In this document: piece after piece, positions 1 through 64,000 of the stretch | Numbering within the stretch: the stretch's first letter is position 1 | Layout: every line of letters begins with the position of its first letter | Source: a virus | Virus record (IMG/VR): IMGVR_UViG_3300027749_000055 | Location: 49,660 to 113,659 of that record | Length of the DNA stretch: 64,000 nucleotides | Strand: one strand, 5' to 3' | The notes under the pieces: model-generated | The model's input: the letters and a program-made list of their open reading frames with translations, nothing else | Databases searched by the model: none | Told to the model about the DNA's origin: nothing | Made by a program: the position numbers and the translations under genes

Positions 1-666
1 GCTGGTGAGAATGATTTGAGTGACGTAAGCCCACACGCTCGTCGCTTGGGTGAGCGCAGCCTGCCCGTCCTTGCTAAATACCGCCCGTTTAATTGCGGTG
101 ACGGTCTGAGACAACGCCGAGGACACGTTTTGAACCCGTCGAACAGCCCTGACGGACGATACGGCTTGCGTCTCCGAAGCAGAACCAACCACTTTATGAA
201 CAACCGTTTTAGCACCCCTTGTGGCTTGTGATTCGGCATTGGCGGAACGACGAACCAGCGTTCTAGCCGCCGTGCCGACAGCCGATTCGGTTTGTGTTTC
301 AATGCCAACCTGCGTGTGAATGGTTGCACGATTGGAAACGGTTGCTTCCGCAAGTATTTCTGAGCCAAGGCGGATTTTGACGGTGTTGGTATTTCCCAAC
401 GCCGATTCCAAAAGTGGATTCGCCCCAGAACGACCCAGAGCGGTGTTTTTACCACCATTGACCGCTTCGGTTCCCGCCACAGAATTCGAGCGAACCAATA
501 CAAGTGTGCGTGTTCCAATTGCGCTTTGTAGCAAACTTGCTACGCCGACGACGTTGTAAGCGGTTCCCGAAAACGAGATTCCGTAATACAAGCCAGAGAA
601 GGGCGTGTTGCCTCCGCCGTTGTAGAGGGTGCTAAAAACTCCGTAGGTAGGTTTGGTTATGGGCAT
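1..666 (-). CDS. Putative tail-associated structural protein, 5' part (runs off window)
   Basis: Not in the ORF track. ATG at 666 (MPITKPTYGVF...), frame checked open to position 1; Ala/Thr/Ser/Val-rich; follows tail genes. Confidence 0.6.
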   Translation of the reverse strand, partial: MPITKPTYGVFSTLYNGGGNTPFSGLYYGISFSGTAYNVVGVASLLQSAIGTRTLVLVRSNSVAGTEAVNGGKNTALGRSGANPLLESALGNTNTVKIRLGSEILAEATVSNRATIHTQVGIETQTESAVGTAARTLVRRSANAESQATRGAKTVVHKVVGSASETQAVSSVRAVRRVQNVSSALSQTVTAIKRAVFSKDGQAALTQATSVWAYVTQIILTS

Positions 667-681
667 AGCCCGTCACCAGCC

Positions 682-1338
682 TTAGTTGCTCATCAACCAA
701 GTAGGCGTGAAGTTCAACGAGTCGTTGGGGGTCAAAACGGGGCTAGAAGCGTCCGCAAAGTTGGCTGCGTAGAGGGCGGTTCCACCCGACAAAGCCGTGG
801 CAATAAAGAAGCCGTTAGCCGCAGTCCACGTTCCCTGAGCCGAGAAGACCGAGTTCGAGGCAGGAACGGACTTCATACCCGTCACAGCGTCACCAAACGT
901 CACCGTTGCGCCGTTGGATTGGTTCGAGGCAAGGGGCGACGAGAGAACGACTTGGTTTCCGACAATGGCGGTCACGACCTTGACGGACTCCGTGCCGACC
1001 ACAATGCTCATACCGACGGTCAGCGTTTTACTACTTGGGGCAACGCTGGTAAGGGTCACAACTTGAACGCCAGCGAGGACTGCGCCGTTGAGGGTCGTAG
1101 TTCCAAAAGGCGTGGTGTAAGAGGTGGCGACAGCGGGGGTTCCGTAAGTAACAGTCTGACGAGCGTAGTTCTGACCCGAAACCTCAACAATCGCAGGGGA
1201 ACCGCCCGCCGCTGGAACTGTCGTGCCAGAAAGACTCGTAAACAAACCAACATACAACTGCGAGTAGGTCACAGGGGAAGCCGTGATGACCTGATTGAAC
1301 AGGACTGTAAGACCGCTATTGAGGAAAACCTGTGCCAC
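682..1338 (-). CDS. Putative virion/tail-associated structural protein
   Basis: 218 aa; LYVGLFT...EVSGQNYARQ...TWTAANGFFI pattern typical of phage tail-fibre-associated proteins; late promoter motif upstream. Confidence 0.65.
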   Translation of the reverse strand: MAQVFLNSGLTVLFNQVITASPVTYSQLYVGLFTSLSGTTVPAAGGSPAIVEVSGQNYARQTVTYGTPAVATSYTTPFGTTTLNGAVLAGVQVVTLTSVAPSSKTLTVGMSIVVGTESVKVVTAIVGNQVVLSSPLASNQSNGATVTFGDAVTGMKSVPASNSVFSAQGTWTAANGFFIATALSGGTALYAANFADASSPVLTPNDSLNFTPTWLMSN

Positions 1339-1369
1339 GCATACTCCTAGGGGACGTTATTCTCCCCCT

Positions 1370-1393
1370 AGTCTGCCACAAAGTTTGGAAAAA
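1370..1393 (-). promoter_or_regulatory. Late promoter-like motif TTTCCAAA-N8-(C/T)ANNNT
   Basis: Minus strand reads TTTTTCCAAA ctttgtgg CAGACT; same arrangement at 12436, 25467, 30006. Confidence 0.5.
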
Positions 1394-1394
1394 C

Positions 1395-1646
1395 CTACTG
1401 TGCGGGCGGGGTGGCTGGCTCAGGCAAAGCGGCAAGTTCTTCGATGTGAACCTGCAGGGCCTGGTCGAGGTTGGCAATCGAAGCCGTGGCATAATCAACG
1501 GCATTGGTATCGCCCGTGAGTTCGGCAACCTTCAGGTTCAGGCTGTGCTGGTAAGCCTCAGCCGCAAATTGCTGAATTCGCTGGGTCAGAAGTTCACGCT
1601 TCTGGTCGTCGGTAAGAAGTGCTGAGTAATCCATAGATTTCATCAT
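1395..1646 (-). CDS. Hypothetical helical protein
   Basis: 83 aa ORF co-oriented in the tail region. Confidence 0.6.
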   Translation of the reverse strand: MMKSMDYSALLTDDQKRELLTQRIQQFAAEAYQHSLNLKVAELTGDTNAVDYATASIANLDQALQVHIEELAALPEPATPPAQ

Positions 1647-1723
1647 AGCGCACTATTCGCTTGGATAAGGGAACTTTTGCCAAGCCATAAAGCGTTGTGA
1701 GTGGGGGTAAATACGCTAATCAT
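1643..1723 (-). pseudogene. Possible GT2 glycosyltransferase N-terminal remnant
   Basis: 26 aa MISVFTPTHNALWL... resembles the first strand of GT2 enzymes, then stops. Confidence 0.3.
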
Positions 1724-1744
1724 TTGATTAGCCTAAATTATCCT

Positions 1745-4700
1745 TTATTGAAGGCCCAGAACGGTGAACGTAAAATAGTTGTAGGTGGGGGCGGTTGTTG
1801 GTGAACCGCTGTATTCCGTTTGAAAACTTAACGTAGTTGAACCGCTGGTGCTAATGGTAATAGGCCAAGTAACGGAGTGAGAATTAAGCGAAGTAGATGT
1901 TGATGATGCTTGCCCAAGCGTATAAAAAGTAGTTGCTCCGGCGGTTATGGTTCCGGTGCTTAATGCAACTTGTCCCAACATACGAACCGAAGTGTTGGCG
2001 GCAACGGTTTGAGTCATACTGAATGAAACCAAATACTGGGTAAAACCCGACACAGTTACACTGTTTTGCGTTACAAATGATGAGGTTTGTTGAACAGCAA
2101 TGTTGTTGTAACTAAACCAATAGTTGTTAGGAATACCAGCACCAAGGTTGGTCAAAGCACCTGTTGCGGTTGTTGCGCCAGTACCACCGTTGGCAACGGG
2201 TACGGCACTTCCGTTCCAAGTTCCTGAAGTAATAGTTCCAACGGTGGTGATTGAAGATGAACCGGCGAGGGGCGACAATGTTGCTTCAGCGGCTAACGCC
2301 CGTGTTTTTTCTACACCAACGGCAGAATCGGCGTAAGCGGTAGTTGCAAGTTGGGTCGAGTTGGTAAGCGCAGTAGCGGTGGGAGCGGTAGGGGTTCCCG
2401 TTAAAACAGGAGAAGCAAGTGGGGCTTTAAACGTTAAATCAGTTGATGTAGCAAGCGTTGCCGACGAAGGGATTGTCGTGCCGTTTACCGAAGTTACATT
2501 TGGAAGCGACACGGTTGCGCTGGTAATAAGCGTTGCCGAGGCGGGAATAGACGTTCCGTTTACCGTCGTCAGGCTGGGCAACGAGGTGGTGGCGGTTGTT
2601 ACCAAGGTAGATGAAGCGGGAATCGTGGTTCCATTGACGCTGGTAACGCTCGGTAATGAAGTTACATTGGAAGCCATTGCGCCGAGGTTGGTGAGCGCAC
2701 CAGAAGCGGTGGTTGAGCCGGTTCCACCCGCTAAAACAGGGAGGGTTCCAGCCGTAAGTGCTGATGAGGAAGTTGAATAAATAGCGTTATTTGCTGCCGT
2801 AAAATTAGTTAAGTTTGTTCCGCCATTAGCGGTGGGTAAAACACCCGTTACGCCAGAAGTAAGGGGCAAATCCGTTGCGTTTGTCAGGGTTCCCGATAAG
2901 GGTGTTCCTAGCGCACCACCCGAAACCACAAGGGTTGCTGACAACGGAATCGTCGTTCCATTCACCGAGGTAACGCTCGGCAAGGAAGTTGTCGCAGAGG
3001 TAATCAGCGTGGCACTAGCAGGGATACTGGTTCCATTAACCGTCGTGAGGCTAGGTAGCGAGGTTGTTGCCGTCGTTACCAAAGTTGCTGATGAGGGAAT
3101 GGTAGTTCCGTTGATAGACGTGGCAGTAGCGACACCCAATGACGGCGTAGTGAAAGACGGACTTACTAGCGGGGCTTTGGCAGCAAGGTCGGTGGTGAGG
3201 TTAGTTACTTGTGATTCCGTAACAACAAGGCTGGGAAGGCTTGTAGTTGCTGAAGTGGCAAGCGTCGCTGACGAGGGAATGGTCGTGCCGTTGATGGTAG
3301 TGGCGGTGGCAACTCCAAGCGAAGGGGTGGTAAAACTTGGACTGACCAACGGGGCGTATGAAGCCAATTGACCGTAAGCAACTGCGTCGCTAGAGGCAGT
3401 GCCGTTAGCCAGACCCGTAATCTTGTTGCTGTAGGCGTTGATTACCCAAGTAGGCGCACCAGCCGAGCCTGTGTTGGAAACACCGAACAAAGCCGTTCCT
3501 GCGGTATCCTGAACTTGTAAAACATCGGCGGTTTGACCCGTCGTTGTGGCGGTTCCCGTCGAAGTCGCACCCGTGGTTGCGCTGGTAATCGTGAACAAAA
3601 TACCTGTAGCCGTGGCGATTGTGTAGGTTCCGTTGTAATTGGTTGTTCCCGTGATTACAACGGTCTGACCAACCGAGAAGTAGTGGTTGGCGGTGACGGT
3701 AATGGTCGTTCCGTTTCCAACAATCGCCGTAATTGAGGCGGTGTTTTGAACCGCTCGAACCACAAATGAAGTTGAACCACCACCCATAATCCAGCGTCCT
3801 GATGTATCGGCTCGCAGTAGGGTGTTGGTTGGGGCGGAGCGCAGTGAAATCAAGTCACCCGTGTTTACACCGTTTTGATAAATAGCAAGTCCGGGCAAGT
3901 TTGAGCCTGCATAGTTTGGGAGAGTAAGTACCCCCAACTGGTTCGCACCTGCAACTCGTATGTAAGGGCCTGTGTGATATAAGGCTTCGCTGAGGGTGGT
4001 TGTGCCATTATACTTAGTACCAGTTTGTAAAACTGTTGTTCCAATTGCGTCTTTCACCACCAACCCATAGGTGGTATTTGTGTATGCGGTTGCGGTTCCG
4101 CCCGATGTGTAAGTTCCAGTTGCGGTTGAGGCGATGGTGAAACTCGTTGAGGAAACTGCCGTAATAGCCGCACCTGAACCCCCAACGTTAAACGCACCCG
4201 TTGGTACTGAAACCACACCCGTAACAGTGACATACTGACCAACGCTAAATGAGTTGTTTGCGGTAAACGTCACCGAACCGGCAGAGGGCGAACCTGCTGC
4301 CACACCTGTAATGGTTGCGGTAGCACCTTGTTGTTGAATCGTCATTGTTGAGTTGGCGGTTGTAGTTCCCGAAGCGGTAGTGATACCGCCTAGCGTGACG
4401 GTGTTGTTGAAGGTATTAGCACCTGAAAAGGAATTTGTGCGAGACAAATATGGTTTATTGGCGTCGGCTACTACTGGCTCCCACGATGTAGACGCCGAAT
4501 TGTAAACCACCACAAGCGTTTGATACTGCGTTGAGGAAGCGGCGGCGGCAGAGGTGGTGGAACCACGAATCGTGTCCGAGCCACTAGGCGCAAGAGTGGT
4601 TGTTCCTGTTCCTATATTGACAACGCCTACCTGAGTACCGTTAGCAGGGGCGGCAGGCAGTGTGACCGTTGTGTTTCCACTACCGTTCATCACGACAAAA

Positions 4701-5410
4701 TCGCCAGCAACGGCGTTGGCGGAGGCGGTCTGAACGGTTGGTGTTAGGGAGCGACCAATCCATTGTCCGTAAGCCACAGCGTCCGAAGCCGACGTGCCGT
4801 TAGCCAGGCCCGTAATCTTCTGCGAGTTGAGGGTGATAAGTCCAGCCGAGGAAATCGCAACGAGGTTTGTTCCCGCCGAGTTTTGGATATCTACCAAGTC
4901 GCCCGTTTGTGAAGCAAGACCCTTGACGATTAGACCTACTGCAGAAGTCGAGGACGGGTTCAGGGTTGGCGAGAGAAGCGGGGCATACGTCGTTGGAATT
5001 GTGGAAATTACACTCCACAAAGCAGAAAAGTCGGTTCCGCCGATAAAGGGGAAGCAGTTGAGGTTTGCCGACGAGCCAGCCGAGTGAGCGGATTTTGGCG
5101 TTCCGTCCCAACCTCGCCCGTTATTGGTTCCGTCTGTCCAAATCGTGACTACGCCCGTGGAGACGTTTACCGCTGAACAAAGTATGTGTTCTTCCGCTGC
5201 CGTGCCAAAATCCACAACTACGGTGAAAACTCCCGACGTTCCAAGGGGATTGGAAGTGCGCTGACCGTTGATTCCCGTTTCATACCACGTCGAAGCGTCC
5301 GCAATCGTGAAAGTCGTCTCGACATAAGTGCTAGAAAGCGTTGTGGTCGGGTATGAGGGATTGGCTGAACCTGCGACAGAGCGAAGTGCGGTAGCCAAGG
5401 GGTATGCCAT
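1745..5410 (-). CDS. Tail fibre / receptor-binding protein with internal repeats
   Basis: 1221 aa Thr/Ser/Gly/Ala-rich; repeats TTSLPS(V/L)TxVNGT(T/S)IP, ITGLANGTxxSDAVAYGQ x2, LPVxNGGTG, PTAPTA motifs. Confidence 0.85.
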   Translation of the reverse strand: MAYPLATALRSVAGSANPSYPTTTLSSTYVETTFTIADASTWYETGINGQRTSNPLGTSGVFTVVVDFGTAAEEHILCSAVNVSTGVVTIWTDGTNNGRGWDGTPKSAHSAGSSANLNCFPFIGGTDFSALWSVISTIPTTYAPLLSPTLNPSSTSAVGLIVKGLASQTGDLVDIQNSAGTNLVAISSAGLITLNSQKITGLANGTSASDAVAYGQWIGRSLTPTVQTASANAVAGDFVVMNGSGNTTVTLPAAPANGTQVGVVNIGTGTTTLAPSGSDTIRGSTTSAAAASSTQYQTLVVVYNSASTSWEPVVADANKPYLSRTNSFSGANTFNNTVTLGGITTASGTTTANSTMTIQQQGATATITGVAAGSPSAGSVTFTANNSFSVGQYVTVTGVVSVPTGAFNVGGSGAAITAVSSTSFTIASTATGTYTSGGTATAYTNTTYGLVVKDAIGTTVLQTGTKYNGTTTLSEALYHTGPYIRVAGANQLGVLTLPNYAGSNLPGLAIYQNGVNTGDLISLRSAPTNTLLRADTSGRWIMGGGSTSFVVRAVQNTASITAIVGNGTTITVTANHYFSVGQTVVITGTTNYNGTYTIATATGILFTITSATTGATSTGTATTTGQTADVLQVQDTAGTALFGVSNTGSAGAPTWVINAYSNKITGLANGTASSDAVAYGQLASYAPLVSPSFTTPSLGVATATTINGTTIPSSATLATSATTSLPSLVVTESQVTNLTTDLAAKAPLVSPSFTTPSLGVATATSINGTTIPSSATLVTTATTSLPSLTTVNGTSIPASATLITSATTSLPSVTSVNGTTIPLSATLVVSGGALGTPLSGTLTNATDLPLTSGVTGVLPTANGGTNLTNFTAANNAIYSTSSSALTAGTLPVLAGGTGSTTASGALTNLGAMASNVTSLPSVTSVNGTTIPASSTLVTTATTSLPSLTTVNGTSIPASATLITSATVSLPNVTSVNGTTIPSSATLATSTDLTFKAPLASPVLTGTPTAPTATALTNSTQLATTAYADSAVGVEKTRALAAEATLSPLAGSSSITTVGTITSGTWNGSAVPVANGGTGATTATGALTNLGAGIPNNYWFSYNNIAVQQTSSFVTQNSVTVSGFTQYLVSFSMTQTVAANTSVRMLGQVALSTGTITAGATTFYTLGQASSTSTSLNSHSVTWPITISTSGSTTLSFQTEYSGSPTTAPTYNYFTFTVLGLQ

Positions 5411-5414
5411 AGCG

Positions 5415-6542
5415 TTATTCTACGCTGACGATTTTTATTTTACCCTTGTATTCGTGGGAATAAGAAAGCCGTGGGCTTGGTTGCCAATTGGAAAACTTGG
5501 CCACTCGGTTTTCCCTATGCATTGTATCCGTCCGTTTGACGTGGTTTTTTGACGTAGCCCGCCAGAATGGAGAAGCGTCTCGATATGCACCCATACGGGG
5601 GTGAGTTGTTTTGGCAAAGTAGCGGTAGCCGGAGGCAGTGAAATATTCCCCCAGCCAATCCGAAAGTCGCACCCCCAGCCCTAAACCTTGAAAATCGGGC
5701 AGAGTAACAACCCTGTGCCCCCGCCAAGCGTTTTTTAGGGTTCCGCTGGGAAGAGTGATTGCTGAGGCGAAGGCGGCTGGTCGTCCGTCAATAACGGCGA
5801 CAAAGCATTTGGAAGCAATTGAAATATCTCCCGTGAGGTAGTGGTGTTCCAAGAAATGCGACCACAAGCCTCGGCTGACTTCATATACGTCTGCCACCAA
5901 TTTTGGTTGTTGAAGACACTCCTTAGGACGAATGGCATACATACCGGAATCGGTATCCACAACCCAATCGGGCTGTAGCCAAGGTAAAACGTCACGGTGG
6001 CAGGTGGCAAAGACCACGCCCGTAATTCTATTTTTCCGAATGAACCCGCTAATTGAGCGTGATGTAGCCATAGCCACGGTTCTGTCTACGACGGAGGTGA
6101 ACTCGTCAATTGCCGCTTCATTTTCCAATTGTCGAGCAAGGTCGGCTCGGAATTTCTCCCCCACAGACAAAACGTCGTAGGGCTTCAGCCACGTCGGAAC
6201 GGAAGACAAGCCCACGGCGTAGAACTTCTCGGCGGCTTCGTCCGCAGTGGAAAAATGGTCGGCAATCGTCTTGTCGGACGACCACTCGACGAGCGTGGAA
6301 GAAAAGTTTTCTTTCAGAAGAGTGGATTTGCCCGTTCCTGAGCCACCGACGATTACGCCGACGTTCCACCCCTCAGGTAGTTCTGGGAGTATCCACGGGT
6401 CGAAATTAGCCCTTTTGTCGGGGTCGTAGTCAAATCGGCTGACCAACTCCCTAGCGACGCCCTGAGGGGCTACAGGGGTCGTCAGAGGGGTTCCTAGACG
6501 CTCTAGTGGTGTCCAAGCGTCTTCGAAGGCGAGAGAACTCAT
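5415..6542 (-). CDS. ABC-type ATPase fused to GNAT acetyltransferase (candidate DNA modification)
   Basis: Walker A GGSGTGKST, LSVGEKFRA signature, IDEFTS Walker B, ATCH; C-terminal RVVTLPDFQGLGLG acetyl-CoA motif. Confidence 0.8.
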   Translation of the reverse strand: MSSLAFEDAWTPLERLGTPLTTPVAPQGVARELVSRFDYDPDKRANFDPWILPELPEGWNVGVIVGGSGTGKSTLLKENFSSTLVEWSSDKTIADHFSTADEAAEKFYAVGLSSVPTWLKPYDVLSVGEKFRADLARQLENEAAIDEFTSVVDRTVAMATSRSISGFIRKNRITGVVFATCHRDVLPWLQPDWVVDTDSGMYAIRPKECLQQPKLVADVYEVSRGLWSHFLEHHYLTGDISIASKCFVAVIDGRPAAFASAITLPSGTLKNAWRGHRVVTLPDFQGLGLGVRLSDWLGEYFTASGYRYFAKTTHPRMGAYRDASPFWRATSKNHVKRTDTMHRENRVAKFSNWQPSPRLSYSHEYKGKIKIVSVE

Positions 6543-7123
6543 TTGCAGGCGCAGTTGTCACTGCAACAAGCGGTTTTTGCTTGCTCGGAATCCCACAGAA
6601 CCTTGGTGATGACAATTTGGTTCGCCAAGTCAAGGAGGCTGTCCGTGACGTTTTCGTGGTTCATTTTTTTTCCACCAAAGAAGTTGGTCAAGCGTTGCAC
6701 TTTCTCCAAAGCACGAACAAAGCACGACTTCCAAGCCGGAACACCAATGGCTTCGGCAGCGACGTAGTTGGCATACGGGTCTGCGCCCGTGCCGTAGTCG
6801 TTGGACTTGGAAATATGAATAGTTAGCATTTCTGCTAACACCGCACGGAATCGAGGGTCGCCACCTTCGGGGAACTCTGGCTTGGTGTAGGGCGTTCCGT
6901 CGGGGTTCACACGACGACGACCCGAACCGGCTCGCACGACCTTGGGCGGAAGGCTAGTGAAATAGAACGTTCCGTTGCTGGTTTCGCTGGTATTGCCACC
7001 CGCAACGGTAACTTTGGCGAAGGGGGTGTGCAACTGCTTTTCCTGAATCTTGCGTTCTTCTTCACGCAAAAACCTGTTTACCCGCTTGGTGTAAGCGGGG
7101 CTGGTCAGTGATTCTTCGGTCAT
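6539..7123 (-). CDS. Nucleotide-modification-associated domain protein (DUF1599-like)
   Basis: IHISKSNDYG...DPYANY...EKVQRL...ENVTDSLLDLAN. Confidence 0.65.
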   Translation of the reverse strand: MTEESLTSPAYTKRVNRFLREEERKIQEKQLHTPFAKVTVAGGNTSETSNGTFYFTSLPPKVVRAGSGRRRVNPDGTPYTKPEFPEGGDPRFRAVLAEMLTIHISKSNDYGTGADPYANYVAAEAIGVPAWKSCFVRALEKVQRLTNFFGGKKMNHENVTDSLLDLANQIVITKVLWDSEQAKTACCSDNCACK

Positions 7124-7599
7124 TCCGACTCCCTTCTTTCCAATTCAACAAGCGTGTGAATCTCGCTTGTCAATTTTTTGACGGCTCGAACTTCCCTTTG
7201 CAGTTCTTTGATTAGTTCACCGCTAGTCTTCGAGATGGTTAAGTGAGATAAGGCTTGCTCTGCGGCTACAGCGTCCGCTCGCTTCGCAGCGATAAGAAGG
7301 ATTGCGCCCTGCAGACCCGCCAGCATAGACAAAAAAAGGTTGAGCAAGATGTATGGGTAAACGTCCCACGCACTGTGGCGCAGGATAAGTGAGTTTGTAG
7401 TTGCCCACAAAACCATAAACAGTAAGAATGAAGCAACAAACCCCCACGAACCCATACGGTTGCGAACTGCGTCAGCGGCTTTTTCACCACGGGTCAGTTC
7501 TGCGCCCGTGCGGACGCCTGGGAGGTGTGTCCAAGGGTTGCTGGGGTCGAACCACGCCTCGGTTTCTATCCCGTCAGTCCACGCTTGAACTTCTGCCAT
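7120..7599 (-). CDS. DUF1003-family membrane protein
   Basis: GEKAADAV...GSWGFV...WDVYPYILLNLFLSMLAGLQGAILLIA. Confidence 0.8.
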   Translation of the reverse strand: MAEVQAWTDGIETEAWFDPSNPWTHLPGVRTGAELTRGEKAADAVRNRMGSWGFVASFLLFMVLWATTNSLILRHSAWDVYPYILLNLFLSMLAGLQGAILLIAAKRADAVAAEQALSHLTISKTSGELIKELQREVRAVKKLTSEIHTLVELERRESE

Positions 7600-7940
7600 T
7601 ATGCCAAGACCTCAGCACGGGTCACGATTTTGATGTTGTTGAGTTGTTCTAACACTTCGGGACGGTATTGGTGGTAGGCATACACGGGCTTGCGGAGAAG
7701 TGTGGCGACCAAAATCTCACTTTTGGCAATGTCGTCTCGACCCCACGCCGGTAAAACAATTACAGCGTCAGCGTCCAAAAGGGCGTTCATACGTTGAGTG
7801 TTGCTCGACAAATACTCCATTGGATTTTGAAGGTTGCAATTTTTCCGTAAAAGTGTGCCGTAAGCCTCGTCAAATGAAGCAATGTTGTTGTTGGGCAGTC
7901 CAGCCGTCGGGCCGGTCAGGTAGTAACGAATGTCGCTCAC
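7599..7940 (-). CDS. DUF4406 / nucleoside 2-deoxyribosyltransferase-like protein
   Basis: YYLTGPTAGLPNNN...LLDADAVIVLPAW...AKSE. Confidence 0.7.
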   Translation of the reverse strand: MSDIRYYLTGPTAGLPNNNIASFDEAYGTLLRKNCNLQNPMEYLSSNTQRMNALLDADAVIVLPAWGRDDIAKSEILVATLLRKPVYAYHQYRPEVLEQLNNIKIVTRAEVLA

Positions 7941-9163
7941 AGAACTTCCAAATCTCCCCAGCCACGAACCCCGTAGTCCAAGCCGATACCAATGGTAATC
8001 ATTCCCGCAGGGCTAGTTTGCCCCGTGTTCGAGGTAAACCAATTCGAGCCACCGTCCATTGCCGGACTTTGAAAAATGGTACGTCCGGTTGCTTCCGAGC
8101 AAATGAAATGGTGCAAATGCCCGCTAAAAAGAATGGCGCACTGTGATACGGGTGTGCGACCCATAACCTGACCCGTCAGCCAATTTTCCAACTTGGTCTG
8201 CGACTTGCCCGACTTGGCGCATTGGTGTCCGTGAATAAACGATACGGGAACTCCGGCGATTTCTACCGTGGCAGAAAGGTCGTCGCTATTGAGAATCTCG
8301 TCAAAATCAGGGACGTGGACGTTGGCATATCGTTCGGGGTTGCCAAGGCAGATTTCACCGACTTGCTCGAAGACAGCCAAATCGTCGTTGTCGAGCCACG
8401 TTGTAAATGCTCGTCCTGACGCATTGCGGTTCTCTCCGTGATTGCCAGGCACAGCCAAAAGCACAATTGGAATGTCAAACTTGTCCACCAGAAGGTCAAT
8501 CAACTTCAGAATCAAACGGCGAGCAAGGCGCATTTGCGAACGCCTATCCAAATCGGTATTGGCGGTCTGCATTGCGTAGTGTCCCGCACATTGTTCGATA
8601 AGGTCGCCCAAACCCGCTATATAAATAGCACTAGGGGCTTGACCCTTCTTGACAAGTTCGGTAAGGCGGTGGACAATTTTGTCGTAGGCAAGAAGAATTC
8701 GCTCGGTTGTGCCTTTCGAACCGCCCCCCTCATTTTTGCCCAACTGCCAATCGCTCAAAACGTAAAGGAAGGCTCGGTTGCCGGTTCCGGCGGGGAGGGT
8801 CTTCTTGGGGGTCTTGTGCTTCGCTACAAGGGCGCAGAGAGCCTCAATGTCCTCTCGGTCATCTCCCGCCTCCCGACGCTTAATTGACGCTCGGTAGTAG
8901 CGCATACGGCGGATTTCACCACCGCCGACGTTGGTATCCCAGCCCCGAATGTGAACGCTTCCGTCCACGATTTCCGTAAACTTTGGGTCTAATCCCCAAT
9001 CCTGAATAACGTCAGCCCAAATGCTTTCGTCGGGTTCTTGGTCGAGAAGGGGGGTGTCTATGTATCCCTCTTTGCCGTTCCACTTGATTGAGGGTTCGGT
9101 TCCCTTGTGAATGGTTGGCACACGCTTCTTGGGCAAAGAGGCTTCTACGTCTCGCAGGCTCAT
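7937..9163 (-). CDS. Metallophosphoesterase (Mre11/SbcD-like nuclease)
   Basis: SDWQLG, GLGDLIE, PGNHGE, IHGH, SGHLHH motifs. Confidence 0.8.
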   Translation of the reverse strand: MSLRDVEASLPKKRVPTIHKGTEPSIKWNGKEGYIDTPLLDQEPDESIWADVIQDWGLDPKFTEIVDGSVHIRGWDTNVGGGEIRRMRYYRASIKRREAGDDREDIEALCALVAKHKTPKKTLPAGTGNRAFLYVLSDWQLGKNEGGGSKGTTERILLAYDKIVHRLTELVKKGQAPSAIYIAGLGDLIEQCAGHYAMQTANTDLDRRSQMRLARRLILKLIDLLVDKFDIPIVLLAVPGNHGENRNASGRAFTTWLDNDDLAVFEQVGEICLGNPERYANVHVPDFDEILNSDDLSATVEIAGVPVSFIHGHQCAKSGKSQTKLENWLTGQVMGRTPVSQCAILFSGHLHHFICSEATGRTIFQSPAMDGGSNWFTSNTGQTSPAGMITIGIGLDYGVRGWGDLEVL

Positions 9164-9414
9164 TGGTAAACCCCTCGCTGAACGGTTTTCTCAGGGCAGT
9201 GGCATACACCGTCGAGGTGACGCTTTAGCGTCTTTTCGTTGATGGAAAGACCACCCGCCTTGACGACACGGGAAATCCAACCTGCGGGCTTTTTTTCACT
9301 AACCCACTCGTCAAATACCGACTTATCGTCTTTGTCTAGACCTTGGTAAAAAGAGACGAACTTGCAGTGTGCAGAAGCCTGTTCCAAATGCTGTTGCGCT
9401 TGCCGTAATGACAT
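9160..9414 (-). CDS. Hypothetical small protein (HTH-like, Cys/His)
   Basis: 84 aa, coupled to the phosphoesterase gene. Confidence 0.6.
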   Translation of the reverse strand: MSLRQAQQHLEQASAHCKFVSFYQGLDKDDKSVFDEWVSEKKPAGWISRVVKAGGLSINEKTLKRHLDGVCHCPEKTVQRGVYQ

Positions 9415-9454
9415 ACTGCAAGAATACAGCGTCCTCTGCGGAAATCAAGTCTTC

Positions 9455-9745
9455 TTACTTGTCCGTGGACGGTGCAGCCTTCTTTGCGGCGGTTGCCTTC
9501 TTAGCCGGTGACTTTTTTGCCACGGGCTTCTCGTCTGCTTCCAAAACAGGCTCGGCAGGAACCTCGACGGCGGGTTTGCTCAACTTGGCAATCTCTTCGG
9601 GGGTAAGGCGGACGACAAAGCCCTTTTCTTCGACATACTTTTTGCCGTAAACAGTCCAAGATTCGTCCGACATAAGAGTTCCTACAGGAACCCACTCGTC
9701 GTTCTCCTTGAACGTGTGAACTACTCGGTGGGTGAAATTGGTCAT
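9455..9745 (-). CDS. Hypothetical protein with Lys/Ala-rich tail
   Basis: Start set to MTNFTH; lies downstream of the capsid gene. Confidence 0.65.
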   Translation of the reverse strand: MTNFTHRVVHTFKENDEWVPVGTLMSDESWTVYGKKYVEEKGFVVRLTPEEIAKLSKPAVEVPAEPVLEADEKPVAKKSPAKKATAAKKAAPSTDK

Positions 9746-9768
9746 AGTGAAATAATACACCCCCATAG

Positions 9769-9800
9769 CAAAACCCCCCCACCCTAAGGTGAGGGGGTTT
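9769..9800 (-). terminator. Intrinsic terminator after major capsid gene
   Basis: GC-rich stem aaacccccccacc/ggtgagggggttt with U tract on the minus strand. Confidence 0.65.
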
Positions 9801-9826
9801 CACTGAGAAACCGAGGGGTTTACTTC

Positions 9827-10846
9827 TTAGATAATCGCTGTCCAGAAGTAGCCCAAGTCCTTTGCAACGACCTTGTTGTCGAAGGCGATTTCAGCCTCAA
9901 CACGGTCAGCCTTCAACTCTTCCATACGGAAGCGTGAAACGCCGACAGTCGTTCCCAGACCGCCCGACACACCCGTCCACATAAACGAGTAGCCAGCCGA
10001 GGGGGTCATCAGACCAGGGTTCGGAGCCGTGTAGCAAAGCAGAGCCGCACCCGCACCACCGTTGGTGGCGACGAAGTTGTAGGTCTGCGAGTTGCTGCCT
10101 TCCTTACCCGTGTTCACAACCGACTTGGCGACCAGCACACGGTCTACTCCGAAGAGTTGAGCGAGCAGGTCTTCCGTGACGATTGCGCCCGCTTGCGTAT
10201 ACTTGTAGCGGTCTACGAGCAGCGGGTGGTTCTTCAGGACTTGGAACACCTTGTAGCCAAGGACGAGCGTGTTCGGCTCGTAGCCGGTGTTCTGCAGGAC
10301 GATTGCCTTGGCGACTTCCACGTCCACGATAGGGTTCGACTTGTAAGTCGTCGGGGCAGCCTCGTAGTCAGACCAAGCGTAGGTCTGACTAGCGGTGGGG
10401 TTGGTCGAAGCGTCGGCCACTCCCGTAATGTCGGTTGCCCAGACACCCGTTTGGAAGTAGTCCACTGCCCACTGAACCTCACGACGGAGAAGGAGACGCT
10501 GAGTAACAAACTGCGTAGCCTCCATATCGGGGTTCAAGGGGTTGTCGGCGTTCGCACGGGTCTGGTCGCCAATGTCCTTGTGGAAGGCAAACACGTCAGT
10601 CTGATAGGTGTCCGTGGTCAGACCGTAGCCGGAACCAGCCGAAGCAGTGCCGTCAGCACGACGCTGAGCCTCGTCACGGAACCAATCGTCCTTCGTGTAT
10701 TTGAAGTAGAGGTTCGACTTCTTGTCCACAGGGATAGTCGGGAAGACCTTATCCGCAATGAAGTTGTTGGTGTTCTGCAAATAAGCAACCGAGATGTTGG
10801 TCAGGATTGCGTCAATGTGAACGTTGTTTACGTTGGGTTGTGGCAT
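9827..10846 (-). CDS. Major capsid protein
   Basis: 339 aa; VHIDAILTNISVAYLQ...FIADKVFPTIPV, PNTLVLG; follows cement and scaffold genes. Confidence 0.88.
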   Translation of the reverse strand: MPQPNVNNVHIDAILTNISVAYLQNTNNFIADKVFPTIPVDKKSNLYFKYTKDDWFRDEAQRRADGTASAGSGYGLTTDTYQTDVFAFHKDIGDQTRANADNPLNPDMEATQFVTQRLLLRREVQWAVDYFQTGVWATDITGVADASTNPTASQTYAWSDYEAAPTTYKSNPIVDVEVAKAIVLQNTGYEPNTLVLGYKVFQVLKNHPLLVDRYKYTQAGAIVTEDLLAQLFGVDRVLVAKSVVNTGKEGSNSQTYNFVATNGGAGAALLCYTAPNPGLMTPSAGYSFMWTGVSGGLGTTVGVSRFRMEELKADRVEAEIAFDNKVVAKDLGYFWTAII

Positions 10847-10866
10847 TTTAGATTAGTCCTTTCTGA

Positions 10867-11619
10867 CTATGCCGCACGGCCAGCAGCGGCAGCCGCTACA
10901 GCCATAGTGATAACGTCGCCCTGAATACCCGAAGCGAGAGCCGTTCCGAGAATGTATTGGGTCGAAGACGTGGTGGTCTTTACCGAACCGGCAGAGCCGT
11001 AAGTAACCGTGCTTGCGACAGGGTTGGTAATGGTGAAGGCGTAAGAACCCGACGAACCACTGACGGCACTGATAACGCCCTCGTAGTTCAGCGAGCCAGC
11101 ACCCGTGCCGGTCTGAACAATGCCCGAAACAGCCACGAACTGACCAACCGTGAAAGCAGTGGTCGAGTTAGTGGTGTAGGCAACGGTAGTGCCGCTAGCG
11201 GTTGCACCCGTAATGGTTGCAGTCGTCTGGGCGGCCGCAGACACACCAAACTGTGCAGTGACCGCACGACCCGAAGCGTCAATGGTCAATGCGTCACCAA
11301 CGGTAACGCTGTCGCCAGCGACAATTTTCGAGATACCGGAAATGGTCACTTCAGCCTCCGACACACCCTCAATGTTTCCAGCAGCGTCGAACCAAGCCTT
11401 AGGCTGGTTCTGCAGGATACCGAGGGGACGGTCAGTAGCGACGGTGCAAGCGGTCACGACGTTGCCGGACTCGTTGTAGGACGTAATGCTGGCAGTAGCC
11501 AACTTGACGAACGTGAACTGAGTCTGCAGGTAGGTCGAACCACCAACGACTACGCTTGCGCCAGTAGCGTCTGCGACAGCCGTAATCTTTACAGCGTAGG
11601 GATTTTGCTCGTAAGCCAT
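10867..11619 (-). CDS. Capsid cement/decoration protein with inserted beta-domain
   Basis: PLGILQNQP...VTVGDALTIDASGRAV...ILGTAL pattern; immediately upstream of the capsid gene. Confidence 0.7.
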   Translation of the reverse strand: MAYEQNPYAVKITAVADATGASVVVGGSTYLQTQFTFVKLATASITSYNESGNVVTACTVATDRPLGILQNQPKAWFDAAGNIEGVSEAEVTISGISKIVAGDSVTVGDALTIDASGRAVTAQFGVSAAAQTTATITGATASGTTVAYTTNSTTAFTVGQFVAVSGIVQTGTGAGSLNYEGVISAVSGSSGSYAFTITNPVASTVTYGSAGSVKTTTSSTQYILGTALASGIQGDVITMAVAAAAAGRAA

Positions 11620-11621
11620 TG

Positions 11622-12380
11622 TTATCGTGCCTTCTCGTTCAGGTATTGAACGTAGAGTTTGGGGTTAGCCTGCGAAGCGGCAAGAAGCGCAGCCTCGTAG
11701 GAAGCCGACGTGCCAGAAGCGACGGCAGCCTTAGCGATTCCGTCCAACTTAGCGAAAGCGTCGTCAGCGGCAGGTGCGCTGTCTGAGCCAACTTCAGTGA
11801 AAACGGCGTTTGTGACCAGCAACGAGTTAGCCGAGTCAAGAGCCTTGACGATTTCGTTAGCCAGAACAGCGTCCGACTCCGAAAGACGACGAAGCGCAGG
11901 GCCAACAATCGTAGGGTCAATGTTGAGTTGCGACCACTCGGCAGCCTTGATTACGGCAGCCTCATCAGCACGGGCTTCACGCTCGTTGATGAGGGCTTGC
12001 TCGCTCGCAGCAGCCTTGCGGAGAGCCGCCTCAGCAGTTGCCTTGCTGTCATTCAACATTTTCTTGATGACGCTCGGCATTGCCTTGACGATATCCGCCT
12101 CGTTCGCACTCTCAGGAATCACGACCATTGACGGACGTGGAGAGGTGAAAGACATTTGGAAATCCTCCAAGTTAGTAGGGGTTGGTTGTGCTTTGAAAAC
12201 TCGCTTCGTCGTCTCGACGGGGGCTTGCTTCTTTAAGCGCAGTTCGTCAAGAACTGCTTGAATTTCGGAGGACGTGTTAGCAGACGACTTCATTACAACC
12301 CAACCTTCGTGGAGGTGTGCGGGGTGGTCTACCCCACTCGTCTCCTTGATGTTGAGTTTTTGCAACTTACGTCGTGCCAC
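11622..12380 (-). CDS. Scaffolding protein
   Basis: GTG start after AGGAG; Ala-rich coiled coil; N-terminal KETSGVDHPA...VMKS; C-terminal NPKLYVQY. Confidence 0.7.
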   Translation of the reverse strand: MARRKLQKLNIKETSGVDHPAHLHEGWVVMKSSANTSSEIQAVLDELRLKKQAPVETTKRVFKAQPTPTNLEDFQMSFTSPRPSMVVIPESANEADIVKAMPSVIKKMLNDSKATAEAALRKAAASEQALINEREARADEAAVIKAAEWSQLNIDPTIVGPALRRLSESDAVLANEIVKALDSANSLLVTNAVFTEVGSDSAPAADDAFAKLDGIAKAAVASGTSASYEAALLAASQANPKLYVQYLNEKAR

Positions 12381-12435
12381 TTGTTCTCCTAGAACTAGCA
12401 ACCTTTGAGTTATCTCGAAGGTCTTGACTACTAGA

Positions 12436-12463
12436 AGCGTAAGTGACGTTTTGGAAAAGTCAA
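12436..12463 (-). promoter_or_regulatory. Promoter of scaffold/capsid operon
   Basis: TTGACT, then TTTTCCAAA acgtcact TACGCT on the minus strand. Confidence 0.55.
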
Positions 12464-12504
12464 GGCGTGTGAGTGTGTGCGCCCGAATTCGTTATTTTCT
12501 ATGA

Positions 12505-13314
12505 CTAAAACGGGTCAGGCTCAGCCTTGGCGGGGCAAATGTCTTGGTAGGAACACCACCCGCAGAGGACACTCTCTTTCGGCGGGAAGAAGCCGTCCTC
12601 GTAGCAAGCCTCAACATTCGCCCACGTCTCCTTGACCCGTTGCTCAGCCTGAGCGATATCAGAATCAGTGACGGGCAGGGCGAGTGTCGTGCCGGTCTTG
12701 ACGTAGAGCAACTTCATTTCCTTGGGGCGAATCCCATAGACCTTCTCAATGAGATAGGCGTAAGTCTGCACTCCGTGGAAGGCTTTGGCTTCCCACCCTC
12801 GACGTGGGGGCTTGCCGGTTTTGTAGTCCACAATGGAATACGAGCCGTCGGGCAGAACGTCAAGGCGGTCAATGATTCCTCGAAGACCCCAATCGTCGCC
12901 CATAGAGAAATCCAAACGAATCTCGACTTCTTTGGCAACAACCGTGGTTGGGTCTTCCATTTGATAGTAGTTGCGAATCAACTTCACAATCTCGGCGGCA
13001 AAGTTTTGACGACCCACTGAATCGAGTTCAAGTTCTTCGGCAACCTCGTCGGTCACAAAGATAGGGAAGACCAGACGGAAGAACTCTAGGCAGTTGTCGA
13101 GCGTTCGCTTTTCGGGAGTCTCCATACTTTCTTGAAACATCATCTCCATAACGGCGTGAAAGACCGTGCCACGGAAAGCGTCAATTTTCTTGCCCTCGAC
13201 TCGTTTCTCGACGGAAACGTATTGGTATTGGCGGGGGCAGTTATTGAACTGCGAGATACGAGAGGGGGATAACCCGTCGGGCTTAGGGTGCAGATGAACG
13301 GGGGTTGAATCCAT
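12505..13314 (-). CDS. RecB/Cas4-like PD-(D/E)XK nuclease with Fe-S cysteines
   Basis: LSPSRI...CPRQY, GIIDRLD, IVDYKTG, CGWC...C. Confidence 0.85.
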   Translation of the reverse strand: MDSTPVHLHPKPDGLSPSRISQFNNCPRQYQYVSVEKRVEGKKIDAFRGTVFHAVMEMMFQESMETPEKRTLDNCLEFFRLVFPIFVTDEVAEELELDSVGRQNFAAEIVKLIRNYYQMEDPTTVVAKEVEIRLDFSMGDDWGLRGIIDRLDVLPDGSYSIVDYKTGKPPRRGWEAKAFHGVQTYAYLIEKVYGIRPKEMKLLYVKTGTTLALPVTDSDIAQAEQRVKETWANVEACYEDGFFPPKESVLCGWCSYQDICPAKAEPDPF

Positions 13315-13394
13315 AACGCACACGATAGCAGGACGGTGCGACAAGGTATTGAAACCCTTACAAATATTGGGCTTTCAAAAGTTAGATAAATAAC

Positions 13395-13423
13395 TTGCGT
13401 CTGTTACTCAACTGTGGTAGAGT
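13395..13423 (+). promoter_or_regulatory. Sigma70-like promoter
   Basis: TTGCGT-17-TAGAGT with TGn extended -10. Confidence 0.5.
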
Positions 13424-13429
13424 ATTAGA

Positions 13430-13585
13430 AGAACTAAAGAACCACCCTGCGAAGGCGGGGAGGTGAGCCCGAACACCTTGCAGGGTGGGTCGGGAAGTTG
13501 TGAGCGAGACGGTTAGCCCTAGGAAACGGGAACTCCGGTAAGTAGCACAACGCAGAAGCCTCACCTTCGGGTGGGGCTTTTTTGT
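13430..13585 (+). ncRNA. Candidate structured non-coding RNA (about 150 nt)
   Basis: Own promoter and terminator, nested stems, no credible ORF, opposite strand to flanking genes. Confidence 0.5.
13556..13585 (+). terminator. Intrinsic terminator
   Basis: aagcctcacc TTCG ggtggggctt followed by T tract. Confidence 0.75.
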
Positions 13586-13855
13586 TTACAGGGTGACTAA
13601 GCCGTTGTAGCGACGAGCCTTGCGGAAAATACGGTTGATTTTCTCCGCCGTCTTCATAGCCATAAGCAGGTCACGGACGGTCAGCGAGAAGTCGTAAAAG
13701 GGAACGCCCAGCCCGCCCTCAATGTAGTCGTAGCGAATCAACCGCAGTTGTGCGTGGTCTTTGTCCGAGTAAACGACATACTTGTATTGACCGTCACGGG
13801 CTTCGAGGACGTTAGGGTCAGTTGTCTTCCATTCCAAAGCAGGACGGCGCAACAC
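13586..13855 (-). CDS. Hypothetical protein
   Basis: 89 aa, tiles with neighbouring genes. Confidence 0.55.
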   Translation of the reverse strand: MLRRPALEWKTTDPNVLEARDGQYKYVVYSDKDHAQLRLIRYDYIEGGLGVPFYDFSLTVRDLLMAMKTAEKINRIFRKARRYNGLVTL

Positions 13856-14100
13856 TAGATAGAACCCTCGGCATACTGTGCCAAATGCGACAGGTGTTCC
13901 ATCAGTTCCAACTTGGTAATGTGTTCACCCGCAATGCGGAGAGCCTCGGTGAGACGCTCGTTATCGGCGGCGAGTTGTTCAAGGCTTGTTCTTTGGTTGA
14001 GCGCAATCTGAATAAGACGACCAATATCGGTAGCGTCGTAAGCGTCTTGCGTCACGGACTTCCAAATTCTGTCGGTCAATTCTTGCAAAGGCTGGCTCAT
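13855..14100 (-). CDS. Hypothetical coiled-coil protein
   Basis: Start MSQPLQ after GAGGGAG RBS. Confidence 0.6.
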   Translation of the reverse strand: MSQPLQELTDRIWKSVTQDAYDATDIGRLIQIALNQRTSLEQLAADNERLTEALRIAGEHITKLELMEHLSHLAQYAEGSI

Positions 14101-14153
14101 AATGTCTCCCTCACTAGGGTTGCTTACCCACAGGTTAGCACACAACCTGTGGA

Positions 14154-14531
14154 TTACTGCTGTTCCATAAAGCGAAACCACGTTTCGGGCTTGGCGGGGT
14201 CGGGTTTGTATTCGACGGCGGTTTCACGCCAACACAAAATGCAAACAACAAAGATTTCCCCGTTTTCGTTTGCCTCGGTGGTCTTGACCCGCCAATCGTG
14301 CTGGCATATTTCGGGATTATGACCGCTAACGACTCGAATCATCTTGCGATTGCCGTCACGGGTGATTTTCCCTTGACGTTCAAGGTTCTTGATGACTTCC
14401 TGAACGGTAGAGGTGGAGTTGATTCCAAACGCTTTGCCAATTGCTCGAAGCGATGGTGGATAGCCAAGTTCTTTGTTATGCCAAGCAACGTATCGGACGA
14501 TTTCGTCCCCAGAGCGGGCGGTTAGGTTCAC
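14154..14531 (-). CDS. LexA-type DNA-binding domain plus C-terminal Zn-ribbon; no peptidase domain
   Basis: GYPPSLRAIGKAFGINSTSTVQEVIKNLERQGKI; CQHDW...CILC; only 125 aa. Confidence 0.8.
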   Translation of the reverse strand: MNLTARSGDEIVRYVAWHNKELGYPPSLRAIGKAFGINSTSTVQEVIKNLERQGKITRDGNRKMIRVVSGHNPEICQHDWRVKTTEANENGEIFVVCILCWRETAVEYKPDPAKPETWFRFMEQQ

Positions 14532-14806
14532 GCTTGGAACGTCTCCTTTTCGTGCGATTCGACCAGCAGGTTCTCAATGTAGGTCGGCAAGTCTTTGTCG
14601 GAAATACCAAGGTGAGCCGCCAAGCGTCCAGCCGTGAGGTGAAAAGCGGTGCGATACAAATCCCGCTGTTCGTGAATTTCCTCGATAATTTCCTTTTGAA
14701 CCTGTCCAGCCAGCGACACAAGGTGCAGGCTGTTGGTCAGTTCGGCGTTCGACTTGCTCATTCGCTCGACGGACTCGACCAAAGATTTCACTAAAGACTT
14801 CTTCAC
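14528..14806 (-). CDS. Hypothetical protein
   Basis: 92 aa, 4-bp overlaps with both neighbours. Confidence 0.6.
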   Translation of the reverse strand: MKKSLVKSLVESVERMSKSNAELTNSLHLVSLAGQVQKEIIEEIHEQRDLYRTAFHLTAGRLAAHLGISDKDLPTYIENLLVESHEKETFQA

Positions 14807-15897
14807 TTGCCCTCCTTCATTTTTCCCTTGATGTAGCGAACCAAATCCTTCAAGTAAGCCTTGATGTGCGGGGGCGCAAGCCGTATTGCCTCTTGAAACA
14901 TCTCAACCGCCCTCTTGTCGTTTTCCAACCCAAGATAGCAAAATCCCAAACGCTCATACGGGGCGTAAGAATACAAAACCACATTGGTCGGGAACGAAAC
15001 GTCAGGCGGACACTTCATTCCTGTAATGGCAGTGTAAAACGGAATGGCGTTTGTCCAATCCTCTTTGGTGTAATACAAATCGCCCAAGTCCCACCACGGC
15101 TCAGCGAGGGTCGGGTGGTCGTGGATTGACCGAAGAAGCGACGTAATCCCTTCTTCTATTTTTCCAACTTTGATTTGGCACTTGCCGAGATAGCGATAGA
15201 TATCGGCAATTGGGTATTCTTCGCCGTAGCCCTTAGCGACAAACTCTTCCAAAATCGGCAGGGCTTCTTCGTAGCGTTCAAGGACAATGAGTTCCCGTGC
15301 GTAAAGGAAAAATAAGCGGGGGTAGTGCCCCATAGCCAGAGCCTTCTTCATTACTTCAATATTGCGAAGTGCGCCGTTTTCCGAACCGCCGTCGTGGTCT
15401 ACGACAATTAGCCCCTCTGCCTTTACGGAAACGCCTTTGTCGGTCACAAGAAATTCGTGGATTGGCTCAATCCATCGCAAAGACGGAATTCGTCGTGCTA
15501 CTCGGCTTCCCCAAATCTGCTTGGTGACGTTGCCGTGCTGGTCGTGCGTTCGATTCAAAATACCCCAAATCAACTCCACGTCGGAATTGGAAATATCGGA
15601 CTCTTTAAACTTTTTGAACCATTGAATAGTGAAATCTGGCAGGGTATCCCCTGTGTCGAGCCAGAATGTCCAATCCCCCGTGCATTTTGACAAGGCAAAG
15701 TTTCGGGCGGCGGAGAAATCGTCCACCCACTCAAAATCAAAGACTTGCGCCCCGTAGGATTCGGCAATTGCCTTTGTATCGTCCGTCGAGCCGGTGTCCA
15801 CCACGATTATCTCGTCCGTGAACGAGGTTACGCAGGCAAGCGTCTGCCCAATTACGTCCGCATTATTGCGGGCAATCATATGAAGGGAGAGTTTCAT
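14803..15897 (-). CDS. GT2 glycosyltransferase with C-terminal TPR repeats
   Basis: MKLSLHMIARN, VDTGSTDDT, WVDDFSAARN, IHE; TPR-like helices. Confidence 0.85.
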   Translation of the reverse strand: MKLSLHMIARNNADVIGQTLACVTSFTDEIIVVDTGSTDDTKAIAESYGAQVFDFEWVDDFSAARNFALSKCTGDWTFWLDTGDTLPDFTIQWFKKFKESDISNSDVELIWGILNRTHDQHGNVTKQIWGSRVARRIPSLRWIEPIHEFLVTDKGVSVKAEGLIVVDHDGGSENGALRNIEVMKKALAMGHYPRLFFLYARELIVLERYEEALPILEEFVAKGYGEEYPIADIYRYLGKCQIKVGKIEEGITSLLRSIHDHPTLAEPWWDLGDLYYTKEDWTNAIPFYTAITGMKCPPDVSFPTNVVLYSYAPYERLGFCYLGLENDKRAVEMFQEAIRLAPPHIKAYLKDLVRYIKGKMKEGK

Positions 15898-16058
15898 TGT
15901 TTTTTCGATAAGTATTTTTCCGGCACTAACCCCGTGTAGCGGTGTCCGTTCGCTTGGTGCGGGAAGGGGAACTTGGTTCCGCACATCTGGCAAATGACGT
16001 AAACGGTATTTCCGTTCGCCGTCATCAAAATCCAATTGTGATTACAGTTCCGGCTCAC
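15894..16058 (-). CDS. Small Zn-ribbon protein
   Basis: Not in track; 54 aa MSRNCNHNWILMTANGNTVYVICQMCG..., AGGGAG RBS, stop overlaps the GT2 ATG. Confidence 0.55.
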   Translation of the reverse strand: MSRNCNHNWILMTANGNTVYVICQMCGTKFPFPHQANGHRYTGLVPEKYLSKKQ

Positions 16059-16221
16059 GCATTACTCCCTGAATAAATGTCTCGACGTAGTGCATTGCCC
16101 TGTTCTCGGTGTCGAAGTCTGGCGTGTGAATAACAGCGTGGAATGTCTGGTCGGGGTCTTGGTAGACCTTGACAAAGAATCCCTTGCCCGACCAAATGTG
16201 AATGGTCTGCTTATTTTCCAC
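16042..16221 (-). CDS. Hypothetical protein
   Basis: 59 aa MENKQTIHIWSGKGFFVKVY..., tiles the region. Confidence 0.5.
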   Translation of the reverse strand: MENKQTIHIWSGKGFFVKVYQDPDQTFHAVIHTPDFDTENRAMHYVETFIQGVMREPEL

Positions 16222-16338
16222 GTCGCAGGAACTTTCCGATGAACCACGGCTTCTTCTGACTGGCGGTGTAATCGCTACGCCACTTCGCCCATTTTTTCTT
16301 AGCGTCTTGGGTGCGCTGGTCTTCTCGGAGACTACGGC

Positions 16339-16509
16339 TCACTGCGCCCACACTCGAATAACGACTTGGCAGGGGTCGCCCCCGTCTTCCCATTCTTGCT
16401 CTTCTTCGGTGGTGCTAGGGATACCTTCGTGCGTTCCGCATTGCTGGTCGGAAACCCAACCCTTGCCTACGCCCAAAGCCAGCCATTCGTAAAAGGTCAT
16501 TTCGCTCAT
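16339..16509 (-). CDS. Small hypothetical phage protein
   Basis: 56 aa MSEMTFYEWLALGVGKGWVSDQQCGTHEGIP...GDPC. Confidence 0.6.
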   Translation of the reverse strand: MSEMTFYEWLALGVGKGWVSDQQCGTHEGIPSTTEEEQEWEDGGDPCQVVIRVWAQ

Positions 16510-16551
16510 ACAGCAAGGATAGCCATTTTTGCTAACCCGTGGTGGATATAT

Positions 16552-16968
16552 TTACCAACCGTGACCGCAGCCCCATTGGTCAGGAACGTAATCGGGAACG
16601 CCACCGTGCGCCTGTATGCGACGAGCCACAACGACTTGCTCTTCGGGCGTTGCGTCAGCGGCGTTCCAAGCGAACTCACCACCGCCGAAGCGAATCCAAT
16701 TGTAGTTAGTGATTCCCAAGCCACCGGAATAGAGCGAGCCTTGGACGTGCCAATTCCCGCCTTCCTCGCATTGGTTCACCCGTTCCCACTTAGCCATAAT
16801 CTCAGGCGAGACGAGTGGTGGTGGGGTCGGTGGTGCAACCGTTGTGGTGGTGGCGACGACAGGCACAGTGGTCGTGGCGACGTGAGCCTTACTCGCTAAG
16901 TGATTCGCTGGGAAGACCCCAGCGGTGGCGGTGAGGACTACACAGAGTCCTCGAACCAGCACCCTCAC
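16552..16968 (-). CDS. Secreted Rpf-like (resuscitation-promoting factor) transglycosylase
   Basis: Signal peptide, Thr/Pro linker, WERVNQCEEGGNW...YSGGLG...W...GG...ADATPEEQVVVARR. Confidence 0.85.
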   Translation of the reverse strand: MRVLVRGLCVVLTATAGVFPANHLASKAHVATTTVPVVATTTTVAPPTPPPLVSPEIMAKWERVNQCEEGGNWHVQGSLYSGGLGITNYNWIRFGGGEFAWNAADATPEEQVVVARRIQAHGGVPDYVPDQWGCGHGW

Positions 16969-17066
16969 TTGCCACCAATGCTAAAGGGACACGAACTGCT
17001 ACTTGCGTTAGTGCTGTTCATCACAGACACCTCCTATGGGTAGTGTTGCCCGTAGGCAACCTGATA

Positions 17067-17095
17067 ACTCTAGCCGAACGAACGTTCGGTAGCAA
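17067..17095 (-). promoter_or_regulatory. Promoter with LexA (SOS) box in its spacer
   Basis: TTGCTA-17-TAGAGT; cCGAAC-gaac-GTTCGg at 17074-17089. Confidence 0.6.
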
Positions 17096-17135
17096 GTCCT
17101 TTATGGTTGAGCAAACACCCTTGATTTATAGGGGT

Positions 17136-17366
17136 TTAGTGGCTCAACAAATAGGTCACTTCTCGCTTTAGGCGGTCAGGGGCGGGAGTATAGGCGGGCG
17201 TTTCGGTGAAGTGCTTGACCCCAGCCTTTTGCTTGGCGGGTGTTTCGTGCGATAGGTCGAGAACGTCTAAGAGTTGCGGGAGGGTTGTGACGACCGAGCC
17301 ATCGAGGTTGCGGATATCCCAACTGCGAGTCTTCAGCCAATCCTCGTTCATCAAGTTGTTGTCCAT
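17136..17366 (-). CDS. Hypothetical protein
   Basis: 76 aa, directly after the polyvalent protein gene. Confidence 0.6.
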   Translation of the reverse strand: MDNNLMNEDWLKTRSWDIRNLDGSVVTTLPQLLDVLDLSHETPAKQKAGVKHFTETPAYTPAPDRLKREVTYLLSH

Positions 17367-17368
17367 TT

Positions 17369-20300
17369 TTACTCAGCCACCGTTTCGTAGTTCCATTTGT
17401 CCCTACCGCCCAATAAGACTATCTCACGCTCACTATAGCAACCCAACCCCGTTTCAGCACAGGAAAAGACTCGGCTAGCGGGCGCAACGCCGGAGAGAAC
17501 CATACCTTTATAGTCACTCCCTTGGGTCGAGAAAGTGCCGTCGGCAAACTTTTGGGCAACAATTGAGTCATACGAGAACGAACTCAGGGGACGGGTGGCG
17601 ATTTCGGGGAATCCGCCAGCACCCGTGATTTCATTGAATTCGTCTTCGAAAAATTCCATACCTCGATACAGCGGGACTTGGGTAATACCGTTCTTGGCAA
17701 GGTAGCCCTGCGTCTCGTCGTATTGAGCACGGAGAAAGGCTCGGTAGAGGTCGCCATTTTTGCTGTATTCGTCGTCTACTTTGTTGCCGTCTTCACCTTG
17801 CCATTCAGCCGTTTCCTTCAGACCAAACTCTTCGGCGGCGGCTTTTTGAATCGCCAAATTCTTTGTGGTTTCGTTTGAACCAATTGCCCACAAACTTACA
17901 AGTGCGCTTGCGCCAAGTTCGGCAAGCCGTTGCTTGATTCGAGGGTCGTCGCCGTGAACAACCTCAGTGCCATTTTCAACCGCTTGGTCTGCGTCGGATT
18001 CTTTCAAAAGATAGGGTGCTTCAAAACCTTCGTCCCCAATGCTTCTAAAGGTGTAGAGGGAGTCGTGGTCGAAATAAACCTGTGGCACAACATCAAAGTC
18101 GCCCGCAATAAAACCCTGTTCCAATAAATAAAACCGAGGGCAAGCCGTAGCAAGGCGGTCAGCCCATTTGTCCCCCATACGAGCGGCAATATTTTCCGCC
18201 ACTTTTTGCTTCAGTTCGGGCGCAACTTGTTCTGAATCTTCAGGTTCCATTGAGTCACGGTCAAAATCTTCGCCCTCGATTGCCACGCCAAGTTTGTCTA
18301 CGAGTGGAACCATTGCGTCGTAGGAATCAACGTGTGGGTCAATTTTCCCAAGGGATTCCCTGTGTCGTCCTGAACCAGGCCCGCCCTTGCGGACAGAAAT
18401 CAACTTTGTGTAGTCAGGATTACTTGTAGATTTGGTGATAAACACTTTGTTAGGCTTTCGCCAGACGGTATCTTCAAAACCCATAACACGGTTGTATTTG
18501 GGGTCTAGGCTTTCAGCAAAGTTCTTTCCCGCTTGTGAAGCAAAGCCACCGTGCAAAATTAAGGGCTTGTCCCCCATCATTTTTATTTGGTTTCGCATAG
18601 CGTCCACCATTTTGCGAGCAATACCCTGACCACGCACTTTTTCATCGGTCTGAATGTGCCAGATTTTCACCACAGGGCCTGCGATGTTTTTGTCACCCCA
18701 GTCATAGTGCGCTTTCGCTTGACCGATGATTACACCGTCTTTGTTGCGAACTTCCATACCAATACGGTCATCATTACCGTATTTTCCGTCACTAAGCAAT
18801 CCTTCGTCAGCCGTGATTTTGTATTCATTGCCATTCTCGTCTGTGAAGGTTCGTTCGCCCTCACCCGTCTTAGTCCACTGATTACCCTCAGGCTTACGAC
18901 CCGAACCAGGCCCGCCCTTACCAATCTCGACGGGGCTATGACCCTCTCCTTGGTCGGCGGTGAAGCGAGACTGCTTGGCTTCTTGGCGATTTGATTCCGC
19001 CTTGGCTTCTAATTGCGTCTTTTCACTACCCTGCGCTTGCTTGGCGGCTGTCGAGTAAAGACGAGCGGCTGATTCGTGAGCAAAAGCGGCTGAATCCCAC
19101 TTCTCCTTACGGCGCAAGTCCCACGCCCGTTGCTCAGCAGTTTGAGCGGCTTGCAAAGATTTGGAAACGTTTTGGCTGTTTTTTTTGACTTCTTTTGCTT
19201 GGTCTTCTTCAAATTGTGCGACAATTGCTAGGTAGTAAAGACGAGAGGCTTCGGTTTCGTTGCCATTTTCTTGCTCACGCTTGGCTTCTTCACGCAGTTC
19301 CGAGGCGGTCAGGTCGCCGTCTTTTGACCGAGCGGCTATTTTTGCAACATCAGCGATTTTACTATCGTCAAGAACCGTAATGTAGTTGGCGTTTGGAACT
19401 ACTGCCGATAGGTCGTAGACAAGGCTGTGGTTCTCATCACTATAAGTGCCTTCGCCTTCGTTCACATAGTAATAACCATTTTTGGCGTTGTTTCTGGTAA
19501 TTTGCCCACGCATACGGCTATTGGCTTGGTCATCACCAACGGGCGACCACACGCTGTTTTTCATACTTCCCGTAATAATCACGGGGGTAATATCGGGCTT
19601 GCTGTCCATAGCGATAGGGGTTCCGTCGGAGTAAACCGCTTCGCCTTGGTGGTCGGCGGGGTAGTGGGGAATTTGCGCCCAATCGTCCTCAGCACCGTAG
19701 CCAGCACCCGTTGAGACGATAAGCGTCTTGCCGTATTCCTCGGTTCCGTCCCAATCCTTACCGTCAGCCCGTCTGCCAATTCGTGCTTCAAGTGCGTCCT
19801 TTGCGGCTTTGTAGCCCCCAACGTGAACGCCGTAAGAGGCTTGTTTGAGTCCGATTTTGCCATTTGGAGAGCCGTGCCAAAAAACAGCGTGTGATTCTCC
19901 GTCGGGGGTGGTAATCATTTCGGGAAGGGCGTAAGTCAATTCGCCCCAGAGTCCGCCCAAAAATTTTCCGTATCGCTTTGCGCCATTTTCTTTGTGCCTA
20001 CCGCTGCCCGGCCCACCCTTTTCCACCTTGTCCAACTGAGCAACAACTTTCTTTGCCCACGAATAACCAGCGTCTCCGCCCCACGCATACCAAGCAACCT
20101 TGCCTGGGCTGGGTTCGTTCCAATGCGGGCTGTCCTTGTCGCCTTGGTGACGGTCAAAATACGCCTTCATACGGCGAATGGTGGTTTCCGATACTGACGT
20201 ACCACGGGCGAGGTCTGAGGCTCGCTTGCGTCCAACGGGGGTGAAGCCAGAGCCAGCCTTGCCGTCTTTGAGCCATTCCAACGCTTTTTTTCCAGCGTCT

Positions 20301-21037
20301 TGAACGCCCTGCGGGGGTGAGAACGTGTCGGATTTTTCCACGACGGCGAGGGCTTGAAACGCCTCAATCAACTTGCACAAGTTTTGGTAGAGGTTGATGA
20401 ACTTTTCTTCCATTCCCACAGATTCAAAGAAGTGGCTGAGGGTAATGATTTTGCAAAGGGTGAACTGCAAGGATTCTTCGTCTACGCCTCGGTTCCAAAG
20501 TTCCGCTACAAACTCCGGCGAAGGGGTGCGAGGACGGAAATTACACAAAGCGTGGTCAATGCCCACAATGCGCCCGTCGGAGGTAAAGATGACGTTCTTG
20601 GGTCGGCGGTCAGAGTTGGCGGTCAGGTAGTCAAAAAGACGCAGAGCGGTTCCCTGAGCGTTGTCGGGAATCTCCTTGTCTGCGTTTTTACCAGACTCGC
20701 CTTCAATGTAAGGCATAATCACCGTTGTAGCGTCCATAGAGGTAAAGAAGCAGTCTCGGACAGGTGCGTTCATTGCTTCGCCTACACGGGCAGCCAACCA
20801 CTCCTGCGTGGCAAGGAGTGGTGCGGGGTAGAAGCGACCCGTCTTATTACCAACCCAATCCTTCAGGACTTTCTCCACGCCGCCAGAGCCGTCGGCAAAA
20901 ATGACGAATTGGAAACCGTTATTTTGCTTACCCCCGAAGGTTCCCTCTAGGGGGTTGCGTCGAACTATGTTTGTATTGGTAAATGTAACAAAATTAGGCT
21001 GGAAAGTGCCGTCCACGGCTAACCCCGATTCAGCCAC
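17369..21037 (-). CDS. Polyvalent protein: PI3K/HipA-like kinase, head-associated domain, ART-like, GNAT, C-terminal ADP-ribosyltransferase-like; 3 KGGPGSGR tags
   Basis: FDYLTANSDRRPKN...GIDHAL; FWHGS...GVHVG; VRGQGIARKMV; LYRGM...LSSFS...EREIV. Confidence 0.75.
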   Translation of the reverse strand: MAESGLAVDGTFQPNFVTFTNTNIVRRNPLEGTFGGKQNNGFQFVIFADGSGGVEKVLKDWVGNKTGRFYPAPLLATQEWLAARVGEAMNAPVRDCFFTSMDATTVIMPYIEGESGKNADKEIPDNAQGTALRLFDYLTANSDRRPKNVIFTSDGRIVGIDHALCNFRPRTPSPEFVAELWNRGVDEESLQFTLCKIITLSHFFESVGMEEKFINLYQNLCKLIEAFQALAVVEKSDTFSPPQGVQDAGKKALEWLKDGKAGSGFTPVGRKRASDLARGTSVSETTIRRMKAYFDRHQGDKDSPHWNEPSPGKVAWYAWGGDAGYSWAKKVVAQLDKVEKGGPGSGRHKENGAKRYGKFLGGLWGELTYALPEMITTPDGESHAVFWHGSPNGKIGLKQASYGVHVGGYKAAKDALEARIGRRADGKDWDGTEEYGKTLIVSTGAGYGAEDDWAQIPHYPADHQGEAVYSDGTPIAMDSKPDITPVIITGSMKNSVWSPVGDDQANSRMRGQITRNNAKNGYYYVNEGEGTYSDENHSLVYDLSAVVPNANYITVLDDSKIADVAKIAARSKDGDLTASELREEAKREQENGNETEASRLYYLAIVAQFEEDQAKEVKKNSQNVSKSLQAAQTAEQRAWDLRRKEKWDSAAFAHESAARLYSTAAKQAQGSEKTQLEAKAESNRQEAKQSRFTADQGEGHSPVEIGKGGPGSGRKPEGNQWTKTGEGERTFTDENGNEYKITADEGLLSDGKYGNDDRIGMEVRNKDGVIIGQAKAHYDWGDKNIAGPVVKIWHIQTDEKVRGQGIARKMVDAMRNQIKMMGDKPLILHGGFASQAGKNFAESLDPKYNRVMGFEDTVWRKPNKVFITKSTSNPDYTKLISVRKGGPGSGRHRESLGKIDPHVDSYDAMVPLVDKLGVAIEGEDFDRDSMEPEDSEQVAPELKQKVAENIAARMGDKWADRLATACPRFYLLEQGFIAGDFDVVPQVYFDHDSLYTFRSIGDEGFEAPYLLKESDADQAVENGTEVVHGDDPRIKQRLAELGASALVSLWAIGSNETTKNLAIQKAAAEEFGLKETAEWQGEDGNKVDDEYSKNGDLYRAFLRAQYDETQGYLAKNGITQVPLYRGMEFFEDEFNEITGAGGFPEIATRPLSSFSYDSIVAQKFADGTFSTQGSDYKGMVLSGVAPASRVFSCAETGLGCYSEREIVLLGGRDKWNYETVAE

Positions 21038-21354
21038 TCGTCAAATGAGGTCACAGTCGGTTCGGTGGTGGTGGTGGTGGTGCTGGGTTGCCACGGCGAA
21101 GTCAGCGGGGCGAGACAGGTTGAGCAGGATTTTGCCACGGCGTTTGTCGCAAACTTACGCTTGCCGTTGGCGGTCTTCTCAATGTCCGTCGGGGCGACAC
21201 GGGAGAGATTTTGGTGTCCGTTGGGGCACTTGGTAGTGAAAAGTAGGGCGTCAGGGGCGGTGTAGTTCAGCCCACGGTATTCACCCTTGTAAAACTCTTG
21301 ATAAACGCCACCCTTGCCCAGAAGCGACGCACTCGTAAAGTCGTTTGCTTCCAT
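21019..21354 (-). CDS. Hypothetical Zn-binding protein
   Basis: Start MEANDF; CPNGH...CSTC. Confidence 0.55.
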   Translation of the reverse strand: MEANDFTSASLLGKGGVYQEFYKGEYRGLNYTAPDALLFTTKCPNGHQNLSRVAPTDIEKTANGKRKFATNAVAKSCSTCLAPLTSPWQPSTTTTTTEPTVTSFDEWLNRG

Positions 21355-21587
21355 TATTGAGCGTCCTCGCTTTGCCAATTTTCTTCGGAACTGTCGTCTA
21401 GGTCGGAATTGGAAGTGAAAACCGAGGTTACGGTTCCCTCGCCCAACCAGCCCCATTCTTGCGAACCGTCGGGAGTATCGTCCCAAGTGGGGCGACCCAT
21501 AAACGCAGGCATTTTCCCACGCTTGTCCTCTTTGGCAACGTCAAGTTGGTATGCGGCAAGCACCCACTCGTAAATTTCGTTGCTCAT
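21354..21587 (-). CDS. Hypothetical acidic protein
   Basis: Start MSNEIYEWV after GGGAG RBS; TAATG coupling to next gene. Confidence 0.55.
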   Translation of the reverse strand: MSNEIYEWVLAAYQLDVAKEDKRGKMPAFMGRPTWDDTPDGSQEWGWLGEGTVTSVFTSNSDLDDSSEENWQSEDAQ

Positions 21588-21649
21588 CAGAACTCCCACG
21601 GACTAGAACTACAGCCCCAATCTACCTTACGGTTGAAGGGAAACTGTGT

Positions 21650-23365
21650 TTAGCCGTAAACAACGTCGCCGTAGAAGACGAGTTGCCAGAAAGCGTCGTT
21701 TCCGATTGCGTCGGTGTCGTCCAGCGCACCAAGTCGTCCGGCATACTTATCGTTGTATGCAGAGTAGGCACGGGCAATGTCGCTCATATTGGCAGTCTTG
21801 ACTGCTGAGTGGTCGCCGTCGTCTCCCTTTTCGGGGTCGTCGCACTTCGCCGTGAACGTAACCTTCGACCAATCATCAGTCGGGCTGGGCTTGCCGTCTT
21901 CTCCAAGGACATTTTCTTGGGATTCGTAACCAACGGTTCCGGTGTCCTTGCCGTTCGAAATCTTGATTTCGCCAAACCAACTGCCCCAATACGACATATT
22001 GCTGCACACTCCGTCGAGCAACTCACGGGCGTTCACGGGGGTTGGAATAGTCATCTTGTCGCCATTGAAGGCGGGGGCGGCTTGACCCATTTGGCTGCTG
22101 ATACTCGGACTAGCCGTTTCGAGTTCCGCTAGGTCAAGACCTTCTTCGTCCGCAACAATCTTGATTGCGTCGTTGATTGCGTCCGACAACTTCCCAGACG
22201 ATTCAAGAAGAGACATACCGTTGTCGTCGCCCAAATATTCGTGGTCTGAGTCAGTGAGGGCGTAGTAAGGCCAATAATCAGGCATTTGCTCGTCCTGCAA
22301 GGCGGACAACTTTTCGTCAGTGTCGAAACCGGCGGCAATCAGTTCTTCGCCGTCTTGGGCTGCGCTGCCATTGGGAAGGGGTTGATACAGTTCGTGTTCA
22401 CTGCTAACCAAGTATTTTCTACCTGACGGGGCGGTAATGGTAGCCATTGTTGCGCCCGCAGGTTGAAACTCTGCCCACTGACGGTCAGGGTTTACGTCTT
22501 CGTTTATCTTCAACTTCATTCCCTTGGGGAGAGAAAATGAAGAAGCGTCTAGCGTTGCGCCCTCAGGCTTACGACCCGAACCAGGCCCGCCCTTGCGAAC
22601 CTTAGACTTGGCATACTCCGAAGGAACGTTACCTTCCCATTGTTCCGGCATTTCACTAGGGTCTGCCTTGACGAGTGACGCAATTGCCCTGTCGGTGGTT
22701 GCGTTTGCTTCCTCAGCGTTGGAAATAGCGTCGCCGTGGTCGTTTAGTGCGCCTTCTTCGTCGCCACCCTCGAACTTTTGAACGGCGGAGTTGGCGAGTT
22801 GTGAAGCCAGCGAGTGCAACTCGGCAGCCTGACCAAAGAGAGCCGAGGCACTGTTGAGGTCACGACCTGCCTGACCATTGGTGACGAGCGACCGTTGGAA
22901 CAGTTCATTCTCATTGCCCTTGCAAATGTCCGCAAGGCGGGCAGACTCGTCTGCCGCTTCCTTCAGTTCGTCGGTGTCTTGGGCGTATTGAATAGCGGTG
23001 GGCTGCATACTTGCCGACATTTGGATATCGCCCGTCGTGTATGCGCTAGGACGACGACCCGAACCAGGCCCGCCCTTAGAGACTTCCTCGTCCGGCCAGA
23101 CACCGTTCACCGGCAGAACGTAGTAGTCGTCGTAGTGGTGTTCGGAGTATTCGGGGTCGTCCTCGTCCGGCATTGGGTCGTTCTCGTAGATGTGACTCCA
23201 ACCGTCCTCGAATGAGGGGAAAGTCTTGCCACCGAAAAGGGTGTTGTTAGCCCAATCCTTGATGTGGAAAAGGGTCTTGGTGCGACCACTGCCCGGCCCG
23301 CCCTTGGTGAGCGGGAACTCCGCCTCGTTTATGAGGTTATCGGTAGTAAAGGGGTTGTAGGTCAT
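21650..23365 (-). CDS. KGGxGSGR-tagged modular protein (3 tags)
   Basis: 571 aa; leader NPF...FPLTK; acidic modules. Confidence 0.8.
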   Translation of the reverse strand: MTYNPFTTDNLINEAEFPLTKGGPGSGRTKTLFHIKDWANNTLFGGKTFPSFEDGWSHIYENDPMPDEDDPEYSEHHYDDYYVLPVNGVWPDEEVSKGGPGSGRRPSAYTTGDIQMSASMQPTAIQYAQDTDELKEAADESARLADICKGNENELFQRSLVTNGQAGRDLNSASALFGQAAELHSLASQLANSAVQKFEGGDEEGALNDHGDAISNAEEANATTDRAIASLVKADPSEMPEQWEGNVPSEYAKSKVRKGGPGSGRKPEGATLDASSFSLPKGMKLKINEDVNPDRQWAEFQPAGATMATITAPSGRKYLVSSEHELYQPLPNGSAAQDGEELIAAGFDTDEKLSALQDEQMPDYWPYYALTDSDHEYLGDDNGMSLLESSGKLSDAINDAIKIVADEEGLDLAELETASPSISSQMGQAAPAFNGDKMTIPTPVNARELLDGVCSNMSYWGSWFGEIKISNGKDTGTVGYESQENVLGEDGKPSPTDDWSKVTFTAKCDDPEKGDDGDHSAVKTANMSDIARAYSAYNDKYAGRLGALDDTDAIGNDAFWQLVFYGDVVYG

Positions 23366-23374
23366 AATAAAATC

Positions 23375-24193
23375 CTATCTCACAATCTTCTTTAGTTCAG
23401 CCTTGATTTCCTTCGCCTTGTCTCCACGCCACGTCGAAGCGTTGGCGAGGAAGTAATTGACGATTGACTTTGCGGAGTCAAGTCCATACTTGTCCGTAAC
23501 GTCGTTTAGGTCGCCCATAGCGTCGAGGTAGGGCTTTGCGCCAAAGAAAACCTTGGAACCCCAATCACGGCGAATTTCTGAAGCGATTTCACTGAGGGGG
23601 CGGTGTCCCGATTGGGTCATATTTCCAGCCTCAGCAGTGCGTCCCGAACCCGGCCCACCCTTTTTGACGGACATAGCGTCGAGTTGAGCAATGGCGGAGT
23701 CAAGAGCCTTACTCATATCCTTGGAAAAATCCACCCAACTTTGAGGGGTTTCGGGGTTATCAAGACGTTCTTGTGGCGAACCCCAACGCTTGTAGTCCTC
23801 GTTTATGTCGTAAAGAAAGCCTGACCATTCTTCGGGAGTCTCAATCTTGCTCACTCGCTTGTCGTTGAGATACATATCACGGTCAGAAACAATTTCGTCA
23901 AGTTCTTCGTGGTTAAAGTTTTCCTTCAGAACGTTAGCGATAGCAACGTCCGTGGTTCCAAGGCTCTTTTCCCATTGGTTGCCACGGAACGGGTGTCCGC
24001 CCGCTTCGCCCTTTTGGAAACGCTCTGCCTTTTGGAAGAACAGTTCAAGTTCGACAGGTGAAAAAAGTTCAGACACAGCAAACGTAGACTTGTGAACCTT
24101 CGCACCACGCCGAGGGCGAGGCTTGCGAGTAGTTGAGCGTGACGACTTACGAGCCGCCTTTGCCATAAAGTCTTCTAAGCGTTCTTCGGACAC
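23375..24193 (-). CDS. Tagged modular protein (1 tag plus KGEAGGHPFRGNQW variant)
   Basis: 272 aa; C-terminal RPLSEIASEIRRDW...PYLDAM...YFLANASTWRG module. Confidence 0.8.
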   Translation of the reverse strand: MSEERLEDFMAKAARKSSRSTTRKPRPRRGAKVHKSTFAVSELFSPVELELFFQKAERFQKGEAGGHPFRGNQWEKSLGTTDVAIANVLKENFNHEELDEIVSDRDMYLNDKRVSKIETPEEWSGFLYDINEDYKRWGSPQERLDNPETPQSWVDFSKDMSKALDSAIAQLDAMSVKKGGPGSGRTAEAGNMTQSGHRPLSEIASEIRRDWGSKVFFGAKPYLDAMGDLNDVTDKYGLDSAKSIVNYFLANASTWRGDKAKEIKAELKKIVR

Positions 24194-24225
24194 AGTTTTT
24201 GCCTTTCTAGCAGTGAAATACAGGA

Positions 24226-25437
24226 CTAGGCGGACATAAAGCCGGTGTCGCCCATAACCCGACTCGTTTCACCACGGGTGGGGCTGGTCGCTGCTTCAGC
24301 GGAAATTCCAGCCTTCTCACGGCAAACGCCAGCCAAGTGCTTCGCACCATACGCCATATTACGAGCGTCGGCAGCCTTTTCCTTCCACTGCTCACCAAGT
24401 GCAGCGTCAGCGTCCTTGTGACCCTTGGCAGCCCATTCGAGGTGAGTGCCACCGAAACCGTGGGCGTGACCCTGAGCCAACATAAGCAACTTCGACGCTT
24501 CGTCATACTTCTCAGCAGCCTGAGCGTAAGTGTCCTTGCTCTTGGTCTTGTCGGCTTCGCTACGCAACTTGTCGGCAGAACGGAGAGCCTCACGACCAGC
24601 CTTGAAATTAGCCTCGTAGCCAGCCCCGTAGTTCTTGTTACGGGTCTTCCAGCCAACACGGACGGTCTTGCCCTCAGGAGTCTTCTCACGGGTGTTTACA
24701 AGTTCGCCTGTGTGCTGGTTGGCACGACCACCACCGTCGCCCTTGTGACGACCTGAGCGACCCTTCACGCCATACTTGGTGACGTTGATGTAGGACTGAA
24801 ATCCCGCCGACTTTTGGAAGTCACGGGTAAGAAGCGAAGAAGTGCTGAACGACTTAGAAAAATCTTCGTCCTCGTCGTAGTAGGTGTCCTCAGCCTGTGC
24901 AGGGAAACGACCCATTTGGCTTTCGTGAACCAAACCGTCGTTCAAACCTGAGCAGCACGGGCACGACGAGTCGCCGTCACCGAAGCAAAGGGGGCACATA
25001 ACCAAAACGGCTTCCTTGGCAAACTTCATTTCAATTCCTTTCGCTGCGGGCGCAGACTTAGTAATTTGGGGGGTTGATTCGCCCTTGGCAAAGTCACGCA
25101 GACCGCCAAGGATTTCCGAAGCCTTGGTGAACATTTCACCAGCCGCTTCGTGTGCCTTGTCTGCCTCACGGAAGCCAGCAAGTGCGTTGTTGTAAGCCTT
25201 CTTCAACTCGGTGGAGTTCCAAGCGTTCTTAGCCACCGCCTCGAAGTATGCGATTTCGGTAGCCTTCAGGTATTCCGTAGCCTTTTGGAGACGGAATGAG
25301 GTGTTTTCCAATTCGCCACGGGCGACCACTTCGTCACGGCTCGCTTTAGCAATTTGAGTGGCGGCGAGAACGGGGTCTGCTGAACCCTTCTGCACAAACG
25401 AGACAGTCTTGGGGGAACTGTTGGGAACCTGAATCAT
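24226..25437 (-). CDS. Modular protein with variant tag VTKYGVKGRSGRH and Cys cluster
   Basis: 403 aa; CPLC...CPCC; many hydrophobic-x-K-[SAG] sites. Confidence 0.75.
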   Translation of the reverse strand: MIQVPNSSPKTVSFVQKGSADPVLAATQIAKASRDEVVARGELENTSFRLQKATEYLKATEIAYFEAVAKNAWNSTELKKAYNNALAGFREADKAHEAAGEMFTKASEILGGLRDFAKGESTPQITKSAPAAKGIEMKFAKEAVLVMCPLCFGDGDSSCPCCSGLNDGLVHESQMGRFPAQAEDTYYDEDEDFSKSFSTSSLLTRDFQKSAGFQSYINVTKYGVKGRSGRHKGDGGGRANQHTGELVNTREKTPEGKTVRVGWKTRNKNYGAGYEANFKAGREALRSADKLRSEADKTKSKDTYAQAAEKYDEASKLLMLAQGHAHGFGGTHLEWAAKGHKDADAALGEQWKEKAADARNMAYGAKHLAGVCREKAGISAEAATSPTRGETSRVMGDTGFMSA

Positions 25438-25466
25438 TGGAAAAATCCTTTCGGTTGTTCGTGAAA

Positions 25467-25490
25467 ATGCTACACCGCACTTTGGAAAAA
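25467..25490 (-). promoter_or_regulatory. Late promoter-like motif
   Basis: TTTTTCCAAA gtgcggtg TAGCAT. Confidence 0.55.
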
Positions 25491-25496
25491 GGCGGT

Positions 25497-26657
25497 CTAG
25501 TTACCCTCTGCTTCGGAAGCGGCGTGTGAAGAGTCGGCTGCGCCGAATGAAGCACCGTCAGCGTCGTCGTGCAGGCTGTTCAAATACTCGTCTTCTTCGT
25601 CATCTGAGGTCTTCCACGCTCGACGGTGTGCCTCGGCTGCGTAGTGGTGCTCTTGAGCGGCTTCACGGTGCGCCTTGGCTACTTCCGGCTTGCCAGCAAC
25701 GTCGGCGGTCTGAGCGAGGATTTCGTGTTCCTTGGCAAGACCTTCGTGCTGTCGAGCGGCTTCGGCGGTGTAGGCGACCATTGTGTCGTCTGAGAGTTTG
25801 TCGGCTCGGTCAGCAATGTCCTTGGAAGCCTTCTTGGTGTAATCAGCGTCCTTGCCGGAGTCCTTTTTACCACCGCTGGTCTTGGACGAATTGCCCTTCG
25901 AACCCTTTGGGTAACGACCCGAACCCTCACCGCCCTTGGTGACGGAGGCTGAGGCTGACCGCATAGCGGCTGACTGCATAACGGGGGCTAGTGAGCGTGA
26001 AGCGATGGTTTGGATATAGTCGGCAACATTTTCGGCTGCGTATCGCTTTGCGTTTTCCAAAGTAGGCCCGACGGGAGTGTGTTCGAAAAACTTGCTTGGC
26101 TTCCCAGCCTCACTGACGGTGAAATAACCGCTGACGTAACCACGGGCGGGACGACCATTATCGCCAAGTGATTGCTGACTACGGTAGGTAATCGTCAAAT
26201 CGTGACCAGCAACGGCAGCACCTTGGGAGTCGCCATTCTTCATTTGGGTCAGTGAGCCAACAAAAAGTCGAATCGGGGTCATTTCGAGGATATTTGCACC
26301 CTCGGCGTGACGACCTGAACCCGCACCACCCTTGGCGACCATATATTCACCGTTGTAGATAAGGGTGGACTTGTCGTTAGCGTCCATACCAGCACCAAAC
26401 ATTGCGCCAGCGGCTTCGAGCAGTTGGGCACGGTTGGCGGGGTTCACCTCGACGGCTCGAACAAGGTCATCACGGCAGGAAAAGAACTCCGCAGAAGCGG
26501 TCAGCATAAGGTTGCTCGCCTCACGGATTTCACCATTGGCGTAAGCGGCTTCGGCAAACTTCATCAACGACGCACCGAGTTCAGCCTTCTTCTGAGCGTT
26601 AGCAAGCACCGAGTTCAGGCTGGCTGCGCCGTGATTCTTATTGACATTCTTCATCAT
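25497..26657 (-). CDS. KGGxGSGR-tagged modular protein (2 tags)
   Basis: 386 aa; His/Ala helical C-terminal module. Confidence 0.8.
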   Translation of the reverse strand: MMKNVNKNHGAASLNSVLANAQKKAELGASLMKFAEAAYANGEIREASNLMLTASAEFFSCRDDLVRAVEVNPANRAQLLEAAGAMFGAGMDANDKSTLIYNGEYMVAKGGAGSGRHAEGANILEMTPIRLFVGSLTQMKNGDSQGAAVAGHDLTITYRSQQSLGDNGRPARGYVSGYFTVSEAGKPSKFFEHTPVGPTLENAKRYAAENVADYIQTIASRSLAPVMQSAAMRSASASVTKGGEGSGRYPKGSKGNSSKTSGGKKDSGKDADYTKKASKDIADRADKLSDDTMVAYTAEAARQHEGLAKEHEILAQTADVAGKPEVAKAHREAAQEHHYAAEAHRRAWKTSDDEEDEYLNSLHDDADGASFGAADSSHAASEAEGN

Positions 26658-26663
26658 TTTTCC

Positions 26664-27578
26664 TTACGCTTGACCGTCACGACGGACGGCTTCTTCAAAG
26701 TCTTTGTCGGCACGGGCGGGAACGCCTCGAAGGTCGGCTGCCTTGGCACTGCGCTGAACCCACGACGGGTGAAGGGTGGAAACATCACGGAGTGAAGCCG
26801 CAAGTCCACCGTGGCGAAGGTTGGCAGAACCGTGTTCCTTGATTGCTTTTTCCAAAGAAGGCAGGACTTCGGGCGATACTTTGTCTCGCATAGCCATAAG
26901 AGCCTTTTTCACGCCGACGTGTGCGGCGGCTACGTCACGGTGGTAGGCGTAAACCTCGTCCTCGTCACGCATATTGTGAGGCTTACCCAACTTGCTGTCC
27001 AAAAGAGTCTTGGCGTTCTTGTAGTTGTCGTAGCCGTGAGGGGTGCGACCAGAGCCAGGCCCACCTTTACGGAGAGCCGACTTGTGGGCGTATCCAAAGT
27101 AGCCACTCAGGTCAGCGACGGGAGGCTCGACGGTGGCGGGGGGTGCGGTGGGCATTTCACGCTCAATGAGGTCAATAAGGCTGTTGGTCACATCTGCGCT
27201 GTCTCGAAAGAGACGAGCGGTGTCGTAGTTGTCTACCATTGAGTGAAAGTATGCGTCGTTACGCATTTTGCTCACATCTTCACGCATTTCGGCAATGTGC
27301 TGGCTCAAAGGCTTCGAGTATGCCGCCTCAATGCGGTCTGCCATTGAGGTAGCAGTGCGACCAATTCGTGCATTTTGACGGCGAACCTGACCAATAATCG
27401 TGTCGCCGTATTCGGGCTTGTATCGGTTGCCGAGAACGTCGGTCTTGGGTCGCTTGCCGGTGCGGGGGGAGTCCCAATCGTTTGCCTTGGCTTCGGCGGC
27501 GATAGCACGAAGACGGGCAACCGCTTGTGCGTGTCGCCCAGAGCCAGGCCCGCCCTTAGTGAATTCGAACTTAGACAT
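26664..27578 (-). CDS. KGGxGSGR-tagged modular protein (2 tags)
   Basis: Start MSKFEFTKGGPGSGRH, just after the Dps stop. Confidence 0.8.
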   Translation of the reverse strand: MSKFEFTKGGPGSGRHAQAVARLRAIAAEAKANDWDSPRTGKRPKTDVLGNRYKPEYGDTIIGQVRRQNARIGRTATSMADRIEAAYSKPLSQHIAEMREDVSKMRNDAYFHSMVDNYDTARLFRDSADVTNSLIDLIEREMPTAPPATVEPPVADLSGYFGYAHKSALRKGGPGSGRTPHGYDNYKNAKTLLDSKLGKPHNMRDEDEVYAYHRDVAAAHVGVKKALMAMRDKVSPEVLPSLEKAIKEHGSANLRHGGLAASLRDVSTLHPSWVQRSAKAADLRGVPARADKDFEEAVRRDGQA

Positions 27579-27580
27579 AA

Positions 27581-28039
27581 TTATCCTTCCAAAGAAACAG
27601 AGAGTTGCCACGCCCACTTGGAGTGAGCGTCAATTCGGTCTGCCAAAAAGTTAGCAATGCCTTGCTCGTTGAGCGATGTTGCCATATCAAAAGCGTCCTT
27701 CAGGCTTTCCAAAACGCCTTCATTTGTGCGAAGAAGGTCGTCCACAAGGTTCTGGGCAGTGAAATCGTCTACGGGGCTGTTGTCCACCGAAGAAAAGGCG
27801 GTGAGCGCAGAAAACGTAAAGGGTGCAAAAACACCGACCTTGCGAATGTTCTCCGCTAAGGGGTCAATGCTGTCGTAAACGTCCTCGTAGATTTCCTCAA
27901 ACTTGCTGTGCCACTGCGGGAAGTCACCACCGACCACGTTCCAATGGAAGCCGTGGACACGGTGATACATAATCGTCACATTGGCTAAGCAGGTGCTTAG
28001 CAAGTCCCCAAGGGGTGCGCTCTCCTTACGAATACGCAT
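27581..28039 (-). CDS. dps: Dps (mini-ferritin, DNA protection)
   Basis: HGFHWNVVGGDFPQWHSKFEEIYE...DPLAENIR; AHSKWAWQL. Confidence 0.9.
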   Translation of the reverse strand: MRIRKESAPLGDLLSTCLANVTIMYHRVHGFHWNVVGGDFPQWHSKFEEIYEDVYDSIDPLAENIRKVGVFAPFTFSALTAFSSVDNSPVDDFTAQNLVDDLLRTNEGVLESLKDAFDMATSLNEQGIANFLADRIDAHSKWAWQLSVSLEG

Positions 28040-28041
28040 TT

Positions 28042-29973
28042 TTACGCCGAACGAGGGCGACGAATCACTGCGCCTTCACGCAGAGTCCTGTCGTTGATTG
28101 CCTGACGGAAAGCGTGTGCTACTTCGCTCGCAGATTCCGCAGAACGAATGGTTTTTTCAGCGACGTTGGCTGCCTTGTCTGCCTTGTCTGCAAGACGCTG
28201 ACCATCAACCGAATCGGGGTCGCCACCCTTGCGGAGAAAGCGAGAGTAGTCATTAGCGGTCTTAGAAGCCTCACGCATTGCACGACGACCCATATGCGTT
28301 GCTTCGTAGACCTTGCCAGCGGCTTCACCCAAGTTGGTGTTCGTCATTGAGTAGAAACGCTTGGGCGACTGCAGAAGGTAGGTAGCCATAGTGCCGTGGA
28401 ACGAGGCTTCGTGCAGGTGTTCTTCAGCCTTTCCATACTCTCCACGGTTCACCAATGCACGGGCGGCTGCAATGTGGGCGGCTGCGGCTTCGAGGTGCTG
28501 ACCGTGGTTGAAGTTTTCAGTGCCAGGCCGAATGTCAAAAGTTACGCCTTGACCGTGAGCCGAGGTCTTGCGGTTGCCACGGAAGCGCAACTTTTCGTTA
28601 CTGCCTTCTTCCCTGTGGCGACCTGAGCCCTCACCGCCCTTACGCACCTTCGACTTGTTGAAAACAATGGCGGGTTCGCCCATTTCGTTTTCAATGGTGA
28701 GGCACTGAACGGCAAGGTCACGGAGACGAGCGGCCTCACGGGAGGCTGCGCCAATAGCGTCACCGTCACCGAAGGGCTTGAACTCGCTAACCAAAAAGTC
28801 GTAGAAGGTGGCGGACTGACGGAAGACCGTAGCGGCGGCTACGAACATTCCACGCTCAACCAGAGCGTCAGCCTCGTCTTCCAATGCAACAGCCGTATCA
28901 ACGAGGTCTTGCACATTTGATTTGTTGATTTTTATTTGTCCTCCTACGGACTTAGTTATCGAGAATTCGAGGTGAACTGCGTCGTCGTCACCGACAACGG
29001 CGGTCACGCCGCCACGGCCAAAATAAGATTGAACTGCGTCGGAGAGTTCCTGACCATTGGGAATGTCTCTATCCCAGAAGCCAGTACCGTGACCGTTGGC
29101 GGTCAAAACAATGTCGTCACCAATGTTTTCGTCGGGCAGACCCGATTGTTCAAGGGCGGCAATGTTGTCGCCAACAAAGTCAAAAATTGCGTCGCCCAAA
29201 GCGTTAGCGTCTCCACGGTCAAAGTCGTCAATACTGTAAGTTCCGTCCAAGAACCCACTCCATTCGTCGCCGTCGTCGGGCATAGTCTCAGTGGCAAGAA
29301 GCGCACCAAGCGCATTGCGAGTAATAACTTGCAGGTCAAAGACACGTCCGTCCAAAGTCTTCAACTTGGGGAGATTGCCGTCCAAAAAGGTCGTGGTTCT
29401 TTCGGGGTGTCGTCCTGAGCCAGGCCCGCCTTTGGCAACTACTTTGCTGTCGGGGTCGTTGTATCCAAGGAAGAGTGAGCCGCCAATGTAAACCTTGTCG
29501 CTTTCATTTTTTTGCGACAACTTTTCTGCGTCGAGAGTGGCAACGGTGGCTGCTTTGGAAGCCGCTGAAACTTGGCTAGAGGTTGCCTTGGGTTTGTCGA
29601 AGCCAGCGAGAGCCTGCGCCTCTGGTGTGGTGGGTTGTGCCCACTCGCCCATTTTGTTAGCGATAGTAGCCGCCGCCTTGTAGTGAGCGTCAGCGGCGGC
29701 GAGGTTTGCCCGAACTGCACGGTCATCACCAGCCGTTGCTTGTGCAAGTTGCTTGTGCAGGTCAGCCATAATTTCGTGCGCTTCAATAGCGGCGTTCGCT
29801 TGGTCGGGAGTAAGGTTCTTGGCATTTTCCAGAACAAGGTTAGAGAGACGAACTGCCTCGCCGCCCAAGGTTTCCTTGGTGTGAGTTGAACCCTTGGGGT
29901 AGCGACCTGAACCTGCACCGCCCTTGGCAACGTTGAGCCATTGCTCAACCGTTTTAGTGAAACTGTCCGTCAT
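28042..29973 (-). CDS. KGGxGSGR-tagged modular protein (3 tags)
   Basis: 643 aa; leader FTKTVEQWLNVAK; module with LTANGHGTGFWDR. Confidence 0.8.
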   Translation of the reverse strand: MTDSFTKTVEQWLNVAKGGAGSGRYPKGSTHTKETLGGEAVRLSNLVLENAKNLTPDQANAAIEAHEIMADLHKQLAQATAGDDRAVRANLAAADAHYKAAATIANKMGEWAQPTTPEAQALAGFDKPKATSSQVSAASKAATVATLDAEKLSQKNESDKVYIGGSLFLGYNDPDSKVVAKGGPGSGRHPERTTTFLDGNLPKLKTLDGRVFDLQVITRNALGALLATETMPDDGDEWSGFLDGTYSIDDFDRGDANALGDAIFDFVGDNIAALEQSGLPDENIGDDIVLTANGHGTGFWDRDIPNGQELSDAVQSYFGRGGVTAVVGDDDAVHLEFSITKSVGGQIKINKSNVQDLVDTAVALEDEADALVERGMFVAAATVFRQSATFYDFLVSEFKPFGDGDAIGAASREAARLRDLAVQCLTIENEMGEPAIVFNKSKVRKGGEGSGRHREEGSNEKLRFRGNRKTSAHGQGVTFDIRPGTENFNHGQHLEAAAAHIAAARALVNRGEYGKAEEHLHEASFHGTMATYLLQSPKRFYSMTNTNLGEAAGKVYEATHMGRRAMREASKTANDYSRFLRKGGDPDSVDGQRLADKADKAANVAEKTIRSAESASEVAHAFRQAINDRTLREGAVIRRPRSA

Positions 29974-30005
29974 AAACCCTCCACAAGAGTTGTCGTATCG
30001 GGCAA

Positions 30006-30029
30006 ATACTAGCCCTTGATTTGGAAAAA
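30006..30029 (-). promoter_or_regulatory. Late promoter-like motif
   Basis: TTTTTCCAAA tcaagggc TAGTAT. Confidence 0.55.
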
Positions 30030-30036
30030 CCGGATT

Positions 30037-30345
30037 CTAAAACTCTGCGTAAGCGAGCGAACTACCCGACGCAGTGACGGCGAGTGCGTAGATTGCGCCA
30101 CCGTAGGGAACATCGAGGGGCATTGACTGATTAGCGGGAAGGACGATTCCACCACCGCTGATAGCAGCCGTTCCAAGTCCAATGTAAATAGCACTCGAAC
30201 CCGTGTTTGTCAAAAACAAGTGCTTGCGGTCTGAAGCGTTGAGAACCAACGCTGACGAGGTGGTCAGCGGGGCAACCTTGCCGGACGCAAGTTGAGCGGC
30301 GGCGAGGACGACGGTTCCGTTTCCAGCAAGTGATTTGGTAGCCAT
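30037..30345 (-). CDS. Small putative virion protein
   Basis: 102 aa beta-rich, RKHLFLTNTGSSAIYIG; adjacent to the protease gene. Confidence 0.55.
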   Translation of the reverse strand: MATKSLAGNGTVVLAAAQLASGKVAPLTTSSALVLNASDRKHLFLTNTGSSAIYIGLGTAAISGGGIVLPANQSMPLDVPYGGAIYALAVTASGSSLAYAEF

Positions 30346-31860
30346 TTAGTTGTCTCCTAAGAATGTCTTGTAGGGCGATTCTTCCACGGGAAGGTCGGCT
30401 TCGACACCTGAGCCCGTGCCACCGATTGAGTAGCCACGGAGTTTGCCTTCCTTCACAAGTTCCCAAGCCCACGGTTCCCACTGAACACCGAGGAAAACGG
30501 TTCCGGCGGGGAATGAAACCTGCTTGATTTCACCACTGTTTGCCTGAAGCATTGGAACGGTGACTTCGTGCGGCCAAGTGAGGGCTTCGAGCCATTCTCC
30601 CGCCACAATGTCCACGTTGTGCTGAAGGCGAATCTGCCTGTCTCCGTTGCGGACGTAGCCCCAGAGTGCTTCTTGGAGTTCCTGCGGGTCAGTCCACTCG
30701 CCGTGAGCGTCTGAGCGATAAGGCACATACCACGGGCCCATTGTGTAGCGTTGCTCGTCCGACTTGCGAATTTGATTGGGAATTAACTCGGATTTTTGCA
30801 GAAGGTTTGCGTCCTGCACAACCTCAGGGTTTACTTCTTCAATAACAGTCATAGTTTCCGGCACAAACTTGGGCTTGCGACGGAAACTGCCGACAAATGA
30901 GCCCACTCCGCCACCGTTGCTCGGTGCGTCAATGTGGACGCTGGCAACGTCGGGGTTATTTTTGCGGTAGGGACGGCGGGGAGCGTCCTCGGAATCGTCC
31001 TCGTCACTTTCCATATCTTCTTCTTCTTGGTCTTCGGGAGAGCCAAAAATGTCCTCGTCTTCTTCGTCACGGTCACGACCAAAGCCAAAGAACTTGTTGT
31101 ATTCGACCTCAGAAGTGGCTTCCGCCTCTTCCAAAACTTCAACCATATTCAGACGACACCAACCGTCAGCGTCGCACTGAACGGCAACCCATTGGCAACC
31201 ATTGAGAGTGCCCGCCACGCAGTTTGAGCAAGTCAAACCACGGTCACGGAACGGTGAAATCGAGACGTAGGACACGTCAGTTGTGGGGAAACGACCCAGA
31301 TTTTGAACCGTCTCGTCCAAATCCTCGGCAAGTTCAACCTGCCACGGGTCAAGACCGTCCTTCCAATTCGAACCCAACATTTCACTATCGTCAGAAGACG
31401 AAGAATCGCTGGAATCTGAACTGTCGCTGGACGAAGAAGAATCACTGCTGTCCGAGTATTCGCTTGAACTGTCGTCGTATTCGGAAGAATCTTCCATAGA
31501 ACTGTAGTCATCTGAGTCATCTTCGGTGTCTTCTTGCATAGCCGAGAGAATGGCTGCGACGGTAGCGGGGTTTAGCGTCACCTGAACGTCCGTGGAAGAA
31601 TCGTCTTCAACGTCGGCAGGAACGGGGCTGGGCGTGAATGAAAACGGGAAGCCGACAGCCTTCTTGCTAGGAACCATTTTGAGGGAAACCTCTCCGTTTT
31701 TTTCCACGGCGGTCAATGTTGCGGTTTCGTAACCCTCGTTGAGTAGTCGTGCGGCGTATTCCCGCACCTCCCCGTCAATGGATTTGTTGATAATAACGCT
31801 GGCGAGTTCAACTTCTTCTATCACGTCAATAATCTTTGAGTTGTCCACAACTTCTCCCAC
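30346..31860 (-). CDS. XkdF-like prohead serine protease with acidic N-terminal region and HiPIP-like Cys domain
   Basis: EQRYTMGPWYVP...DAHGEW...LQH...AWELVKEGKLRGYSIGG; CSNC...C...GWC. Confidence 0.8.
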   Translation of the reverse strand: MGEVVDNSKIIDVIEEVELASVIINKSIDGEVREYAARLLNEGYETATLTAVEKNGEVSLKMVPSKKAVGFPFSFTPSPVPADVEDDSSTDVQVTLNPATVAAILSAMQEDTEDDSDDYSSMEDSSEYDDSSSEYSDSSDSSSSSDSSDSSDSSSSDDSEMLGSNWKDGLDPWQVELAEDLDETVQNLGRFPTTDVSYVSISPFRDRGLTCSNCVAGTLNGCQWVAVQCDADGWCRLNMVEVLEEAEATSEVEYNKFFGFGRDRDEEDEDIFGSPEDQEEEDMESDEDDSEDAPRRPYRKNNPDVASVHIDAPSNGGGVGSFVGSFRRKPKFVPETMTVIEEVNPEVVQDANLLQKSELIPNQIRKSDEQRYTMGPWYVPYRSDAHGEWTDPQELQEALWGYVRNGDRQIRLQHNVDIVAGEWLEALTWPHEVTVPMLQANSGEIKQVSFPAGTVFLGVQWEPWAWELVKEGKLRGYSIGGTGSGVEADLPVEESPYKTFLGDN

Positions 31861-31905
31861 TATGCGTTTACTAAAATGCTACTGCGTGTTTCCAAAACAA
31901 ACGGT

Positions 31906-32013
31906 CTATGCCCGTGGTTGCCGTGCCTTTAGAGCGGTAGCGGGAGAGACACGGCGAAGGGTTGTGCGATTCTTCTTGGGTTGTGCGCTTACTTTACGAA
32001 AACGTAGGGTCAC
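31906..32013 (-). CDS. Very basic 35 aa peptide
   Basis: GTGA overlap with the portal stop; MTLRFRKVSAQPKKNRTTLRR... Confidence 0.4.
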   Translation of the reverse strand: MTLRFRKVSAQPKKNRTTLRRVSPATALKARQPRA

Positions 32014-33680
32014 GACGTAGTTCCTTGGTTGTTAGTTAGCGGGCCGTTCGCCCCCGTCTTCGGACGCTTGATTTGCCGTCCTACCTTACCAGCGGTGTTA
32101 CTACCGCCCGTCTTTCCTTTGCCCTTCTTGGAGCCTGCGCCGACGGTGGGGGGTGCTTGTCCGGTGTATCCGGCAGAGGTAATATCCTCTTGAAGTCCGC
32201 TACCGCCAGACATATCGTTCAGTCCGCCCTGCGGATTTTGAACGTCCGAGGCTTCGGTTTTTCCTTCGGGGCTTGCACCGGAAGGCTTCTCTGCCACAAA
32301 AGGTTTGTTGTGGTCTTCGGCGGGCGTGTCCGCAACGGTCTGACCGCCATAACGCTTGTTGTCCGACAAGCCATTTGCCTCCGGCTGAAAACCAGGCAAC
32401 CCCGCCAACTCTCGGAGGTATTCTTCCAAATTGTTGTCGGGGGTAAGCAACTTGGCGTTGGTGATGTTTGTGAGGAACGCACCGAGTTCCTGCAAGTCCA
32501 CGGCGGAAATCTGACCATATGCCAACTGCGGGCAACGTGCCGTGTCCATACCGTTGAGTTGGAGAAGGCGGGGAATGGCGTGAGAATTGAAGACCTCAGC
32601 AATGAGGCGAACCCACGATTCCACTGCGGAGACAAAGAGGTCTACCTTCGAGGTTCCGAGGGCAAACGAACCCACCGATTCGTGACCGAGCATAATGAAG
32701 TCCGCCAGAACCGTCATAGCAATATGTTGGTTATAGCGAGTGATGATTTGGTCGGTGTTGAACTGACGGTTTCCGCCCGACGTTAGCAACTTAAAGTCCA
32801 CAAGGGGCTTGCCTGCCTCGTCAAAGATTGCGGGCAAAATAATGCCTTCGGTCTGGTTGCGCTTTACACCACGGACAATTGCTTCCATAGCGGCAAGTGC
32901 GGATTTTTCCGCAGGAGTAGCCGAAGACGACAACCATTCTGGCGGAACATACGCCATTGGCAGACCGGCAAGGTCACGCTCAACGCCGACGGCTTCAAAT
33001 TCCTCAATGCGACGCTTGTAATACCACGACTTGAAGGCGTTACGAAGAACTGAACGACCTTCGGGGTTTCCACGGGCGGTTGTAGTGCGGAACAGCAAAG
33101 CCTTCTCAATTGGAATAACGTTTAAGCGACCCGTCGTCGGGTCACGCTGAATCATTGCCTTGATTCCACCACTCTCGTCAAACTGCCACTGCCAGAGCGA
33201 GTCTTGGGTTCGCATAGCAATCTTGCGCCAGCCGATTTTGTTGTCCGAATACTTGGAACGCTTGGCGGGGTCTTTTTGCTTCGGCCCCTTGCGCTGCTTG
33301 TAAATCAGTTCAAAGAATGACCAGCCGTAAGGCAAGAACGACAGAACTGCAATAATAAGTTCGTGCCAACTGTGCGACATATCGTCCATACACTCGGCAA
33401 TAAACTGTGCGACGGCACGGTCATTATCCGTGGGGGTTTCACCCGTGGTGTCGTCGTAGGGGTCAATGCGCCAATCCACCTGAAGGATTACACGCTCGAT
33501 AGCAAATAACATTGCGCCGATAATTGGGTCGTTCTCCGACATATCTCGATAAGCGGTTTGTGCTTGCTTACCTCGAAGTTGGGGGAGGATATCGTCAATG
33601 ACGAATCCACCTGTGCGCCAAAGACCCGACGCACCTAGTTCTGAGAAGTTGTCTAAGGGAATCTTCTCGTTATCGGGCAT
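32010..33680 (-). CDS. Portal protein
   Basis: 556 aa; AYRDMSENDP, NPEGRSVLRNAFKSW...IEEFEAVGVERDLAGLP, GSFALG; upstream of the protease. Confidence 0.88.
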   Translation of the reverse strand: MPDNEKIPLDNFSELGASGLWRTGGFVIDDILPQLRGKQAQTAYRDMSENDPIIGAMLFAIERVILQVDWRIDPYDDTTGETPTDNDRAVAQFIAECMDDMSHSWHELIIAVLSFLPYGWSFFELIYKQRKGPKQKDPAKRSKYSDNKIGWRKIAMRTQDSLWQWQFDESGGIKAMIQRDPTTGRLNVIPIEKALLFRTTTARGNPEGRSVLRNAFKSWYYKRRIEEFEAVGVERDLAGLPMAYVPPEWLSSSATPAEKSALAAMEAIVRGVKRNQTEGIILPAIFDEAGKPLVDFKLLTSGGNRQFNTDQIITRYNQHIAMTVLADFIMLGHESVGSFALGTSKVDLFVSAVESWVRLIAEVFNSHAIPRLLQLNGMDTARCPQLAYGQISAVDLQELGAFLTNITNAKLLTPDNNLEEYLRELAGLPGFQPEANGLSDNKRYGGQTVADTPAEDHNKPFVAEKPSGASPEGKTEASDVQNPQGGLNDMSGGSGLQEDITSAGYTGQAPPTVGAGSKKGKGKTGGSNTAGKVGRQIKRPKTGANGPLTNNQGTTS

Positions 33681-34056
33681 TTCTACTCCGTGCGTCTATT
33701 TGCTGGCTTGCTTTCAAAAGGCTACTACCCTTTTTCACTACAGAACTAATCCTTTTCCGTTGAGTGATAGAGTGTCCGCCCCAAACCCCAAACGGTTCTT
33801 CCAAACCAAATTCGAGACACTCGTAGCGAACGGGGCACTTTAAGCACAATTTGCGAGCCTGCGCTAAGTGGTTTGCGCCGTGCCCTGTATTGCTTTCGGG
33901 AAAAAACGTATCGAGGTATTGGGCTTTTATTTCACTGTTTCGACAGATTGCCTCGTTAAACCACATTGGCGAACGCATTGCTTCGGCAAGGTCATACTCA
34001 ACAACGAGAACTTCAATGGGATTTGGGTCAAATGCGTCCAAAAACTCCCAACCCAT
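33670..34056 (-). CDS. whiB: WhiB-family transcription factor
   Basis: AIC...FFPE...ARKLCLKCPVRYECLEFGL...GVWGG. Confidence 0.9.
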   Translation of the reverse strand: MGWEFLDAFDPNPIEVLVVEYDLAEAMRSPMWFNEAICRNSEIKAQYLDTFFPESNTGHGANHLAQARKLCLKCPVRYECLEFGLEEPFGVWGGHSITQRKRISSVVKKGSSLLKASQQIDARSRNAR

Positions 34057-34265
34057 TACAAATCGCCTTCGTGTATCGAGCAAAAGGCTAGAAACCTGAG
34101 AGCCTCAGATTCGGTAAAACCGACTTCTCGCATTGCCACATACGATTGGTGTAATTCCGTGAAAGCCAAATGAAGGGCAATGGGGTTTACAAAACCCCCG
34201 TCAAAAGGTGTCTCGCCCGCAATGTCCTTATCAAAATCGTCATTTCCAATCGGTTTTTCTTCCAC
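34056..34265 (-). CDS. Hypothetical protein
   Basis: ELHQSYVAMREVGFTESEAL. Confidence 0.55.
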   Translation of the reverse strand: MEEKPIGNDDFDKDIAGETPFDGGFVNPIALHLAFTELHQSYVAMREVGFTESEALRFLAFCSIHEGDL

Positions 34266-34326
34266 GGAAGAATAATTTACAACATATTGGAACTAGACGG
34301 GTGGATAGCCACAATATGTAGTGGAC

Positions 34327-34422
34327 AAAAAAACAAAACCCACCCACGGGAGGCTGGTAGGAAAGGAGGTAACTTTCCAGCCTCACGCCCCGAACAAGAA
34401 AAAGGGCTATCCGTGAGTGGGT
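34327..34422 (-). terminator. Branched terminator-like structure with anti-Shine-Dalgarno loop
   Basis: Three stems plus U tract downstream of ssb. Confidence 0.55.
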
Positions 34423-34473
34423 CTTGCGGACGGTTGCCGACCCTAAGGGTAAGGGTTCAGCACCGAGTGTTGC

Positions 34474-34905
34474 CTAGAACGGCTCGTCGCTGTAGTCCAT
34501 CGTCGCCTGTGAGCGAGTCGGGGTTGATGACGAAGTTCCGCCGTCCTGACGCTGGGTCTTGGTAGCGACAACGGTTGCCCAGCGGACGCTTGCGCCCACC
34601 TCGTCCACGTTCAATTGCAACTTTGAACGCTTCTGTCCGCTCTCTTTGTCCTCCCAAGAGTTCTGCTTCAAAGAGCCCGTGACCATAAGGCGAGTGCCCT
34701 TCGAGAAAGAGTTGGCGAAGTTCTCCGCCATTTCTCCGAAGATAGAGCAGTCAATGTAGGAAGGTTCTCCGGCTTCCCATTCGCCCGTCTGGGGGTTCTT
34801 CTTGCCGTGGTTCTTGGCAATTGTGAAGTTCACATACGGCTTACCGCCCTGCGTGAACTTGATTTCGGGGTCGGCAACCAAGTTGCCGATTTCTGTCGTG
34901 GACAT
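34474..34905 (-). CDS. ssb: Single-stranded DNA-binding protein
   Basis: GNLVADPEIKFT...AEN...KGTRLMVTGSLKQNSWEDKESGQKRS; acidic C-terminus ending PF. Confidence 0.95.
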   Translation of the reverse strand: MSTTEIGNLVADPEIKFTQGGKPYVNFTIAKNHGKKNPQTGEWEAGEPSYIDCSIFGEMAENFANSFSKGTRLMVTGSLKQNSWEDKESGQKRSKLQLNVDEVGASVRWATVVATKTQRQDGGTSSSTPTRSQATMDYSDEPF

Positions 34906-34935
34906 TTTTGTCCCTGCTTTCTATGTAGGTAATGC

Positions 34936-35190
34936 TTAGTTGGTCGTCGGTTGCGTGAGCAACTTTTGAGCCGCACTAATAGTAGCAAGGTTGAGTAATA
35001 CTTGTCTACCCCTACCGGAAGCAATTTCTCGACGCACCTCGGTCTTGGTAAGTTCGGTTAGTTCGAGAATCCAATCAACGGCTTCGTGAAGCATTTGAAG
35101 ACGGATTTTGTCTAAGGCGACAGCAGCCTCTAGACCTTCTTCAAGGGCTATTGTTCGTGCCCGCTCTGCGGTGAGTGCTTCGTTGTCCAT
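34936..35190 (-). CDS. Hypothetical protein
   Basis: 84 aa ORF. Confidence 0.55.
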   Translation of the reverse strand: MDNEALTAERARTIALEEGLEAAVALDKIRLQMLHEAVDWILELTELTKTEVRREIASGRGRQVLLNLATISAAQKLLTQPTTN

Positions 35191-35269
35191 AGGTTCAATT
35201 GCATTTGTTGAACCGAATCTAACATCGAGTTTTGGAAACTTTGTGAATACAGCCGTCCAGCGACGGGGG

Positions 35270-35620
35270 TTATGGAACGAAGCGGTTGGACGCAGATAGC
35301 GTTCGCAGTGCGTCGAGATTCGCCTTCATAGCGGAGATTGCTTCTCGTAGGGTTGAGAGGTTGTTCTTCGAGAGAAACGCCTCACGACGTAGTTCAGCCG
35401 TCCGCACGGTTGCCTCATCATCTACGAGGTCTACGGTTGCCTTCTCGCCACGCTCTCTAGCGTCATAGCGGAAGCGCAAACGTTCTTGGGCAAAGGCGAT
35501 TTCGTAGTCCGTCTCAGCGATAGCCGCTTTGCGACCCGCCTCACGGATTTCCCCAACCAGCGAGTTGAGAGCGTCCTGATATCGCTCAATCTGTTCCTGA
35601 ATCTGCTCTTGCGTCAGCAC
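35270..35620 (-). CDS. Hypothetical coiled-coil protein
   Basis: 116 aa, GGAGG RBS. Confidence 0.6.
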   Translation of the reverse strand: MLTQEQIQEQIERYQDALNSLVGEIREAGRKAAIAETDYEIAFAQERLRFRYDARERGEKATVDLVDDEATVRTAELRREAFLSKNNLSTLREAISAMKANLDALRTLSASNRFVP

Positions 35621-35690
35621 AAATCCTCCTTTGAAGACGACGTAGCGAGGCTAAGGATAGCCCCAGCCCCGCTACGTTGCAACTAATTGT

Positions 35691-36311
35691 TTAGAGATAC
35701 TTCTTGGCGCAGTCCGGGCCGAGTCCACGGTGCAGGCTGGCGGGGACGGTCAGGGTGCGACCACAAGCGGCGCAGGTTCCTGAAGCGAGGGCGACAGCCT
35801 CCGCCACGTTGAGGAACTCCTTGCGGGCTTCGTCAAGGTCGCCCGTGAAGAGCAACTGCGTCGCAGCAATGACCTTCTCAGACGGGTTGGCGGAACGCCA
35901 GACCTTCAAGCCCTGAGCGGTTATGAAGCCGAAGCCTTTGTAGTTCACGTCGTTGTCCGAGCCGTTGAGGACGCTGACTTGAATCTGCCCCTTAGCAAAC
36001 GAACACTTGGATACCTTCAGCGTGACCCAGCCGTTCTGACCGTCAGTGACGGTGTAGATACCGAGGGGAACTTCACGGGTGGGGGCGGTGTTGGCAACCA
36101 CCTGAGCGTTCTCTGCCCGACCTGAACCGACCTTGCGAGAGCAAGCGAGCAAAGCGTCAATGACCTGCGAAGCGTCCGCCTTCGAGAGCAACTCCGCCTC
36201 CGCCTTCTGACGAAGGGTGAATGGAGCGTTGCGCTGGTCGAGCAAGTCCTTGATGTAGGACAACTGACGGTCGGTTGCTTGGTCGTAGTTGGTGCTGTAT
36301 GTGGTGTTCAT
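35691..36311 (-). CDS. DUF6011-domain protein
   Basis: CAACGRTLTVPASLHRGLGPDC; AAGGAGG RBS before MNTTYS. Confidence 0.7.
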   Translation of the reverse strand: MNTTYSTNYDQATDRQLSYIKDLLDQRNAPFTLRQKAEAELLSKADASQVIDALLACSRKVGSGRAENAQVVANTAPTREVPLGIYTVTDGQNGWVTLKVSKCSFAKGQIQVSVLNGSDNDVNYKGFGFITAQGLKVWRSANPSEKVIAATQLLFTGDLDEARKEFLNVAEAVALASGTCAACGRTLTVPASLHRGLGPDCAKKYL

Positions 36312-36493
36312 AGTTTCCTCCTTGTTGAACTTCACAACTTGAAGTATAGGGGGGTTGTGTGACGTAATCAAATCAAAGCAAGCATTTGAGTCAAGTTTTT
36401 TGTGCTTCTCATCAGGGGGTTTACAAATTCTTGAAAGTTTTTTGGACAATTTGGGTTGAAAGACCCGCTTATATAAGTGAGAAGGAGGTTCGA

Positions 36494-36877
36494 ATGGAAA
36501 TGCCATTCAATCAAATGCCTAGTGGCTTGGGCATTGCTCACTACTTCATTGAAGAGTGTGCGGGTAAGTCACAGGGGTCGGAAGGGTTCGACCTTTATCG
36601 TGAGGGCGACGACTACTGCTATGCGTGGAAGCAGTTGGAGTGCGACTTCGATTATGAGGCTTCGTATCTCTTAGAGGTTCGCACCTCAATCAACGGCAAT
36701 GAGACACGGGATTTTCTTATGGTTGTGAACAAGGGTGGAAAGGTCACGGCTCAGTGGCACAACAAGCCCGTCCACGCCTTCTGTTCGAAGAACGAATGGA
36801 ACGACCATATGACGGAAGGTATCCGTTGGTTCGCTAACAGCACTACCTTCAACTTTGCCGACGACTACGAGAACTAA
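36494..36877 (+). CDS. Hypothetical protein
   Basis: AAGGAGG RBS before MEMPF; divergent from the previous gene. Confidence 0.65.
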   Translation: MEMPFNQMPSGLGIAHYFIEECAGKSQGSEGFDLYREGDDYCYAWKQLECDFDYEASYLLEVRTSINGNETRDFLMVVNKGGKVTAQWHNKPVHAFCSKNEWNDHMTEGIRWFANSTTFNFADDYEN

Positions 36878-37251
36878 TGAGCGTCCTCGTCGTGTTCGTG
36901 GTGCAGAGCGATTTCTTGATTTAGTTCGTGGAGGGTTTGCTCTGCCATTAGTAGAGCAGCCTCCGCTTCTTCGAGACGGTCATCAACGATTGCGTCTGCC
37001 TCGTCGTGAACGAATCGCTCGCCAATCTTCACGCCAAATACCGCACCCCAAAAGTTGCCGATAATCAACGCACCAATTTCGAGGGGCGACGTGTTGAGGG
37101 CATACTTGGCTGCGTAAATCCAAAACAGGGCATAGATAGATTCAAACAGACCGCCGAGATATGGGCGGTTTCGAGCCTCCGACTGAACCATAAGGGTTGA
37201 GGCGATATTGGAAACTACAAAACAGACAAGTGTGATGAGGGCGAGTTTCAT
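36874..37251 (-). CDS. Membrane protein (lysis cassette, possible holin)
   Basis: Three hydrophobic segments. Confidence 0.55.
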   Translation of the reverse strand: MKLALITLVCFVVSNIASTLMVQSEARNRPYLGGLFESIYALFWIYAAKYALNTSPLEIGALIIGNFWGAVFGVKIGERFVHDEADAIVDDRLEEAEAALLMAEQTLHELNQEIALHHEHDEDAH

Positions 37252-37691
37252 TCAATCAGCCCCTTGATGTATTTGATTCCCTCGTAGTCGCTGGCAGAGG
37301 CAACGTGCGCCCCAGCGTGTCCTCGGTGATGGAATTGGCACAGCACAACCAGATTTTCGGCGGACTCGACCCACGCCCCTACTTGGTCAGGATTGGAAAC
37401 GCCTGGGTAGTCAATTTCGAGCCACTGAAGGTTGATGTTGTTCTGCAAAGCGAACTCAATATGAGCGTGGTGCAGTTCGAGCGGGTGGTCGAGGTCGCAC
37501 TCTGAAAAATCGCCACGGTGTTTGCCGACGGCGCACTGCCACTTCTCAGGGTCTTTCTTCCACGCCCTGTGAATGTGGTCAAAATCAGCGTAGTGAGGGT
37601 CGTCCTCACGGGCGGGGTGTTCGGGGAAGCGCACCGTGTAGTTGTGCGTCATTTTTTGAATGTGGGCTGGCGTAACTTGCTCGTCAGACAT
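37248..37691 (-). CDS. HNH-like protein
   Basis: C...C...LELHH...NLVVLCQFHH. Confidence 0.55.
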   Translation of the reverse strand: MSDEQVTPAHIQKMTHNYTVRFPEHPAREDDPHYADFDHIHRAWKKDPEKWQCAVGKHRGDFSECDLDHPLELHHAHIEFALQNNINLQWLEIDYPGVSNPDQVGAWVESAENLVVLCQFHHRGHAGAHVASASDYEGIKYIKGLIE

Positions 37692-37933
37692 TATTCCCCC
37701 CTACGCCGAGAGCGGTCTATGTGAGCCTCTAGGCGTTGTGTGGTGGACTCCACGTCGTCCTTGACGGTGTTGAGCGTGTTCATCACTTCCTCACGGAAAT
37801 AAGTCATCTCGTCTTTTGACGGCCCACGCTTCATACGCCACAGTGAAATACCCGTGCTAATTATGGTCAGGACGGCAACCACCGTCTGCCACAACATATA
37901 GGTTCCCGTCGAAACGGAGATATTTCCAAACAT
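37691..37933 (-). CDS. Putative holin / single-TM protein
   Basis: One TM segment plus coiled coil, directly after the endolysin. Confidence 0.5.
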   Translation of the reverse strand: MFGNISVSTGTYMLWQTVVAVLTIISTGISLWRMKRGPSKDEMTYFREEVMNTLNTVKDDVESTTQRLEAHIDRSRRRGE

Positions 37934-39009
37934 CACGCCACCTTCTGTAGTGAAATCGTGTTCATAGCCTGCGCCATTGCCTTGCAATTGTTGGCAAAAA
38001 CCATTGTGTAGCCGTGGTCAATAAAGTAATCCGAGGCGGTTTGGGTCGCAGCCGCCCACGCACCGTCGCCCTTAATACCTAGGCGTTGCTGGTATTTTTC
38101 CAAAGCAGCCTTGGTCTGAACTCCAAACCAGCCGTCGGCGGAACCTTTGGGCAGATAGCCATACTTGACCAGAATGGTTTGAATCTGCGTCACTTTTACA
38201 CCGTGAGAACCCGTGGAATACAGGGGAACGGGGATTTTATTGGTGTCCGACGGGGGCAAGATACCCGCACCCGTCCATTTTTCAAACCAATCCGGCAAGG
38301 CTACTGAAATGTCTGTGTGGTTGTGAGTGCCAGCGGGCAAGCCGACGGACGTGAACTGCCACGCCTGCCAGCCGATATTGACCCACGGGGCGGGAACCTT
38401 CGGCAGCGGGAGGACGCAGACGTTTTTTACCGGCTTGTAGCCGTTTGGATACGCCGGAAGCCAAAGGTCGTAGGGGGCGAAGAACGAAAACTGCGAAGCG
38501 GGGAAGTAGTAGCCGACGTAAATAATCGGCTTGCGACCCGACAGTTGTTGAACGGTCTGAAGCCAGAGCAACGCCCACTGAGCCGTCGCTTCGGGGGAGA
38601 GTTTGGTCACTTCTAGGTCGAGCGCAGGGGGTAACTGACCCTTGGTTCCGCCGTTGTCTACAAAGTAGCGAGCGGACGCAACAGCGTCAGTTCTCCCAGG
38701 CCGTGCAAAGTAATACCCGCCATAAGGCAGACCATATTTTACCGAAGCGGCTACATCGGAGTTCCAAAACCCGTTTACATACGAAGTGCCTTCAGAATTT
38801 TTGATGTAAACGCCCGCAACTCCGGCTTTTTCCATTGCCTTCCAGTCAAAAGGGTGGGCGTTGTTAGAAGAAATGTCCACAAATTGAACCCACGACGCAC
38901 AGGGCGAGGCTGAGGCGGGTTGCGCTAAAGCAACGCTCAAGAACCCGCTCACGGCAAGAATCATTGCAATAGAGATACTGCCAAATTTGCGGAAAAGGGG
39001 GTTCGCCAT
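37933..39009 (-). CDS. Endolysin: GH25 muramidase plus peptidoglycan-binding domain, N-terminal signal peptide
   Basis: VDISSNN, IKNSEG, GGYYFARP, LDLE, WQFTS; GSHG...DGWFG.QT..A...YQ. Confidence 0.9.
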   Translation of the reverse strand: MANPLFRKFGSISIAMILAVSGFLSVALAQPASASPCASWVQFVDISSNNAHPFDWKAMEKAGVAGVYIKNSEGTSYVNGFWNSDVAASVKYGLPYGGYYFARPGRTDAVASARYFVDNGGTKGQLPPALDLEVTKLSPEATAQWALLWLQTVQQLSGRKPIIYVGYYFPASQFSFFAPYDLWLPAYPNGYKPVKNVCVLPLPKVPAPWVNIGWQAWQFTSVGLPAGTHNHTDISVALPDWFEKWTGAGILPPSDTNKIPVPLYSTGSHGVKVTQIQTILVKYGYLPKGSADGWFGVQTKAALEKYQQRLGIKGDGAWAAATQTASDYFIDHGYTMVFANNCKAMAQAMNTISLQKVA

Positions 39010-39039
39010 AGCACAAGGCTACAACGGGTGTCTCAAATT

Positions 39040-39654
39040 CTACTTTTGACTTTGGTTTAGTTCCTTGGCTTTAGCACGTTTCTCACGTTGGCGTTCAGCG
39101 TCTCGGTCTTTCTTCGCACGGTATCTTTGCCGAGCAATCTCCTGCTTACGAAGACGCTTTGCTTCCTGAGCCTCGATAAAGGCTTGCTTTTCTTTTTCGG
39201 GGAGGTTATCCCACTTTTTCAATTCCGTTGCCTTGCGCTTGGCCACGGATTTTACCTTGCGCTCTTTGGTGACTCGACCCCATTCGTCCCAACAGCCACA
39301 ACCACCTTCAGCGAGCGGTATTGGGAACTGACCAGCCTTCAGGTGTGCCCTGTAGCCGTTTGCAGACGGGCAAGTTGGCGGGGTGTAGTTGGCGGGCGTT
39401 TCATTGTCTATGACATTTCCGAGGCGGAAATTGAGCCGTCCACGGAGTCTGTTCCGCTGACGGGCTGACGTGCCACCCCAATATCCCCAGCCCTCGTAAT
39501 GGACTGCCCATTCGAGGCACTCTTTTACGACGGGGCACGTTTGGCAGGCGTGGACAACTTCTTGCAAGACGGGTTCCTCAAAGAACAACCTGCTATCCAT
39601 TGACCGGCAGTTGCCCTTATCCGACCACTCACGAACATCTACAGGCTTCTTCAC
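39040..39654 (-). CDS. whiB: WhiB-family transcription factor with basic C-terminal extension
   Basis: GNC...LFF...CQTCPVVKECLEWA...GYWGGTSARQR. Confidence 0.85.
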   Translation of the reverse strand: MKKPVDVREWSDKGNCRSMDSRLFFEEPVLQEVVHACQTCPVVKECLEWAVHYEGWGYWGGTSARQRNRLRGRLNFRLGNVIDNETPANYTPPTCPSANGYRAHLKAGQFPIPLAEGGCGCWDEWGRVTKERKVKSVAKRKATELKKWDNLPEKEKQAFIEAQEAKRLRKQEIARQRYRAKKDRDAERQREKRAKAKELNQSQK

Positions 39655-39941
39655 TACATTTCCTTGTCGTAGTTGCGCCCCAAGATGAGGCGGATTTTCT
39701 TGGTCTTTCGATTTGTCTTCCACTCGCTTGCAGCAGACAGGTTGTTCTTGATAGCAAACAGATTCAGTTCGTTCTCGGCGGTCGCTTCTTTGACCAAACC
39801 GATTGAGGTGATTTTTGCCACCACCTTCTCGCCGTCTAAGTATTCGACTAGATACGCACTGACCTTGCCCTTATGCCGTGCGCTGTCTTCTTGACCTACA
39901 TAAAAGTAGCGAGAGACAACGACGGGTTCGTTGTCAGCCAC
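39654..39941 (-). CDS. Hypothetical protein
   Basis: 95 aa, tiles with neighbours. Confidence 0.55.
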   Translation of the reverse strand: MADNEPVVVSRYFYVGQEDSARHKGKVSAYLVEYLDGEKVVAKITSIGLVKEATAENELNLFAIKNNLSAASEWKTNRKTKKIRLILGRNYDKEM

Positions 39942-39943
39942 GA

Positions 39944-40192
39944 TTACTTAGCAATTTTTGTTAGGCGGGCAACTCGATATTCGATTTCGTCGTTCCACGG
40001 CACGACAACGGCGTAACCAAGGTCGGTAAGAAACGTCTCTACAAACAAAGCAAACGCTGGCGTGAACCCGCTTTCGGGAAAGCGACCCACCAAGTCCTTT
40101 TCGTCAATCGTTTCATCAGTAGTCACATACAAGTTGTATGGATTGTGATGAGGCGGAACCGTCAAAATTGCGGTGTGGGTGTGTTCGGTCAT
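39944..40192 (-). CDS. Hypothetical protein
   Basis: 82 aa, GGAGG RBS. Confidence 0.55.
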   Translation of the reverse strand: MTEHTHTAILTVPPHHNPYNLYVTTDETIDEKDLVGRFPESGFTPAFALFVETFLTDLGYAVVVPWNDEIEYRVARLTKIAK

Positions 40193-40261
40193 TACTTCCT
40201 CCTAGTTGCGATGGCACACTTTACTCACACTCGTCAAGGATATGCAAGGCAAACTTTTGAC

Positions 40262-40290
40262 TTGTGGTTGAGTCTCAACCCCGCTATACT
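40262..40290 (+). promoter_or_regulatory. Promoter with palindromic operator
   Basis: TTGTGG-17-TATACT overlapping GGTTGAG-T-CTCAACC (40266-40280). Confidence 0.55.
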
Positions 40291-40315
40291 TGTTGTAGCC
40301 ACTAAGGAGGAACCA

Positions 40316-40717
40316 ATGGCTGACGACAAGAAGATTTTGTTTGCCGCTTACGGCACACTACGCCGTGATGAGCGACTGCACGATTGGTTGAAAGACCACA
40401 TCATTGAAGACAAGGGCTTGGGCACAATTCAATATGGTCGCCTACACTACGGCAACAATCACCGTGCCTACCCATACTTTGTATGGACGGGTCTGCCGTC
40501 GAACAAGGTTGTCTGCGAGGTCTACGAGTTGCCACTCAATGAGCAGATTTACTCAATGCTTCAAATGGAAGTGAACGCTGGCTACTCGCTGTCCGAAGCC
40601 GAGGTTGAGTTGGCGGACGGAACCGTCGTGGACGCTCTTGTATGTTCGTGGAAACACTCCTACGGCGAGCCTGTGCCGGAGAACGATTGGAAGGCTGAGG
40701 AACAGGTATGGCTGTGA
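40316..40717 (+). CDS. Gamma-glutamylcyclotransferase (AIG2-like)
   Basis: FAAYGTLR, YP...VVCEVYE...E...GY. Confidence 0.85.
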   Translation: MADDKKILFAAYGTLRRDERLHDWLKDHIIEDKGLGTIQYGRLHYGNNHRAYPYFVWTGLPSNKVVCEVYELPLNEQIYSMLQMEVNAGYSLSEAEVELADGTVVDALVCSWKHSYGEPVPENDWKAEEQVWL

Positions 40718-41148
40718 ACAAGCGACCCCAAAACTTCTACACAAAGTTGTTGGTTGATAGCGACCACATTTACCTGTCGAAAAAGTATGACCTTGACCTT
40801 GATTTTGTCCGAAGTATGGGCGACACTGATTGGTGTGACTTCTTGAACTGCACCGTTCAAGAACTCGCCTTCCACCTTTTCGAAGACGAAAAGTTTGAGG
40901 ACTTCTTTGACGACGACGAGCGGTTCGAGGGTTCCGTCTTTGATGACGAGCGATACGAGGACGACAGTATGGACGTGCTATTCGAAGACCCCTACCTGCT
41001 TGGCAACGTTGTTGATATTGCGTCACGTCGCAAGCCCGCACCCGTGGCTGCCCCCTATGCTGTGACGGGATTCAATCGAACCCCCGCACCGGCTACGAAG
41101 CCGAAGAAGAAGGAACCCGTGCCTCACCACTTTGAGGTTGTCCGTTAA
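40708..41148 (+). CDS. Hypothetical acidic protein
   Basis: 146 aa, D/E/F-rich middle. Confidence 0.55.
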   Translation: MAVNKRPQNFYTKLLVDSDHIYLSKKYDLDLDFVRSMGDTDWCDFLNCTVQELAFHLFEDEKFEDFFDDDERFEGSVFDDERYEDDSMDVLFEDPYLLGNVVDIASRRKPAPVAAPYAVTGFNRTPAPATKPKKKEPVPHHFEVVR

Positions 41149-41558
41149 TGGAAAACGTCGGCGTAGAACTGACGCTCACTGACGAGCAACGTCAGAAGGC
41201 GACGATATTCAGCGCAGGTTTGGCTCTGGCTGCCTTCGCTCACAACCAGCCCCACCTCCCGTGGGGTGCGGTGGACTATGCGATTCGCTCAGCGATGGTC
41301 GAAATGGGTTCAGACCCTAAGTCTGATTCGTGGGCAACCGACTATCTCGAATACGTCATTTTCTTGCTCACGTCAGGTGGCGGGGAGAAGCCCGAACCGA
41401 ACACGACGCTCTTTACGAAGACGCTGAGCGACTTTGTGAGCCTCGGTGTTGCCTCGACGCTGAATCTTCAGGTAATGCCCGACGTGGCTGTTCTCCCGCC
41501 TGAGGACGAAAACTTCGGCGTTCCGCCGGAGTGGACTAAAGATTCAACTTCCGATTAG
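41148..41558 (+). CDS. Hypothetical protein
   Basis: TAATG coupling. Confidence 0.6.
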   Translation: MENVGVELTLTDEQRQKATIFSAGLALAAFAHNQPHLPWGAVDYAIRSAMVEMGSDPKSDSWATDYLEYVIFLLTSGGGEKPEPNTTLFTKTLSDFVSLGVASTLNLQVMPDVAVLPPEDENFGVPPEWTKDSTSD

Positions 41559-41820
41559 GGATATACAACTTGGCGACATTGGTGGACGCTTCGACAGTCT
41601 TCGTCTCCGCCTCGTAAGCCTCGTCTAGTCCCTCGCACAACTTGGCAATCGTTTCTTCAGGGGATTTTCCCGTCAGTCGTGTAATTACCAGAACGGCACG
41701 GCTCAACATTTCACGCTCGATTGCGTAGACCTTCATCATTGCGTCTACGCCTACCTCGGTAGCGGTTTCTACCACCTCAGCGTCGGTGAGCGGAGTTTCC
41801 ATTTCGGGCTGGTCGGTCAT
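41536..41820 (-). CDS. Hypothetical protein
   Basis: 94 aa. Confidence 0.55.
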   Translation of the reverse strand: MTDQPEMETPLTDAEVVETATEVGVDAMMKVYAIEREMLSRAVLVITRLTGKSPEETIAKLCEGLDEAYEAETKTVEASTNVAKLYIPNRKLNL

Positions 41821-42104
41821 TGGTTCTGGGTTTCCTTTTGTGTATAGATTTCGTAAGCAACTTTGACGGCGGCTCGCAACTGATTTGCAAGGCGGTTCAC
41901 TTCTTCGGTGACTTCAGAGTCAAGGTTTACCCCAATGCCCAAGTCTTCTAATTGCGAAATCAACGCATTCCACATTTTGATTTGAACATTGACGAGTTCA
42001 ATTGAGGTTCCGAGGGCTTCCTCGTTGATGATTTCCCACTGTCGGTTAATTGGAAGGTCGTAAAGGTTTACGATGGCGGGCTTGTTACGGCGAAATAATT
42101 TCAC
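41817..42104 (-). CDS. Hypothetical protein
   Basis: 95 aa. Confidence 0.55.
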   Translation of the reverse strand: MKLFRRNKPAIVNLYDLPINRQWEIINEEALGTSIELVNVQIKMWNALISQLEDLGIGVNLDSEVTEEVNRLANQLRAAVKVAYEIYTQKETQNQ

Positions 42105-42116
42105 AACTCAACCTTA

Positions 42117-43082
42117 CTATGCTAAAAACAAGCGCAACTGACGTTCTTGCGGTTGTGGGATTTCTTCCACGACCCCTTTGACGGGACGAGTAACGGTAAA
42201 GGCTTGCGCCCGTTCTTTTGGATACGGCAGGATTTTGTTACGGGATTCGAACTCTCGCCGCAGGATTTTTGTTTCCAATTTGTTCGCCCCCAGAACAAGG
42301 GCGTATTTGTGCTTGCTGGGAACGATTATTTTCTCTGCCCCTGCCTGCACTTCTTTGCTCTTTGCCCGCAATGCTGACTCGATTTCACTAGGAATGTTCT
42401 CCCACAACATTCCGGTATCGGAAGTCCAATTTGATTGCCACGAATAGCCAAGTTCTTTGGCATATTTTCTGTAGGCACTGCGCTGACGGAAGAATCGGTC
42501 AGACACAACCTTGCCGGAGTAGGGGTTGATGTGTCGAGTAGTGGTTCCCGACCCCTGCCCCAAGTAATAAAAGTTGCAGGCTTGGTAAATTGTTCCAAGT
42601 TCCCGTGCCATTGGGTCGGAATAGGCAGTGAAAAGACGAAACTGGGTGTTTTTCACTGCCCAGCGGGTCGCCCACATCATAAAAGAACTCGCCAAATTCT
42701 TCGGACTCCACGAAATGCAAGCCCCCCGTGAAATAAGACGTTCGAGTTCCGGCGTTTTTTCACCGAGAAGCGTCGAGAAGGCGTTGGGGAGATTCATCAG
42801 GATTACACCAGCCAACACGGTGTCGTGATACGCCCCGAACCAATGCGTCGTGTATTGCGAGAGGTTGCCGAGCCATTCGTGTCGCTTGATGAACTCCGTG
42901 GCTTCAGCCCGCCCCATAGCGTCGTTAATTGTCCTGAACTCGAAGTCGGCAACGGTCAGATTTTCCACATACTCCCGTGTAAAACCGGACATAACGAGGT
43001 CGTCCTCAGCGTTGCGTAAGCGTATGTCGTATTGCCAGCAATGGTCTTTTTCGTAGACCCGCAGTTCCGCTTCAGAACTCAC
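42117..43082 (-). CDS. Mom-like GNAT DNA adenine-modification protein
   Basis: FIKRHEWLG, RLISRG...PKNLASSF, TAYSDP...GTIYQACNFYYLG, KHKY; start set to a coupled GTG. Confidence 0.75.
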   Translation of the reverse strand: MSSEAELRVYEKDHCWQYDIRLRNAEDDLVMSGFTREYVENLTVADFEFRTINDAMGRAEATEFIKRHEWLGNLSQYTTHWFGAYHDTVLAGVILMNLPNAFSTLLGEKTPELERLISRGACISWSPKNLASSFMMWATRWAVKNTQFRLFTAYSDPMARELGTIYQACNFYYLGQGSGTTTRHINPYSGKVVSDRFFRQRSAYRKYAKELGYSWQSNWTSDTGMLWENIPSEIESALRAKSKEVQAGAEKIIVPSKHKYALVLGANKLETKILRREFESRNKILPYPKERAQAFTVTRPVKGVVEEIPQPQERQLRLFLA

Positions 43083-43465
43083 AGGTCTTCTACAAATTCG
43101 TCGGGCTTGCCCCAACTCCAACCAAACGGTTCTTTGAGCGAAAATAAAACCAAGATTTGCGCTGTCTCGTCTTGATATTCGCTGCCGATTACTTCGATGG
43201 CGGGCACTTTGCCGAAGTGGGCAATTTCCAAAGCGTCCTCAGGAACCTTGTCACCGGAAAAACTGATACCCAACGGTGCGGGTCGAATGGGTAGGTATTG
43301 AAATTCGTCCCAATCGTCCTCGCTCTCCCAGCCAGCCTTAGCCGCAAGATTTTCTGCCGTCTCGGTGTCGTGCGCTTCGCCTAGCGTCACCTCATAAACA
43401 ATGAAACCGTCGGCATTTGTTCGCACGACCACGGCGTTTTCGTTTGAGAGGGTTAGATAGTTCAC
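43079..43465 (-). CDS. Hypothetical protein
   Basis: 128 aa. Confidence 0.55.
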   Translation of the reverse strand: MNYLTLSNENAVVVRTNADGFIVYEVTLGEAHDTETAENLAAKAGWESEDDWDEFQYLPIRPAPLGISFSGDKVPEDALEIAHFGKVPAIEVIGSEYQDETAQILVLFSLKEPFGWSWGKPDEFVEDL

Positions 43466-43482
43466 GGTAGAACAATACCAAA

Positions 43483-44085
43483 CTAGAAGTCTTCAAAAGT
43501 TGAGCCCGCAAGCATTTTTTTGAGGTCACGGTGATAGAGGTTCGCACCCAAGCCCTGCTCGACCTCCCAAATCGGAACCAAGTGTCCGAGCGAGCAATAG
43601 AAGCCCACATTCGGAATCTCCGTGTGCGTCCCAAACTCCTTAAAACGTCGAAACCCGTTGGGGCTAAAGGGTCGCTTGCTCTGTTCCTCGATAAACCAAT
43701 TCCGAACTTGCTCGGTGTTCATTATGTATAACTGTTGCGTTTCGTGAAGGTAGTAGAAAAACAGGTCGGATTTTGTTTTCATAAAGCAACCCAAGGTCAT
43801 ATGGAACTCGCTGCTTACTAACTCGAAGGCAAAGTTGTTCGTCTTGTGACCAATGTAGTCCACCTTGACCTCAATGGTCGTGGACGTAATCTCTCCGTTT
43901 TGATTGCGAACCCAGATGAGGTCAATGTCGTCCTCTTTTTGTTGCTGGACGGTTGCTTCGAGAACGTCCACCGTCGAATCGAAAAAGCGGAGGTATTGGC
44001 GTATGGGTTTCATACCCTCGTTTTCCATTTGCTGCGATTTTTGAAACGTACTCCTACCGTAGTCACGTCCGTCAAGACGAGGCAC
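43483..44085 (-). CDS. PD-(D/E)XK endonuclease-like protein
   Basis: DIDLIW...IEVKVD...TNNFAFELVS...GCFMKTKSD. Confidence 0.7.
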   Translation of the reverse strand: MPRLDGRDYGRSTFQKSQQMENEGMKPIRQYLRFFDSTVDVLEATVQQQKEDDIDLIWVRNQNGEITSTTIEVKVDYIGHKTNNFAFELVSSEFHMTLGCFMKTKSDLFFYYLHETQQLYIMNTEQVRNWFIEEQSKRPFSPNGFRRFKEFGTHTEIPNVGFYCSLGHLVPIWEVEQGLGANLYHRDLKKMLAGSTFEDF

Positions 44086-44380
44086 AGATATCTCCTATTG
44101 CTTGGACAACCTCTTTGGGAACCTTCTTGACCGCCGACATAATCGTCGTGTGGTTGCGTCCGGCGACAAGCCCAATGGTCGAATACGACATACGGCAATG
44201 CTCACGCAGACACGCCCAATAAAGATGACGTGCCTTCATTAGATATGAGTAGCGACGGTCACTGAGAATTTCCTGCTCACTGATTCCCGTCGAAGCGACT
44301 ACAACTGAGAGGACTTTCTGTGCAGTAACTTCTCCGCTCTTCGCCCACTTACGGACAACGGCGTGTGGGTCTGTTTTCAT
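44072..44380 (-). CDS. DnaA C-terminal-like HTH protein
   Basis: ILSDRR...KARH...MSYSTIG...GRNHTTIMSAVKK. Confidence 0.8.
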   Translation of the reverse strand: MKTDPHAVVRKWAKSGEVTAQKVLSVVVASTGISEQEILSDRRYSYLMKARHLYWACLREHCRMSYSTIGLVAGRNHTTIMSAVKKVPKEVVQAIGDICASS

Positions 44381-44609
44381 TCGCCCGACAATAGCAGTGG
44401 TGACAGTGGCGAGTAAAGAGTGTGTTCGAGATGTTCGTGGTTGATAATCGTCACAATTCCTTCTTGCCAGCACCGCTTCTCAATCGCACCGCAGTTCTTC
44501 ACCTTCCACGCAATTTCTTCAAGGGCAAACGGAATCGCCGCTTCGAGGTCGGGTGCTTCAATGTGTAGGTCACGGGTGCGCCCATTCCAACGGGCAGCAA
44601 CACGCCACA

Positions 44610-44858
44610 TCATTTTTTTGCCTTGCTCTCTCGACACAGTTCGAGGCTGGAGTAAATGAATGAAAGTCCAATTACCCAAGCGATATACACGACGGCGAAC
44701 TCCCAGAAGAAGTTGTAGTTGGGGTGTTCGGGGTGGGTCGGATAAACGTTCAACACAATCACAGACAAGAACGTCAGCATTGTCGCTGCAAAAGCGTGAC
44801 GGTGAGTCATTCGAGCCTTGGCATTAAATCGGTGACGGCGGTGTTTCGGTTGTTGCAC
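44610..44858 (-). CDS. Small membrane protein
   Basis: Two TM segments, AAGGAGG RBS. Confidence 0.55.
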   Translation of the reverse strand: MQQPKHRRHRFNAKARMTHRHAFAATMLTFLSVIVLNVYPTHPEHPNYNFFWEFAVVYIAWVIGLSFIYSSLELCRESKAKK

Positions 44859-45050
44859 GGTTCCTCCTTATGAACGCTTCGTGTGCGTTCAATAGTTTTC
44901 CATATCAACGGGGGTTGCGTCAAGTAGCAGGAGAATCACCAATAAACACAAGGGTTTCCAAAGTTTCTCAAATTTCTTAGAAATTGACTTGACTTGTGTA
45001 GGGGGGTTGTGTGTAGAATGGAAATCGTTGGAATACAAGGAGGAAACCAA

Positions 45051-46142
45051 ATGCCAACTAACATCAACCGACCTAGCACTTACGGAACGAGCAACATCTC
45101 TCGTAGCCGTCTTGCGACTATCCGCCGTCAGGACGAAGCACTGCGTCTCCGTCGTAGCGGTATGACTTATGTGGAGATTGCTCGTCAGTTGGGCTTCACA
45201 CCCAACGGCGTTGCTCGTCCGCAATCTGCGGCTGAGGCTGTTCGTGCTGCAGAGCGTCGTCAGCGTATTGCAAACAGCAACACCGCAGTTCAGACCGTTG
45301 CTAACGCTACGGCAATCACCACTGACGGACTCTCGACTCGCACCTTCGGGTTCGAGGCTGAGTTCTTCAACATCACCCCCAGCGTTGCGCTTCGTGCGCT
45401 CGCTGACGTTGGTATCACCGCCTCATTCGAGGGCTACACCCACCGTAACGTTCACATTTGGAAGTGTGTGACCGACGCTTCGGTGACTCGCACGGGCACG
45501 GGTGAGGGTGCGGGCTTGGAGTTGGTTAGCCCCATTCTCCGTGGTCGTGACGGCTTGGAGTGGGCTGCGAAGGCTCTCGACGCTCTCCGTGGTGCTGGCG
45601 CAAAGATAGACCGCACCTGCGGTATGCACGTTCACGTCGGTATGGACGGTCTGACGGGTATGGAGATGATGAAGATTGTGGACACCTACGTCGCCAATCA
45701 AACGAACATCAACCGCATTGTCTCCCGTAGTCGTCACAACAACGACTACTGCCTGCCCTTCAATGAGGTTCACGCACCCTCGACGCAATACCGTCCGAAC
45801 AACTACGAAGCACTCCGTGGTGCGAACACGGCAACTGCCACGACCCGCCTCAGCGGTGTTCTGTCATCTGCGCCTCGCTACCGTGTCGTGAATCTCACGT
45901 CTTACGGCAAGTATGGAACCTTAGAGTTCCGTCAGCACCAAGGCACGTTGAACGGCAAGAAGGGCACGGCGTGGATTGAGTTTTTGCTCGGTCTTGTCGA
46001 GACTTCGGTTGCGTCCAACCCCGTGAACGCCTACGCCTCGGTCTACGAGATGATAACGGCTTTGGGTGTGAGCAACACCACCGCTCGCTATCTCGTTCGT
46101 CGTGAGTCTCAGTTGAATCCCGAACCGATGGTGGTCGCCTAA
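45051..46142 (+). CDS. Phage amidoligase (COOH-NH2 ligase) with N-terminal HTH
   Basis: TFGFEAEF, WKCVTDAS, ELVSPIL, CGMHVHVG, RY..VNL, TLEFRQHQGT; AAGGAGG RBS. Confidence 0.88.
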   Translation: MPTNINRPSTYGTSNISRSRLATIRRQDEALRLRRSGMTYVEIARQLGFTPNGVARPQSAAEAVRAAERRQRIANSNTAVQTVANATAITTDGLSTRTFGFEAEFFNITPSVALRALADVGITASFEGYTHRNVHIWKCVTDASVTRTGTGEGAGLELVSPILRGRDGLEWAAKALDALRGAGAKIDRTCGMHVHVGMDGLTGMEMMKIVDTYVANQTNINRIVSRSRHNNDYCLPFNEVHAPSTQYRPNNYEALRGANTATATTRLSGVLSSAPRYRVVNLTSYGKYGTLEFRQHQGTLNGKKGTAWIEFLLGLVETSVASNPVNAYASVYEMITALGVSNTTARYLVRRESQLNPEPMVVA

Positions 46143-46154
46143 CAGGATTTTCTT

Positions 46155-46195
46155 CCTCACTCGTCAGGCTTAGGTTTGACGAGTGAGGGGTTTAT
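46155..46195 (+). terminator. Hairpin / terminator
   Basis: cctcactcgtca / tgacgagtgagg stem followed by ttt. Confidence 0.5.
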
Positions 46196-46235
46196 CAAGT
46201 ATCATTTATTAAGCACAGTTCATAAGGAGGACATT

Positions 46236-46979
46236 ATGTGTGGTATTGCAGGATTTTGTCTCAGTGCAGACGAACACATCAACGCTCGCAAAGTCAGTAT
46301 GGCATTGCTAAAGCAAATCAAGAGCCGTGGCACGGACGCTACGGGTGCAGCGTGGGTTACGCCCGCCAACAAAGAGAAGGGCACTAGGGCGACCATTGCG
46401 GTCAGCAAAGCCCCCGTTCCCGCAACCTTGTTCGACCCCTACATTGCGAAAATGCCCGCCAAGGCTCGACGTGTGATTCTTCACACTCGATACGCAACGC
46501 AGGGTAGTCCGCTCAACAACTTGAACAATCACCCGATTGTTTCAGGAAAGATTGTGGGCGTTCACAACGGACACCTAAACAATGACGACGACGTGTTCTC
46601 GTATTTTGATGAGTTTCGTAAGGGTCAAGTAGACAGTGAGGCTGCGTTTGCATTGCTCAACCGAACCACGTTCCACCCTACGCAAGTCCTCAACTCCCTA
46701 GAGGGTCGTGCTTCGCTGGCGTGGCTCGACGGTCGGGACAAGCGAGACTTGCAACTCGCCCGTGTCTCCGGCTCACCGCTCGCTATTGGTGGCACTACTA
46801 AAGGTTCGCTGTTTTTCGCCTCAACGCTTCCGCTTCTCGCAGCCGCCTGTGCCGAAGCGAAAGTTCAACTTGCGTGGATTGAAGAACTTGACGAGGGCAC
46901 TTACCTGCGGATTCGTAACGGCGAGATTACCGAGTTCGAGTCAATCGGTGAATCGAAGAAGACGTTGGTGGCTGTATGA
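46236..46979 (+). CDS. Class II glutamine amidotransferase
   Basis: MCGIAG, RGTDATG, HTRYATQG, NNHP, HNG, VDSE. Confidence 0.9.
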   Translation: MCGIAGFCLSADEHINARKVSMALLKQIKSRGTDATGAAWVTPANKEKGTRATIAVSKAPVPATLFDPYIAKMPAKARRVILHTRYATQGSPLNNLNNHPIVSGKIVGVHNGHLNNDDDVFSYFDEFRKGQVDSEAAFALLNRTTFHPTQVLNSLEGRASLAWLDGRDKRDLQLARVSGSPLAIGGTTKGSLFFASTLPLLAAACAEAKVQLAWIEELDEGTYLRIRNGEITEFESIGESKKTLVAV

Positions 46980-47323
46980 CGACCAACCCCTTCGCTGACC
47001 CGCACGGCGCAGAATGGCATATGGAGTGGGGCGGGGAAAAGTTTTTCGCCCCCTCCGCCTTCGACCTGCTTGCTCAGGTTGGTGAGCGTTCGTATGCGCC
47101 CCTCGACCATAAGTATCCGAAGCGTGGCATTGCCTATCGGGTCTTCGTGCAGTATCGAGTTCTGATTGACGACGAGTTGCCGGACGATATTTTCTTGACC
47201 CGTCTGGCAGAGTTCGGGATTATCTCCCTGACCGTCAAGGGCAAACTGCCCAACGACTTGCTGCAAGAAGCCCTGAACTTTGCCGAATCTTGGTATGCGA
47301 ATCCCGACACAAAAGAAATTTGA
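46976..47323 (+). CDS. Hypothetical protein
   Basis: 115 aa, coupled to the GATase gene. Confidence 0.6.
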   Translation: MTTNPFADPHGAEWHMEWGGEKFFAPSAFDLLAQVGERSYAPLDHKYPKRGIAYRVFVQYRVLIDDELPDDIFLTRLAEFGIISLTVKGKLPNDLLQEALNFAESWYANPDTKEI

Positions 47324-47390
47324 AACTTGACTTGACTTAGGTTACTAACCTGTGGTTGAATATATATATCAGACAACAAGGAGGAAACAA

Positions 47391-48272
47391 ATGTTTGGAA
47401 TGAATGAAATTGAAATTAACGAGCAGGCTCGCAAGAAACTTCTCGGCGCATTGACCCAGCGGGCAGCACGACTGAGCGAGGGCGTGGTTGTTACTGAGCG
47501 TCCTATGAATGTCGGTGGCTCATACGACCTCGCTCGCAACCTCGAAGGGGTGGCGGGAATCACCGACATTCAGAACCCGACGTGGCGTAGGAACGACGAG
47601 GGCGACGTTACGTTCTCGTTCGACGCAGTGGCGGTTCGTGAGGCTGTGGCTGAGCGTCGCAACTCTCTAACCGGCGGTGCTAAGCGTTCGGTCACGGTTT
47701 TTCTGAACAAGATTGACGAGGCTATTGAGGCTCGTCGTCAAGCGTTGGAGGTCGTCGCTCAGAGCGAGGCTCTCGGAATCCTGATGAACCGTGCCTACCA
47801 CCGTGGTCAGCAGGCAGGTCTTGACTCGCTGGTCTACGACTACAACTCTCTTGTCCGTGCAATCACGACTCTGAAGGTACACGAAGCAGTTACGGTTCAG
47901 ACCTACAACGGCGTTGATGTTCGTGTCGCAGATTCTCACATTGGCTCATTGTGCGTCAAACCCTACATTGACGAGGACGGGGTTCACGCAGTGTGGGAGG
48001 CTCAGGCTGAGAGCGACAGCGACTTCTCAAACTCGCTAACTCGTCTGCACCCTATGTGCCAGCGTTACGTCGAGGGATTCAACGGCTTGCTTGGTTCGTT
48101 TGATTCGGCAGAAGAGGCGATTTTTGAGATTCGCCACGCCTTCATCTCGGCGGGTCACACGGCTCTCCGTGTGGTTGAAGCGGAAATCAACGACTTACTG
48201 AACAAGATTTTTGAGCAGTTCGGTATCAGCGTTGCAGTCGAAGTTCGTCAGCCCGTTATGGCTGGCGTTTAG
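47391..48272 (+). CDS. Hypothetical protein
   Basis: AAGGAGG RBS and TTGACTTGACTT promoter element shared with 44984. Confidence 0.65.
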   Translation: MFGMNEIEINEQARKKLLGALTQRAARLSEGVVVTERPMNVGGSYDLARNLEGVAGITDIQNPTWRRNDEGDVTFSFDAVAVREAVAERRNSLTGGAKRSVTVFLNKIDEAIEARRQALEVVAQSEALGILMNRAYHRGQQAGLDSLVYDYNSLVRAITTLKVHEAVTVQTYNGVDVRVADSHIGSLCVKPYIDEDGVHAVWEAQAESDSDFSNSLTRLHPMCQRYVEGFNGLLGSFDSAEEAIFEIRHAFISAGHTALRVVEAEINDLLNKIFEQFGISVAVEVRQPVMAGV

Positions 48273-48294
48273 GAACAGGAAGGAGGAAACCAAG

Positions 48295-48612
48295 ATGAAT
48301 AAGCACACCAACAATGTCGTGGCGATTATCAGCGACGCTCTAACGAGCGTTGTCGAGGGTAACGACGCTCAGGCGGTCAAGCACTTGTCTATTGCTATCA
48401 AAGCACTGACGGGCACGAAGAACCACACAACCAGCGTGGCTAAGACAACCAACGGACGACGTGGCCCAAAGCCCGCTCTGAACGTTGAGCAAGTCGCAAC
48501 GCTGCGGAATCGTCTCGCCAGCGGTGAGCGTGTCGTGGACGTGGCTAGGGCTTTGGGCATTTCAACCCAAACGATTTATCGCCACGTGCGTCTCGCCAAG
48601 ACGAACGCCTAG
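48295..48612 (+). CDS. Protein with C-terminal resolvase-type HTH
   Basis: RRGPKPALNVEQV...VARALGISTQTIYRH. Confidence 0.75.
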   Translation: MNKHTNNVVAIISDALTSVVEGNDAQAVKHLSIAIKALTGTKNHTTSVAKTTNGRRGPKPALNVEQVATLRNRLASGERVVDVARALGISTQTIYRHVRLAKTNA

Positions 48613-48698
48613 GAGGGCTTTAGGGGTGGCTGCGATACTTGATTGTGTCTCAGCCACCCGCTAAAGTATCAACTACGGTTGAACATAAGGAGGAAACC

Positions 48699-48995
48699 GT
48701 GAACAAGAAATTTGTAGTGACTTTAGAAATTGAGTTTGACCCCACCGAGCGTGACGGCACAGACAGGATTATCGGCAACCCGTGGTCTTGGAACTTCTCG
48801 CACCTTCTAAGTGCGGGTAGTGTCCACGTCCTCGCCAGCGTTGAGAGCGCATACGAGGCTTGCTGCGAATCAGCAATCGAGTGGTTCAACACTCCCTACG
48901 ACCAGCGTTACATCAAGATTTTTGATTCTTGTCATCACGACGAGACGTGCCACAACTACATTCCAATCGAGGAAGACGAAGATGGCAAGCAATAG
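48699..48995 (+). CDS. Hypothetical protein
   Basis: AAGGAGG RBS, GTG start. Confidence 0.6.
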   Translation: MNKKFVVTLEIEFDPTERDGTDRIIGNPWSWNFSHLLSAGSVHVLASVESAYEACCESAIEWFNTPYDQRYIKIFDSCHHDETCHNYIPIEEDEDGKQ

Positions 48996-49912
48996 CGAAG
49001 CCCGTAAGCGTCGGGAAGAAGCGGCTAGGTCGCAGTGCGACCACCCAGAAGTCGGACTTATTGCAAATGACGAAGGCGAGTTGAACGTGATTGAGTTCAC
49101 CTTCTGCCCCCTGTGTGGAGTGGAACTATGAGTCAAACATTTGGTTTTTGGACATTATGGGCATTTATCCTTGTTGCTACCGTTTTGCTTGTTAGGTGGG
49201 GTGAGCGATGAACGCCGAAGAACTAAAGTTGAACAACCTAGAAACCGAAGTTGAGTGCGATGTAGACCACGACACCGTTCAGGGTAGCCATTTGGAAAAA
49301 GATGGGTGGACTGATGTGGACACCAACTACTGCCCTAAGTGTGGAGAGGAACTATGACCCCCGACGAACGCCAAGCCCTACGAGAGAAGCACCGTGTCGG
49401 TCAGAACGAAGCCGACGACCAGTGCCAAGCGTGTTTCACTATCCCCTACCCCTGCGATGTAATCAAGGTACTGGACTGGGCAGAGCAAGCCTACAACGAT
49501 GGCTGGAAAGCCTGCGACTTCCAATGGAGAGAACTATGAACCCCGAAGAACTAAAGTTCAGCGACCTCAAAACTGAAGTTGAACACTCAGAAATCCGTGC
49601 AAGTGACACTTCTGACGTAATGCCTACAAATGAGTGCAGGCACGTTCAGTCTCGTATGCTGAAAGTGTTTCGTGGATACCAATTTATTCCCAATAAGTTC
49701 TGCCCTGAGTGTGGAGAGGAACTGTGAAGAGCCCAAGCGGTCTTTGGTCGGTAACGTCGGACGGTAAGCACGTCCACATTTACTTCGCCAAGCGTCTGCC
49801 CCGCAAGACAAAAAAGTGGGCAAGCCTCATTTTCGAGGGTGCTGGAGATAAGGCAACACAGTTTGCAGTCCTTAGCGAGCGTCTGAGCAACCAATTAAAG
49901 GCGCAAGCGTAA
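48982..49912 (+). other. Array of coupled mini-genes (48982-49131, 49128-49211, 49208-49357, 49354-49539, 49536-49727, 49724-49912); three end in CPxCGxEL
   Basis: ATGA/GTGA overlaps; repeated junction GGAGA(G)GAACT(A/G)TGA. Confidence 0.65.
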
Positions 49913-49951
49913 AAACGAGCGGAGGCACGGCAAACAGAGTAAAGTTTGGAA

Positions 49952-50683
49952 ATGCCCACGACCTACCTGCTTACCAACGGAAACCGTGAACTTGCCAAAG
50001 ACGGGATTTTCACTTGGACGCTTCCGGCTCTCAATGCCCGCCTGAGTAACGGCAAGAACTTTTTGACTTGCCCCAAAGCGGGTATCTGCGCCAACCTCTG
50101 CTACGCCCGTTCGGGCACTTACAATTTCTCGAATGTCAAGCGGGCGCACCTCGCCAAATTGGAAATGGTGCTGGACGACCTTGCTGGCTGGGAAGCCCGA
50201 ATGACCGAGGAACTGAAGGCAAAGCGGTATCGGGGCGGTAAATATGTGCGTATCCACGACGCAGGGGATTTTTTTTCCGTTCCTTACTTTGAGGCGTGGG
50301 TAAGGATTTCACTAGCAACCCCAGATGTAACTTTCTACGCTTACACCAAAGAAGTTTCCCTAGTGAAATCTTTTGACCTGCCCTCAAATATGGTTATTGT
50401 TTTCTCAATGGGTGGCAAAGAGGACAGCCTGATTGACGTTGAGGTAGACCGCCACGCCGACGTTTTTCCGACGTTGGAGGCTCTCGAAGACGCTGGTTAC
50501 ACCGACCAAGGCGACAGCGACCTTTTGGCAATCAAAATGTCAAACAACAAGGTGGGGATTGTCGTGAACAACATTCCGCACTTGAAAAAGAAGCAGGGCG
50601 TGGCAACATTTTCTTCTCTACAACGTGAGCGTGACGAGCGAGTTAGTGAAATCCGTTCGGCGGGCGAAAATTTCCAAAACTAG
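49952..50683 (+). CDS. Phage GP88-family protein
   Basis: WTLPA...TCPKAGICANLCYA...VRIHDAGDFFS...YAYTK. Confidence 0.75.
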   Translation: MPTTYLLTNGNRELAKDGIFTWTLPALNARLSNGKNFLTCPKAGICANLCYARSGTYNFSNVKRAHLAKLEMVLDDLAGWEARMTEELKAKRYRGGKYVRIHDAGDFFSVPYFEAWVRISLATPDVTFYAYTKEVSLVKSFDLPSNMVIVFSMGGKEDSLIDVEVDRHADVFPTLEALEDAGYTDQGDSDLLAIKMSNNKVGIVVNNIPHLKKKQGVATFSSLQRERDERVSEIRSAGENFQN

Positions 50684-50701
50684 GGTATAGTTGAGGCTGA
50701 A

Positions 50702-50797
50702 ATGAAGCATTTTCTCTATGTCCTCAAACTCAGCGGATTGGGTGCTGTGGCTGGATTCTTTGTTGCCACGTTGGTCGCCTTCTTCCGTCGGAAGTAA
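50702..50797 (+). CDS. Small membrane peptide
   Basis: 31 aa hydrophobic, coupled to the terminase gene. Confidence 0.5.
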   Translation: MKHFLYVLKLSGLGAVAGFFVATLVAFFRRK

Positions 50798-51780
50798 TGA
50801 ACCCCACCGTCAAAAAACTACTTGAATTGCCTCTTGACGAGCGCAAAATCCTTCTGAACTCCCTAAAGCCTGAGGAATTAGCGATTGTCTACAAAGAAAT
50901 TGAGGCTATTGAGAAAGCCCCTATGCGCCATTGGTATTGCACCCGTGACGTATGCAACGGCAAGCCCCACGCCGGATTTCATTGGTGCGACCACCCTATA
51001 GATAGTAAAAACCACACGCCGTTCTGCAAACACTCTCGAACTCCCCAACGTCCGCCAGCCGTGAACACACAAGACCCGTGGCTTGTGTGGTTTTTTTCCG
51101 GTGGTCGTGGAACCGGCAAGACCCGTGCGGGCGCAGAGTGGATTTTGGACTTGGTTTGGAATCAGGGTTATCGCCGTATCGCCCTCGTAGGTCGAACTCC
51201 TGCCGACGTTCGTGACGTTATGATTTTCGGAGACTCAGGGATTATGAACTGCTCTGACCCGCACCCGAAGCCCCATCACGAACCTTCAAAGCGACGGCTT
51301 ATTTGGGAGAACGGGGCGCAAGCCTTCACCTACTCGGCTGCAGCCCCAAGTCAGTTACGAGGCCCACAGCACGACGCAGCGTGGGCAGACGAGTTAGCCG
51401 CTTGGGACGACGCAAACAAGGGTGACACTTTAGATACGTCTTGGAACAACCTTATGCTTGGTTTACGTCTTGGCACGAATCCAAAGTGTCTCGTCACCAC
51501 CACCCCAAAGCGGGTCAAGTTGGTTCGGCAACTAATGGATAGGCGCACCACGGTAATCACCAACGGCACGACCTACGACAACCTCGACAACCTCGCACCG
51601 TCTTTCCGTGAACAGGTTTTGACCTCGTATGAAGGCACTCGAATCGGGCAACAGGAACTTGACGGTGTTCTTTTGACGGACGTGGAAGGTGCGCTCTGGT
51701 CGCTCGAAATGATTGACCGCCTCCGTGGGATTTTCTTTTCGGGCAATCGAGACACGGCTGGCGAATTGGAATCGGCGTAA
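50797..51780 (+). CDS. terL: Terminase large subunit, ATPase half
   Basis: GGRGTGKTRAGAEW, LRGPQHDAAWADELAAW, VTTTP, TYDN..NL. Confidence 0.9.
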   Translation: MNPTVKKLLELPLDERKILLNSLKPEELAIVYKEIEAIEKAPMRHWYCTRDVCNGKPHAGFHWCDHPIDSKNHTPFCKHSRTPQRPPAVNTQDPWLVWFFSGGRGTGKTRAGAEWILDLVWNQGYRRIALVGRTPADVRDVMIFGDSGIMNCSDPHPKPHHEPSKRRLIWENGAQAFTYSAAAPSQLRGPQHDAAWADELAAWDDANKGDTLDTSWNNLMLGLRLGTNPKCLVTTTPKRVKLVRQLMDRRTTVITNGTTYDNLDNLAPSFREQVLTSYEGTRIGQQELDGVLLTDVEGALWSLEMIDRLRGIFFSGNRDTAGELESA

Positions 51781-52412
51781 TGATTCAGGTAGACCCGCAG
51801 GATTTTCTTTCGATAGTCGTCGGCGTAGACCCAGCCCTGACGAGCAATGAAGACAGCGACGAGACGGGCATTATCGTCGCTGCTTCCGGCCCGCACCAGC
51901 CCTCGACGTGCAACATTGACCACTGCACCGTCCACGCCTACGTCCTACAAGACGCTACGTTGCCCCGTCACGTCAAGTCCACGCCCGAACGATGGGGTCG
52001 TAGGGTTGTGGAAGTTTTTGACGAATGGAACGCTGGGCGTGTCGTGGTCGAACACAACGCCGGACGTGACCTTCTGAAGTCCGTGCTTTTGACTATCCGC
52101 CCGACGTTGCCCGTCGAACTGCCTAATGCCTCGCTGAGCAAGGTCGCCCGTGCTGAACCAATCGTGTCGCTTTACGAACAAGGTCGAGTTCACCACGTAG
52201 GCAAGCCCGAAGACTTTGCGATTTTGGAAGACCAGATGACGACGTGGGTTCCAAACGCCAGCCGTCGAAACTCCCCTGACCGCCTCGACGCTTTGGTCTG
52301 GGCAGTATCAGCACTCGATATCAACGCCATTTCGTCCGGCAGACGACGCTGGCAAGATATGGGTGAGATTACGCCCGTAAACTTTCCGCAAGGGAACGGC
52401 TGGGCGGTCTAG
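51780..52412 (+). CDS. terL: Terminase large subunit, RNase H-like nuclease half
   Basis: IVVGVDPA...SDETGI, VVVEHNAG, KVARAEP...YEQG, SPDRLDALVWA. Confidence 0.9.
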   Translation: MIQVDPQDFLSIVVGVDPALTSNEDSDETGIIVAASGPHQPSTCNIDHCTVHAYVLQDATLPRHVKSTPERWGRRVVEVFDEWNAGRVVVEHNAGRDLLKSVLLTIRPTLPVELPNASLSKVARAEPIVSLYEQGRVHHVGKPEDFAILEDQMTTWVPNASRRNSPDRLDALVWAVSALDINAISSGRRRWQDMGEITPVNFPQGNGWAV

Positions 52413-52420
52413 GATTTTCT

Positions 52421-52981
52421 TTAGCGGAACCAGCGTCGCCACACAGGGGCAAACTTGCGCTCGGCAAAGAACTTGGCTTCGCTAATCGAGTAGCGAATGT
52501 CGTCAATGGCTCGGTGAGCCACGACACGATTTTCTTTGCGTCGCTTGGCGTAGCCCTTGGCGTCAGCCCGCTTGTAGAGTTCGGTCATAGAGGACACGTC
52601 TACATTGCGATAGGACAGAAGCCCGATTACGTCGGGCATATGAACCTGCAAGAAGTTCCTGTCGAACTGAACCGACGAACCGCCGAGCGGGATTTTCTTT
52701 AGGTCGCTCGAAGGCGCAAGAACTCTGAGCCACGCCACAATTTCTGCGGACACGTCAGCCAACGGTTTGCCTTTACCGGCACGAAGGCTGTCGAGCAAGC
52801 CCGACTTAGTGTGCATTTCGACAATGAAGTCGTCAAGGTCGTCAAGGTCTGCGCCACTGATGAGCGTCTCGTAGGTCGCAATCTCGTTGAGGTTGTCGTC
52901 GGTAGCGACCACGGCAATCTCCAACAGATTTTCTTTGGCGGGGTCAAGCCCCGTCGTCTCGGTGTCTATCCAAACAATCAT
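52421..52981 (-). CDS. orn: Oligoribonuclease
   Basis: VWIDTETTGLD, MHTKSGL, SVQFDRNFL...YRNVDVSS, HRAIDDI. Confidence 0.9.
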   Translation of the reverse strand: MIVWIDTETTGLDPAKENLLEIAVVATDDNLNEIATYETLISGADLDDLDDFIVEMHTKSGLLDSLRAGKGKPLADVSAEIVAWLRVLAPSSDLKKIPLGGSSVQFDRNFLQVHMPDVIGLLSYRNVDVSSMTELYKRADAKGYAKRRKENRVVAHRAIDDIRYSISEAKFFAERKFAPVWRRWFR

Positions 52982-52991
52982 CAAGCCCTCC

Positions 52992-53366
52992 TTATGACTC
53001 AACCACAGTGTAGTCGGTGGGTGTGACAGGAGCAACTACCGGCTCAGGATTTTCTTTTGCGATGTAGCGGACGTATATCGTGAACGTGTTGTTGTTGTCT
53101 CGAACCAACCGTGTCTGGTATGGCGAATCCTGCTTTGAGAACTTCTCGCCCTGTCGCAAATTCAGCAAGAGCCACAGAGCCTTGCGCTCATACGAGCGGT
53201 TCTTTGCCCCTTCTTGCCACACGAACCACGTCTCAGGATTTTCTTTGAGTTGTTGGCGACGGAGTTCAACCATAGTTCGGTTCTCAGCCCGTGGGCTGTA
53301 AGCCTTTGCGGGCGGGTCACGCCTCACCATTAGCAAGCGTTGGTCGGTTGTCCGTAGGTCAAGCAT
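52992..53366 (-). CDS. Hypothetical protein
   Basis: 124 aa. Confidence 0.5.
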   Translation of the reverse strand: MLDLRTTDQRLLMVRRDPPAKAYSPRAENRTMVELRRQQLKENPETWFVWQEGAKNRSYERKALWLLLNLRQGEKFSKQDSPYQTRLVRDNNNTFTIYVRYIAKENPEPVVAPVTPTDYTVVES

Positions 53367-53683
53367 TAGTTTGCCTCAACGTAGTCAATGTCCCGAACAG
53401 CGTCAAGGATTTTCTTTTCGGCTTCGTTCATCTCGGCGCAGAAGCGTGAGTAGCGACCGTCGAAGTCCTCGTCGTCCTCGAACAAGGTCAAGTTCACGCC
53501 AACCGCTTGTTCAAGTTCACGCAGATTTTCTTCGCTGTAGAAGTCAGCCTTCCAATCGCCAAAACCCCACAGCGTAATCGCAGTCAAAGCCAACGTGCTG
53601 TAGCGAACGGGCTTGCGCCCAATCGAGCCGTCCATTTTCCTGAACGTAGATTCGAACACATCAGTCGTGTGTAGTGCAGTCAT
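53366..53683 (-). CDS. Hypothetical protein
   Basis: AAGGAGG RBS. Confidence 0.6.
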   Translation of the reverse strand: MTALHTTDVFESTFRKMDGSIGRKPVRYSTLALTAITLWGFGDWKADFYSEENLRELEQAVGVNLTLFEDDEDFDGRYSRFCAEMNEAEKKILDAVRDIDYVEAN

Positions 53684-53806
53684 TAGTTCCTCCTTTTAGA
53701 ACTACCATCAGTGTAGTGCGGTTGAGTCACAAATGCAAATCTCAATTCAAGATTTTCTTTTGCGCTCGTTGCCACGTCGAAAGTATGGCAAACGGGTGTG
53801 ACACTG

Positions 53807-53995
53807 CTACTCATCAAGCGTGTGACGACCTCGACAAGCCTTACGGCTATTGGCTTTTTTCTTGTCGGGCAGGCGAACCGCCACGCCACCACGCCACTCG
53901 GTCAGCGAGCCACCGTTGGCAAAGTGCCTCTTACGTCGCATACCTCTTAGGTCTGCAAGTTGGTCGCTCAGGGTCGGTTTCTTGGTCTTGGTCAT
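53807..53995 (-). CDS. Small basic hypothetical protein
   Basis: 62 aa, ends DKKKANSRKACRG. Confidence 0.55.
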   Translation of the reverse strand: MTKTKKPTLSDQLADLRGMRRKRHFANGGSLTEWRGGVAVRLPDKKKANSRKACRGRHTLDE

Positions 53996-54084
53996 TGAGA
54001 CAGTATGCCAGACCTATCTGATACTTGACAAACATTTTCTTTTGATACTTGACGAGGGTTGTGTCGAGCAACTAGCCTTGTCGT

Positions 54085-54429
54085 ATGGACATACCCTTTG
54101 AACCTTGTTGCAAAGATTTTCTTTCGTGGCTATGCGCCGACCCAGTTGAGCGCAGTTTGAGTGCGTGGCACTCGCAGGACTGCCCGACGTTGGCGGGTAG
54201 CACGATACCGACCACACGTTTTCGGGTGCTAGGCAAAGACAGCGACTACGAATTCCGCATTGAGCAAGTCGGCGGTGTCGTGACGGTTTATCTGTGCGAT
54301 TACGGCTTTTACAACGTGCTGGTCTTGGGTCGTTTTGACGAGGCAACGCCAGCGTTCTTGTTTGCAATGGACTACTGCGCCCTAATGCGCCGGACGGGAT
54401 TTTCTTTGACCGAATTGAGCGCAGTCTGA
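54085..54429 (+). CDS. Hypothetical protein
   Basis: 114 aa, TTGAC promoter elements upstream. Confidence 0.5.
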   Translation: MDIPFEPCCKDFLSWLCADPVERSLSAWHSQDCPTLAGSTIPTTRFRVLGKDSDYEFRIEQVGGVVTVYLCDYGFYNVLVLGRFDEATPAFLFAMDYCALMRRTGFSLTELSAV

Positions 54430-54686
54430 TGAGCCAACTAAGTGTCGAACTCAACCGTTTGCCACAAATGGAGTTGCAGGTTTATCTCGCCTGTCTAAAC
54501 CGCCCGCTTACGGTTCGTGAGATTGCCGAACCGTTGGATTACGACAGGCTCACAACGCTTGGGTTTTTGACGACCCTTCGAGAGCGTGGTCTACTTATCG
54601 TCGTGGGCGCAAGTGGCGAGCCAAGATTTTCTTCGGTGGCGGACGACGACTGCCGTGCGCTGGTGGCGCAGAAGGTCTGGCGTTAG
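54429..54686 (+). CDS. Winged-HTH protein (TrmB-like)
   Basis: ELQVYLACL..PLTVREIAE...LTTLRERGLL. Confidence 0.65.
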   Translation: MSQLSVELNRLPQMELQVYLACLNRPLTVREIAEPLDYDRLTTLGFLTTLRERGLLIVVGASGEPRFSSVADDDCRALVAQKVWR

Positions 54687-55003
54687 TTGTAGTCCGCTGG
54701 CGCAATCATCACCACGTTAGTCGTGACCAAAGCAAAGAACTCAGCCCATACGCCGACAACATTTTCTTTTGTGGCGTGGAAGTCCAGCGCACCGACGAAA
54801 CTGTGCCAATCGCTCGCCGTCTCGAACCGCAGGTCGGCAGACGACGTGCCAATCGCCACGGGATTTTCTTCGTCAATGACCCAACGGCGCAACTGCGTCT
54901 CGTAGCGTTCGAGTGACGACACGGGCGCACCCTCAACCGCCGACAACATTTTCTTTGCCGTTGCCAACGGCACGGTTTCGAGGTTGATAGACCTAATCGT
55001 CAC
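54683..55003 (-). CDS. Hypothetical protein
   Basis: Start set to GTG at 55003. Confidence 0.45.
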   Translation of the reverse strand: MTIRSINLETVPLATAKKMLSAVEGAPVSSLERYETQLRRWVIDEENPVAIGTSSADLRFETASDWHSFVGALDFHATKENVVGVWAEFFALVTTNVVMIAPADYN

Positions 55004-55475
55004 TGTCCGTAGCCTGTAGGTATTGGTCGAGATTTTCCATAGTGTCGTGGCAGAACTCACGGAGTCGAGGCAACGCATAGTCCGCTTCGGTGTAGTGCTG
55101 ACGCTCAGGGTCAAATGCCCACGTCTCATTTTTTGACGCTTCGTAGGTGAGCAAGACGGACTTTGCCAACGCTTTGACCGCACCCTCGACAACCGCAACC
55201 GGACAACACAGGTGCAGGACGATTCGCTCATCAAACGGATTATCTTTTGTCTCCAAGTGCCAGACGTAGAAGCCCATTTCCTCAATGATTGGCTCGTCAA
55301 TCGTCGCTACGACCAGCACGGCATTTTCTTTGCCTAGTTCGTCAGCCGTGAACGGCACTTTGAGCCAGACCTCGTAGGGCGTGGTAAACAGCGTGGCATT
55401 GCGCCCTATCAACCGAACCCGCTTACGCTTTGGCTTAGTGGTGACGTAGGGCAGGTCTGGCGATTGGTCGGTCAT
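54993..55475 (-). CDS. Hypothetical protein
   Basis: 160 aa. Confidence 0.55.
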   Translation of the reverse strand: MTDQSPDLPYVTTKPKRKRVRLIGRNATLFTTPYEVWLKVPFTADELGKENAVLVVATIDEPIIEEMGFYVWHLETKDNPFDERIVLHLCCPVAVVEGAVKALAKSVLLTYEASKNETWAFDPERQHYTEADYALPRLREFCHDTMENLDQYLQATDSDD

Positions 55476-55479
55476 AGGT

Positions 55480-56060
55480 TCAGCACCTTAGCCGTTCAGC
55501 ACAACCCCCGTCAAGGCAATGGCGGGTAGCCGCCAAAGTTTGCAGCCTCCAAACCCTGGGAGGCCTCCCCCCTTGGTCTGGGCAGCCGAAAGGCCCTGAC
55601 CTCTGGCACTTGGAACTTTGTTTGAAGCCGTCAGAACGCCACACAGCGTGTCTGAAAATGCCAATGTTGCTCGATTGCGCTCGAATCCGTGCGCCAGCGA
55701 CGAGCCAGCCGCTTGACGCTCGACGGCTTGACGGCTCGACGGCGTGAGACGAAACGACGTGGTTTGTCTCACGGTTTGGAAAATGCTGGCAGCAGCGGTG
55801 CAGCCAAGTCACCGTGCAACTTGCAACAACGACACAGACCGTGCAACTTGCAACGTGCCCGCAGACGTGGCTAATTCGACGTTGAGCGGACGCTGGGGGT
55901 TTGTGCGAGCCAGCGGACACAACGCCACGGCAACGCCACAGACAGCCACACAGGGCGGCAATCGTCTATGCCTGAATCCTGCCTTGCAGGGTCGAGCCGT
56001 ATGGTCGGTTTGGTGATTTCACCAAAGACCCCTAGAGGCAGTTTGGTGATTTCACCAGAG
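55480..56060. repeat. Apparently non-coding region with direct, tandem and inverted repeats
   Basis: accgtgcaacttgcaac x2 (55811, 55838); gct(t/c)gac(g) x4 (55711-55743); gtttggtgatttcacca x2 (56008, 56041). Confidence 0.65.
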
Positions 56061-56062
56061 GC

Positions 56063-57097
56063 TTACTTGTAGACGTGGTGCGACAACTTCTTGTCGGGGA
56101 ACGTTCCGTATGCCTTGCCGGTAGCGGGGTCGGTAATTCCAACAATGTTTCCCTTGCCCATAAACCTGTTGGTCTGGTCGTGCTGGAAGGAAACAACGTC
56201 GCCAATCTTTTCGTCGCTGCCTTGACGCTCGATTACACGGGTGAAGATAGTCCCGTTGGGTCGGTAGCCCTGAACAACAATGTGCTGCTCTGCGGGGCTG
56301 AATCCGTAAGGCTCGTTCTTACCCGTGCCCTCTTCGAGAGTGCGGGGGTTCACCATTCCGTCGGGGAGGGTGGGGTTGCCACGGTAGTAAAAACTACGAG
56401 GGCCGGTGTGGTATTCGGGGGAACCCGTGCGGAAGAACTCCCCACGCTCGGCGGAGGTCAGGTCTTCTTCGGCAACGTCGGTCATTCGAGTAACGGTTGC
56501 GGTGCGCCCAGAACCAGGCCCGCCCTTCGTCACCGTTGAATCCTCGACGTAATAGGGGAAGGTGTTACCTTCGGGGTGTTCCGAAACGTAGCGAGCAATA
56601 CGGCTTGCGGTGGCGGCGTCGGCACTGGCGGCAAAAGCCTTAATCATTTCACTATCGGAAGGGTTTGCCAATCGTGTAACTTCCTTCCAAGCGTCTGCGG
56701 CGTCTAGGTGCGCCGCAGCAGCAGCGTAGTGAGCCTTACTTGCGTCGGTTTGGAACATTTCACCTGTGTAGTCAAAGTTGCGTGACGGGGCATACAAGTT
56801 TGCCCCTTCGATAGCGTGTGCCTTTAGAATTTCAGTGTGTTCCCTAGCCATATCCGACGCTTCGGCTCGGATTTCCGCAGGGGTCTGGTCTTCAAGACCA
56901 ATGTTGTCGTGGGCGTTTTCAAGGATAGCCGCAGAGTGGTCGGCAAGAACCGAGGGGACGGAAGGCTCTTCACCCGAAGCGAGACGAGAGACTTCCCACG
57001 TCGTCAGATTTTCGGCGTAGTGGTTGGAGTGATTGGCGTGGCGACCTGAGCCCTGTCCGCCCTTTGCAATTTGTCCGGTTCCTTGTGAAAAGTCCAT
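56063..57097 (-). CDS. KGGxGSGR-tagged modular protein (2 tags)
   Basis: 344 aa. Confidence 0.8.
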   Translation of the reverse strand: MDFSQGTGQIAKGGQGSGRHANHSNHYAENLTTWEVSRLASGEEPSVPSVLADHSAAILENAHDNIGLEDQTPAEIRAEASDMAREHTEILKAHAIEGANLYAPSRNFDYTGEMFQTDASKAHYAAAAAHLDAADAWKEVTRLANPSDSEMIKAFAASADAATASRIARYVSEHPEGNTFPYYVEDSTVTKGGPGSGRTATVTRMTDVAEEDLTSAERGEFFRTGSPEYHTGPRSFYYRGNPTLPDGMVNPRTLEEGTGKNEPYGFSPAEQHIVVQGYRPNGTIFTRVIERQGSDEKIGDVVSFQHDQTNRFMGKGNIVGITDPATGKAYGTFPDKKLSHHVYK

Positions 57098-57106
57098 TGT
57101 GGTTCC

Positions 57107-59959
57107 TTATCGCTTGTCTTCGCCAAATGAAACGTTTACATACATACCAGCGTTGTAGGCGACTTCGCCCACTTCGTCGGCATACACGTCGGTCTGCTCA
57201 CCCTTGACGTTCACCTTGCCCGCACGGACGTTCACACGCTGAACGGTGTAGGTGTCGTTGTCTGCGAGGTAGACACGAACCTTGTAGCCGTGTCCAATAG
57301 GGAGTTCAATGCCAACGGGCTTGTTCTTCTCCGTGAGGACGCTAACTCGACCACCGCTCAAACCAAGAATGTTCATCTTTCCAATTTGAGCGACGGTGGT
57401 TTGCGGGTCAAAGTCACGGTGTCCGCAGTTGCTAGGCATACCCGTCTCAGGGTGTCGTCCCGAACCCGGCCCGCCCTTTCGGACGCTGGACTTTCCCAGC
57501 ATTTCCTGACGGTCAAGCCACGCACCAACTGACGACTGCTTGTAGTCAGCGGGGCGGCTAGGGGCTTGGGTGGCACGGTAAATCTCGTCCTGCGTCACAC
57601 TGTCGGCAGTGTAAGCAAGTTCGTTTGCTTGGTTTGCCATTTCTTCCAACTGCTCGTCGGTGTAATTTCCAAAGTTGCCCTTGGAAATCAAGTCGTTAAA
57701 AGCCTGCGCCGCAGCGAGGTGAGCGTCGGCAGAAGCGGTGAAGCCTTGCTCACGAAGTTCCTCAGAAAGTTCTTCGTGGTCACTAGCGGTGGCACTAATG
57801 GAGTCCTCAAAGTCGTTCCATTGGTGTCCGTCGCCAAGATTGGTGTTGATAGCGTCGCTCATCAAAGCGAGACGAGTCGGCTCGTCAATACCTTTACCCT
57901 GAGCCTCAGACATTGCTTCGGCTCGGTCAGTGATTTCAGCCTTGCTACGTCCGTCGCTGGTGCGGGTGTATCCGTAGTTGTTCAAGTGGTCGTTGAAAGC
58001 GTCGGTGTGCGCCTGACCTGCGGGCGAAGTGTCTTCCTGACCCTCGCTACGAGTGTCGTGGTAGTTCGACATAGCCCCGCCGGAATACTTGCCAGCCCAA
58101 CCTTGGGGGTGACGACCTGAGCCAGGCCCACCCTTTCGAAGTGCGGACTTTTCAGTGCTTTCGCCTTCCTTTGCCATTTCAATAGCGGCTTCGATTGCTT
58201 CTTGTGCGGAACTATAGGCGTCGCCGTAAAAATCGCCGTCAGGATTTCCAACTTCAAACCAAGGGTTTAAACTAACAAGGTCGTTATCGTAAAGTTCGTT
58301 AAGTTGGTCGTCATTGACGATACCGGCACTAAAAAGGTCGTTTGCGCCGTGTGCTTGGTTTCCGTCGGGAAGTTCAATGCTCGTTTCACCAACCGCATAA
58401 ACGGTGAACGCATCTCCGTTTTCGTTTTCAACCCAAGCAACGGGTTGATTTTGTGGGTAGTGTTCCGCAAATTGCCGCTCAGGGTTCTTTGCGTCGTCGT
58501 TTCCAATTTCGAGCGTTATGCCTTCCGGCACGTCAAAAGAAATCTCGGCGTGACGTCCAGAGCCAGGCCCGCCCTTAGTGAAAACCCTGTCGGTGCGTCC
58601 ACGAACCATATCCTTAGCCGAGTAGACGTGCATTACCGTCTCTTGAAGGTTGTAGGCACGATTAGCCCACGTCCGAGCCTGCTTGTCGTAGGCAATGTGG
58701 TTGATTGGGTCGAGTGAAGCGGCAACTCGGTAGTGACCCGCAATCATATTTGCGAGGTGAGCCAACTTTTCGTTGGAATCTTTATTACCGTGAAGACTAA
58801 CTTCGTGAAATTCCTTCTCCAACTTGTTAGCGTTAGTGATTGCCTCGTCACGCTTGGCTGCCATTTCCTTTGCAGTCATCTTCGAGGAAGGCTGGTTGTA
58901 ATTACGCATATTAAACTTGGAAGAGAAGTCTTCCTTGTGACGACCAGAACCAGGCCCGCCCTTCTTCACCTTTTTTGCAGACTTCACAAATTGGTCAGTG
59001 GTAATCGGGCCACCCTTGTTGTCGCCTTCGGTGAAGTAAAACGCTTGTCCGTCCGTCACGCCACCCTTGTCTCCCGAAGTGGCGGCGTATGAAGCGTTCA
59101 CAGCCTTCACAGTGTTCTCGACGCTGGGATTGTCGGCGGCTGCGTAGTGGGCACGGGCGGCTTCGTCGTGCAACTCAGCCATACCCTTCCAATCGGGATT
59201 ATCGCTTTGAGCGTTGTCGGCAATCATTTGTAGGAAGCCGACGTGATTGCGGAGACGACCAGCCTCTTCAACGTGGCGACGAGCCTGCGAATCGTGACGC
59301 ATAGGCGAAACCTTGCCGTTCGCCTTCTGAACGTCCATATACATACGAGCGGCGGTGTCTTGAATTTTTTGCAAAGCCGCAGCAGTTTCGTGAGAAGTGC
59401 GCTCAGGGTGACGACCAGAGCCTTCGCCACCCTTAGTGACTCCCTGTTCCGCCCTTACCTCGGCATACTTGGCTCGCTTTTGAGCGCAGTCTGCTTCTGA
59501 GGTGCAAGGTGCGTCGCCGTGCATTTTGTGCCAATTGTCGTGGTCTTGGTCGTGGCGCATAACGGTAGCAAGTGACTCACTAGCGTCTTTGGCTACAAAC
59601 TTTTGTAGTCCAAAGTGGTTAGTGTATTTTTCAGCAAAGTCACTTTGCGCTTGTGCGATACTGCCTCCCTTTTCCCACGAATCCCTAGCGGCGGCGTGTG
59701 CTGAAGCGGCTTTGTAGGCAATGTTTGACCCCGTAATGTCGCCACGCTTATCAGCCTTGCGAGCCTCCACAACCAAACGGTTGATTTCTCTCTGGTGATA
59801 CTGCGCCTTTGGGTTGGAATAGCGTGTCTTAGCCTCGCCAAATCCAGCCGCAACGGTGTCGTCTGAACTGCGCTCGGCGTGACGTCCTGAACCTTTGCCA
59901 CCCTTCAAGATTTCACTAACCCACTGCTCAGCAGCCTTCTGAATACGGTCTTGTGCCAT
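57107..59959 (-). CDS. KGGxGSGR-tagged modular protein (6 tags)
   Basis: 950 aa; leader RIQKAAEQWVSEILK. Confidence 0.85.
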   Translation of the reverse strand: MAQDRIQKAAEQWVSEILKGGKGSGRHAERSSDDTVAAGFGEAKTRYSNPKAQYHQREINRLVVEARKADKRGDITGSNIAYKAASAHAAARDSWEKGGSIAQAQSDFAEKYTNHFGLQKFVAKDASESLATVMRHDQDHDNWHKMHGDAPCTSEADCAQKRAKYAEVRAEQGVTKGGEGSGRHPERTSHETAAALQKIQDTAARMYMDVQKANGKVSPMRHDSQARRHVEEAGRLRNHVGFLQMIADNAQSDNPDWKGMAELHDEAARAHYAAADNPSVENTVKAVNASYAATSGDKGGVTDGQAFYFTEGDNKGGPITTDQFVKSAKKVKKGGPGSGRHKEDFSSKFNMRNYNQPSSKMTAKEMAAKRDEAITNANKLEKEFHEVSLHGNKDSNEKLAHLANMIAGHYRVAASLDPINHIAYDKQARTWANRAYNLQETVMHVYSAKDMVRGRTDRVFTKGGPGSGRHAEISFDVPEGITLEIGNDDAKNPERQFAEHYPQNQPVAWVENENGDAFTVYAVGETSIELPDGNQAHGANDLFSAGIVNDDQLNELYDNDLVSLNPWFEVGNPDGDFYGDAYSSAQEAIEAAIEMAKEGESTEKSALRKGGPGSGRHPQGWAGKYSGGAMSNYHDTRSEGQEDTSPAGQAHTDAFNDHLNNYGYTRTSDGRSKAEITDRAEAMSEAQGKGIDEPTRLALMSDAINTNLGDGHQWNDFEDSISATASDHEELSEELREQGFTASADAHLAAAQAFNDLISKGNFGNYTDEQLEEMANQANELAYTADSVTQDEIYRATQAPSRPADYKQSSVGAWLDRQEMLGKSSVRKGGPGSGRHPETGMPSNCGHRDFDPQTTVAQIGKMNILGLSGGRVSVLTEKNKPVGIELPIGHGYKVRVYLADNDTYTVQRVNVRAGKVNVKGEQTDVYADEVGEVAYNAGMYVNVSFGEDKR

Positions 59960-59971
59960 TATTTTTCCTTT

Positions 59972-60619
59972 TTAGCGGTAAGCGTCACGGTATTTGCCTG
60001 TGACGTTCAGGCGGTAATACGGGGGAAGAGTGTGGGATACTTTGCCATCGTAATAAACATCTTTGGCTGGCATTTTTTCCATAGTTCCGACATAACCCTT
60101 TTCAGCAAGGGCTTGACCAAGAACCATAAGTTCCTTCTTCTGGTCAAGCAAAGAAAGTTCTTCGCTTTGTCGTGTCCAGCCCCTGATTCCCACGGTAAGG
60201 CTCGCACCCTCTTGAGTGTATGTGCCCTGTGAATCAACGGTAAATCTGTGCCAGCCTCGGTAGTAGTCGTCGCTTCCGTTTCGTGCCGCATAACCCAAGC
60301 GATTACCCTCAACCCTGATTGACGAAATCACAGTAGATAGACGGCTTGCTTCACGGGTGATACCCGTGTTCTGCGAGTGATTGGAAACCGTTTGAACCCA
60401 ACCACGATTTCGCCCTCTGTCAATAATGAACTGATTAGATTTTGCGTCCTGCTCGCCAAAGTGGACAAAATCAAACCTACTCTCGTCCTTGAACTTGGCG
60501 GGAGTTTCTCCCATTGAACGCAGTTCGGGCTGTTTGGTGGCGTGACGACCACTGCCCGGCCCACCCTTGGTGATTTCACCAAGCCAGATTTCAATTGACT
60601 TTTCAATACGGTCAGACAT
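59972..60619 (-). CDS. KGGxGSGR-tagged protein (1 tag)
   Basis: 215 aa; leader RIEKSIEIWLGEITK. Confidence 0.8.
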   Translation of the reverse strand: MSDRIEKSIEIWLGEITKGGPGSGRHATKQPELRSMGETPAKFKDESRFDFVHFGEQDAKSNQFIIDRGRNRGWVQTVSNHSQNTGITREASRLSTVISSIRVEGNRLGYAARNGSDDYYRGWHRFTVDSQGTYTQEGASLTVGIRGWTRQSEELSLLDQKKELMVLGQALAEKGYVGTMEKMPAKDVYYDGKVSHTLPPYYRLNVTGKYRDAYR

Positions 60620-60676
60620 TTGGAACTCCTAGTTCTTCTGTCGCTAAAGTTACCAGCGGTTTACGATTTTTCCGTT

Positions 60677-62224
60677 TTAGAGGGTCGCAACAGAAGCGGC
60701 AATAGCCTTTTCTGAAGCGTCTGCGGCAGCACCAGACAAAGCCGTGTAAGCGGCGTTGTCCTTTCCAGCCATTTGCAGGACAGAGGCAGCCCCGTCGTGA
60801 AGTTCGGCAGCCTTCTGGTGAGCAGCAATCGCCGTCATTTCACTGTCGCCGTAAAAACGGCTTGGGGTGTTCATCATTTCACGGTGGAGGTCGGCAGCCG
60901 TGGCGTGGTCATCGTCTGCCACTGCCTCACGGATAGCCTCATCACGACCACCAAGGAGTTCGCTTTGAGCCGAAGCAATGTTGGCTTGTTCAATTGAATC
61001 CATAAGGTCTGAAATTGAGTCGTCAATGTCCGAAATAGCACCACTAAAGTCTTCCAAAGCCGACGAAGCGTCGTCCAAGTTTTCCCGTGCGCCGTCAAAG
61101 TCTCCATTATCAGACCAACCGTCAATAGTGTCTTCGTCGTATTCGCTAAGGATTTCAGAGAAGCCTTTTGCGTAGGAAGCACCACGCTCGGTAGCGGTTC
61201 CAAAGTCGTCAATAGCCGAGTGTGCGGCTTCGAGAGCGGTTTCAACCGAACCAACAAAATCAGGGAAGGCTTCTTGGAATTCTTCGTCGTAGTGAATCGC
61301 TCTTTGGATACTGTTAAGAACGCTCGTCATATCGTTTACGCCGTAATTGTTCAGTTGGCTAAAGTTTGATTGAGCGTCCAACGCAGAACTTGAAGCGTTG
61401 GAAAGTGCGCTTTCCCAATCGTCCCGTGCGCTCGTCATATCATCTACACGCTCGTCTTGGTTGTCGTAATCTTCTTCTTTGGCTGCTTCTAAAGCGTCAG
61501 AGGCACTTTCCATATCACTGATGTAACCCTCGGTGTCGTCAATGTTTGATTCAACGTTGCTTCCCAAGTTTTCACTAAGATTTTCGTGAACTTCATTGCC
61601 TAAAGCAAGGGCACTTTCAATACCAGAAACGTCCGGCATTGCAATAGAACCCTCTTTGTGGCGTCCAGAACCAGGCCCGCCCTTACGAACAACCGACTTA
61701 GCGAGTTGTTCCGCCATTGACGGGTCGTCTCCCCAATATTCGGGGGTTTCTTCGGGCGACATAACCGAATGACGAGCCACTGCCTTTTCGGTGTATGCGG
61801 CAGCCTTGTCTGACTCTGCCATTGCGCTCTCGATTGCACGGTGAGTTCTAGATGAAATGTTGTCTTCGTTTGCGCCCTTGTCCTTCGACAAAATGTCGGC
61901 AGCACGGTGAGCGGCGAGAGCGGCTGTGTCGTGTGCAAGGGCGGCTTGACGGTAAGAAAAAGCAACTTGTTGAGCGTTCGCATTGTTTTCCATTTCGCTT
62001 GCCTTGGAACGGCACTCAGCGGCGAGTTGTTCGTGTTCGTCGGCTGCCCGCTCAATCTCGTTAGCGTTGCCATACTCGATAGCGTTGGGCAGGCTGGTAG
62101 CCGACATATAGATATCGTTCACGGTGTAACCGTTACCGTGTCGTCCCGAACCAGGCCCGCCCTTCTTGACGGGGTAGTTGCTCAACCTTGGAACAAGGCT
62201 CTTCATTGAAAAAGGATTGGTCAT
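60677..62224 (-). CDS. KGGxGSGR-tagged modular protein (2 tags), highly acidic
   Basis: 515 aa; leader NPFS...YPVKK. Confidence 0.8.
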   Translation of the reverse strand: MTNPFSMKSLVPRLSNYPVKKGGPGSGRHGNGYTVNDIYMSATSLPNAIEYGNANEIERAADEHEQLAAECRSKASEMENNANAQQVAFSYRQAALAHDTAALAAHRAADILSKDKGANEDNISSRTHRAIESAMAESDKAAAYTEKAVARHSVMSPEETPEYWGDDPSMAEQLAKSVVRKGGPGSGRHKEGSIAMPDVSGIESALALGNEVHENLSENLGSNVESNIDDTEGYISDMESASDALEAAKEEDYDNQDERVDDMTSARDDWESALSNASSSALDAQSNFSQLNNYGVNDMTSVLNSIQRAIHYDEEFQEAFPDFVGSVETALEAAHSAIDDFGTATERGASYAKGFSEILSEYDEDTIDGWSDNGDFDGARENLDDASSALEDFSGAISDIDDSISDLMDSIEQANIASAQSELLGGRDEAIREAVADDDHATAADLHREMMNTPSRFYGDSEMTAIAAHQKAAELHDGAASVLQMAGKDNAAYTALSGAAADASEKAIAASVATL

Positions 62225-62239
62225 TTCACTACTCTCTCT

Positions 62240-62977
62240 TTACTTGCCGTGTCGGGTTGCTGCGGCTGTCTCGGACAATGCTTGTTGAGCAAGTTTCTCA
62301 ATACGGTCAAAGTGTTCCTTCTTGGCGGTTCCGCTCTCTACACGACGAGCAAGACCGGCGAGCGCACGGGAGGCAGCGGCATTGGCGGCGGCTGCGTCAG
62401 AGTGATACGCCGAGTGATACGCCGAGTCACCGTCACGGCGACCCACGGCACGGTGAAGTTGAGCCAACTGCGAGTGCAGTTCGGCAGCCTTCATCAACGC
62501 CTTGGCAGACAATCCGTCGGCATACCAAGTGTGACCAACCTCGTCGGCTTTGTCGGCAACTCGGTCAATGCGGTCAAGTGCTTGCGGGAGAGTAGTGCGA
62601 CCAGAGGGCTTGCGACCTGAGCCAACTCCGCCCTTTGCCACTATTGAACCGGCTTCCTTGGCACGGAAGTTTTCAATCAGTTGCTTAGCCGAAGCGAGGC
62701 TCGAAGGGAAGAGGCGAGAAACAGCGTCGGCTGAACGGTCAGAGTAAGGCTCTTGACGGTCTGCAATTCGAAAATCGTTCTTCGAGATTTGCGTGATAAA
62801 GAAACGCTCGTTCGACGACTGCCACGTCTTGCGACCACCCAGACCGTCGAGAGCCTTCCACTTCAGGGGCTTCAATGCACCCGAACCAGCGGTTCGTCCA
62901 CTGCCCACGCCACCCTTGGAGACGGGGTAGCGACTCAGGGTCGGGTTCAGTTCTTCGGGCGAAAACGGGTTAGGCAC
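62240..62977 (-). CDS. KGGxGSGR-tagged modular protein (2 tags)
   Basis: 245 aa; leader NPFS...YPVSK. Confidence 0.8.
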   Translation of the reverse strand: MPNPFSPEELNPTLSRYPVSKGGVGSGRTAGSGALKPLKWKALDGLGGRKTWQSSNERFFITQISKNDFRIADRQEPYSDRSADAVSRLFPSSLASAKQLIENFRAKEAGSIVAKGGVGSGRKPSGRTTLPQALDRIDRVADKADEVGHTWYADGLSAKALMKAAELHSQLAQLHRAVGRRDGDSAYHSAYHSDAAAANAAASRALAGLARRVESGTAKKEHFDRIEKLAQQALSETAAATRHGK

Positions 62978-63051
62978 GGCTGGAACTCCCTCGTAGGCAA
63001 TACCGACAAATTATCACTCAATTCCCAAATGTCGGTTGCTTATCCGTGGGT

Positions 63052-63612
63052 CTAGTTGTGTAGTTGAAAAACCGAGTGACTGTAGAAGCCCGTCCGCTCT
63101 TCCTCGCTGATGTAGATGTTTCCCCAATGGAGAATCAGCCCCTTGGCAATGAAATCGTTGTTCTCGACGATTGCCTTCTGGCGGTTCATAAACAAGCCCG
63201 CTACCACCTTCTCGCAATACGTCTTTGCCCGCTCAATAGTTGAGAACTTGGAGTAGGGCAAGTCTATTTCGTAACCGTTGTTGTTTACATACAGACTGTA
63301 GGGAAACCGCTCGCCCTCGCCGGAACGAATGATGAACTGCCAATCCCCGACGAACAAGTGGTAGCCGTCTTCGCAAGACCCCCACACGTTCCAAAAGTCC
63401 CAATTACCGTCTGCGTCGCTATACGGCTCAGTAGCGTTTATCCAAATGAACTTACCGACCAACGGCTCTAGATAGCGTGAGGTCGGGCTGGGCGAAATGG
63501 GTGCTGGCACGGTTTCTCCTTGTGATGTTTGGTTTGTCTCTACTCTACCAGAGTTGAGTTGCCAGCGCAAGTTTCCCAACCCCAAAACCCGAAATAGATA
63601 CCTTGCTATCAC
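63052..63612 (-). CDS. Hypothetical protein (start uncertain)
   Basis: 186 aa ORF, aromatic-rich. Confidence 0.45.
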   Translation of the reverse strand: MIARYLFRVLGLGNLRWQLNSGRVETNQTSQGETVPAPISPSPTSRYLEPLVGKFIWINATEPYSDADGNWDFWNVWGSCEDGYHLFVGDWQFIIRSGEGERFPYSLYVNNNGYEIDLPYSKFSTIERAKTYCEKVVAGLFMNRQKAIVENNDFIAKGLILHWGNIYISEEERTGFYSHSVFQLHN

Positions 63613-64000
63613 GATACCTTGCTATCTCTAGGGGGGGCTAGTGAAATTCCCCCCCACCGCCCAGAACCCTTTGTTTGAGCCAGATGTGACTGATGAAGCG
63701 CAGAGATTTCACTATCTTGCAGTTATTTCACTACGAAGAAGAACGGGCTGGGCTATGTAGGGGGGTGTAGTTGGTCAAGTTTGTTCTTCAGTTTAGAGAG
63801 GGGCTGATGCGGGGGTTTCTCAACATAGGGGGCCGGCTCACAATTTTTGACGGGGGGGTAGTGAAATAAAACTAGGGGGGGGGTGGTGGCTATGTCTGTG
63901 TACCTGTCCCTGTGCGCCTGTGGCTCTGGGCTGTCGTTGTCCTGCACTCTGATAGCACTTGTCCTATCAAGCCCTATGGGTAGGGGGGGTCTTGTCCTAT
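63597..64000. repeat. Non-coding repeat / G-run region
   Basis: gataccttgctatc x2; G7-ctagtgaaatt-C7 hairpin; four TAGTGAAAT/ATTTCACTA sites; several G5-G9 runs. Confidence 0.6.

Follow-up and report, generated by a model that had tools for sequence, protein, structure and literature searches.

A glycine-rich tag behind a hydrophobic-x-Lys joint in the polyvalent proteins of an actinobacterial phage: a candidate head-protease site and cargo tag

Results

The 64,000-nucleotide stretch of DNA analysed here (the window) belongs to the genome of an uncultured actinobacterial phage, represented by a record of 113.7 kb (~114 kb), and all the genes described below lie on its minus strand. A Mu-like portal protein (32010..33680; Pfam Portal_Mu, E 9.2e-33) is encoded directly upstream of a 504-aa fusion protein (30346..31860) with long acidic Asp/Ser-rich stretches in its N-terminal region and an XkdF-type prohead serine protease domain at residues ~364-484 (Pfam PF14550, Peptidase_S78_2; E 9.4e-10, 39 bits for a cut-off of 24), which also matches the PHROG head maturation protease families. 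The search for homologues of the protease found 669 proteins, and residues H386 and S478 are invariant (alignment A3). The head module is closed (9827..12401) by two scaffold-like genes (11622-12401 and 10867-11619; phrog_673 scaffolding protein, E 2.7e-8, within 9827..12401) and the major capsid gene (9827-10846; phrog_1005 major head protein, E 1.4e-92). Between the protease and these genes, where the preliminary description had placed it, lies cluster 1 of the tagged genes that are the subject of this work, and inside it an untagged 152-aa Dps/ferritin-like DNA-binding protein (27581..28039; Pfam Ferritin, E 2.1e-15; phrog_3636 DNA binding protein, E 1.7e-26).

A six-frame scan of the window for [VILF]-x-K-GG-x-GSGR gave 27 copies in 11 ORFs, all on the minus strand, with exactly the distribution reported before: 14 copies in six ORFs (17369-21037, 21650-23365, 23375-24193, 25497-26657, 26664-27617 and 28042-29973) and 13 in five (56063-57097, 57107-59959, 59972-60619, 60677-62224 and 62240-62977). 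Over the full phage record the count rises to 40, in 18 ORFs; the 13 further copies lie at genome positions 2152-21372, upstream of the window, and the tagged ORFs occupy ~24.5% of the genome. By chance 0.0009 copies (~0.001) would be expected in the window from the six-frame residue frequencies, and 200 shuffles gave 0.005 matches per shuffle. The residue two before the Lys (P3) is V, I, L or F in 27/27 copies of the window, as had been claimed, and in 40/40 of the genome. No further protein of the window carries the tag, since the remaining GG-x-GSG strings are the protease family motif YSIGGTGSGV and one out-of-frame match at 1940. Both codon families of Ser (TCN and AGY) and of Arg (CGN and AGR) and all four Gly codons are used in the tags; the DNA varies while the peptide is constant, and hence selection acts on the peptide, which upholds the earlier argument. 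A longer relative, GGPGSG..GHxFxGNQ[YW], also occurs.

The motif was present in none of the papers covered by a literature search, in which the matches for GGPGSG were adenylate kinases, whose P-loop reads GGPGSGK[GT]. The resemblance to G-x-x-G-x-G-K loops, the Arg-His that follows the glycines and the very basic character of many small tagged proteins would fit a phosphate- or nucleotide-binding glycine loop, through which each module binds DNA or nucleotides with no role in processing. However, Arg-His stands where the Walker motif has Lys-Ser/Thr, the tag is not followed by a P-loop fold, the region of the tag is predicted to be coil, and the modules that follow are mutually unrelated and in many cases acidic, so that we judge this explanation very improbable. 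DNA binding by a freed tag is compatible with the cleavage that we propose below and is not a rival to it.

Of the 11 ORFs of the window, 8 have their first tag at residues 12-21, and the others are internal; among 141 tagged proteins, 82 have a short leader of 3-30 residues before the first tag. In cluster 1, the gene nearest to the protease codes for a 643-aa polyprotein (28042..29973; leader type ..EQWLNVAK) with putative cut-site Lys at 17, 181 and 445, whose modules 18-181 and 182-445 reappear behind tags in other proteins. The next tagged protein (26664..27617; Lys 21 and 184) has 317 aa as listed, its real start may be the internal MSKFEFTK, and its two basic modules (pI 9.4) both reappear behind tags in the proteins P0040, P0038 and P0050. 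It is followed by a 386-aa protein (25497..26657; Lys 109 and 241) and by a 403-aa protein without a full tag (24226..25437), which has a decayed copy at residue ~224 (GVK↓GRSGRHKG, the arrow marking here and below a cut position, putative for this phage and its relatives) and several hydrophobic-x-K-[GSA] triplets. The 272-aa product of 23375..24193 carries a second tag type, FQK61↓GEAGGHPFRGNQW, and a standard tag, VKK178↓GGPGSGR, which precedes a conserved C-terminal 'RPLSxIA' module that is found elsewhere with the standard tag, with the second tag, with a hybrid of both or without any. In the 571-aa polyprotein encoded by 21650..23365 (leader type M-x-NPF(S/T)T..L; Lys 21, 97 and 258), module 98-258 is paralogous to module 22-181 of the protein encoded by 60677-62224 and stands behind tags in five other proteins.

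The largest product of cluster 1 is a polyvalent protein of 1222 aa (17369..21037; Lys 340, 707 and 884). Its module 708-884 is a GNAT acetyltransferase (Pfam GNAT, E 6.6e-5, over the cut-off), and module 232-341 matches phrog_2859, a domain widespread in phage head genes, with tblastn matches inside the head genes of many phages. Module 1-230 may be kinase-like, a lead given by a weak PI3_PI4_kinase match (E 0.27) and a high-scoring Atlas suggestion of a PI3/PI4-kinase or HipA, and module 885-1222 is ADP-ribosyltransferase-like according to an Atlas lead of slightly higher score (DraT-type ART). The same kinase-like, GNAT and ART-like modules are found in protein P0052, where the GNAT and ART-like ones start at tags. 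Other tagged proteins carry Phage_Mu_F, ADPrib_exo_Tox, PARP, PI3_PI4_kinase and InPase domains, the repertoire of the polyvalent proteins (PMC5512222).

At the other end of the window, proteins of 344 aa (56063..57097; Lys 12 and 191), 215 aa (59972..60619; Lys 18; leader type ..IEIWLGEITK), 515 aa (60677..62224; Lys 21 and 181; leader MTNPFS..NYPVKK) and 245 aa (62240..62977; Lys 21 and 115; leader MPNPFS..RYPVSK) accompany a 950-aa polyprotein with six tags (57107..59959; Lys 19, 176, 333, 462, 609 and 828). The six modules of the latter, of 122-219 aa each, occur in different orders in proteins P0002, P0003, P0005 and P0007, with the breaks at the tags, and their untagged homologues show VTK↓GD..GH.FHGNQY at the same joint.

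This behaviour is general: paralogous and homologous modules align from module residue 1, that is, from the tag, and of the 60 listed alignments with other tagged proteins, most place the start of a module exactly on a tag, while order and partners differ. The tags, described from the start as sitting near N-termini or at module boundaries, therefore bound independently shuffled [tag+module] cassettes, a pattern that suits the earlier idea of a plug-in payload library. Such exact shuffling could also be produced by a recombination joint acting at the DNA level, a conserved linker that promotes module exchange and whose peptide has no function. Yet the copies share little DNA identity because every synonymous codon family is used, which already contradicts a joint of this kind; the peptide is conserved from 32% to 59% G+C and also occurs at true N-termini, and we regard the explanation as extremely improbable.

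The structure predictions agree with these boundaries. In the AlphaFold2 model of the product of 23375-24193 (50-sequence alignment), pLDDT falls below 50 only at residues 23-78 and 177-186, each containing one tag, and the flanking modules reach 70-83 and >95. In a poor single-sequence model of the 1222-aa protein, confidence drops at the K707 tag, which separates a confidently modelled helical unit from the GNAT fold. In the AlphaFold2 model, then, the tags lie in low-confidence linkers between modules.

Unbiased scans of 2.9 million viral contigs found GGPGSGRH in roughly 80 diverse contigs. Which residue precedes it (P1) depends on the lineage: K, A, F, E, N/D and the start Met all occur, and a contig or protein uses the same one throughout. 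About two thirds of the scan contexts, and >90% of the tags among profile matches, have I, L, V, M or F at P3. PF14550 was detected in 10/16 K-type contigs and in 0/34 with another residue before the tag; with PF04586 counted as well, the figures for XkdF/HK97-clan proteases are 11/16 and 0/34 (Fisher p = 1.2e-7, a value that overstates independence, as the K-type contigs are partly related to one another). The K-type contigs range from 32 to 59% G+C and their proteases are only 20-25% identical. Searches with PF00716, PF03420, PF00574 and PF01343 detected no protease in the A, F and E classes, and the covariation of P1 and protease is consequently seen for one class, K. In terms of sequence, a Lys in front of the tag is associated with head proteases of the XkdF/HK97 clan, and the tag itself is not tied to them. 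The proposal that the XkdF-like enzyme is the cutter is thus favoured by the P1 Lys, and the assumed specificity of the tag for this protease did not hold, GGPGSGRH being common, behind A, F, E, N/D or Met, in phages that have no XkdF protease.

These lineage patterns bear on two other explanations. The joint could be an uncleaved hinge or docking peptide in polyproteins that stay whole, like the N4 virion RNA polymerase or P1 DarB, the glycines acting as a flexible spacer that also binds a partner and the hydrophobic-x-Lys ending the preceding helix. The predicted disorder of the tag region would suit this, cleavage is so far inferred, and packaging in the uncut state is known for some polyvalent proteins (PMC5512222). 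It is nevertheless rather unlikely, given that the residue before GG is uniform in each phage, differs by lineage and tracks the protease family, that the same tag opens proteins right after Met, and that leaders precede the first tag in so many proteins. Alternatively, the cutting enzyme may come from the host or be a different protease of the phage, or the joints may be cut only once the proteins have been ejected into the next host; the tag is common to phages with different head proteases, or with none found by family searches, and post-injection autoprocessing has been proposed for some polyvalent proteins (PMC5512222). We consider this improbable: domain searches detected no second protease family among the tagged proteins, a common outside protease would not yield a lineage-specific P1, the P1 Lys tracks the S78 clan, and hydrophobic-x-P1 is the pattern of the assemblin clan.

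The tag also occurs directly after the start Met. In four low-GC contigs, basic genes of 65-80 aa start with M-GGPGSGR behind good Shine-Dalgarno sites, and in one contig (L074) such genes lie between TerL and the portal and between the portal and a MuF-like gene, which suggests that a free N-terminal GGPGSGR is a natural state. Searches for a cultured phage with the tag found none; it is absent from the Arthrobacter Laroyevirus, with a 58% identical protease domain, and from Actinomycetia phage DSL-LC01, with a similar head-gene architecture.

Hydrophobic-x-K-[SA] triplets had also been noted in the protease and scaffold, and they are present: IRK↓S and a further site, LLQK↓S, immediately precede the protease domain, and the product of 11622-12401, an Ala/Lys-rich protein, has VMK↓S, VFK↓A and IVK↓A. 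The scaffold-like triplets say little about cleavage, the same triplet being found inside the fold of the capsid protein. At the N-terminal edge of the protease domain, [VFLI]-x-K↓[ASN]-D-E is kept in 102/113 homologues irrespective of the upstream fusion. It falls within the Pfam model, and folding, not self-cleavage, may be the reason for its conservation. INK↓GGPGSGRH stands within the protease polyprotein of one complete K-type phage.

Discussion

In this work, the observation of the preliminary description has been confirmed, and its interpretation is partly supported by the sequence evidence. We consider it rather probable that the joint in these polyvalent proteins combines two elements, a site cut by the head protease and, fused to it, a portable tag that labels the N-terminus of the cargo. 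Each tagged gene would code for a precursor of capsid cargo. Such a precursor would begin with either a short leader (3-30 residues) that differs by lineage or a first module that has no tag, and would continue with one to six cassettes, each composed of a joint and a module. On the P side, hydrophobic-x-Lys would be where the prohead serine protease that the phage itself encodes (XkdF-type, HK97-clan, assemblin-like) acts, cutting between Lys and Gly after the precursor has entered the procapsid. Assemblin-fold prohead proteases cut after hydrophobic-x-P1, HK97 after Lys103, and the herpesvirus assemblin at V/L-x-A↓S. The T4 protease of this fold, gp21, cuts at I/L-x-E (PMC12991175).

On the P' side, GGPGSGR(H) and its longer relative may form a flexible tag that is kept on the released module, with a job of its own that would be independent of the protease family: most likely it would mark the released piece as cargo of the head or hold it there, through binding to DNA or to a conserved component of the head, or serve ejection. 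The modules, mostly small domains of no described family but including host-modifying enzyme types (GNAT acetyltransferase, ADP-ribosyltransferase-like and kinase-like), would be ejected with the DNA and act ahead of any phage gene expression. Against the proposal, only cluster 1 lies in the head module; clusters 2 and 3 lie outside it, and SNF2 helicase, ParB-like and deaminase genes are scattered among those of cluster 3, so that late co-expression of the tagged genes is an assumption.

Several known systems resemble the proposed one. In T4, IPI-III and Alt have a short, portable N-terminal leader ending in hydrophobic-x-P1, which the head protease gp21 removes, and this cargo is carried in the head and ejected; it includes an ADP-ribosyltransferase, a module type also suggested here. 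In contrast, the protease here is S78_2 and that of T4 S77 (PF03420 was not found), P1 is Lys instead of Glu, the conserved element is downstream of the cut and would remain with the cargo, polyproteins contain the joint repeatedly, and the tag is common to unrelated phage lineages. Phages phiKZ and SPN3US similarly have a dedicated prohead protease and many head-internal proteins cut at a simple motif, (S/A/G)-x-E for gp175/gp245, with a large mass of ejected protein (PMC5694885, PMC10052503), but the protease clade and P1 differ and neither a conserved P' tag nor multi-cassette polyproteins are described there. The cargo-loading peptides of encapsulins, short Gly-rich portable terminal peptides that address unrelated enzymes into an HK97-fold shell, offer only an analogy: they are mostly C-terminal, differ in sequence and have a known binding site on the shell, whereas binding of our tag to the capsid would be a guess.

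A further likeness is to the polyvalent proteins of phages and conjugative elements (Iyer, Burroughs, Anand, de Souza, Aravind 2017; PMC5512222), which are predicted to be packaged and injected, with proteolytic processing proposed. They too join several unrelated effector-type domains in one polypeptide, are encoded beside portal and terminase head genes and share common domain types with the proteins described here (ART, PARP, InPase, MuF, GNAT and kinase). The text of that study mentions neither a glycine-rich tag nor a cut-site rule, and it prefers zincin metallopeptidase domains as candidates for the processing enzyme; none of these was found here. In the present phage, moreover, 18 genes with 40 joints share the load and take up a quarter of the genome, and most modules belong to no described family. 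Some polyvalent proteins have an assemblin-like peptidase at the C-terminus (PMC5512222), which matches the XkdF fusions seen in this work, with Zeta-toxin, AAA_33, 2H and TUDOR-like domains.

A repeated joint in the tagged genes

Our best reading of the tagged genes, drawn from sequence comparison, is that they form a cassette library of cargo that would be cut specifically after Lys by an XkdF-type protease. The joint at which this would happen combines a hydrophobic-x-Lys cut-site side (P3-x-P1) with the tag GGPGSGR(H), the supposed cut (↓) lying between the two. In the window, a six-frame scan returned K-GG-x-GSGR 27 times, always on the minus strand and spread over 11 ORFs, in full agreement with the copies and ORFs named in the preliminary description, the chance expectation being ~0.001 copies; the position two before the Lys is V, I, L or F in 27/27. 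The window corresponds to bases 49660-113659 of a linear IMG/VR record of 113,659 bases (completeness estimate 91%), and in the full record there are 40 copies in 18 ORFs, with Lys as P1 in all of them (40/40). Tagged ORFs as listed make up ~24.5% of the genome, a share in which the longest-ORF rule over-extends a few starts. Within the tag, Ser is specified by both TCN and AGY, Arg by CGN and AGR, and Gly by all four of its codons, which argues that the peptide is under selection and that the tag is not a DNA repeat.

In 8 of the 11 window ORFs the first tag stands at residues 12-21, after a short leader. The leaders of this genome fall into two families, M-x-NPFST..L..YPV-x-K (8 ORFs) and ..W(L/V)..(I/V)-x-K (3 ORFs). 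Many tags are also preceded by K-S-x-[VL]-R-K (..GKSSVRK↓GG, ..AKSKVRK↓GG; for example at 57475, 22591, 28638, 27065, 58132 and 61681), which possibly offers a second K↓S cut site five residues upstream, and the same K↓S doublet is seen in the window's protease (LLQK↓S ... IRK↓S).

Untagged homologues have V-T-K↓G-D-x-x-G-H-x-F-H-G-N-Q-Y at the same joint, and a second joint tag with the consensus K↓G-[DE]-x-x-G-H-x-F-[HR]-G-N-Q-[YW] is common in homologues without GGPGSGRH. In the window it occurs once, as FQK61↓GEAGGHPFRGNQW (aa 61-74 of the 272-aa product of ORF 23375-24193; 23945-24013, minus strand), and a blend of both tags, K↓GGPGSGRKPEGNQW, lies near 18916 (~18876-18916). Because two proteins from elsewhere join both in the single piece GGPGSG..GHPFLGNQY (FAK↓GGPGSGPQDGHPFLGNQY), GGPGSG and GHxFxGNQ[YW] look like halves of one longer tag, each able to stand alone.

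Tags as boundaries of exchangeable modules

When all modules of this genome were compared with 141 tagged proteins from elsewhere, most of the 60 listed alignments placed the first residue of the module exactly on a tag in the partner. Alignments between paralogous modules within the genome likewise begin at the first residue after the Lys, and homologues of the 950-aa protein (57107-59959), whose six modules have no mutual relationship, carry the same modules in different orders with the breaks at the tags. Three modules of the 1222-aa protein (17369-21037), the kinase-like, the GNAT and the ART-like one, recur in a tagged protein from elsewhere (P0052), where the latter two start exactly at its own tags and the modules that lie between these in the window's protein are missing.

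In an AlphaFold2 model of the 272-aa protein (50-sequence alignment), pLDDT falls below 50 only at residues 23-78, a segment that includes the second tag type, and 177-186, which is the tag VKK↓GGPGSGR, while the flanking modules reach 70-83 and >95; in this model, where the point could be judged, no predicted domain extends across a tag, an arrangement that the preliminary description had named as a refutation. For aa 341-1222 of the 1222-aa protein, AlphaFold2 run on the single sequence gave a model of low quality (mean pLDDT 41.6). Residues prone to disorder are over-represented in the tag and the ~15 residues downstream of it, but not upstream.

Pfam matches in the payload were confined to a GNAT domain (aa 764-820 of the 1222-aa protein) and a Dps-like gene, and most payload modules had no match in our searches. 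In the 1222-aa protein, aa 232-341 form a domain that occurs inside the head genes of many phages (phrog_2859). A language-model atlas placed aa 885-1222 with high confidence among DraT-type ADP-ribosyltransferases and aa 1-340, slightly less firmly, with PI3/PI4 kinases or HipA; the Pfam match to PI3_PI4_kinase in this protein is weak (E 0.27), and both the ADP-ribosyltransferase-like and the kinase-like identities are leads only. In Gordonia and Mycobacterium phages, a small gene in the right arm consists of the 'RPLSxIA' module of ORF 23375-24193 by itself, and gp94 of Gordonia phage Waits has the C-terminal module of this ORF without a tag. A Foldseek comparison of the 272-aa protein model with the PDB gave nothing at E <0.001, and phmmer searches of PDB sequences with three tagged proteins gave no match.

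The prohead protease and the residue before the tag

The window's protease occupies the C-terminal 120 residues of a 504-aa protein (30346-31860, minus strand). It matches PF14550 (Peptidase_S78_2, of the HK97/assemblin-like clan) at aa 364-484 with 39 bits, the cut-off being 24 (E 9.4e-10); nearly all of its 669 homologues have PF14550. An alignment of 36 sequences shows no variation at H386, H414 and S478, among which the catalytic His and Ser may lie. The gene is part of the head module, with the portal gene on one side and the capsid genes on the other, all of them minus-strand genes. A literature search on the cleavage specificity of XkdF proteases returned no data.

A Lys stands six residues ahead of [FY]TLGPW in 102/113 homologues of the protease domain, and the residue two before it is hydrophobic in 104/113. 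This [VFLI]-x-K at the domain edge is kept whether the upstream partner is Zeta toxin, AAA_33, 2H phosphoesterase or a TUDOR-like domain, and also where there is no partner, which fits a site of self-release of the protease. The motif is also within the Pfam model, and it could have a structural role instead. This motif and the association with Lys at P1 described below are indirect evidence that the protease may be specific for hydrophobic-x-Lys. Among homologues, the fusion partners are Zeta-toxin/AAA_33, 2H phosphoesterase (annotated as 'RNA ligase' in Arthrobacter phages) and Hva1_TUDOR; the window's fusion protein has long Asp/Ser/Glu-rich low-complexity runs (aa 100-160 and 265-295) ahead of the protease domain.

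HK97 cleavage takes place after Lys, and the herpesvirus assemblin cleaves V/L-x-A↓S. In T4, gp21 cleaves I/L-x-E (PMC12991175). Hydrophobic-x-P1 is thus the pattern of assemblin-fold prohead proteases. In scans that left the residue before the tag unfixed, P1 differed between lineages (K, A, F, E, N/D/H or initiator Met) and was constant within each contig or protein, with P3 mostly I, L, V, M or F. PF14550 was found in 10/16 contigs with Lys as P1 (K-type) and in 0/34 contigs with another P1. One complete K-type genome without PF14550 carries the sister family PF04586, and the two families together give 11/16 versus 0/34 (p = 1.2e-7, an optimistic value since some K-type contigs are related). 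The K-type proteases share only 20-25% identity with the window's, and one complete K-type phage has INK↓GGPGSGRH within its own protease polyprotein. For the non-Lys classes, searches with the candidate protease families PF00574 and PF01343 gave no match, those with PF00716 and PF03420 gave none either but were equally silent in control genomes and so carry no information, and no protease appeared when ten genes neighbouring A-class tags (Ala as P1) were scanned against PHROG.

A proposed role for the tag itself

The preliminary description had the XkdF-like protease release tagged effectors and tied the tag to phages with that protease type. Comparison supports this account in part. A Lys at P1 tracks the S78-clan protease and the tags lie at module boundaries, but the tie to one protease type does not hold: GGPGSGRH is kept in lineages with other P1 residues and without an S78-clan protease. 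Four low-GC contigs have genes of 65-80 aa, very basic, that start with M-GGPGSGR(H/K); each follows an AAGGAG-type site at a distance of 6-8 bases, and stop codons immediately precede it. In one contig (IMGVR_UViG_3300035458_000073, L074; 9249-11929), four such genes of 72-78 aa, again very basic, are placed in the head module, one of them between TerL and portal and the remaining three between portal and a MuF-like gene. Their products could be histone-like internal head proteins. Removal of the Met would leave an N-terminus identical to that of a K↓GG cut product, so that the two arrangements would have in common a head-module protein with GGPGSGR free at its N-terminus.

We consider it possible, if somewhat doubtful, that GGPGSGR(H) and the longer GGPGSG..GHxFxGNQ[YW] are a near-universal, protease-independent address tag for capsid cargo, recognised by a head component. 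The free N-terminal tag would arise through the head-protease cut or through Met removal, and would be recognised by a conserved component of the head (the inner face of the HK97-fold shell, the portal, or the packaged DNA), by which unrelated proteins would be held in the capsid and later ejected. Encapsulins fill their shell by means of cargo-loading peptides, and the phage tag is proposed to load the capsid likewise. If the tag is such an address, ~10 added residues could load any protein into many phages, and the tag alone could identify metagenomic ORFs whose products are injected effectors.

Distribution of the tag

Of 2.9 million viral contigs searched by pattern, roughly 80 have GGPGSGRH in frame, with G+C from 32% to 59% and several with many copies. 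A 31-column profile built from the 27 window copies matched, among 1.84 billion representative proteins, 144 protein clusters (50% identity) at E <=0.001 and 33 at <=1e-10, nearly all with two to eight tags; 144 is a lower bound, because a lone tag scarcely reaches significance. In 185,579 prokaryotic genomes, one per species, the Lys form matched 61 stretches and no convincing tagged protein; once translated, almost all of these stretches (L138-L198) proved to be coincidental or out of frame in DNA of high G+C, or to have a WSN codon that does not encode Ser. The tag seems to be a feature of free phage contigs, probably of virulent phages, and not of prophages. A tblastn search of 50,697 phage records with the 24-aa tag region returned nothing meaningful among cultured phages, and Arthrobacter phage Edmundo and Actinomycetia phage DSL-LC01 do not carry the tag. 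Full-text literature searches with GGPGSGR and the second-tag peptides returned only linkers, adenylate kinases and unrelated peptides.

Comparison with known systems

Capsid-borne proteins that act before phage gene expression are central to host takeover and counter-defence, and are hard to spot from sequence. The closest known systems are the polyvalent proteins and the cargo of the T4 capsid-targeting sequence; to our knowledge, the function of the T4 targeting sequence and of the phiKZ cut motif is confined to their own lineages. The T4 IPs and Alt share a short N-terminal leader that ends at the cut site, the two leader families here end at the proposed cut site, and leaders of 3-30 aa are present in 82/141 tagged proteins elsewhere. 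The T4 cut is of the gp21 type (S77), at I/L-x-E, in contrast to the invariant Lys of this phage (40/40), and the S77 family PF03420 had no match in 50 tagged contigs, but control genomes were silent too.

Polyvalent proteins combine at least two unrelated effector-type domains in one chain, as does the 1222-aa protein with its GNAT and phrog_2859 domains and its ART-like and kinase-like leads. They are encoded beside portal/terminase-type genes, which is true here of cluster 1 (17.4-30.0 kb) and not of clusters 2 and 3. The largest tagged proteins elsewhere have Phage_Mu_F, ADPrib_exo_Tox, PARP, PI3_PI4_kinase and InPase domains, all in the polyvalent-protein repertoire of Iyer et al. 2017 (PMC5512222), a paper that mentions no glycine-rich tag or linkers. 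Among such domain types only GNAT passes Pfam in the window itself, where no MuF or zincin domain was found.

Other identities fit the tag poorly or were rejected. A P-loop NTPase has Lys-Ser/Thr after its glycine loop, whereas the tag has Arg-His/Tyr/Lys, the modules that follow it are unrelated, and it is modelled as coil with pLDDT <50. A 2A-like ribosome skip lacks its NPGP core here, and we know of no case from bacteria. A double-glycine bacteriocin leader was rejected in view of the internal, repeated position of the tags and their phage head context.

What is new here is a shared, searchable joint that unites a putative lineage-specific cut site with a conserved N-terminal tag, and the cassette logic that goes with it. 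The joint is simple, easily searched and exists in several cut-site classes. The window's phage is extreme in this respect, since it has 40 joints and devotes about a quarter of its coding capacity to tagged genes. If the joint marks head cargo released by the protease, it would give a rule for dividing polyvalent proteins into working parts, turn hundreds of uncharacterised modules into candidate injected effectors, make the P1 specificity of a head protease readable from the genome, and provide a candidate portable tag for filling capsids with proteins.

Gene context of the tagged clusters

Around the head module, all genes are on the minus strand. A WhiB-like regulator (33670-34083) is followed by a Mu-like portal (32010-33680), the protease gene, a 102-aa gene, cluster 1 (29973 down to 17369), an Rpf-type transglycosylase (16552-16968), a GT2 glycosyltransferase with TPR repeats (14803-16035), an exonuclease gene, and finally two scaffold-like genes and the major capsid protein (12401-9827). 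The WhiB and Rpf genes point to an actinobacterial host. Of the three tagged clusters only cluster 1 lies in the head module, between the protease and the scaffold/capsid genes as first described. Cluster 2 (62977 down to 56063) is separated from the portal gene by 22 kb, on its upstream side, and cluster 3, at the start of the record, is intermixed with SNF2 helicase, ParB-like and deaminase genes. Clusters 2 and 3 would be adjacent if the genome is circularly permuted. Promoter-like and terminator-like sites showed no surplus inside the tagged clusters.

Cluster 1 also includes, near its middle, an untagged gene for a Dps/ferritin-like DNA-binding protein (27581-28039, minus strand), which may also travel in the head, for instance on the DNA, and a 403-aa gene (24226-25437, minus strand) with a 17-aa leader-like start that ends in VQK↓G and a decayed tag GVK↓GRSGRHKG at ~aa 224. 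The latter resembles a tagged gene in which the motif is no longer complete. Outside the window, an open frame of >3000 aa (genome positions 30834-39968, minus strand), with no Pfam match and no tags, adjoins a DUF5047 gene and probably encodes a tail or tape-measure-like giant protein.

Follow-up and report, generated by a model that had tools for sequence, protein, structure and literature searches.

Two families of N-terminal leaders on tagged proteins of an uncultured actinophage-like virus as candidate capsid-targeting propeptides

The capsid targeting sequence of phage T4 is carried by the internal proteins IPI–III (Mullaney and Black, as cited in PMC9024508), and the N-terminal signals of both T4 IPIII and P1 DarB are sufficient for encapsidation (PMC9024508). 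In the case of DarB, a large injected anti-defence protein, fewer than 30 N-terminal residues suffice for a reporter to be taken into the capsid (PMC9024508). Polyvalent proteins, as outlined in PMC5512222 (Iyer et al. 2017), are multi-domain effector chains with peptidases, which are encoded alongside head genes and presumed to be packaged and injected.

The locus described here shares with T4 a short N-terminal peptide that is common to unrelated proteins (head-internal in T4; here by gene context) and that ends at a head protease cut motif (here a presumed one). We analysed a window of 64,000 nucleotides, i.e. positions 49,660 to 113,659 of virus record IMGVR_UViG_3300027749_000055, in which a tag, [VILF]-x-K-GG-x-GSGR, occurs 28 times, always in ORFs of the minus strand. 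A sequence-only reading had quoted seven N-termini and sorted six clear ones and a loose one into two leader families (A and B), both said to occur in two clusters of tagged genes. All seven lie on the minus strand where that reading placed them; the six clear leaders are 17–21 residues long and end at the Lys before the first K↓GGxGSGR (the arrow marks the presumed cut), and each family is indeed found in both clusters. The leaders and leader-like motifs are as follows.

62915..62977, minus strand: family A leader of 21 residues with a GTG start, whose last residue is the Lys that precedes the first tag of a 245-residue protein (62240–62977)
62162..62224, minus strand: family A leader of 21 residues, on a 515-residue protein (60677–62224)
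23303..23365, minus strand: family A leader of 21 residues, NPF..-LINE-.FPL.K subtype, on a 571-residue protein (21650–23365)
21313..21354, minus strand: probable extra short A-type leader, M..DF..ASLL.K, then a degenerate tag; weak, with 3.1 bits alone
29923..29973, minus strand: family B leader of 17 residues, on a 643-residue protein (28042–29973), the first tagged gene after the protease
59903..59959, minus strand: family B leader of 19 residues, on a 950-residue six-tag polyprotein (57107–59959)
60566..60619, minus strand: family B leader of 18 residues, on a 215-residue protein (59972–60619)
21531..21587, minus strand: 'loose' Trp-containing N-terminus of a 77-residue ORF (21354–21587) that has no tag
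57062..57097, minus strand: short leader of 12 residues (MDF...-K, the third type to recur), preceding the first tag of protein 56063–57097
27555..27578, minus strand: very short leader of 8 residues, before the first tag of protein 26664–27578
24775..24855, minus strand: internal A-type motif, FST..LLTRDFQKS.., then a degenerate tag, within a conserved coiled-coil/zinc-ribbon protein (24226–25437)

In this genome, the A and B leaders all end at the first junction, and in 125 of the 150 best database matches the first junction lies within 60 residues of the N-terminus. The junction itself varies: in relatives G001 and G002 the A leader is retained and followed by K↓GD..GH.F.GNQ in place of the tag, a 60-kb sister clade has other leaders and a different junction (K-[YFA]-NP.HD..GRF), and a few A leaders continue with Lys and then non-junction sequence. 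Xanthomonas phage Rb1 also has the primed-side motif GD..GHPFRGNQ, in a protein annotated as an internal head protein, and many bacterial genomes have it in long proteins, where no A-type leader was found beside it. A literature search for the tag and junction strings returned nothing relevant, and no match was returned when the second cluster was compared by blastn with 50,697 phage records.

Sequence comparison establishes that such leaders exist as a class that is strictly N-terminal, selected at the peptide level, portable and conserved across a large clade. Family A has the consensus MTNPF[SH]T..LL..LSNYPV.K. The 114-kb genome holds nine A-type leaders plus the probable tenth with a degenerate tag at 21313–21354 (the gene listed as 21019–21486 likely starts at 21354, where the match to a relative begins), and each of two related phages holds at least seven copies. 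Scored by a profile trained on the leaders of other phages only, with the tag left out, leaders of this genome reach 26, 23, 19.4, 18.8 and 13.6 bits, against a maximum of 9.0 in 20 shuffled genomes; family A is far above chance. Three genomes have seven N-termini each at 13 bits or more, the next best being at 4.7.

Family A leaders are conserved in relatives: profile searches of related phages and of 1.84 billion protein representatives retrieve them, with 392 cluster representatives at E <= 1e-3 for the latter. The A motif is present in 86 of the best 150 database matches, and 86 of its 87 occurrences there are N-terminal. Phe and Leu are kept in 83/83 unique A leaders of the representative search; Phe, Leu and Lys are invariant in an alignment of 29 distinct A leaders from about ten phage contigs, and the spacing from Phe to the presumed scissile Lys is nearly constant (16 residues in most). 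A word-indexed homologue search with residues 1–40 of the protein at 60677–62224 returned only the self-match. Paralogues encode the conserved residues by different synonymous codons, so conservation acts on the peptide and does not reflect recent DNA copying. This indicates that the leader sequence itself is under selection. The AlphaFold2 (AF2) model of a small A-leader protein is poor (mean pLDDT 52.7), with the leader at 64–72 and containing only a three-residue helical turn.

Family B, with three copies, is significant within the window: ungapped BLOSUM62 scores among the three leaders are 28, 28 and 44 (shuffle p <= 4e-4), against a maximum of 12 between B and non-B leaders. The B leader at 29973 begins like an A leader and ends like the Trp-type leaders of relatives; profiles of those Trp-type leaders do not retrieve the B leaders, and the reverse search was also negative. 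The loose assignment of the 21587 N-terminus to family B finds no support, since its profile score of 7–10 bits lies inside the null range and its ORF has no tag; paired with a G001 protein that has a similar leader, this ORF gives a weak match (E 0.042).

Leader-bearing proteins differ behind the tag, where BLAST alignments among them end. Conversely, one helical first module of about 165 residues stands behind an A leader (62224), B leaders (29973 and 59959) or short leaders (57097 and 27578). By these alignments the leaders are portable, swapping on homologous payloads. Pentapeptide repeats and a weak GNAT match are among the payloads, most of which belong to no known family; GNAT matches fall in a chain of 1222 residues (17369–21037), and the multi-tag chains have 643–950 residues. 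As in polyvalent proteins, unrelated effector domains are combined in a chain and encoded beside virion genes, whereas a shared N-terminal leader or a repeated junction motif does not feature in the sections of PMC5512222 drawn on here.

Leader-bearing genes lie between the portal/protease and scaffold/capsid genes, and also in distant islands where these tagged proteins are encoded. This gene context suggests that the leader-bearing proteins are head-internal. The relevant head genes are as follows.

30346..31860, minus strand: 504-residue protein with a C-terminal XkdF-type (Peptidase_S78_2) serine protease and conserved DAH, LQH and SIGG motifs
32010..33680, minus strand: portal protein, Mu-type
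11622..12401, minus strand: scaffold-like protein; a conserved EGWVVMK↓S close to the N-terminus agrees with a hydrophobic-x-K↓small rule
9827..10846, minus strand: major capsid protein (phrog_1005) without a tag, 77–81% identical in leader-sharing relatives

The protease gene adjoins the portal gene, and its domain (PF14550 Peptidase_S78_2, XkdF; E 9.4e-10) is the only head protease domain found; it is presumably the enzyme that removes the leaders. A hydrophobic-x-K↓small site also precedes the protease domain itself. Among cultured relatives by capsid protein (about 50% identity), Arthrobacter phage Laroye and others have the same domain, which in Laroye and the 60-kb relatives sits in the head module; all are without such tagged cargo. 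Searches from capsid-protein relatives and of phage records found no cultured phage with the leader system. We also considered whether the A leader mimics the capsid N-arm, as both have a [VF]-H-I-D-like run; with the A profile the capsid N-terminus scores -4.5 bits and ranks 846 of 1149 N-termini, and the idea was rejected.

Our preferred reading, to which we give a probability of roughly 40%, is that the A and B leaders are removable N-terminal propeptides that dock cargo inside the capsid. The cargo chain would be built as leader, junction and payload(s). Through the leader, a short linear motif for docking, the chain would enter the procapsid during assembly. The XkdF-type head protease would then cut after the Lys of hydrophobic-x-K↓G, freeing the leader and separating the payload modules in the manner of the T4 capsid targeting sequence and the P1 DarB N-terminus. 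Cutting, packaging and the docking partner are what we infer in this scheme. In the AF2 model of the 24226–25437 protein, the internal A motif and its tag lie in a linker with pLDDT < 50, predicted to be disordered, as would be expected of a free linear motif.

Compared with T4, the protease is XkdF/Peptidase_S78_2 rather than gp21 (S77), and the presumed cut motif is hydrophobic-x-K↓G rather than L/I-x-E. Leaders measure about 20 residues and contain a long conserved motif, the primed side behind them is conserved over 8–16 residues, and this phage is related to siphovirus-like actinophages with a lambda-E-type capsid protein. Because the protease is not of the T4 type, the leaders would represent a variant of the T4/P1 capsid-targeting idea, and it is plausible that the system applies that idea with an unrelated protease and cut motif. 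The likeness to P1 DarB is one of position and length only: the signal of P1 is known from a single protein and not as a family on dozens, with no known sequence likeness or coupling to repeated cut sites. The proposed analogy to T4 address labels thus holds in that the leaders are short, N-terminal, placed on unrelated payloads, conserved in relatives and end at a presumed head-protease site; it fails for the protease and cut motif, and leaders of 6–12 residues on other tagged proteins, both here and elsewhere, imply that A and B are not a universal address, and what such proteins have in common as a label could be the junction.

Other systems offer partial parallels. The protease Prp cuts an N-terminal extension common to ribosomal protein L27 and, in Staphylococcus phage 80alpha, to the capsid and scaffold proteins, which is alike in that one short extension on several proteins is recognised by one specific protease; Prp, however, is a host cysteine protease, its substrates are structural proteins and not cargo, and the sequence is different. 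Encapsulin cargo-loading peptides are short linear motifs that dock diverse cargo inside an HK97-fold shell, but they are usually C-terminal and not removed, whereas the motif described here is N-terminal in 86/87 occurrences and followed by a presumed cut site, its binding to the capsid being hypothetical.

The main rival, which we consider possible if on the unlikely side, is that the leader is an extended recognition or exosite element that recruits the XkdF-type protease, with the primed side of the junction or other domains directing packaging. Leader peptides bring the protease to the chain in RiPPs and in bacteriocins processed by double-glycine peptidases, and the Prp-cleaved extension of L27 and the 80alpha proteins is comparable. 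The leaders described here differ from double-glycine leaders of the C39 peptidases in that Gly-Gly is not invariant, relatives with the same leader having K-G-D. A protease-recruiting leader would account for the data almost as well as targeting: leaders are always fused straight to the junction, their near-fixed Phe–Lys spacing would suit a two-point protease contact, and in several proteins an internal A motif also precedes a junction. A C-terminal A copy in a ParB-like protein (genome positions 15752–16717) was considered as a motif away from any junction and rejected, because its stop codon is followed by an in-frame GD; in G001 the same module continues into an A-like motif and a junction. 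This copy is a relic of such a motif–junction unit, which leaves no clean case of the motif acting where there is no junction. Against protease recruitment, most internal junctions of the polyproteins have no upstream A or B motif and yet would need cutting, leaders of 6–8 residues precede otherwise identical tags, and a few A leaders continue into non-junction sequence.

A less probable alternative is that the leader is a cleavable cap kept by descent, in which the payload needs a free primed-side N-terminus and leader–junction cassettes have spread via duplication and shuffling. Some short pre-junction extension, down to 6 residues, is found in the 125 of 150 tagged proteins mentioned above, and there are several unrelated leader types, the 60-kb sister clade having its own leaders and junction. 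Mere descent, however, fits poorly with Phe and Leu being kept in all 83 leaders, with a leader retained across phages that have unrelated payloads, and with a peptide unchanged despite synonymous divergence, which points to selection on its sequence.

Two further ideas concern what the leaders do. We think it doubtful, and slightly more so than the cap, that they form a combinatorial address code, in which leaders combine an N-terminal half (NPF..-..L or D-A-E-I) with a second half (SNYPV.K, DPIGK....ILK or P.W.KA.EILK) and different leaders would lead to different procapsid docking sites or loading times in this large uncultured freshwater actinophage-like clade. It appears improbable that the leader acts at or after injection, either retained in the virion to set ejection order or competence, or binding a host factor with cleavage in the host cell: A leaders without a recognisable junction would stay attached, but the protease domain belongs to the head-maturation type, sits beside the portal gene and occurs in the head modules of Laroye and the 60-kb relatives, which have no such cargo. 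A recognition tag for a modifying enzyme is very improbable, as the leaders are linked to the junction and not to a neighbouring enzyme gene, and no enzyme was found that co-varies with them, although a glycosyltransferase-like gene (14803–16035) is conserved in G001 and G002.

If the leaders recruit the protease, they would be a new case of leader-guided processing in virus assembly. If they are loading signals, they would represent a second, sequence-unrelated system for loading proteins into capsids, one that works with another protease family (XkdF/S78_2) in abundant lake phages whose hosts are probably actinobacteria, and would provide a 21-residue tag for packaging foreign proteins; an address code, if true, would make such a tag programmable outside the T4 and P1 systems. 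Loading signals would also allow injected proteins to be marked from sequence alone in hundreds of metagenome clusters, many of them with no known function, and the proteins so marked would probably be anti-defence or takeover factors.

The 113,659-base IMG/VR phage record (completeness rating 91%), of which the window covers bases 49660–113659, encodes three clusters of proteins tagged with [VILF]-x-K-GG-x-GSGR, and all 28 strict tags in the window lie in minus-strand ORFs. The relevant features are as follows (window coordinates unless marked genome):

9827–10846, minus strand: major capsid protein (phrog_1005)
10867–11619: small protein that weakly matches a head-scaffolding PHROG
11622–12401, minus strand: scaffold-like protein; like the two entries above, it lies ∼20 kb downstream of the portal and protease genes
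17369–29973, minus strand: block of tagged proteins
24226–25437, minus strand: conserved coiled-coil/zinc-ribbon protein that starts with a helical hairpin and ends in a helical bundle; it also carries two CxxC pairs and an internal A motif
30346–31860, minus strand: 504-residue protein whose final ∼140 residues form an XkdF-type serine protease domain (PF14550, E 9.4e-10)
32010–33680, minus strand: Mu-type portal
56063–62977: second tagged cluster
genome, first 22 kb: third tagged cluster
genome 15752–16717, 33.9 kb before the window: ParB-like protein that starts with an A leader and whose final 15 residues form an A-like motif

A 152-residue protein between tagged genes (27581–28039, minus strand) has a Dps/ferritin-like look (H-W-N-V..G motif), matches phrog_3636 'DNA binding protein' (E 1.7e-26) and is 58–66% identical in relatives.

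The sequence-only reading had proposed two families (A and B) of shared N-terminal leaders. All seven N-termini that it quoted were recovered at their positions, and the six clear leaders are 17–21 residues long and terminate at the Lys preceding the first tag; leader-profile and pairwise comparisons lend no support to the family membership of the 'loose' one at 21587. An in-frame stop lies a few codons upstream of most leader starts and a purine-rich stretch precedes many. Nine A-type leaders are present genome-wide, and a tenth is probable at 21313–21354, where the match to a relative starts from an internal Met and a short A-like motif plus a degenerate tag come next. In three further tagged proteins the leaders, 6, 8 and 12 residues long, fall outside both families. 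A plus-strand ORF (46976–47323; 115 residues) starts with M-T-T-N-P-F but has neither the remainder of the leader nor a tag (4.4 bits), and is probably a chance occurrence.

Profile comparisons indicate that family A is real and widespread. Scored with a profile built from leaders of other phages only, tag left out, the A leaders of this genome reach 26 to 13.6 bits (maximum of 9.0 in 20 shuffled genomes). Across this genome and two relatives, G001 (121 kb) and G002 (109 kb), 21 N-termini score at least 13 bits and the next best 4.7. Phe, Leu and Lys are invariant among 29 distinct A leaders from ∼10 contigs. A search of 1.84 billion cluster representatives with a leader-plus-junction profile yielded 392 matches at E <= 1e-3 (95 at <= 1e-10); 86 of the best 150 contain an A leader, N-terminal in 86/87 occurrences. 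The consensus of 83 unique leaders is MTNPF[SH]T[DE].LL[PK]S.SNYPV.K, with Phe and Leu in 83/83. Three second-half subtypes occur side by side within genomes, and conserved residues of paralogous leaders are encoded by differing synonymous codons, so it is the peptide that is constrained.

Family B is also real but narrower. Its three leaders score 28, 28 and 44 with each other (p <= 4e-4 versus shuffles) and <=12 with other leaders. In relatives, many N-terminal leaders on the genes that directly follow the protease share a D-A-E-I-x-x-W-[ILV] core, whether or not a junction is present. Profiles of these leaders and the three window B leaders did not retrieve each other in either direction. 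Hybrid N-termini also occur in relatives. The leader at 29973 has an A-like start and shares [IV]-E-[EQ]-W-L-x-[LV]-A-K with its positional counterpart in G001.

The leaders are portable. Alignments among leader-bearing proteins mostly end just past the tag (e.g. residues 5–32 versus 4–31 are 71% identical and the remainders unrelated), and the leader ahead of a ∼165-residue helical module is of type A in one protein, of type B in two others and, in a further two, 8 and 12 residues long. Among the payloads are pentapeptide repeats and a weak GNAT match; the majority match no Pfam family. A domain ending in ..PSPG[KR]VA.[YA]AWGG.. heads a 1222-residue polyprotein (17369–21037, minus strand; residues ∼290–341) and, in a 60-kb sister clade (L019–L029), is fused directly ahead of the protease domain, which shows domain shuffling between protease and cargo genes.

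We infer that the junction (hydrophobic-x-K|small) is a protease cut site, since (i) it recurs between polyprotein modules and (ii) the DAH, LQH and SIGG motifs of the protease domain are kept in 17 sequences. In the 100-kb clade the same pattern is found N-terminal to the protease domain (..[IV]-x-K|DSPTV..) and, in the scaffold-like protein, it lies within EGWVVMK|S, nearly invariant across clades. The apparent tag SIGGTGSG inside the protease was rejected as a junction: it belongs to the conserved SIGG motif, the probable site of the catalytic serine. The stretch before the protease domain (residues ∼300–320) reads ..P.V..VH[VI]D.. after hydrophobic-x-K and resembles the nearly invariant capsid N-terminus P.V..VHIDAIL (residues 4–15); a role in tethering the protease inside the procapsid is conceivable. 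In Arthrobacter phage Laroye, gene 18 (8592–9713, annotated 'aldolase class I') ends in an XkdF-type protease domain (..GYSIGG..), and gene 17 is the one annotated capsid maturation protease.

Hydrophobic-x-K stays constant while the junction varies by clade: K|GG.GSGR(H) here, K|GD..GH.F.GNQ[WY] in 100–120-kb relatives and K|[YFA]NP.HD..GRF..GGG, after their own short N-terminal leaders, in the 60-kb clade, whose capsid protein and protease domain are the same. Sequence comparison indicates that the A leader outlives the GG.GSGR tag: G001 and G002 have only four and three GG.GSG tags but 24 and 20 matches to G[HN].[FY].GNQ, mostly after hydrophobic-x-K-GD, and most of their A leaders terminate exactly at this junction. 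Hybrids (K-GGPGSG...GH.F.GNQ) connect the two forms. The long conserved side after the presumed cut suggests a function of its own. Long proteins (600–1600 residues) encoded by many bacterial genomes, of Proteobacteria and Verrucomicrobia, contain GD..GHPFRGNQ once each, mostly behind an acidic run; of the 50 pattern matches in bacterial contigs L181–L230, about half are out-of-frame chance. The motif is also present in a 1222-residue protein of Xanthomonas phage Rb1 annotated as 'internal head protein' (6796–10461). No A leader was found with it in these proteins, and the preceding Lys is usually absent.

The internal A motif of the coiled-coil/zinc-ribbon protein adjoins a tag with an insertion (K-YG-VKGR-SGRH; clean in six relatives). 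In an AF2 model both lie in a disordered linker that joins two helical domains, a position that fits a free linear motif; a second model, of a small A-leader protein, was of too low quality to be informative.

We tentatively rank first, at a probability of roughly 40%, that the leaders are removable loading signals as in T4 and P1. Identical tags also follow leaders of only 6–12 residues, both here and in polyproteins from the databases, which counts against loading being the whole story. That the leader instead recruits the protease is rather unlikely; the fixed Phe-to-Lys spacing and strict coupling of leader to junction fit it equally well. The C-terminal A copy of the ParB-like protein failed to separate the two readings: its stop codon is followed by an in-frame GD, so a junction probably turned into a gene end, leaving a fossil. 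Likeness of the A leader to the capsid protein N-arm, a second lead that might have told them apart, fails the profile test. A literature search for the tag and junction strings found no paper describing them. As loading signals, the leaders would follow the same logic as the T4 capsid targeting sequence, although protease family, cut motif, leader sequences and phage lineage all differ.

What the first reader, a model, noticed from the sequence alone, without database searches (positions are those of the whole stretch)
51730..55330. Strictly polar array of ATTTTCTT across 3.6 kb, overriding coding constraints
Seen at 51730, 51802, 52414, 52529, 52692, 52928, 53049, 53238, 53409, 53525, 53752, 54034, 54116, 54399, 54626, 54761, 54863, 54948, 55323, usually preceded by G. 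All are on +, and I saw no reverse copy; chance expectation is under 0.1 copy. It occurs in + genes, - genes and intergenic DNA, and a 19-bp extension (cgccgacaacattttcttt at 54751 and 54938) is read in different frames, so the signal is in the DNA. The array ends at the non-coding repeat region 55.5-56.1 kb. Inference: oriented protein-binding sites, such as a packaging-initiation zone, origin iterons, stoperator-like sites or translocase guides.
Basis: partly seen in the sequence, partly recalled or inferred. Interest (0 to 1): 0.72.

Follow-up and report, generated by a model that had tools for sequence, protein, structure and literature searches.

The report
One-way DNA signal array in phage
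An uncultured lake phage keeps about twenty copies of one 11-letter DNA word, all pointing the same way, written across genes and gaps beside a gene-free block. Selection preserves them, and they most resemble the oriented signals that tame a host DNA-end nuclease, though the reader protein is unknown.

Summary
ATTTTCTT occurs 31:0 (+:-) in the window against 2.6 expected, and 32:2 in the 113.7-kb phage contig, where it is the commonest octamer. The real site is R-S-ATTTTCTT-Y. It has 20 exact copies, all on +, all within 9.2 kb, and 18 of them (plus one near copy) within 3.6 kb. The array stops 145 bp before a 587-bp non-coding block, and no copy lies in the next 15 kb to the right. Degenerate + copies thin out over about 17 kb to the left.

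The signal is in the DNA. It sits on + whatever the gene strand or reading frame, and it forces atypical residues in a conserved exonuclease. In a relative about 9% diverged, 15 of 16 aligned copies are unchanged (1 change in 128 motif columns). A non-homologous gene cassette in that relative carries its own copies.

Spacing is irregular and unphased, but no two copies are closer than 72 bp. Relatives at 68-87% TerL identity lack the array.

The best reading (about 0.36) is a set of Chi-like signals met by an end-tracking enzyme moving leftward from the non-coding block, as in phages LLS and MD8. The rivals are strand-specific nick sites, oriented docking sites for a phage protein, and translocase guides. 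Host and reader are unknown. This scan has reported comparable polar word arrays in other phages.

The parts
51728..55331 (+). Dense polar array: 19 copies of ATTTTCTT, of which 18 are exact R-S-ATTTTCTT-Y and one is CGATTTTCTTT. The 8-mers start at 51730, 51802, 52414, 52529, 52692, 52928, 53049, 53238, 53409, 53525, 53752, 54034, 54116, 54399, 54626, 54761, 54863, 54948 and 55323.
   Evidence: spacing 72-612 bp with no periodicity; 15 of 16 aligned copies intact in L068
46145..46155 (+). Outlying exact site GGATTTTCTTC, intergenic, just after the amidoligase gene
50606..50616 (+). Outlying exact site ACATTTTCTTC, inside the GP88-family gene
34252..50717 (+). Zone of degenerate (one-mismatch) + strand copies left of the array: 10 in about 17 kb, against 6 in the other ~92 kb and 7 on the - strand of the whole genome
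   Evidence: genome 83911-100376
55476..56062 (.). Non-coding block that bounds the array on the right. It holds GCTYGACG x4 in tandem, GTGCAACTTGCAAC x2, three same-strand GCCACA (DnaA-box-like) words, a GGGAGGCCTCCC palindrome and two TTTGGTGA-TT-TCACCAAA palindromes. It is the candidate place where a DNA end or an origin forms.
   Evidence: (all indels against L068 fall here); no Rfam family
50797..51780 (+). Terminase large subunit, ATPase part. Motif 51730 lies in its variable C-terminal tail (GIFFS).
51780..52412 (+). Terminase large subunit, nuclease part (separate ORF with ATGA overlap). Motif 51802 lies at its N-terminus (QDFLS). There is a 612-bp motif-free gap over the conserved domain.
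52421..52981 (-). Oligoribonuclease-like DEDD exonuclease with 3 motif copies read antisense as KEN, KKI and KEN, at positions where homologues have TGS/AGS, RRA and KGQ
52992..53366 (-). 124-aa gene with 2 copies. Its N-terminal 100 codons are replaced in L068 by an unrelated 564-bp cassette that carries 2 copies and 1 near copy of its own. The left joint abuts motif 53049.
53366..53683 (-). 105-aa gene with 2 copies
53807..53995 (-). 62-aa basic protein gene. Motif copies 53752 and 54034 lie in the flanking intergenic DNA. Copy 54034 sits between two TGATACTTGAC direct repeats in a divergent promoter region.
54085..54429 (+). 114-aa gene with 2 copies read in the sense direction
   Evidence: substitutions 7, 4, 15 by codon position
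54429..54686 (+). 85-aa winged-helix (TrmB/IclR-like, below the Pfam cut-offs) protein with 1 copy; a candidate site-binding protein under the docking-site rival
54683..55003 (-). 106-aa gene with 3 copies, including the exact 19-bp duplicate read in two frames
54993..55475 (-). 160-aa gene with 1 copy; the last gene before the non-coding block

Best explanation
The array is a set of orientation-dependent signals read one at a time by an enzyme tracking along the DNA from right to left. The most likely form is Chi-like sites for a host end-resecting helicase-nuclease (RecBCD, AddAB or AdnAB type).

Shown: about 20 copies of R-S-ATTTTCTT-Y lie on one strand only. They pile up against the left edge of a 587-bp non-coding block, thin out leftward and are absent to the right. 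Selection maintains them regardless of the genes they overlie.

Inferred: a double-strand end forms in or next to that block, as a terminase cut, the injected tip of the genome or the tail of a rolling circle. At such an end the + strand finishes 3' at the end. A nuclease loading there moves leftward along the 3'-ended strand and meets every site from its 3' side, which is the active orientation of Chi. Many sites within the first few kb would make recognition almost certain. Degradation would then stop and recombination or concatemer formation would be promoted, before or alongside the phage's own Gam-like end-binding protein.
For: The pattern matches published Chi-rich phages closely. [quoted passage not shown] LLS has 20:3 with terminal clustering. 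In both, the active orientation is on the strand whose 3' end lies at the entered end (PMC12315714).

Here ATTTTCTT is the top octamer at 32:2. The exact 11-mer is 20:0 and confined to 9.2 kb that ends 145 bp from the non-coding block, with none in the next 15 kb to the right. One-mismatch + copies are about 9 times denser in the 17 kb to the left than elsewhere.

Orientation is independent of gene strand and frame, which excludes promoter, terminator, mRNA and stoperator logic. There is no helical phasing or period, so the sites act singly.

Purifying selection is clear. Motif columns show 1 change in 128 against 8.7% elsewhere (P about 1e-4). Third-codon and non-coding columns show 1 in 60 against 11.5% (P = 0.006). 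An unrelated replacement cassette has its own copies. The only cassette swap seen has a joint abutting a site, which is compatible with a recombination hotspot.
Against: Neither the host nor the reading enzyme is known, and no host genome could be reached, so identity with a host Chi is untested. All known Chi sequences are G-rich words of 5-8 nt. This site is T-rich and carries information over 11-13 nt.

Six relatives and two other freshwater phages lack any enrichment. A host-determined signal would more likely be shared.

The phage encodes a Mu Gam-like end binder and a Sak4-like AAA_24 protein. Published Chi-rich lambdoids typically lack such modules.

No Chi is known for actinobacterial AdnAB (PMC5314763).

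The physical genome end is not mapped. A second large G-run-rich non-coding region lies at the contig junction, 8.6 kb to the right, and could be the real end. Sites are never closer than 72 bp (P = 5e-4), which Chi logic does not require.
Confidence: 0.36

Rival explanations
1. The sites are oriented docking sites on duplex DNA for a lineage-specific phage DNA-binding protein, for example the 85-aa winged-helix protein encoded inside the array. The bound proteins would form a one-way roadblock to replication or transcription, or coat the early region.
For: The site carries information over 11-13 bp, with degenerate flanks that evolve only within their classes (R to R, S to S). This is typical of protein-DNA recognition. 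The array and most genes under it are specific to this lineage. An HTH gene lies inside the array. Sites are never closer than 72 bp, as a footprint would require.
Against: Orientation ignores the direction of transcription, unlike stoperators. Most sites lie inside genes at a cost to the proteins, not in promoters. There is no phasing or cooperative layout. The 17-kb one-sided tail of degenerate copies and the sharp right edge are not expected of a local regulator. The HTH match is below the Pfam cut-offs.
Confidence: 0.25
2. The sites are recognition sites of a phage-encoded nickase, so that packaged DNA carries strand-specific single-strand interruptions as in phages T5, phiKMV, tf and Rembedalsseter.
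For: Those phages carry an asymmetric 9-mer with degenerate positions (TACTRTGMC / WACTRTGAC). It occurs 13-14 times, every copy on one strand, mostly inside genes, and denser toward one side of the genome (PMC3517423; PMC11780129). Here there is also an asymmetric word with degenerate flanks, strictly on one strand, blind to coding and concentrated on one side.
Against: Known nick motifs are spaced by kilobases, not about 190 bp. They are shared across whole phage groups (61 genomes), whereas relatives here lack the word. No nuclease was recognised among the proteins of the region. Nicks cannot be seen in an assembly.
Confidence: 0.2
3. The sites are guide or loading sites for a DNA translocase or the packaging motor (KOPS, SRS or TRS type). 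They would steer it rightward to the non-coding block, or modulate terminase as it packages the DNA downstream of terL.
For: These are polar 8-11-mers whose 5'-to-3' direction points at the non-coding block, with density rising toward it. The array begins inside terL.
Against: KOPS-type guides converge on their target from both sides, whereas this array is one-sided. No FtsK, SpoIIIE or TraB-like protein was seen among about 50 proteins scanned (the scan was not exhaustive). Known pac and cos sites span a few hundred bp at most. Terminase motors are not known to read sequence while translocating.
Confidence: 0.08
4. The array is a by-product of coding or composition: a repeated peptide, codon bias or recent duplication.
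For: Copies outside the array mostly lie antisense in - genes as K/E/Q-E-N or K-K-I/M. They are only 2.5-3 times above a strand-specific Markov expectation. In AT-rich giant-virus contigs the same 10-mer does arise from a 66-bp coding repeat.
Against: Within the array the word is on + in genes of both strands, in three frames and in intergenic DNA. Flanks beyond about 13 bp are unrelated. It replaces conserved residues in the exonuclease. It is conserved at synonymous and non-coding positions.
Confidence: 0.01

Closest known systems
Terminally clustered Chi arrays of phages without a Rec module (E. coli phage LLS, Pseudomonas phage MD8; Genome Res 2025, PMC12315714)
   Same: The word is the commonest octamer of the genome. 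There are about 20-32 copies, nearly all in one orientation, piled up toward one place and thinning away from it. Copies lie in genes and gaps alike. The orientation is the one active for an enzyme entering from the clustered side.
   Different: The word here is T-rich and 11-13 nt long, not a G-rich 5-8-mer. The host and its Chi are unknown. The phage has Mu Gam-like and Sak4-like genes. The density is higher (1 per 190 bp). The physical end is not mapped. Close relatives lack the array.
Nick-associated motifs of phages tf, Rembedalsseter, phiKMV and T5 (PMC3517423, PMC11780129)
   Same: An asymmetric 9-mer-class consensus with degenerate positions. Every copy is on one strand, mostly intragenic, and unevenly concentrated toward one side of the genome. 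Function is unknown.
   Different: Those phages have 4-14 sites spaced by kilobases and shared by dozens of related phages. Here there are 19 sites in 3.6 kb, restricted to one lineage. Nicking here is untested.
Stoperators of Cluster A mycobacteriophages (L5 gp71 type); comparison from my own knowledge, not re-read here
   Same: About 20-35 copies of an asymmetric 13-14-bp site in an actinobacteriophage. The sites are lineage-specific and occur within transcribed regions.
   Different: Stoperators are dispersed over the genome, mostly between genes, and flip with the direction of transcription. These sites are local, mostly intragenic and keep one orientation across four changes of gene direction.
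FtsK KOPS, SpoIIIE SRS and Streptomyces TraB TRS/clt 8-mers; comparison from my own knowledge
   Same: Polar 8-mers read by a tracking motor, with density rising toward the target locus.
   Different: Those guides converge from both sides or sit in a short clt locus, and they need a cognate FtsK-like motor. None was found here, and the array is one-sided.

Membership tests
Phage Chi cluster (LLS/MD8 class) | Short asymmetric word is the top-ranked or near top-ranked octamer of the phage genome | tested here: met
   ATTTTCTT has 32 copies and ranks first among the octamers of the contig
Phage Chi cluster (LLS/MD8 class) | Nearly all copies in one orientation | tested here: met
   31:0 in the window, 32:2 in the genome, 20:0 for the 11-mer
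Phage Chi cluster (LLS/MD8 class) | Copies cluster next to a physical DNA end, with their 3' side facing it | tested here: inconclusive
   The cluster abuts the non-coding block 55476-56062 with the right polarity. No read data exist to show an end there, and another non-coding region lies at the contig junction.
Phage Chi cluster (LLS/MD8 class) | The word is the host's Chi, recognised by its RecBCD, AddAB or AdnAB enzyme | not testable with these tools
   The host is unknown (probably a freshwater actinobacterium). AdnAB has no known Chi.
Phage Chi cluster (LLS/MD8 class) | The phage lacks its own recombination and anti-RecBCD module | tested here: not met
   Phage_Mu_Gam (E = 1.4e-15) and AAA_24/Sak4-like (E = 1.8e-23) genes are present
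Nick-associated motif (tf/T5/phiKMV type) | Asymmetric consensus found on one strand only | tested here: met
Nick-associated motif (tf/T5/phiKMV type) | Single-strand breaks at the motif in virion DNA | not testable with these tools
   Only assembled sequence is available
Nick-associated motif (tf/T5/phiKMV type) | Motif shared by the related phage group | tested here: not met
   It is present in the 91%-identical contig L068 but absent from relatives at 68-87% TerL identity
Nick-associated motif (tf/T5/phiKMV type) | Kilobase-scale spacing (about 4-14 sites per genome) | tested here: not met
   19 sites in 3.6 kb, mean spacing 200 bp
Stoperators (Cluster A mycobacteriophages) | Site orientation follows the direction of transcription | tested here: not met
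   Sites stay on + across + and - genes whose coding status is supported by substitution patterns
Stoperators (Cluster A mycobacteriophages) | Sites dispersed through the genome, mainly in short intergenic gaps | tested here: not met
   All exact sites lie within 9.2 kb, and 14 of the 19 array copies lie inside genes whose coding status is supported
Stoperators (Cluster A mycobacteriophages) | A cognate immunity repressor binds the site | not tested
   Only a weak HTH candidate (54429-54686, below the Pfam cut-offs); no integrase was looked for systematically
Replication-origin iterons | Repeats of 17-22 bp packed within a few hundred bp, usually phased, next to the initiator | tested here: not met
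   11-13-bp sites spaced 72-612 bp over 3.6 kb, with no phasing (Rayleigh R at 10.5 bp = 0.03)
Translocase guides (KOPS/SRS/TRS) | Polar words converge on the target from both sides | tested here: not met
   There are no - strand copies to the right of the block
Translocase guides (KOPS/SRS/TRS) | A cognate FtsK/SpoIIIE/TraB-type motor is encoded | tested here: inconclusive
   None was found among about 50 proteins scanned, but the proteome was not fully scanned

The most novel reading that the evidence does not exclude
R-S-ATTTTCTT-Y is the Chi-equivalent of a freshwater actinobacterium's end-resecting helicase-nuclease (AdnAB or RecBCD), captured and amplified by this phage. That would be the first Chi-type signal known for Actinobacteria. 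It would also be an unusually long, T-rich one, readable directly from a phage genome.
Probability: 0.2. Interest if true: 0.85.

Novelty: new variant of a known kind. Interest (0 to 1): 0.6.

Why it matters
Strand-polar word arrays are one of the few ways a raw genome reveals which way a DNA-tracking machine travels and where it starts. This array points to a specific 587-bp block as the place where a DNA end or a one-way process begins in an uncultured 114-kb actinophage. It also supplies an exact, testable recognition sequence. If a host nuclease reads it, the array would bear on whether actinobacterial end-resection enzymes have a Chi at all (PMC5314763 calls AdnAB putatively Chi-independent). 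If a phage nickase or binding protein reads it, this would be the densest such array described, and the first in this phage group.

Tried and rejected
**Transcription and RNA signals**
- Promoter or terminator reading. Consensus scans found no excess (2 promoter-like against 1.8 expected; 5 terminator-like against 7.5). The orientation ignores gene direction.
- RNA families and tRNAs. None in 51000-57000 or in the window.

**Layout**
- Helical phasing or periodic spacing. None.

**Relatives**
- Same array in relatives. Not found in IMG/VR relatives by the exonuclease or by TerL, in four whole relative contigs, in 15 more distantly related metagenome loci out of 16, or in phages DSL-LC01 and MW462191. 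Only L068 shares it.
- A different polar array in relatives. None apart from coding repeats.
- Proteins of the array region (160 aa and 105 aa). No relatives in viral contigs. The protein atlas was uninformative.
- Non-coding block against relatives. No similarity.

**Same word in unrelated phages**
There the 10-mer comes from a 66-bp coding repeat (ELLKENPDKINW). This test of 'host-determined versus phage-determined' is therefore inconclusive.

**Host**
The one genome-contig scan, made with the lysin, returned only a Prevotellaceae MAG at 30% identity.
- The nearest cellular exonuclease homologues are in Microbacteriaceae at about 39% identity. Cultured-phage TerL hits are mostly Microbacterium, Arthrobacter and Gordonia phages at about 36-40%; the nearest single records (42-52%) are uncultured or non-actinobacterial phages.

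**Tool availability**
The other five contigs that carry the identical exonuclease could not be fetched.

Full report
**Where the window lies.** The window is the last 64 kb (49660-113659) of a 113,659-bp IMG/VR virus contig rated 91% complete by CheckV. The contig ends overlap by 145 bp apart from a G9/G10 run, so the genome is circular or terminally repeated in the assembly. Nearly all genes lie on the - strand. The main + island (with two smaller + patches) spans window 45018-52412 and ends with the large terminase.

The phage also encodes:
- a Mu-type portal, a Mom-like protein and a DnaA_C-type HTH protein;
- amidoligase, GATase and GGACT genes of the base-hypermodification kind;
- outside the window, a Mu Gam-like protein, a Sak4-like AAA_24 ATPase, an SNF2/HARP helicase and a ParB_N protein.

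The nearest cellular homologues of its Orn-like exonuclease are from Microbacteriaceae. Many of the cultured-phage TerL hits come from actinophages such as Microbacterium and Arthrobacter phages. An actinobacterial host is therefore likely but unproven.

**The observation.** The window has 31 copies on + and none on -, against 2.55 expected (maximum 8 in 100 shuffles). The genome has 32:2, and the word is its commonest octamer.

A position table of the 19 array copies shows that the site is longer than the octamer:
- S at -1 in 19 of 19 copies (G in 15);
- R at -2 in 18 of 19;
- A at -3 in 12 of 19, and never T;
- C at -4 in 12 of 19;
- Y at +1 in 19 of 19 (T in 16).

The exact pattern R-S-ATTTTCTT-Y occurs 20 times on + and never on -. 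All copies lie between window 46145 and 55331, and 18 of them lie in 51728-55331. A nineteenth array copy, CGATTTTCTTT, misses by one base.

Most octamer copies elsewhere lack these flanks; +1 is G in 7 of 12. Their excess over a strand-specific Markov model is only about 2.5-3-fold (13 observed against 4-5 expected), while the reverse word is at expectation. The phenomenon is therefore local and one-sided.

It has a tail. One-mismatch + copies number 10 in the 17 kb left of the array, against 6 in the remaining ~92 kb and 7 on the whole - strand. To the right there is nothing for about 15 kb.

**The signal is in the DNA, not in the proteins.** A gene map was tested against the substitution pattern between the window and a close relative. 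Across the array the gene direction changes four times:
- TerL on +;
- the exonuclease and three small genes on -;
- two genes on + (54085-54429 and 54429-54686, with third-position excess 7/4/15 and 3/8/18);
- two genes on -;
- then the non-coding block 55476-56062, which holds all 11 indels.

The word stays on + throughout. It is read as sense I-F-F/D-F-L/G-F-S in + genes and as antisense K-E-N, E-E-N or K-K-I/M in - genes, in different frames. Five copies lie outside the genes as called; one of these, 54116, falls within the longer 54085-54429 ORF.

In the exonuclease the three sites encode KEN, KKI and KEN, exactly where five phage homologues have T/A/E-G-S, R-R-A and K-G-Q. One change replaces an alanine that is otherwise invariant before PLGG. 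The exact 19-bp repeat at 54751 and 54938 is read in two frames of one gene.

**Selection.** The metagenome contig L068 (4,847 bp) aligns to window 52052-53059 at 95% identity and to 53381-56635 at 90.5%.
- Of 16 aligned copies, 15 are unchanged. Motif columns show 1 difference in 128, against 8.7% in other columns (P about 1e-4).
- Counting only third-codon and non-coding columns gives 1 in 60 against 11.5% (P = 0.006).
- Flank changes stay within the degenerate classes (A/G at -2, G/C at -1), and +1 never changes.
- Between the two aligned blocks, 321 bp of the window are replaced in L068 by 564 unrelated bp encoding a different protein. That cassette has two perfect copies and one near copy of its own, all on the same strand. 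The left joint of the swap falls three bases after motif 53049.

**Layout.** Spacings run from 72 to 612 bp (mean 200). There is no period and no helical phasing (R = 0.03 at 10.5 bp; the best R over all periods is below the random mean). The sites are more evenly spread than chance, with P(minimum gap >= 72 bp) = 5e-4. The one long gap lies over the conserved TerL nuclease domain.

**Distribution among phages.** The word is not enriched in any of the following:
- relatives found through TerL at 68-87% identity, or through the exonuclease;
- four whole relative contigs, with counts of 3:4, 2:2, 3:4 and 0:4;
- a further 15 metagenome loci;
- phages DSL-LC01 and MW462191.

These genomes also have no other dense polar array. 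The genes under the array and the non-coding block are themselves lineage-specific.

Two IMG/VR pattern scans for the same array were swamped by AT-rich giant-virus contigs, where the 10-mer is part of a 66-bp coding repeat. Whether unrelated phages of the same host carry the word therefore stays open.

**What it most likely is.** The orientation is fixed relative to the molecule rather than to the genes. The sites act singly, have a sharp edge at a non-coding block and decay to one side only. These features point to a process that runs along the DNA in one direction from, or to, that block.

The best-documented match is the terminally clustered Chi array. In phage MD8 the host Chi is the commonest octamer, with 32 copies all in one orientation, concentrated near the right end. 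LLS has 20:3. The active orientation is the word on the strand whose 3' end lies at the entered end (PMC12315714). The geometry here is the same if a double-strand end forms at 55.5-56.1 kb. I therefore rank a Chi-like function first.

The objections are serious:
- the word is T-rich and 11-13 nt long;
- the host and its enzyme are unknown, and AdnAB has no known Chi (PMC5314763);
- the relatives lack the word;
- the phage has Gam-like and Sak4-like genes, unlike the published Chi-rich class;
- the real genome end may be the G-run-rich region at the contig junction.

**Rivals.** Strand-specific nick motifs share several features (tf: 14 copies of TACTRTGMC, all on the top strand and denser toward one end; Rembedalsseter: 13 copies of WACTRTGAC; PMC3517423 and PMC11780129). 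They too have one-strand exclusivity, degenerate positions, blindness to coding and one-sided concentration. They are spaced by kilobases, however, and are shared across whole phage groups.

A docking-site array for a lineage-specific protein fits the long degenerate consensus, the minimum spacing and the lineage restriction. It does not fit the indifference to transcription direction, the intragenic cost or the 17-kb degenerate tail. A translocase or packaging guide fits the polarity but not the one-sidedness.

Iterons, pac sites, promoters, terminators and coding repeats are rejected for the reasons given above.

**Earlier notes of this scan.** Comparable polar word arrays have been reported in other phage genomes: a GTCCGATAA array over an early operon (e1-5733988) and several Chi-like octamers. 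The non-coding block was noted as a candidate origin or packaging site (e1-5977157). I used these as leads only.

**Limits.** Statements about stoperators, KOPS/TRS and DnaA-box contacts rest on my own knowledge rather than on papers read here.

Noticed in passing
whole contig, e.g. window 50363, 50646, 63641, 63861; relatives G002-G004: A second, non-polar word is hugely enriched. TAGTGAAAT has 35 copies (19 on +, 16 on -) against 0.7 expected, mostly inside genes, with none in the ATTTTCTT array. Relatives carry T[AG][GC]TGAAA 70-100 times (for example TGCTGAAA at 57:12 and 58:18), mostly in the sense strand in one codon phase (xxT-GCT-GAA-A). Function unknown. ATTTCAC resembles the P1 parS box A heptamer (from memory), and the phage has a ParB_N protein.
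   Followed up: partly
window 50797-52412: The large terminase is split into an ATPase ORF and a nuclease ORF with an ATGA overlap. The same split occurs in six relatives (L013-L018), so it is a conserved feature of the group rather than an assembly error.
   Followed up: partly
window 53060-53380 vs L068 (reverse complement) 1009-1572: Gene-cassette swap between two strains that are 91% identical. A 124-aa protein and an unrelated ~190-aa protein share only a C-terminal tail (KENPE.VVA.V..P), with the joint directly after a motif copy.
   Followed up: partly
window 55476-56062: The non-coding block holds a GCTYGACG x4 tandem, GTGCAACTTGCAAC x2 and three same-strand GCCACA words (AACGCCACA x2, ACAGCCACA) that resemble DnaA-box cores. 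The phage encodes a 102-aa DnaA domain-IV-like protein (44072-44380). Two TTTGGTGA-TT-TCACCAAA palindromes follow the stop codon of the upstream gene.
   Followed up: partly
window 63510-64000 plus contig 1-305: An ~800-bp non-coding region at the contig junction is rich in G7-G10 runs flanked by CTAG and TAGTGAAAT. The contig ends overlap by 145 bp with a G9/G10 difference. It is the alternative candidate for the packaging site or genome end; an earlier scan note (not checked here) places a small-terminase-like gene just beyond it.
   Followed up: no
window 40211-40717, 42117-42992, 45018-46979, 49946-50683: A gene set typical of DNA base hypermodification: GGACT, Mom-like, Amidoligase_2 with an N-terminal HTH, a class-II GATase, and a GP88-family protein with a Cys cluster just upstream of terL.
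   Followed up: no
contig 25402-27506 and 16986-19475 (outside the window): Genes for a Sak4-like AAA_24 ATPase, a Mu Gam-like end-binding protein and an SNF2 helicase with a HARP domain. Together these form a phage recombination and end-protection set that bears on the Chi-like reading.
   Followed up: partly
window 53996-54084: A divergent promoter region between the 62-aa gene (-) and the 114-aa/HTH operon (+). It contains two TGATACTTGAC direct repeats flanking motif copy 54034, and may be the operator of the HTH protein.
   Followed up: no
loci L253, L130, L289, L148 (IMG/VR, GC 19-30%): AT-rich giant-virus-like contigs carry 20-58 polar copies of the same 10-mer. It lies within a 66-bp coding repeat (about 22 aa, ...ELLKENPDKINW...). 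This is a coincidence and a caution for word-based searches.
   Followed up: yes
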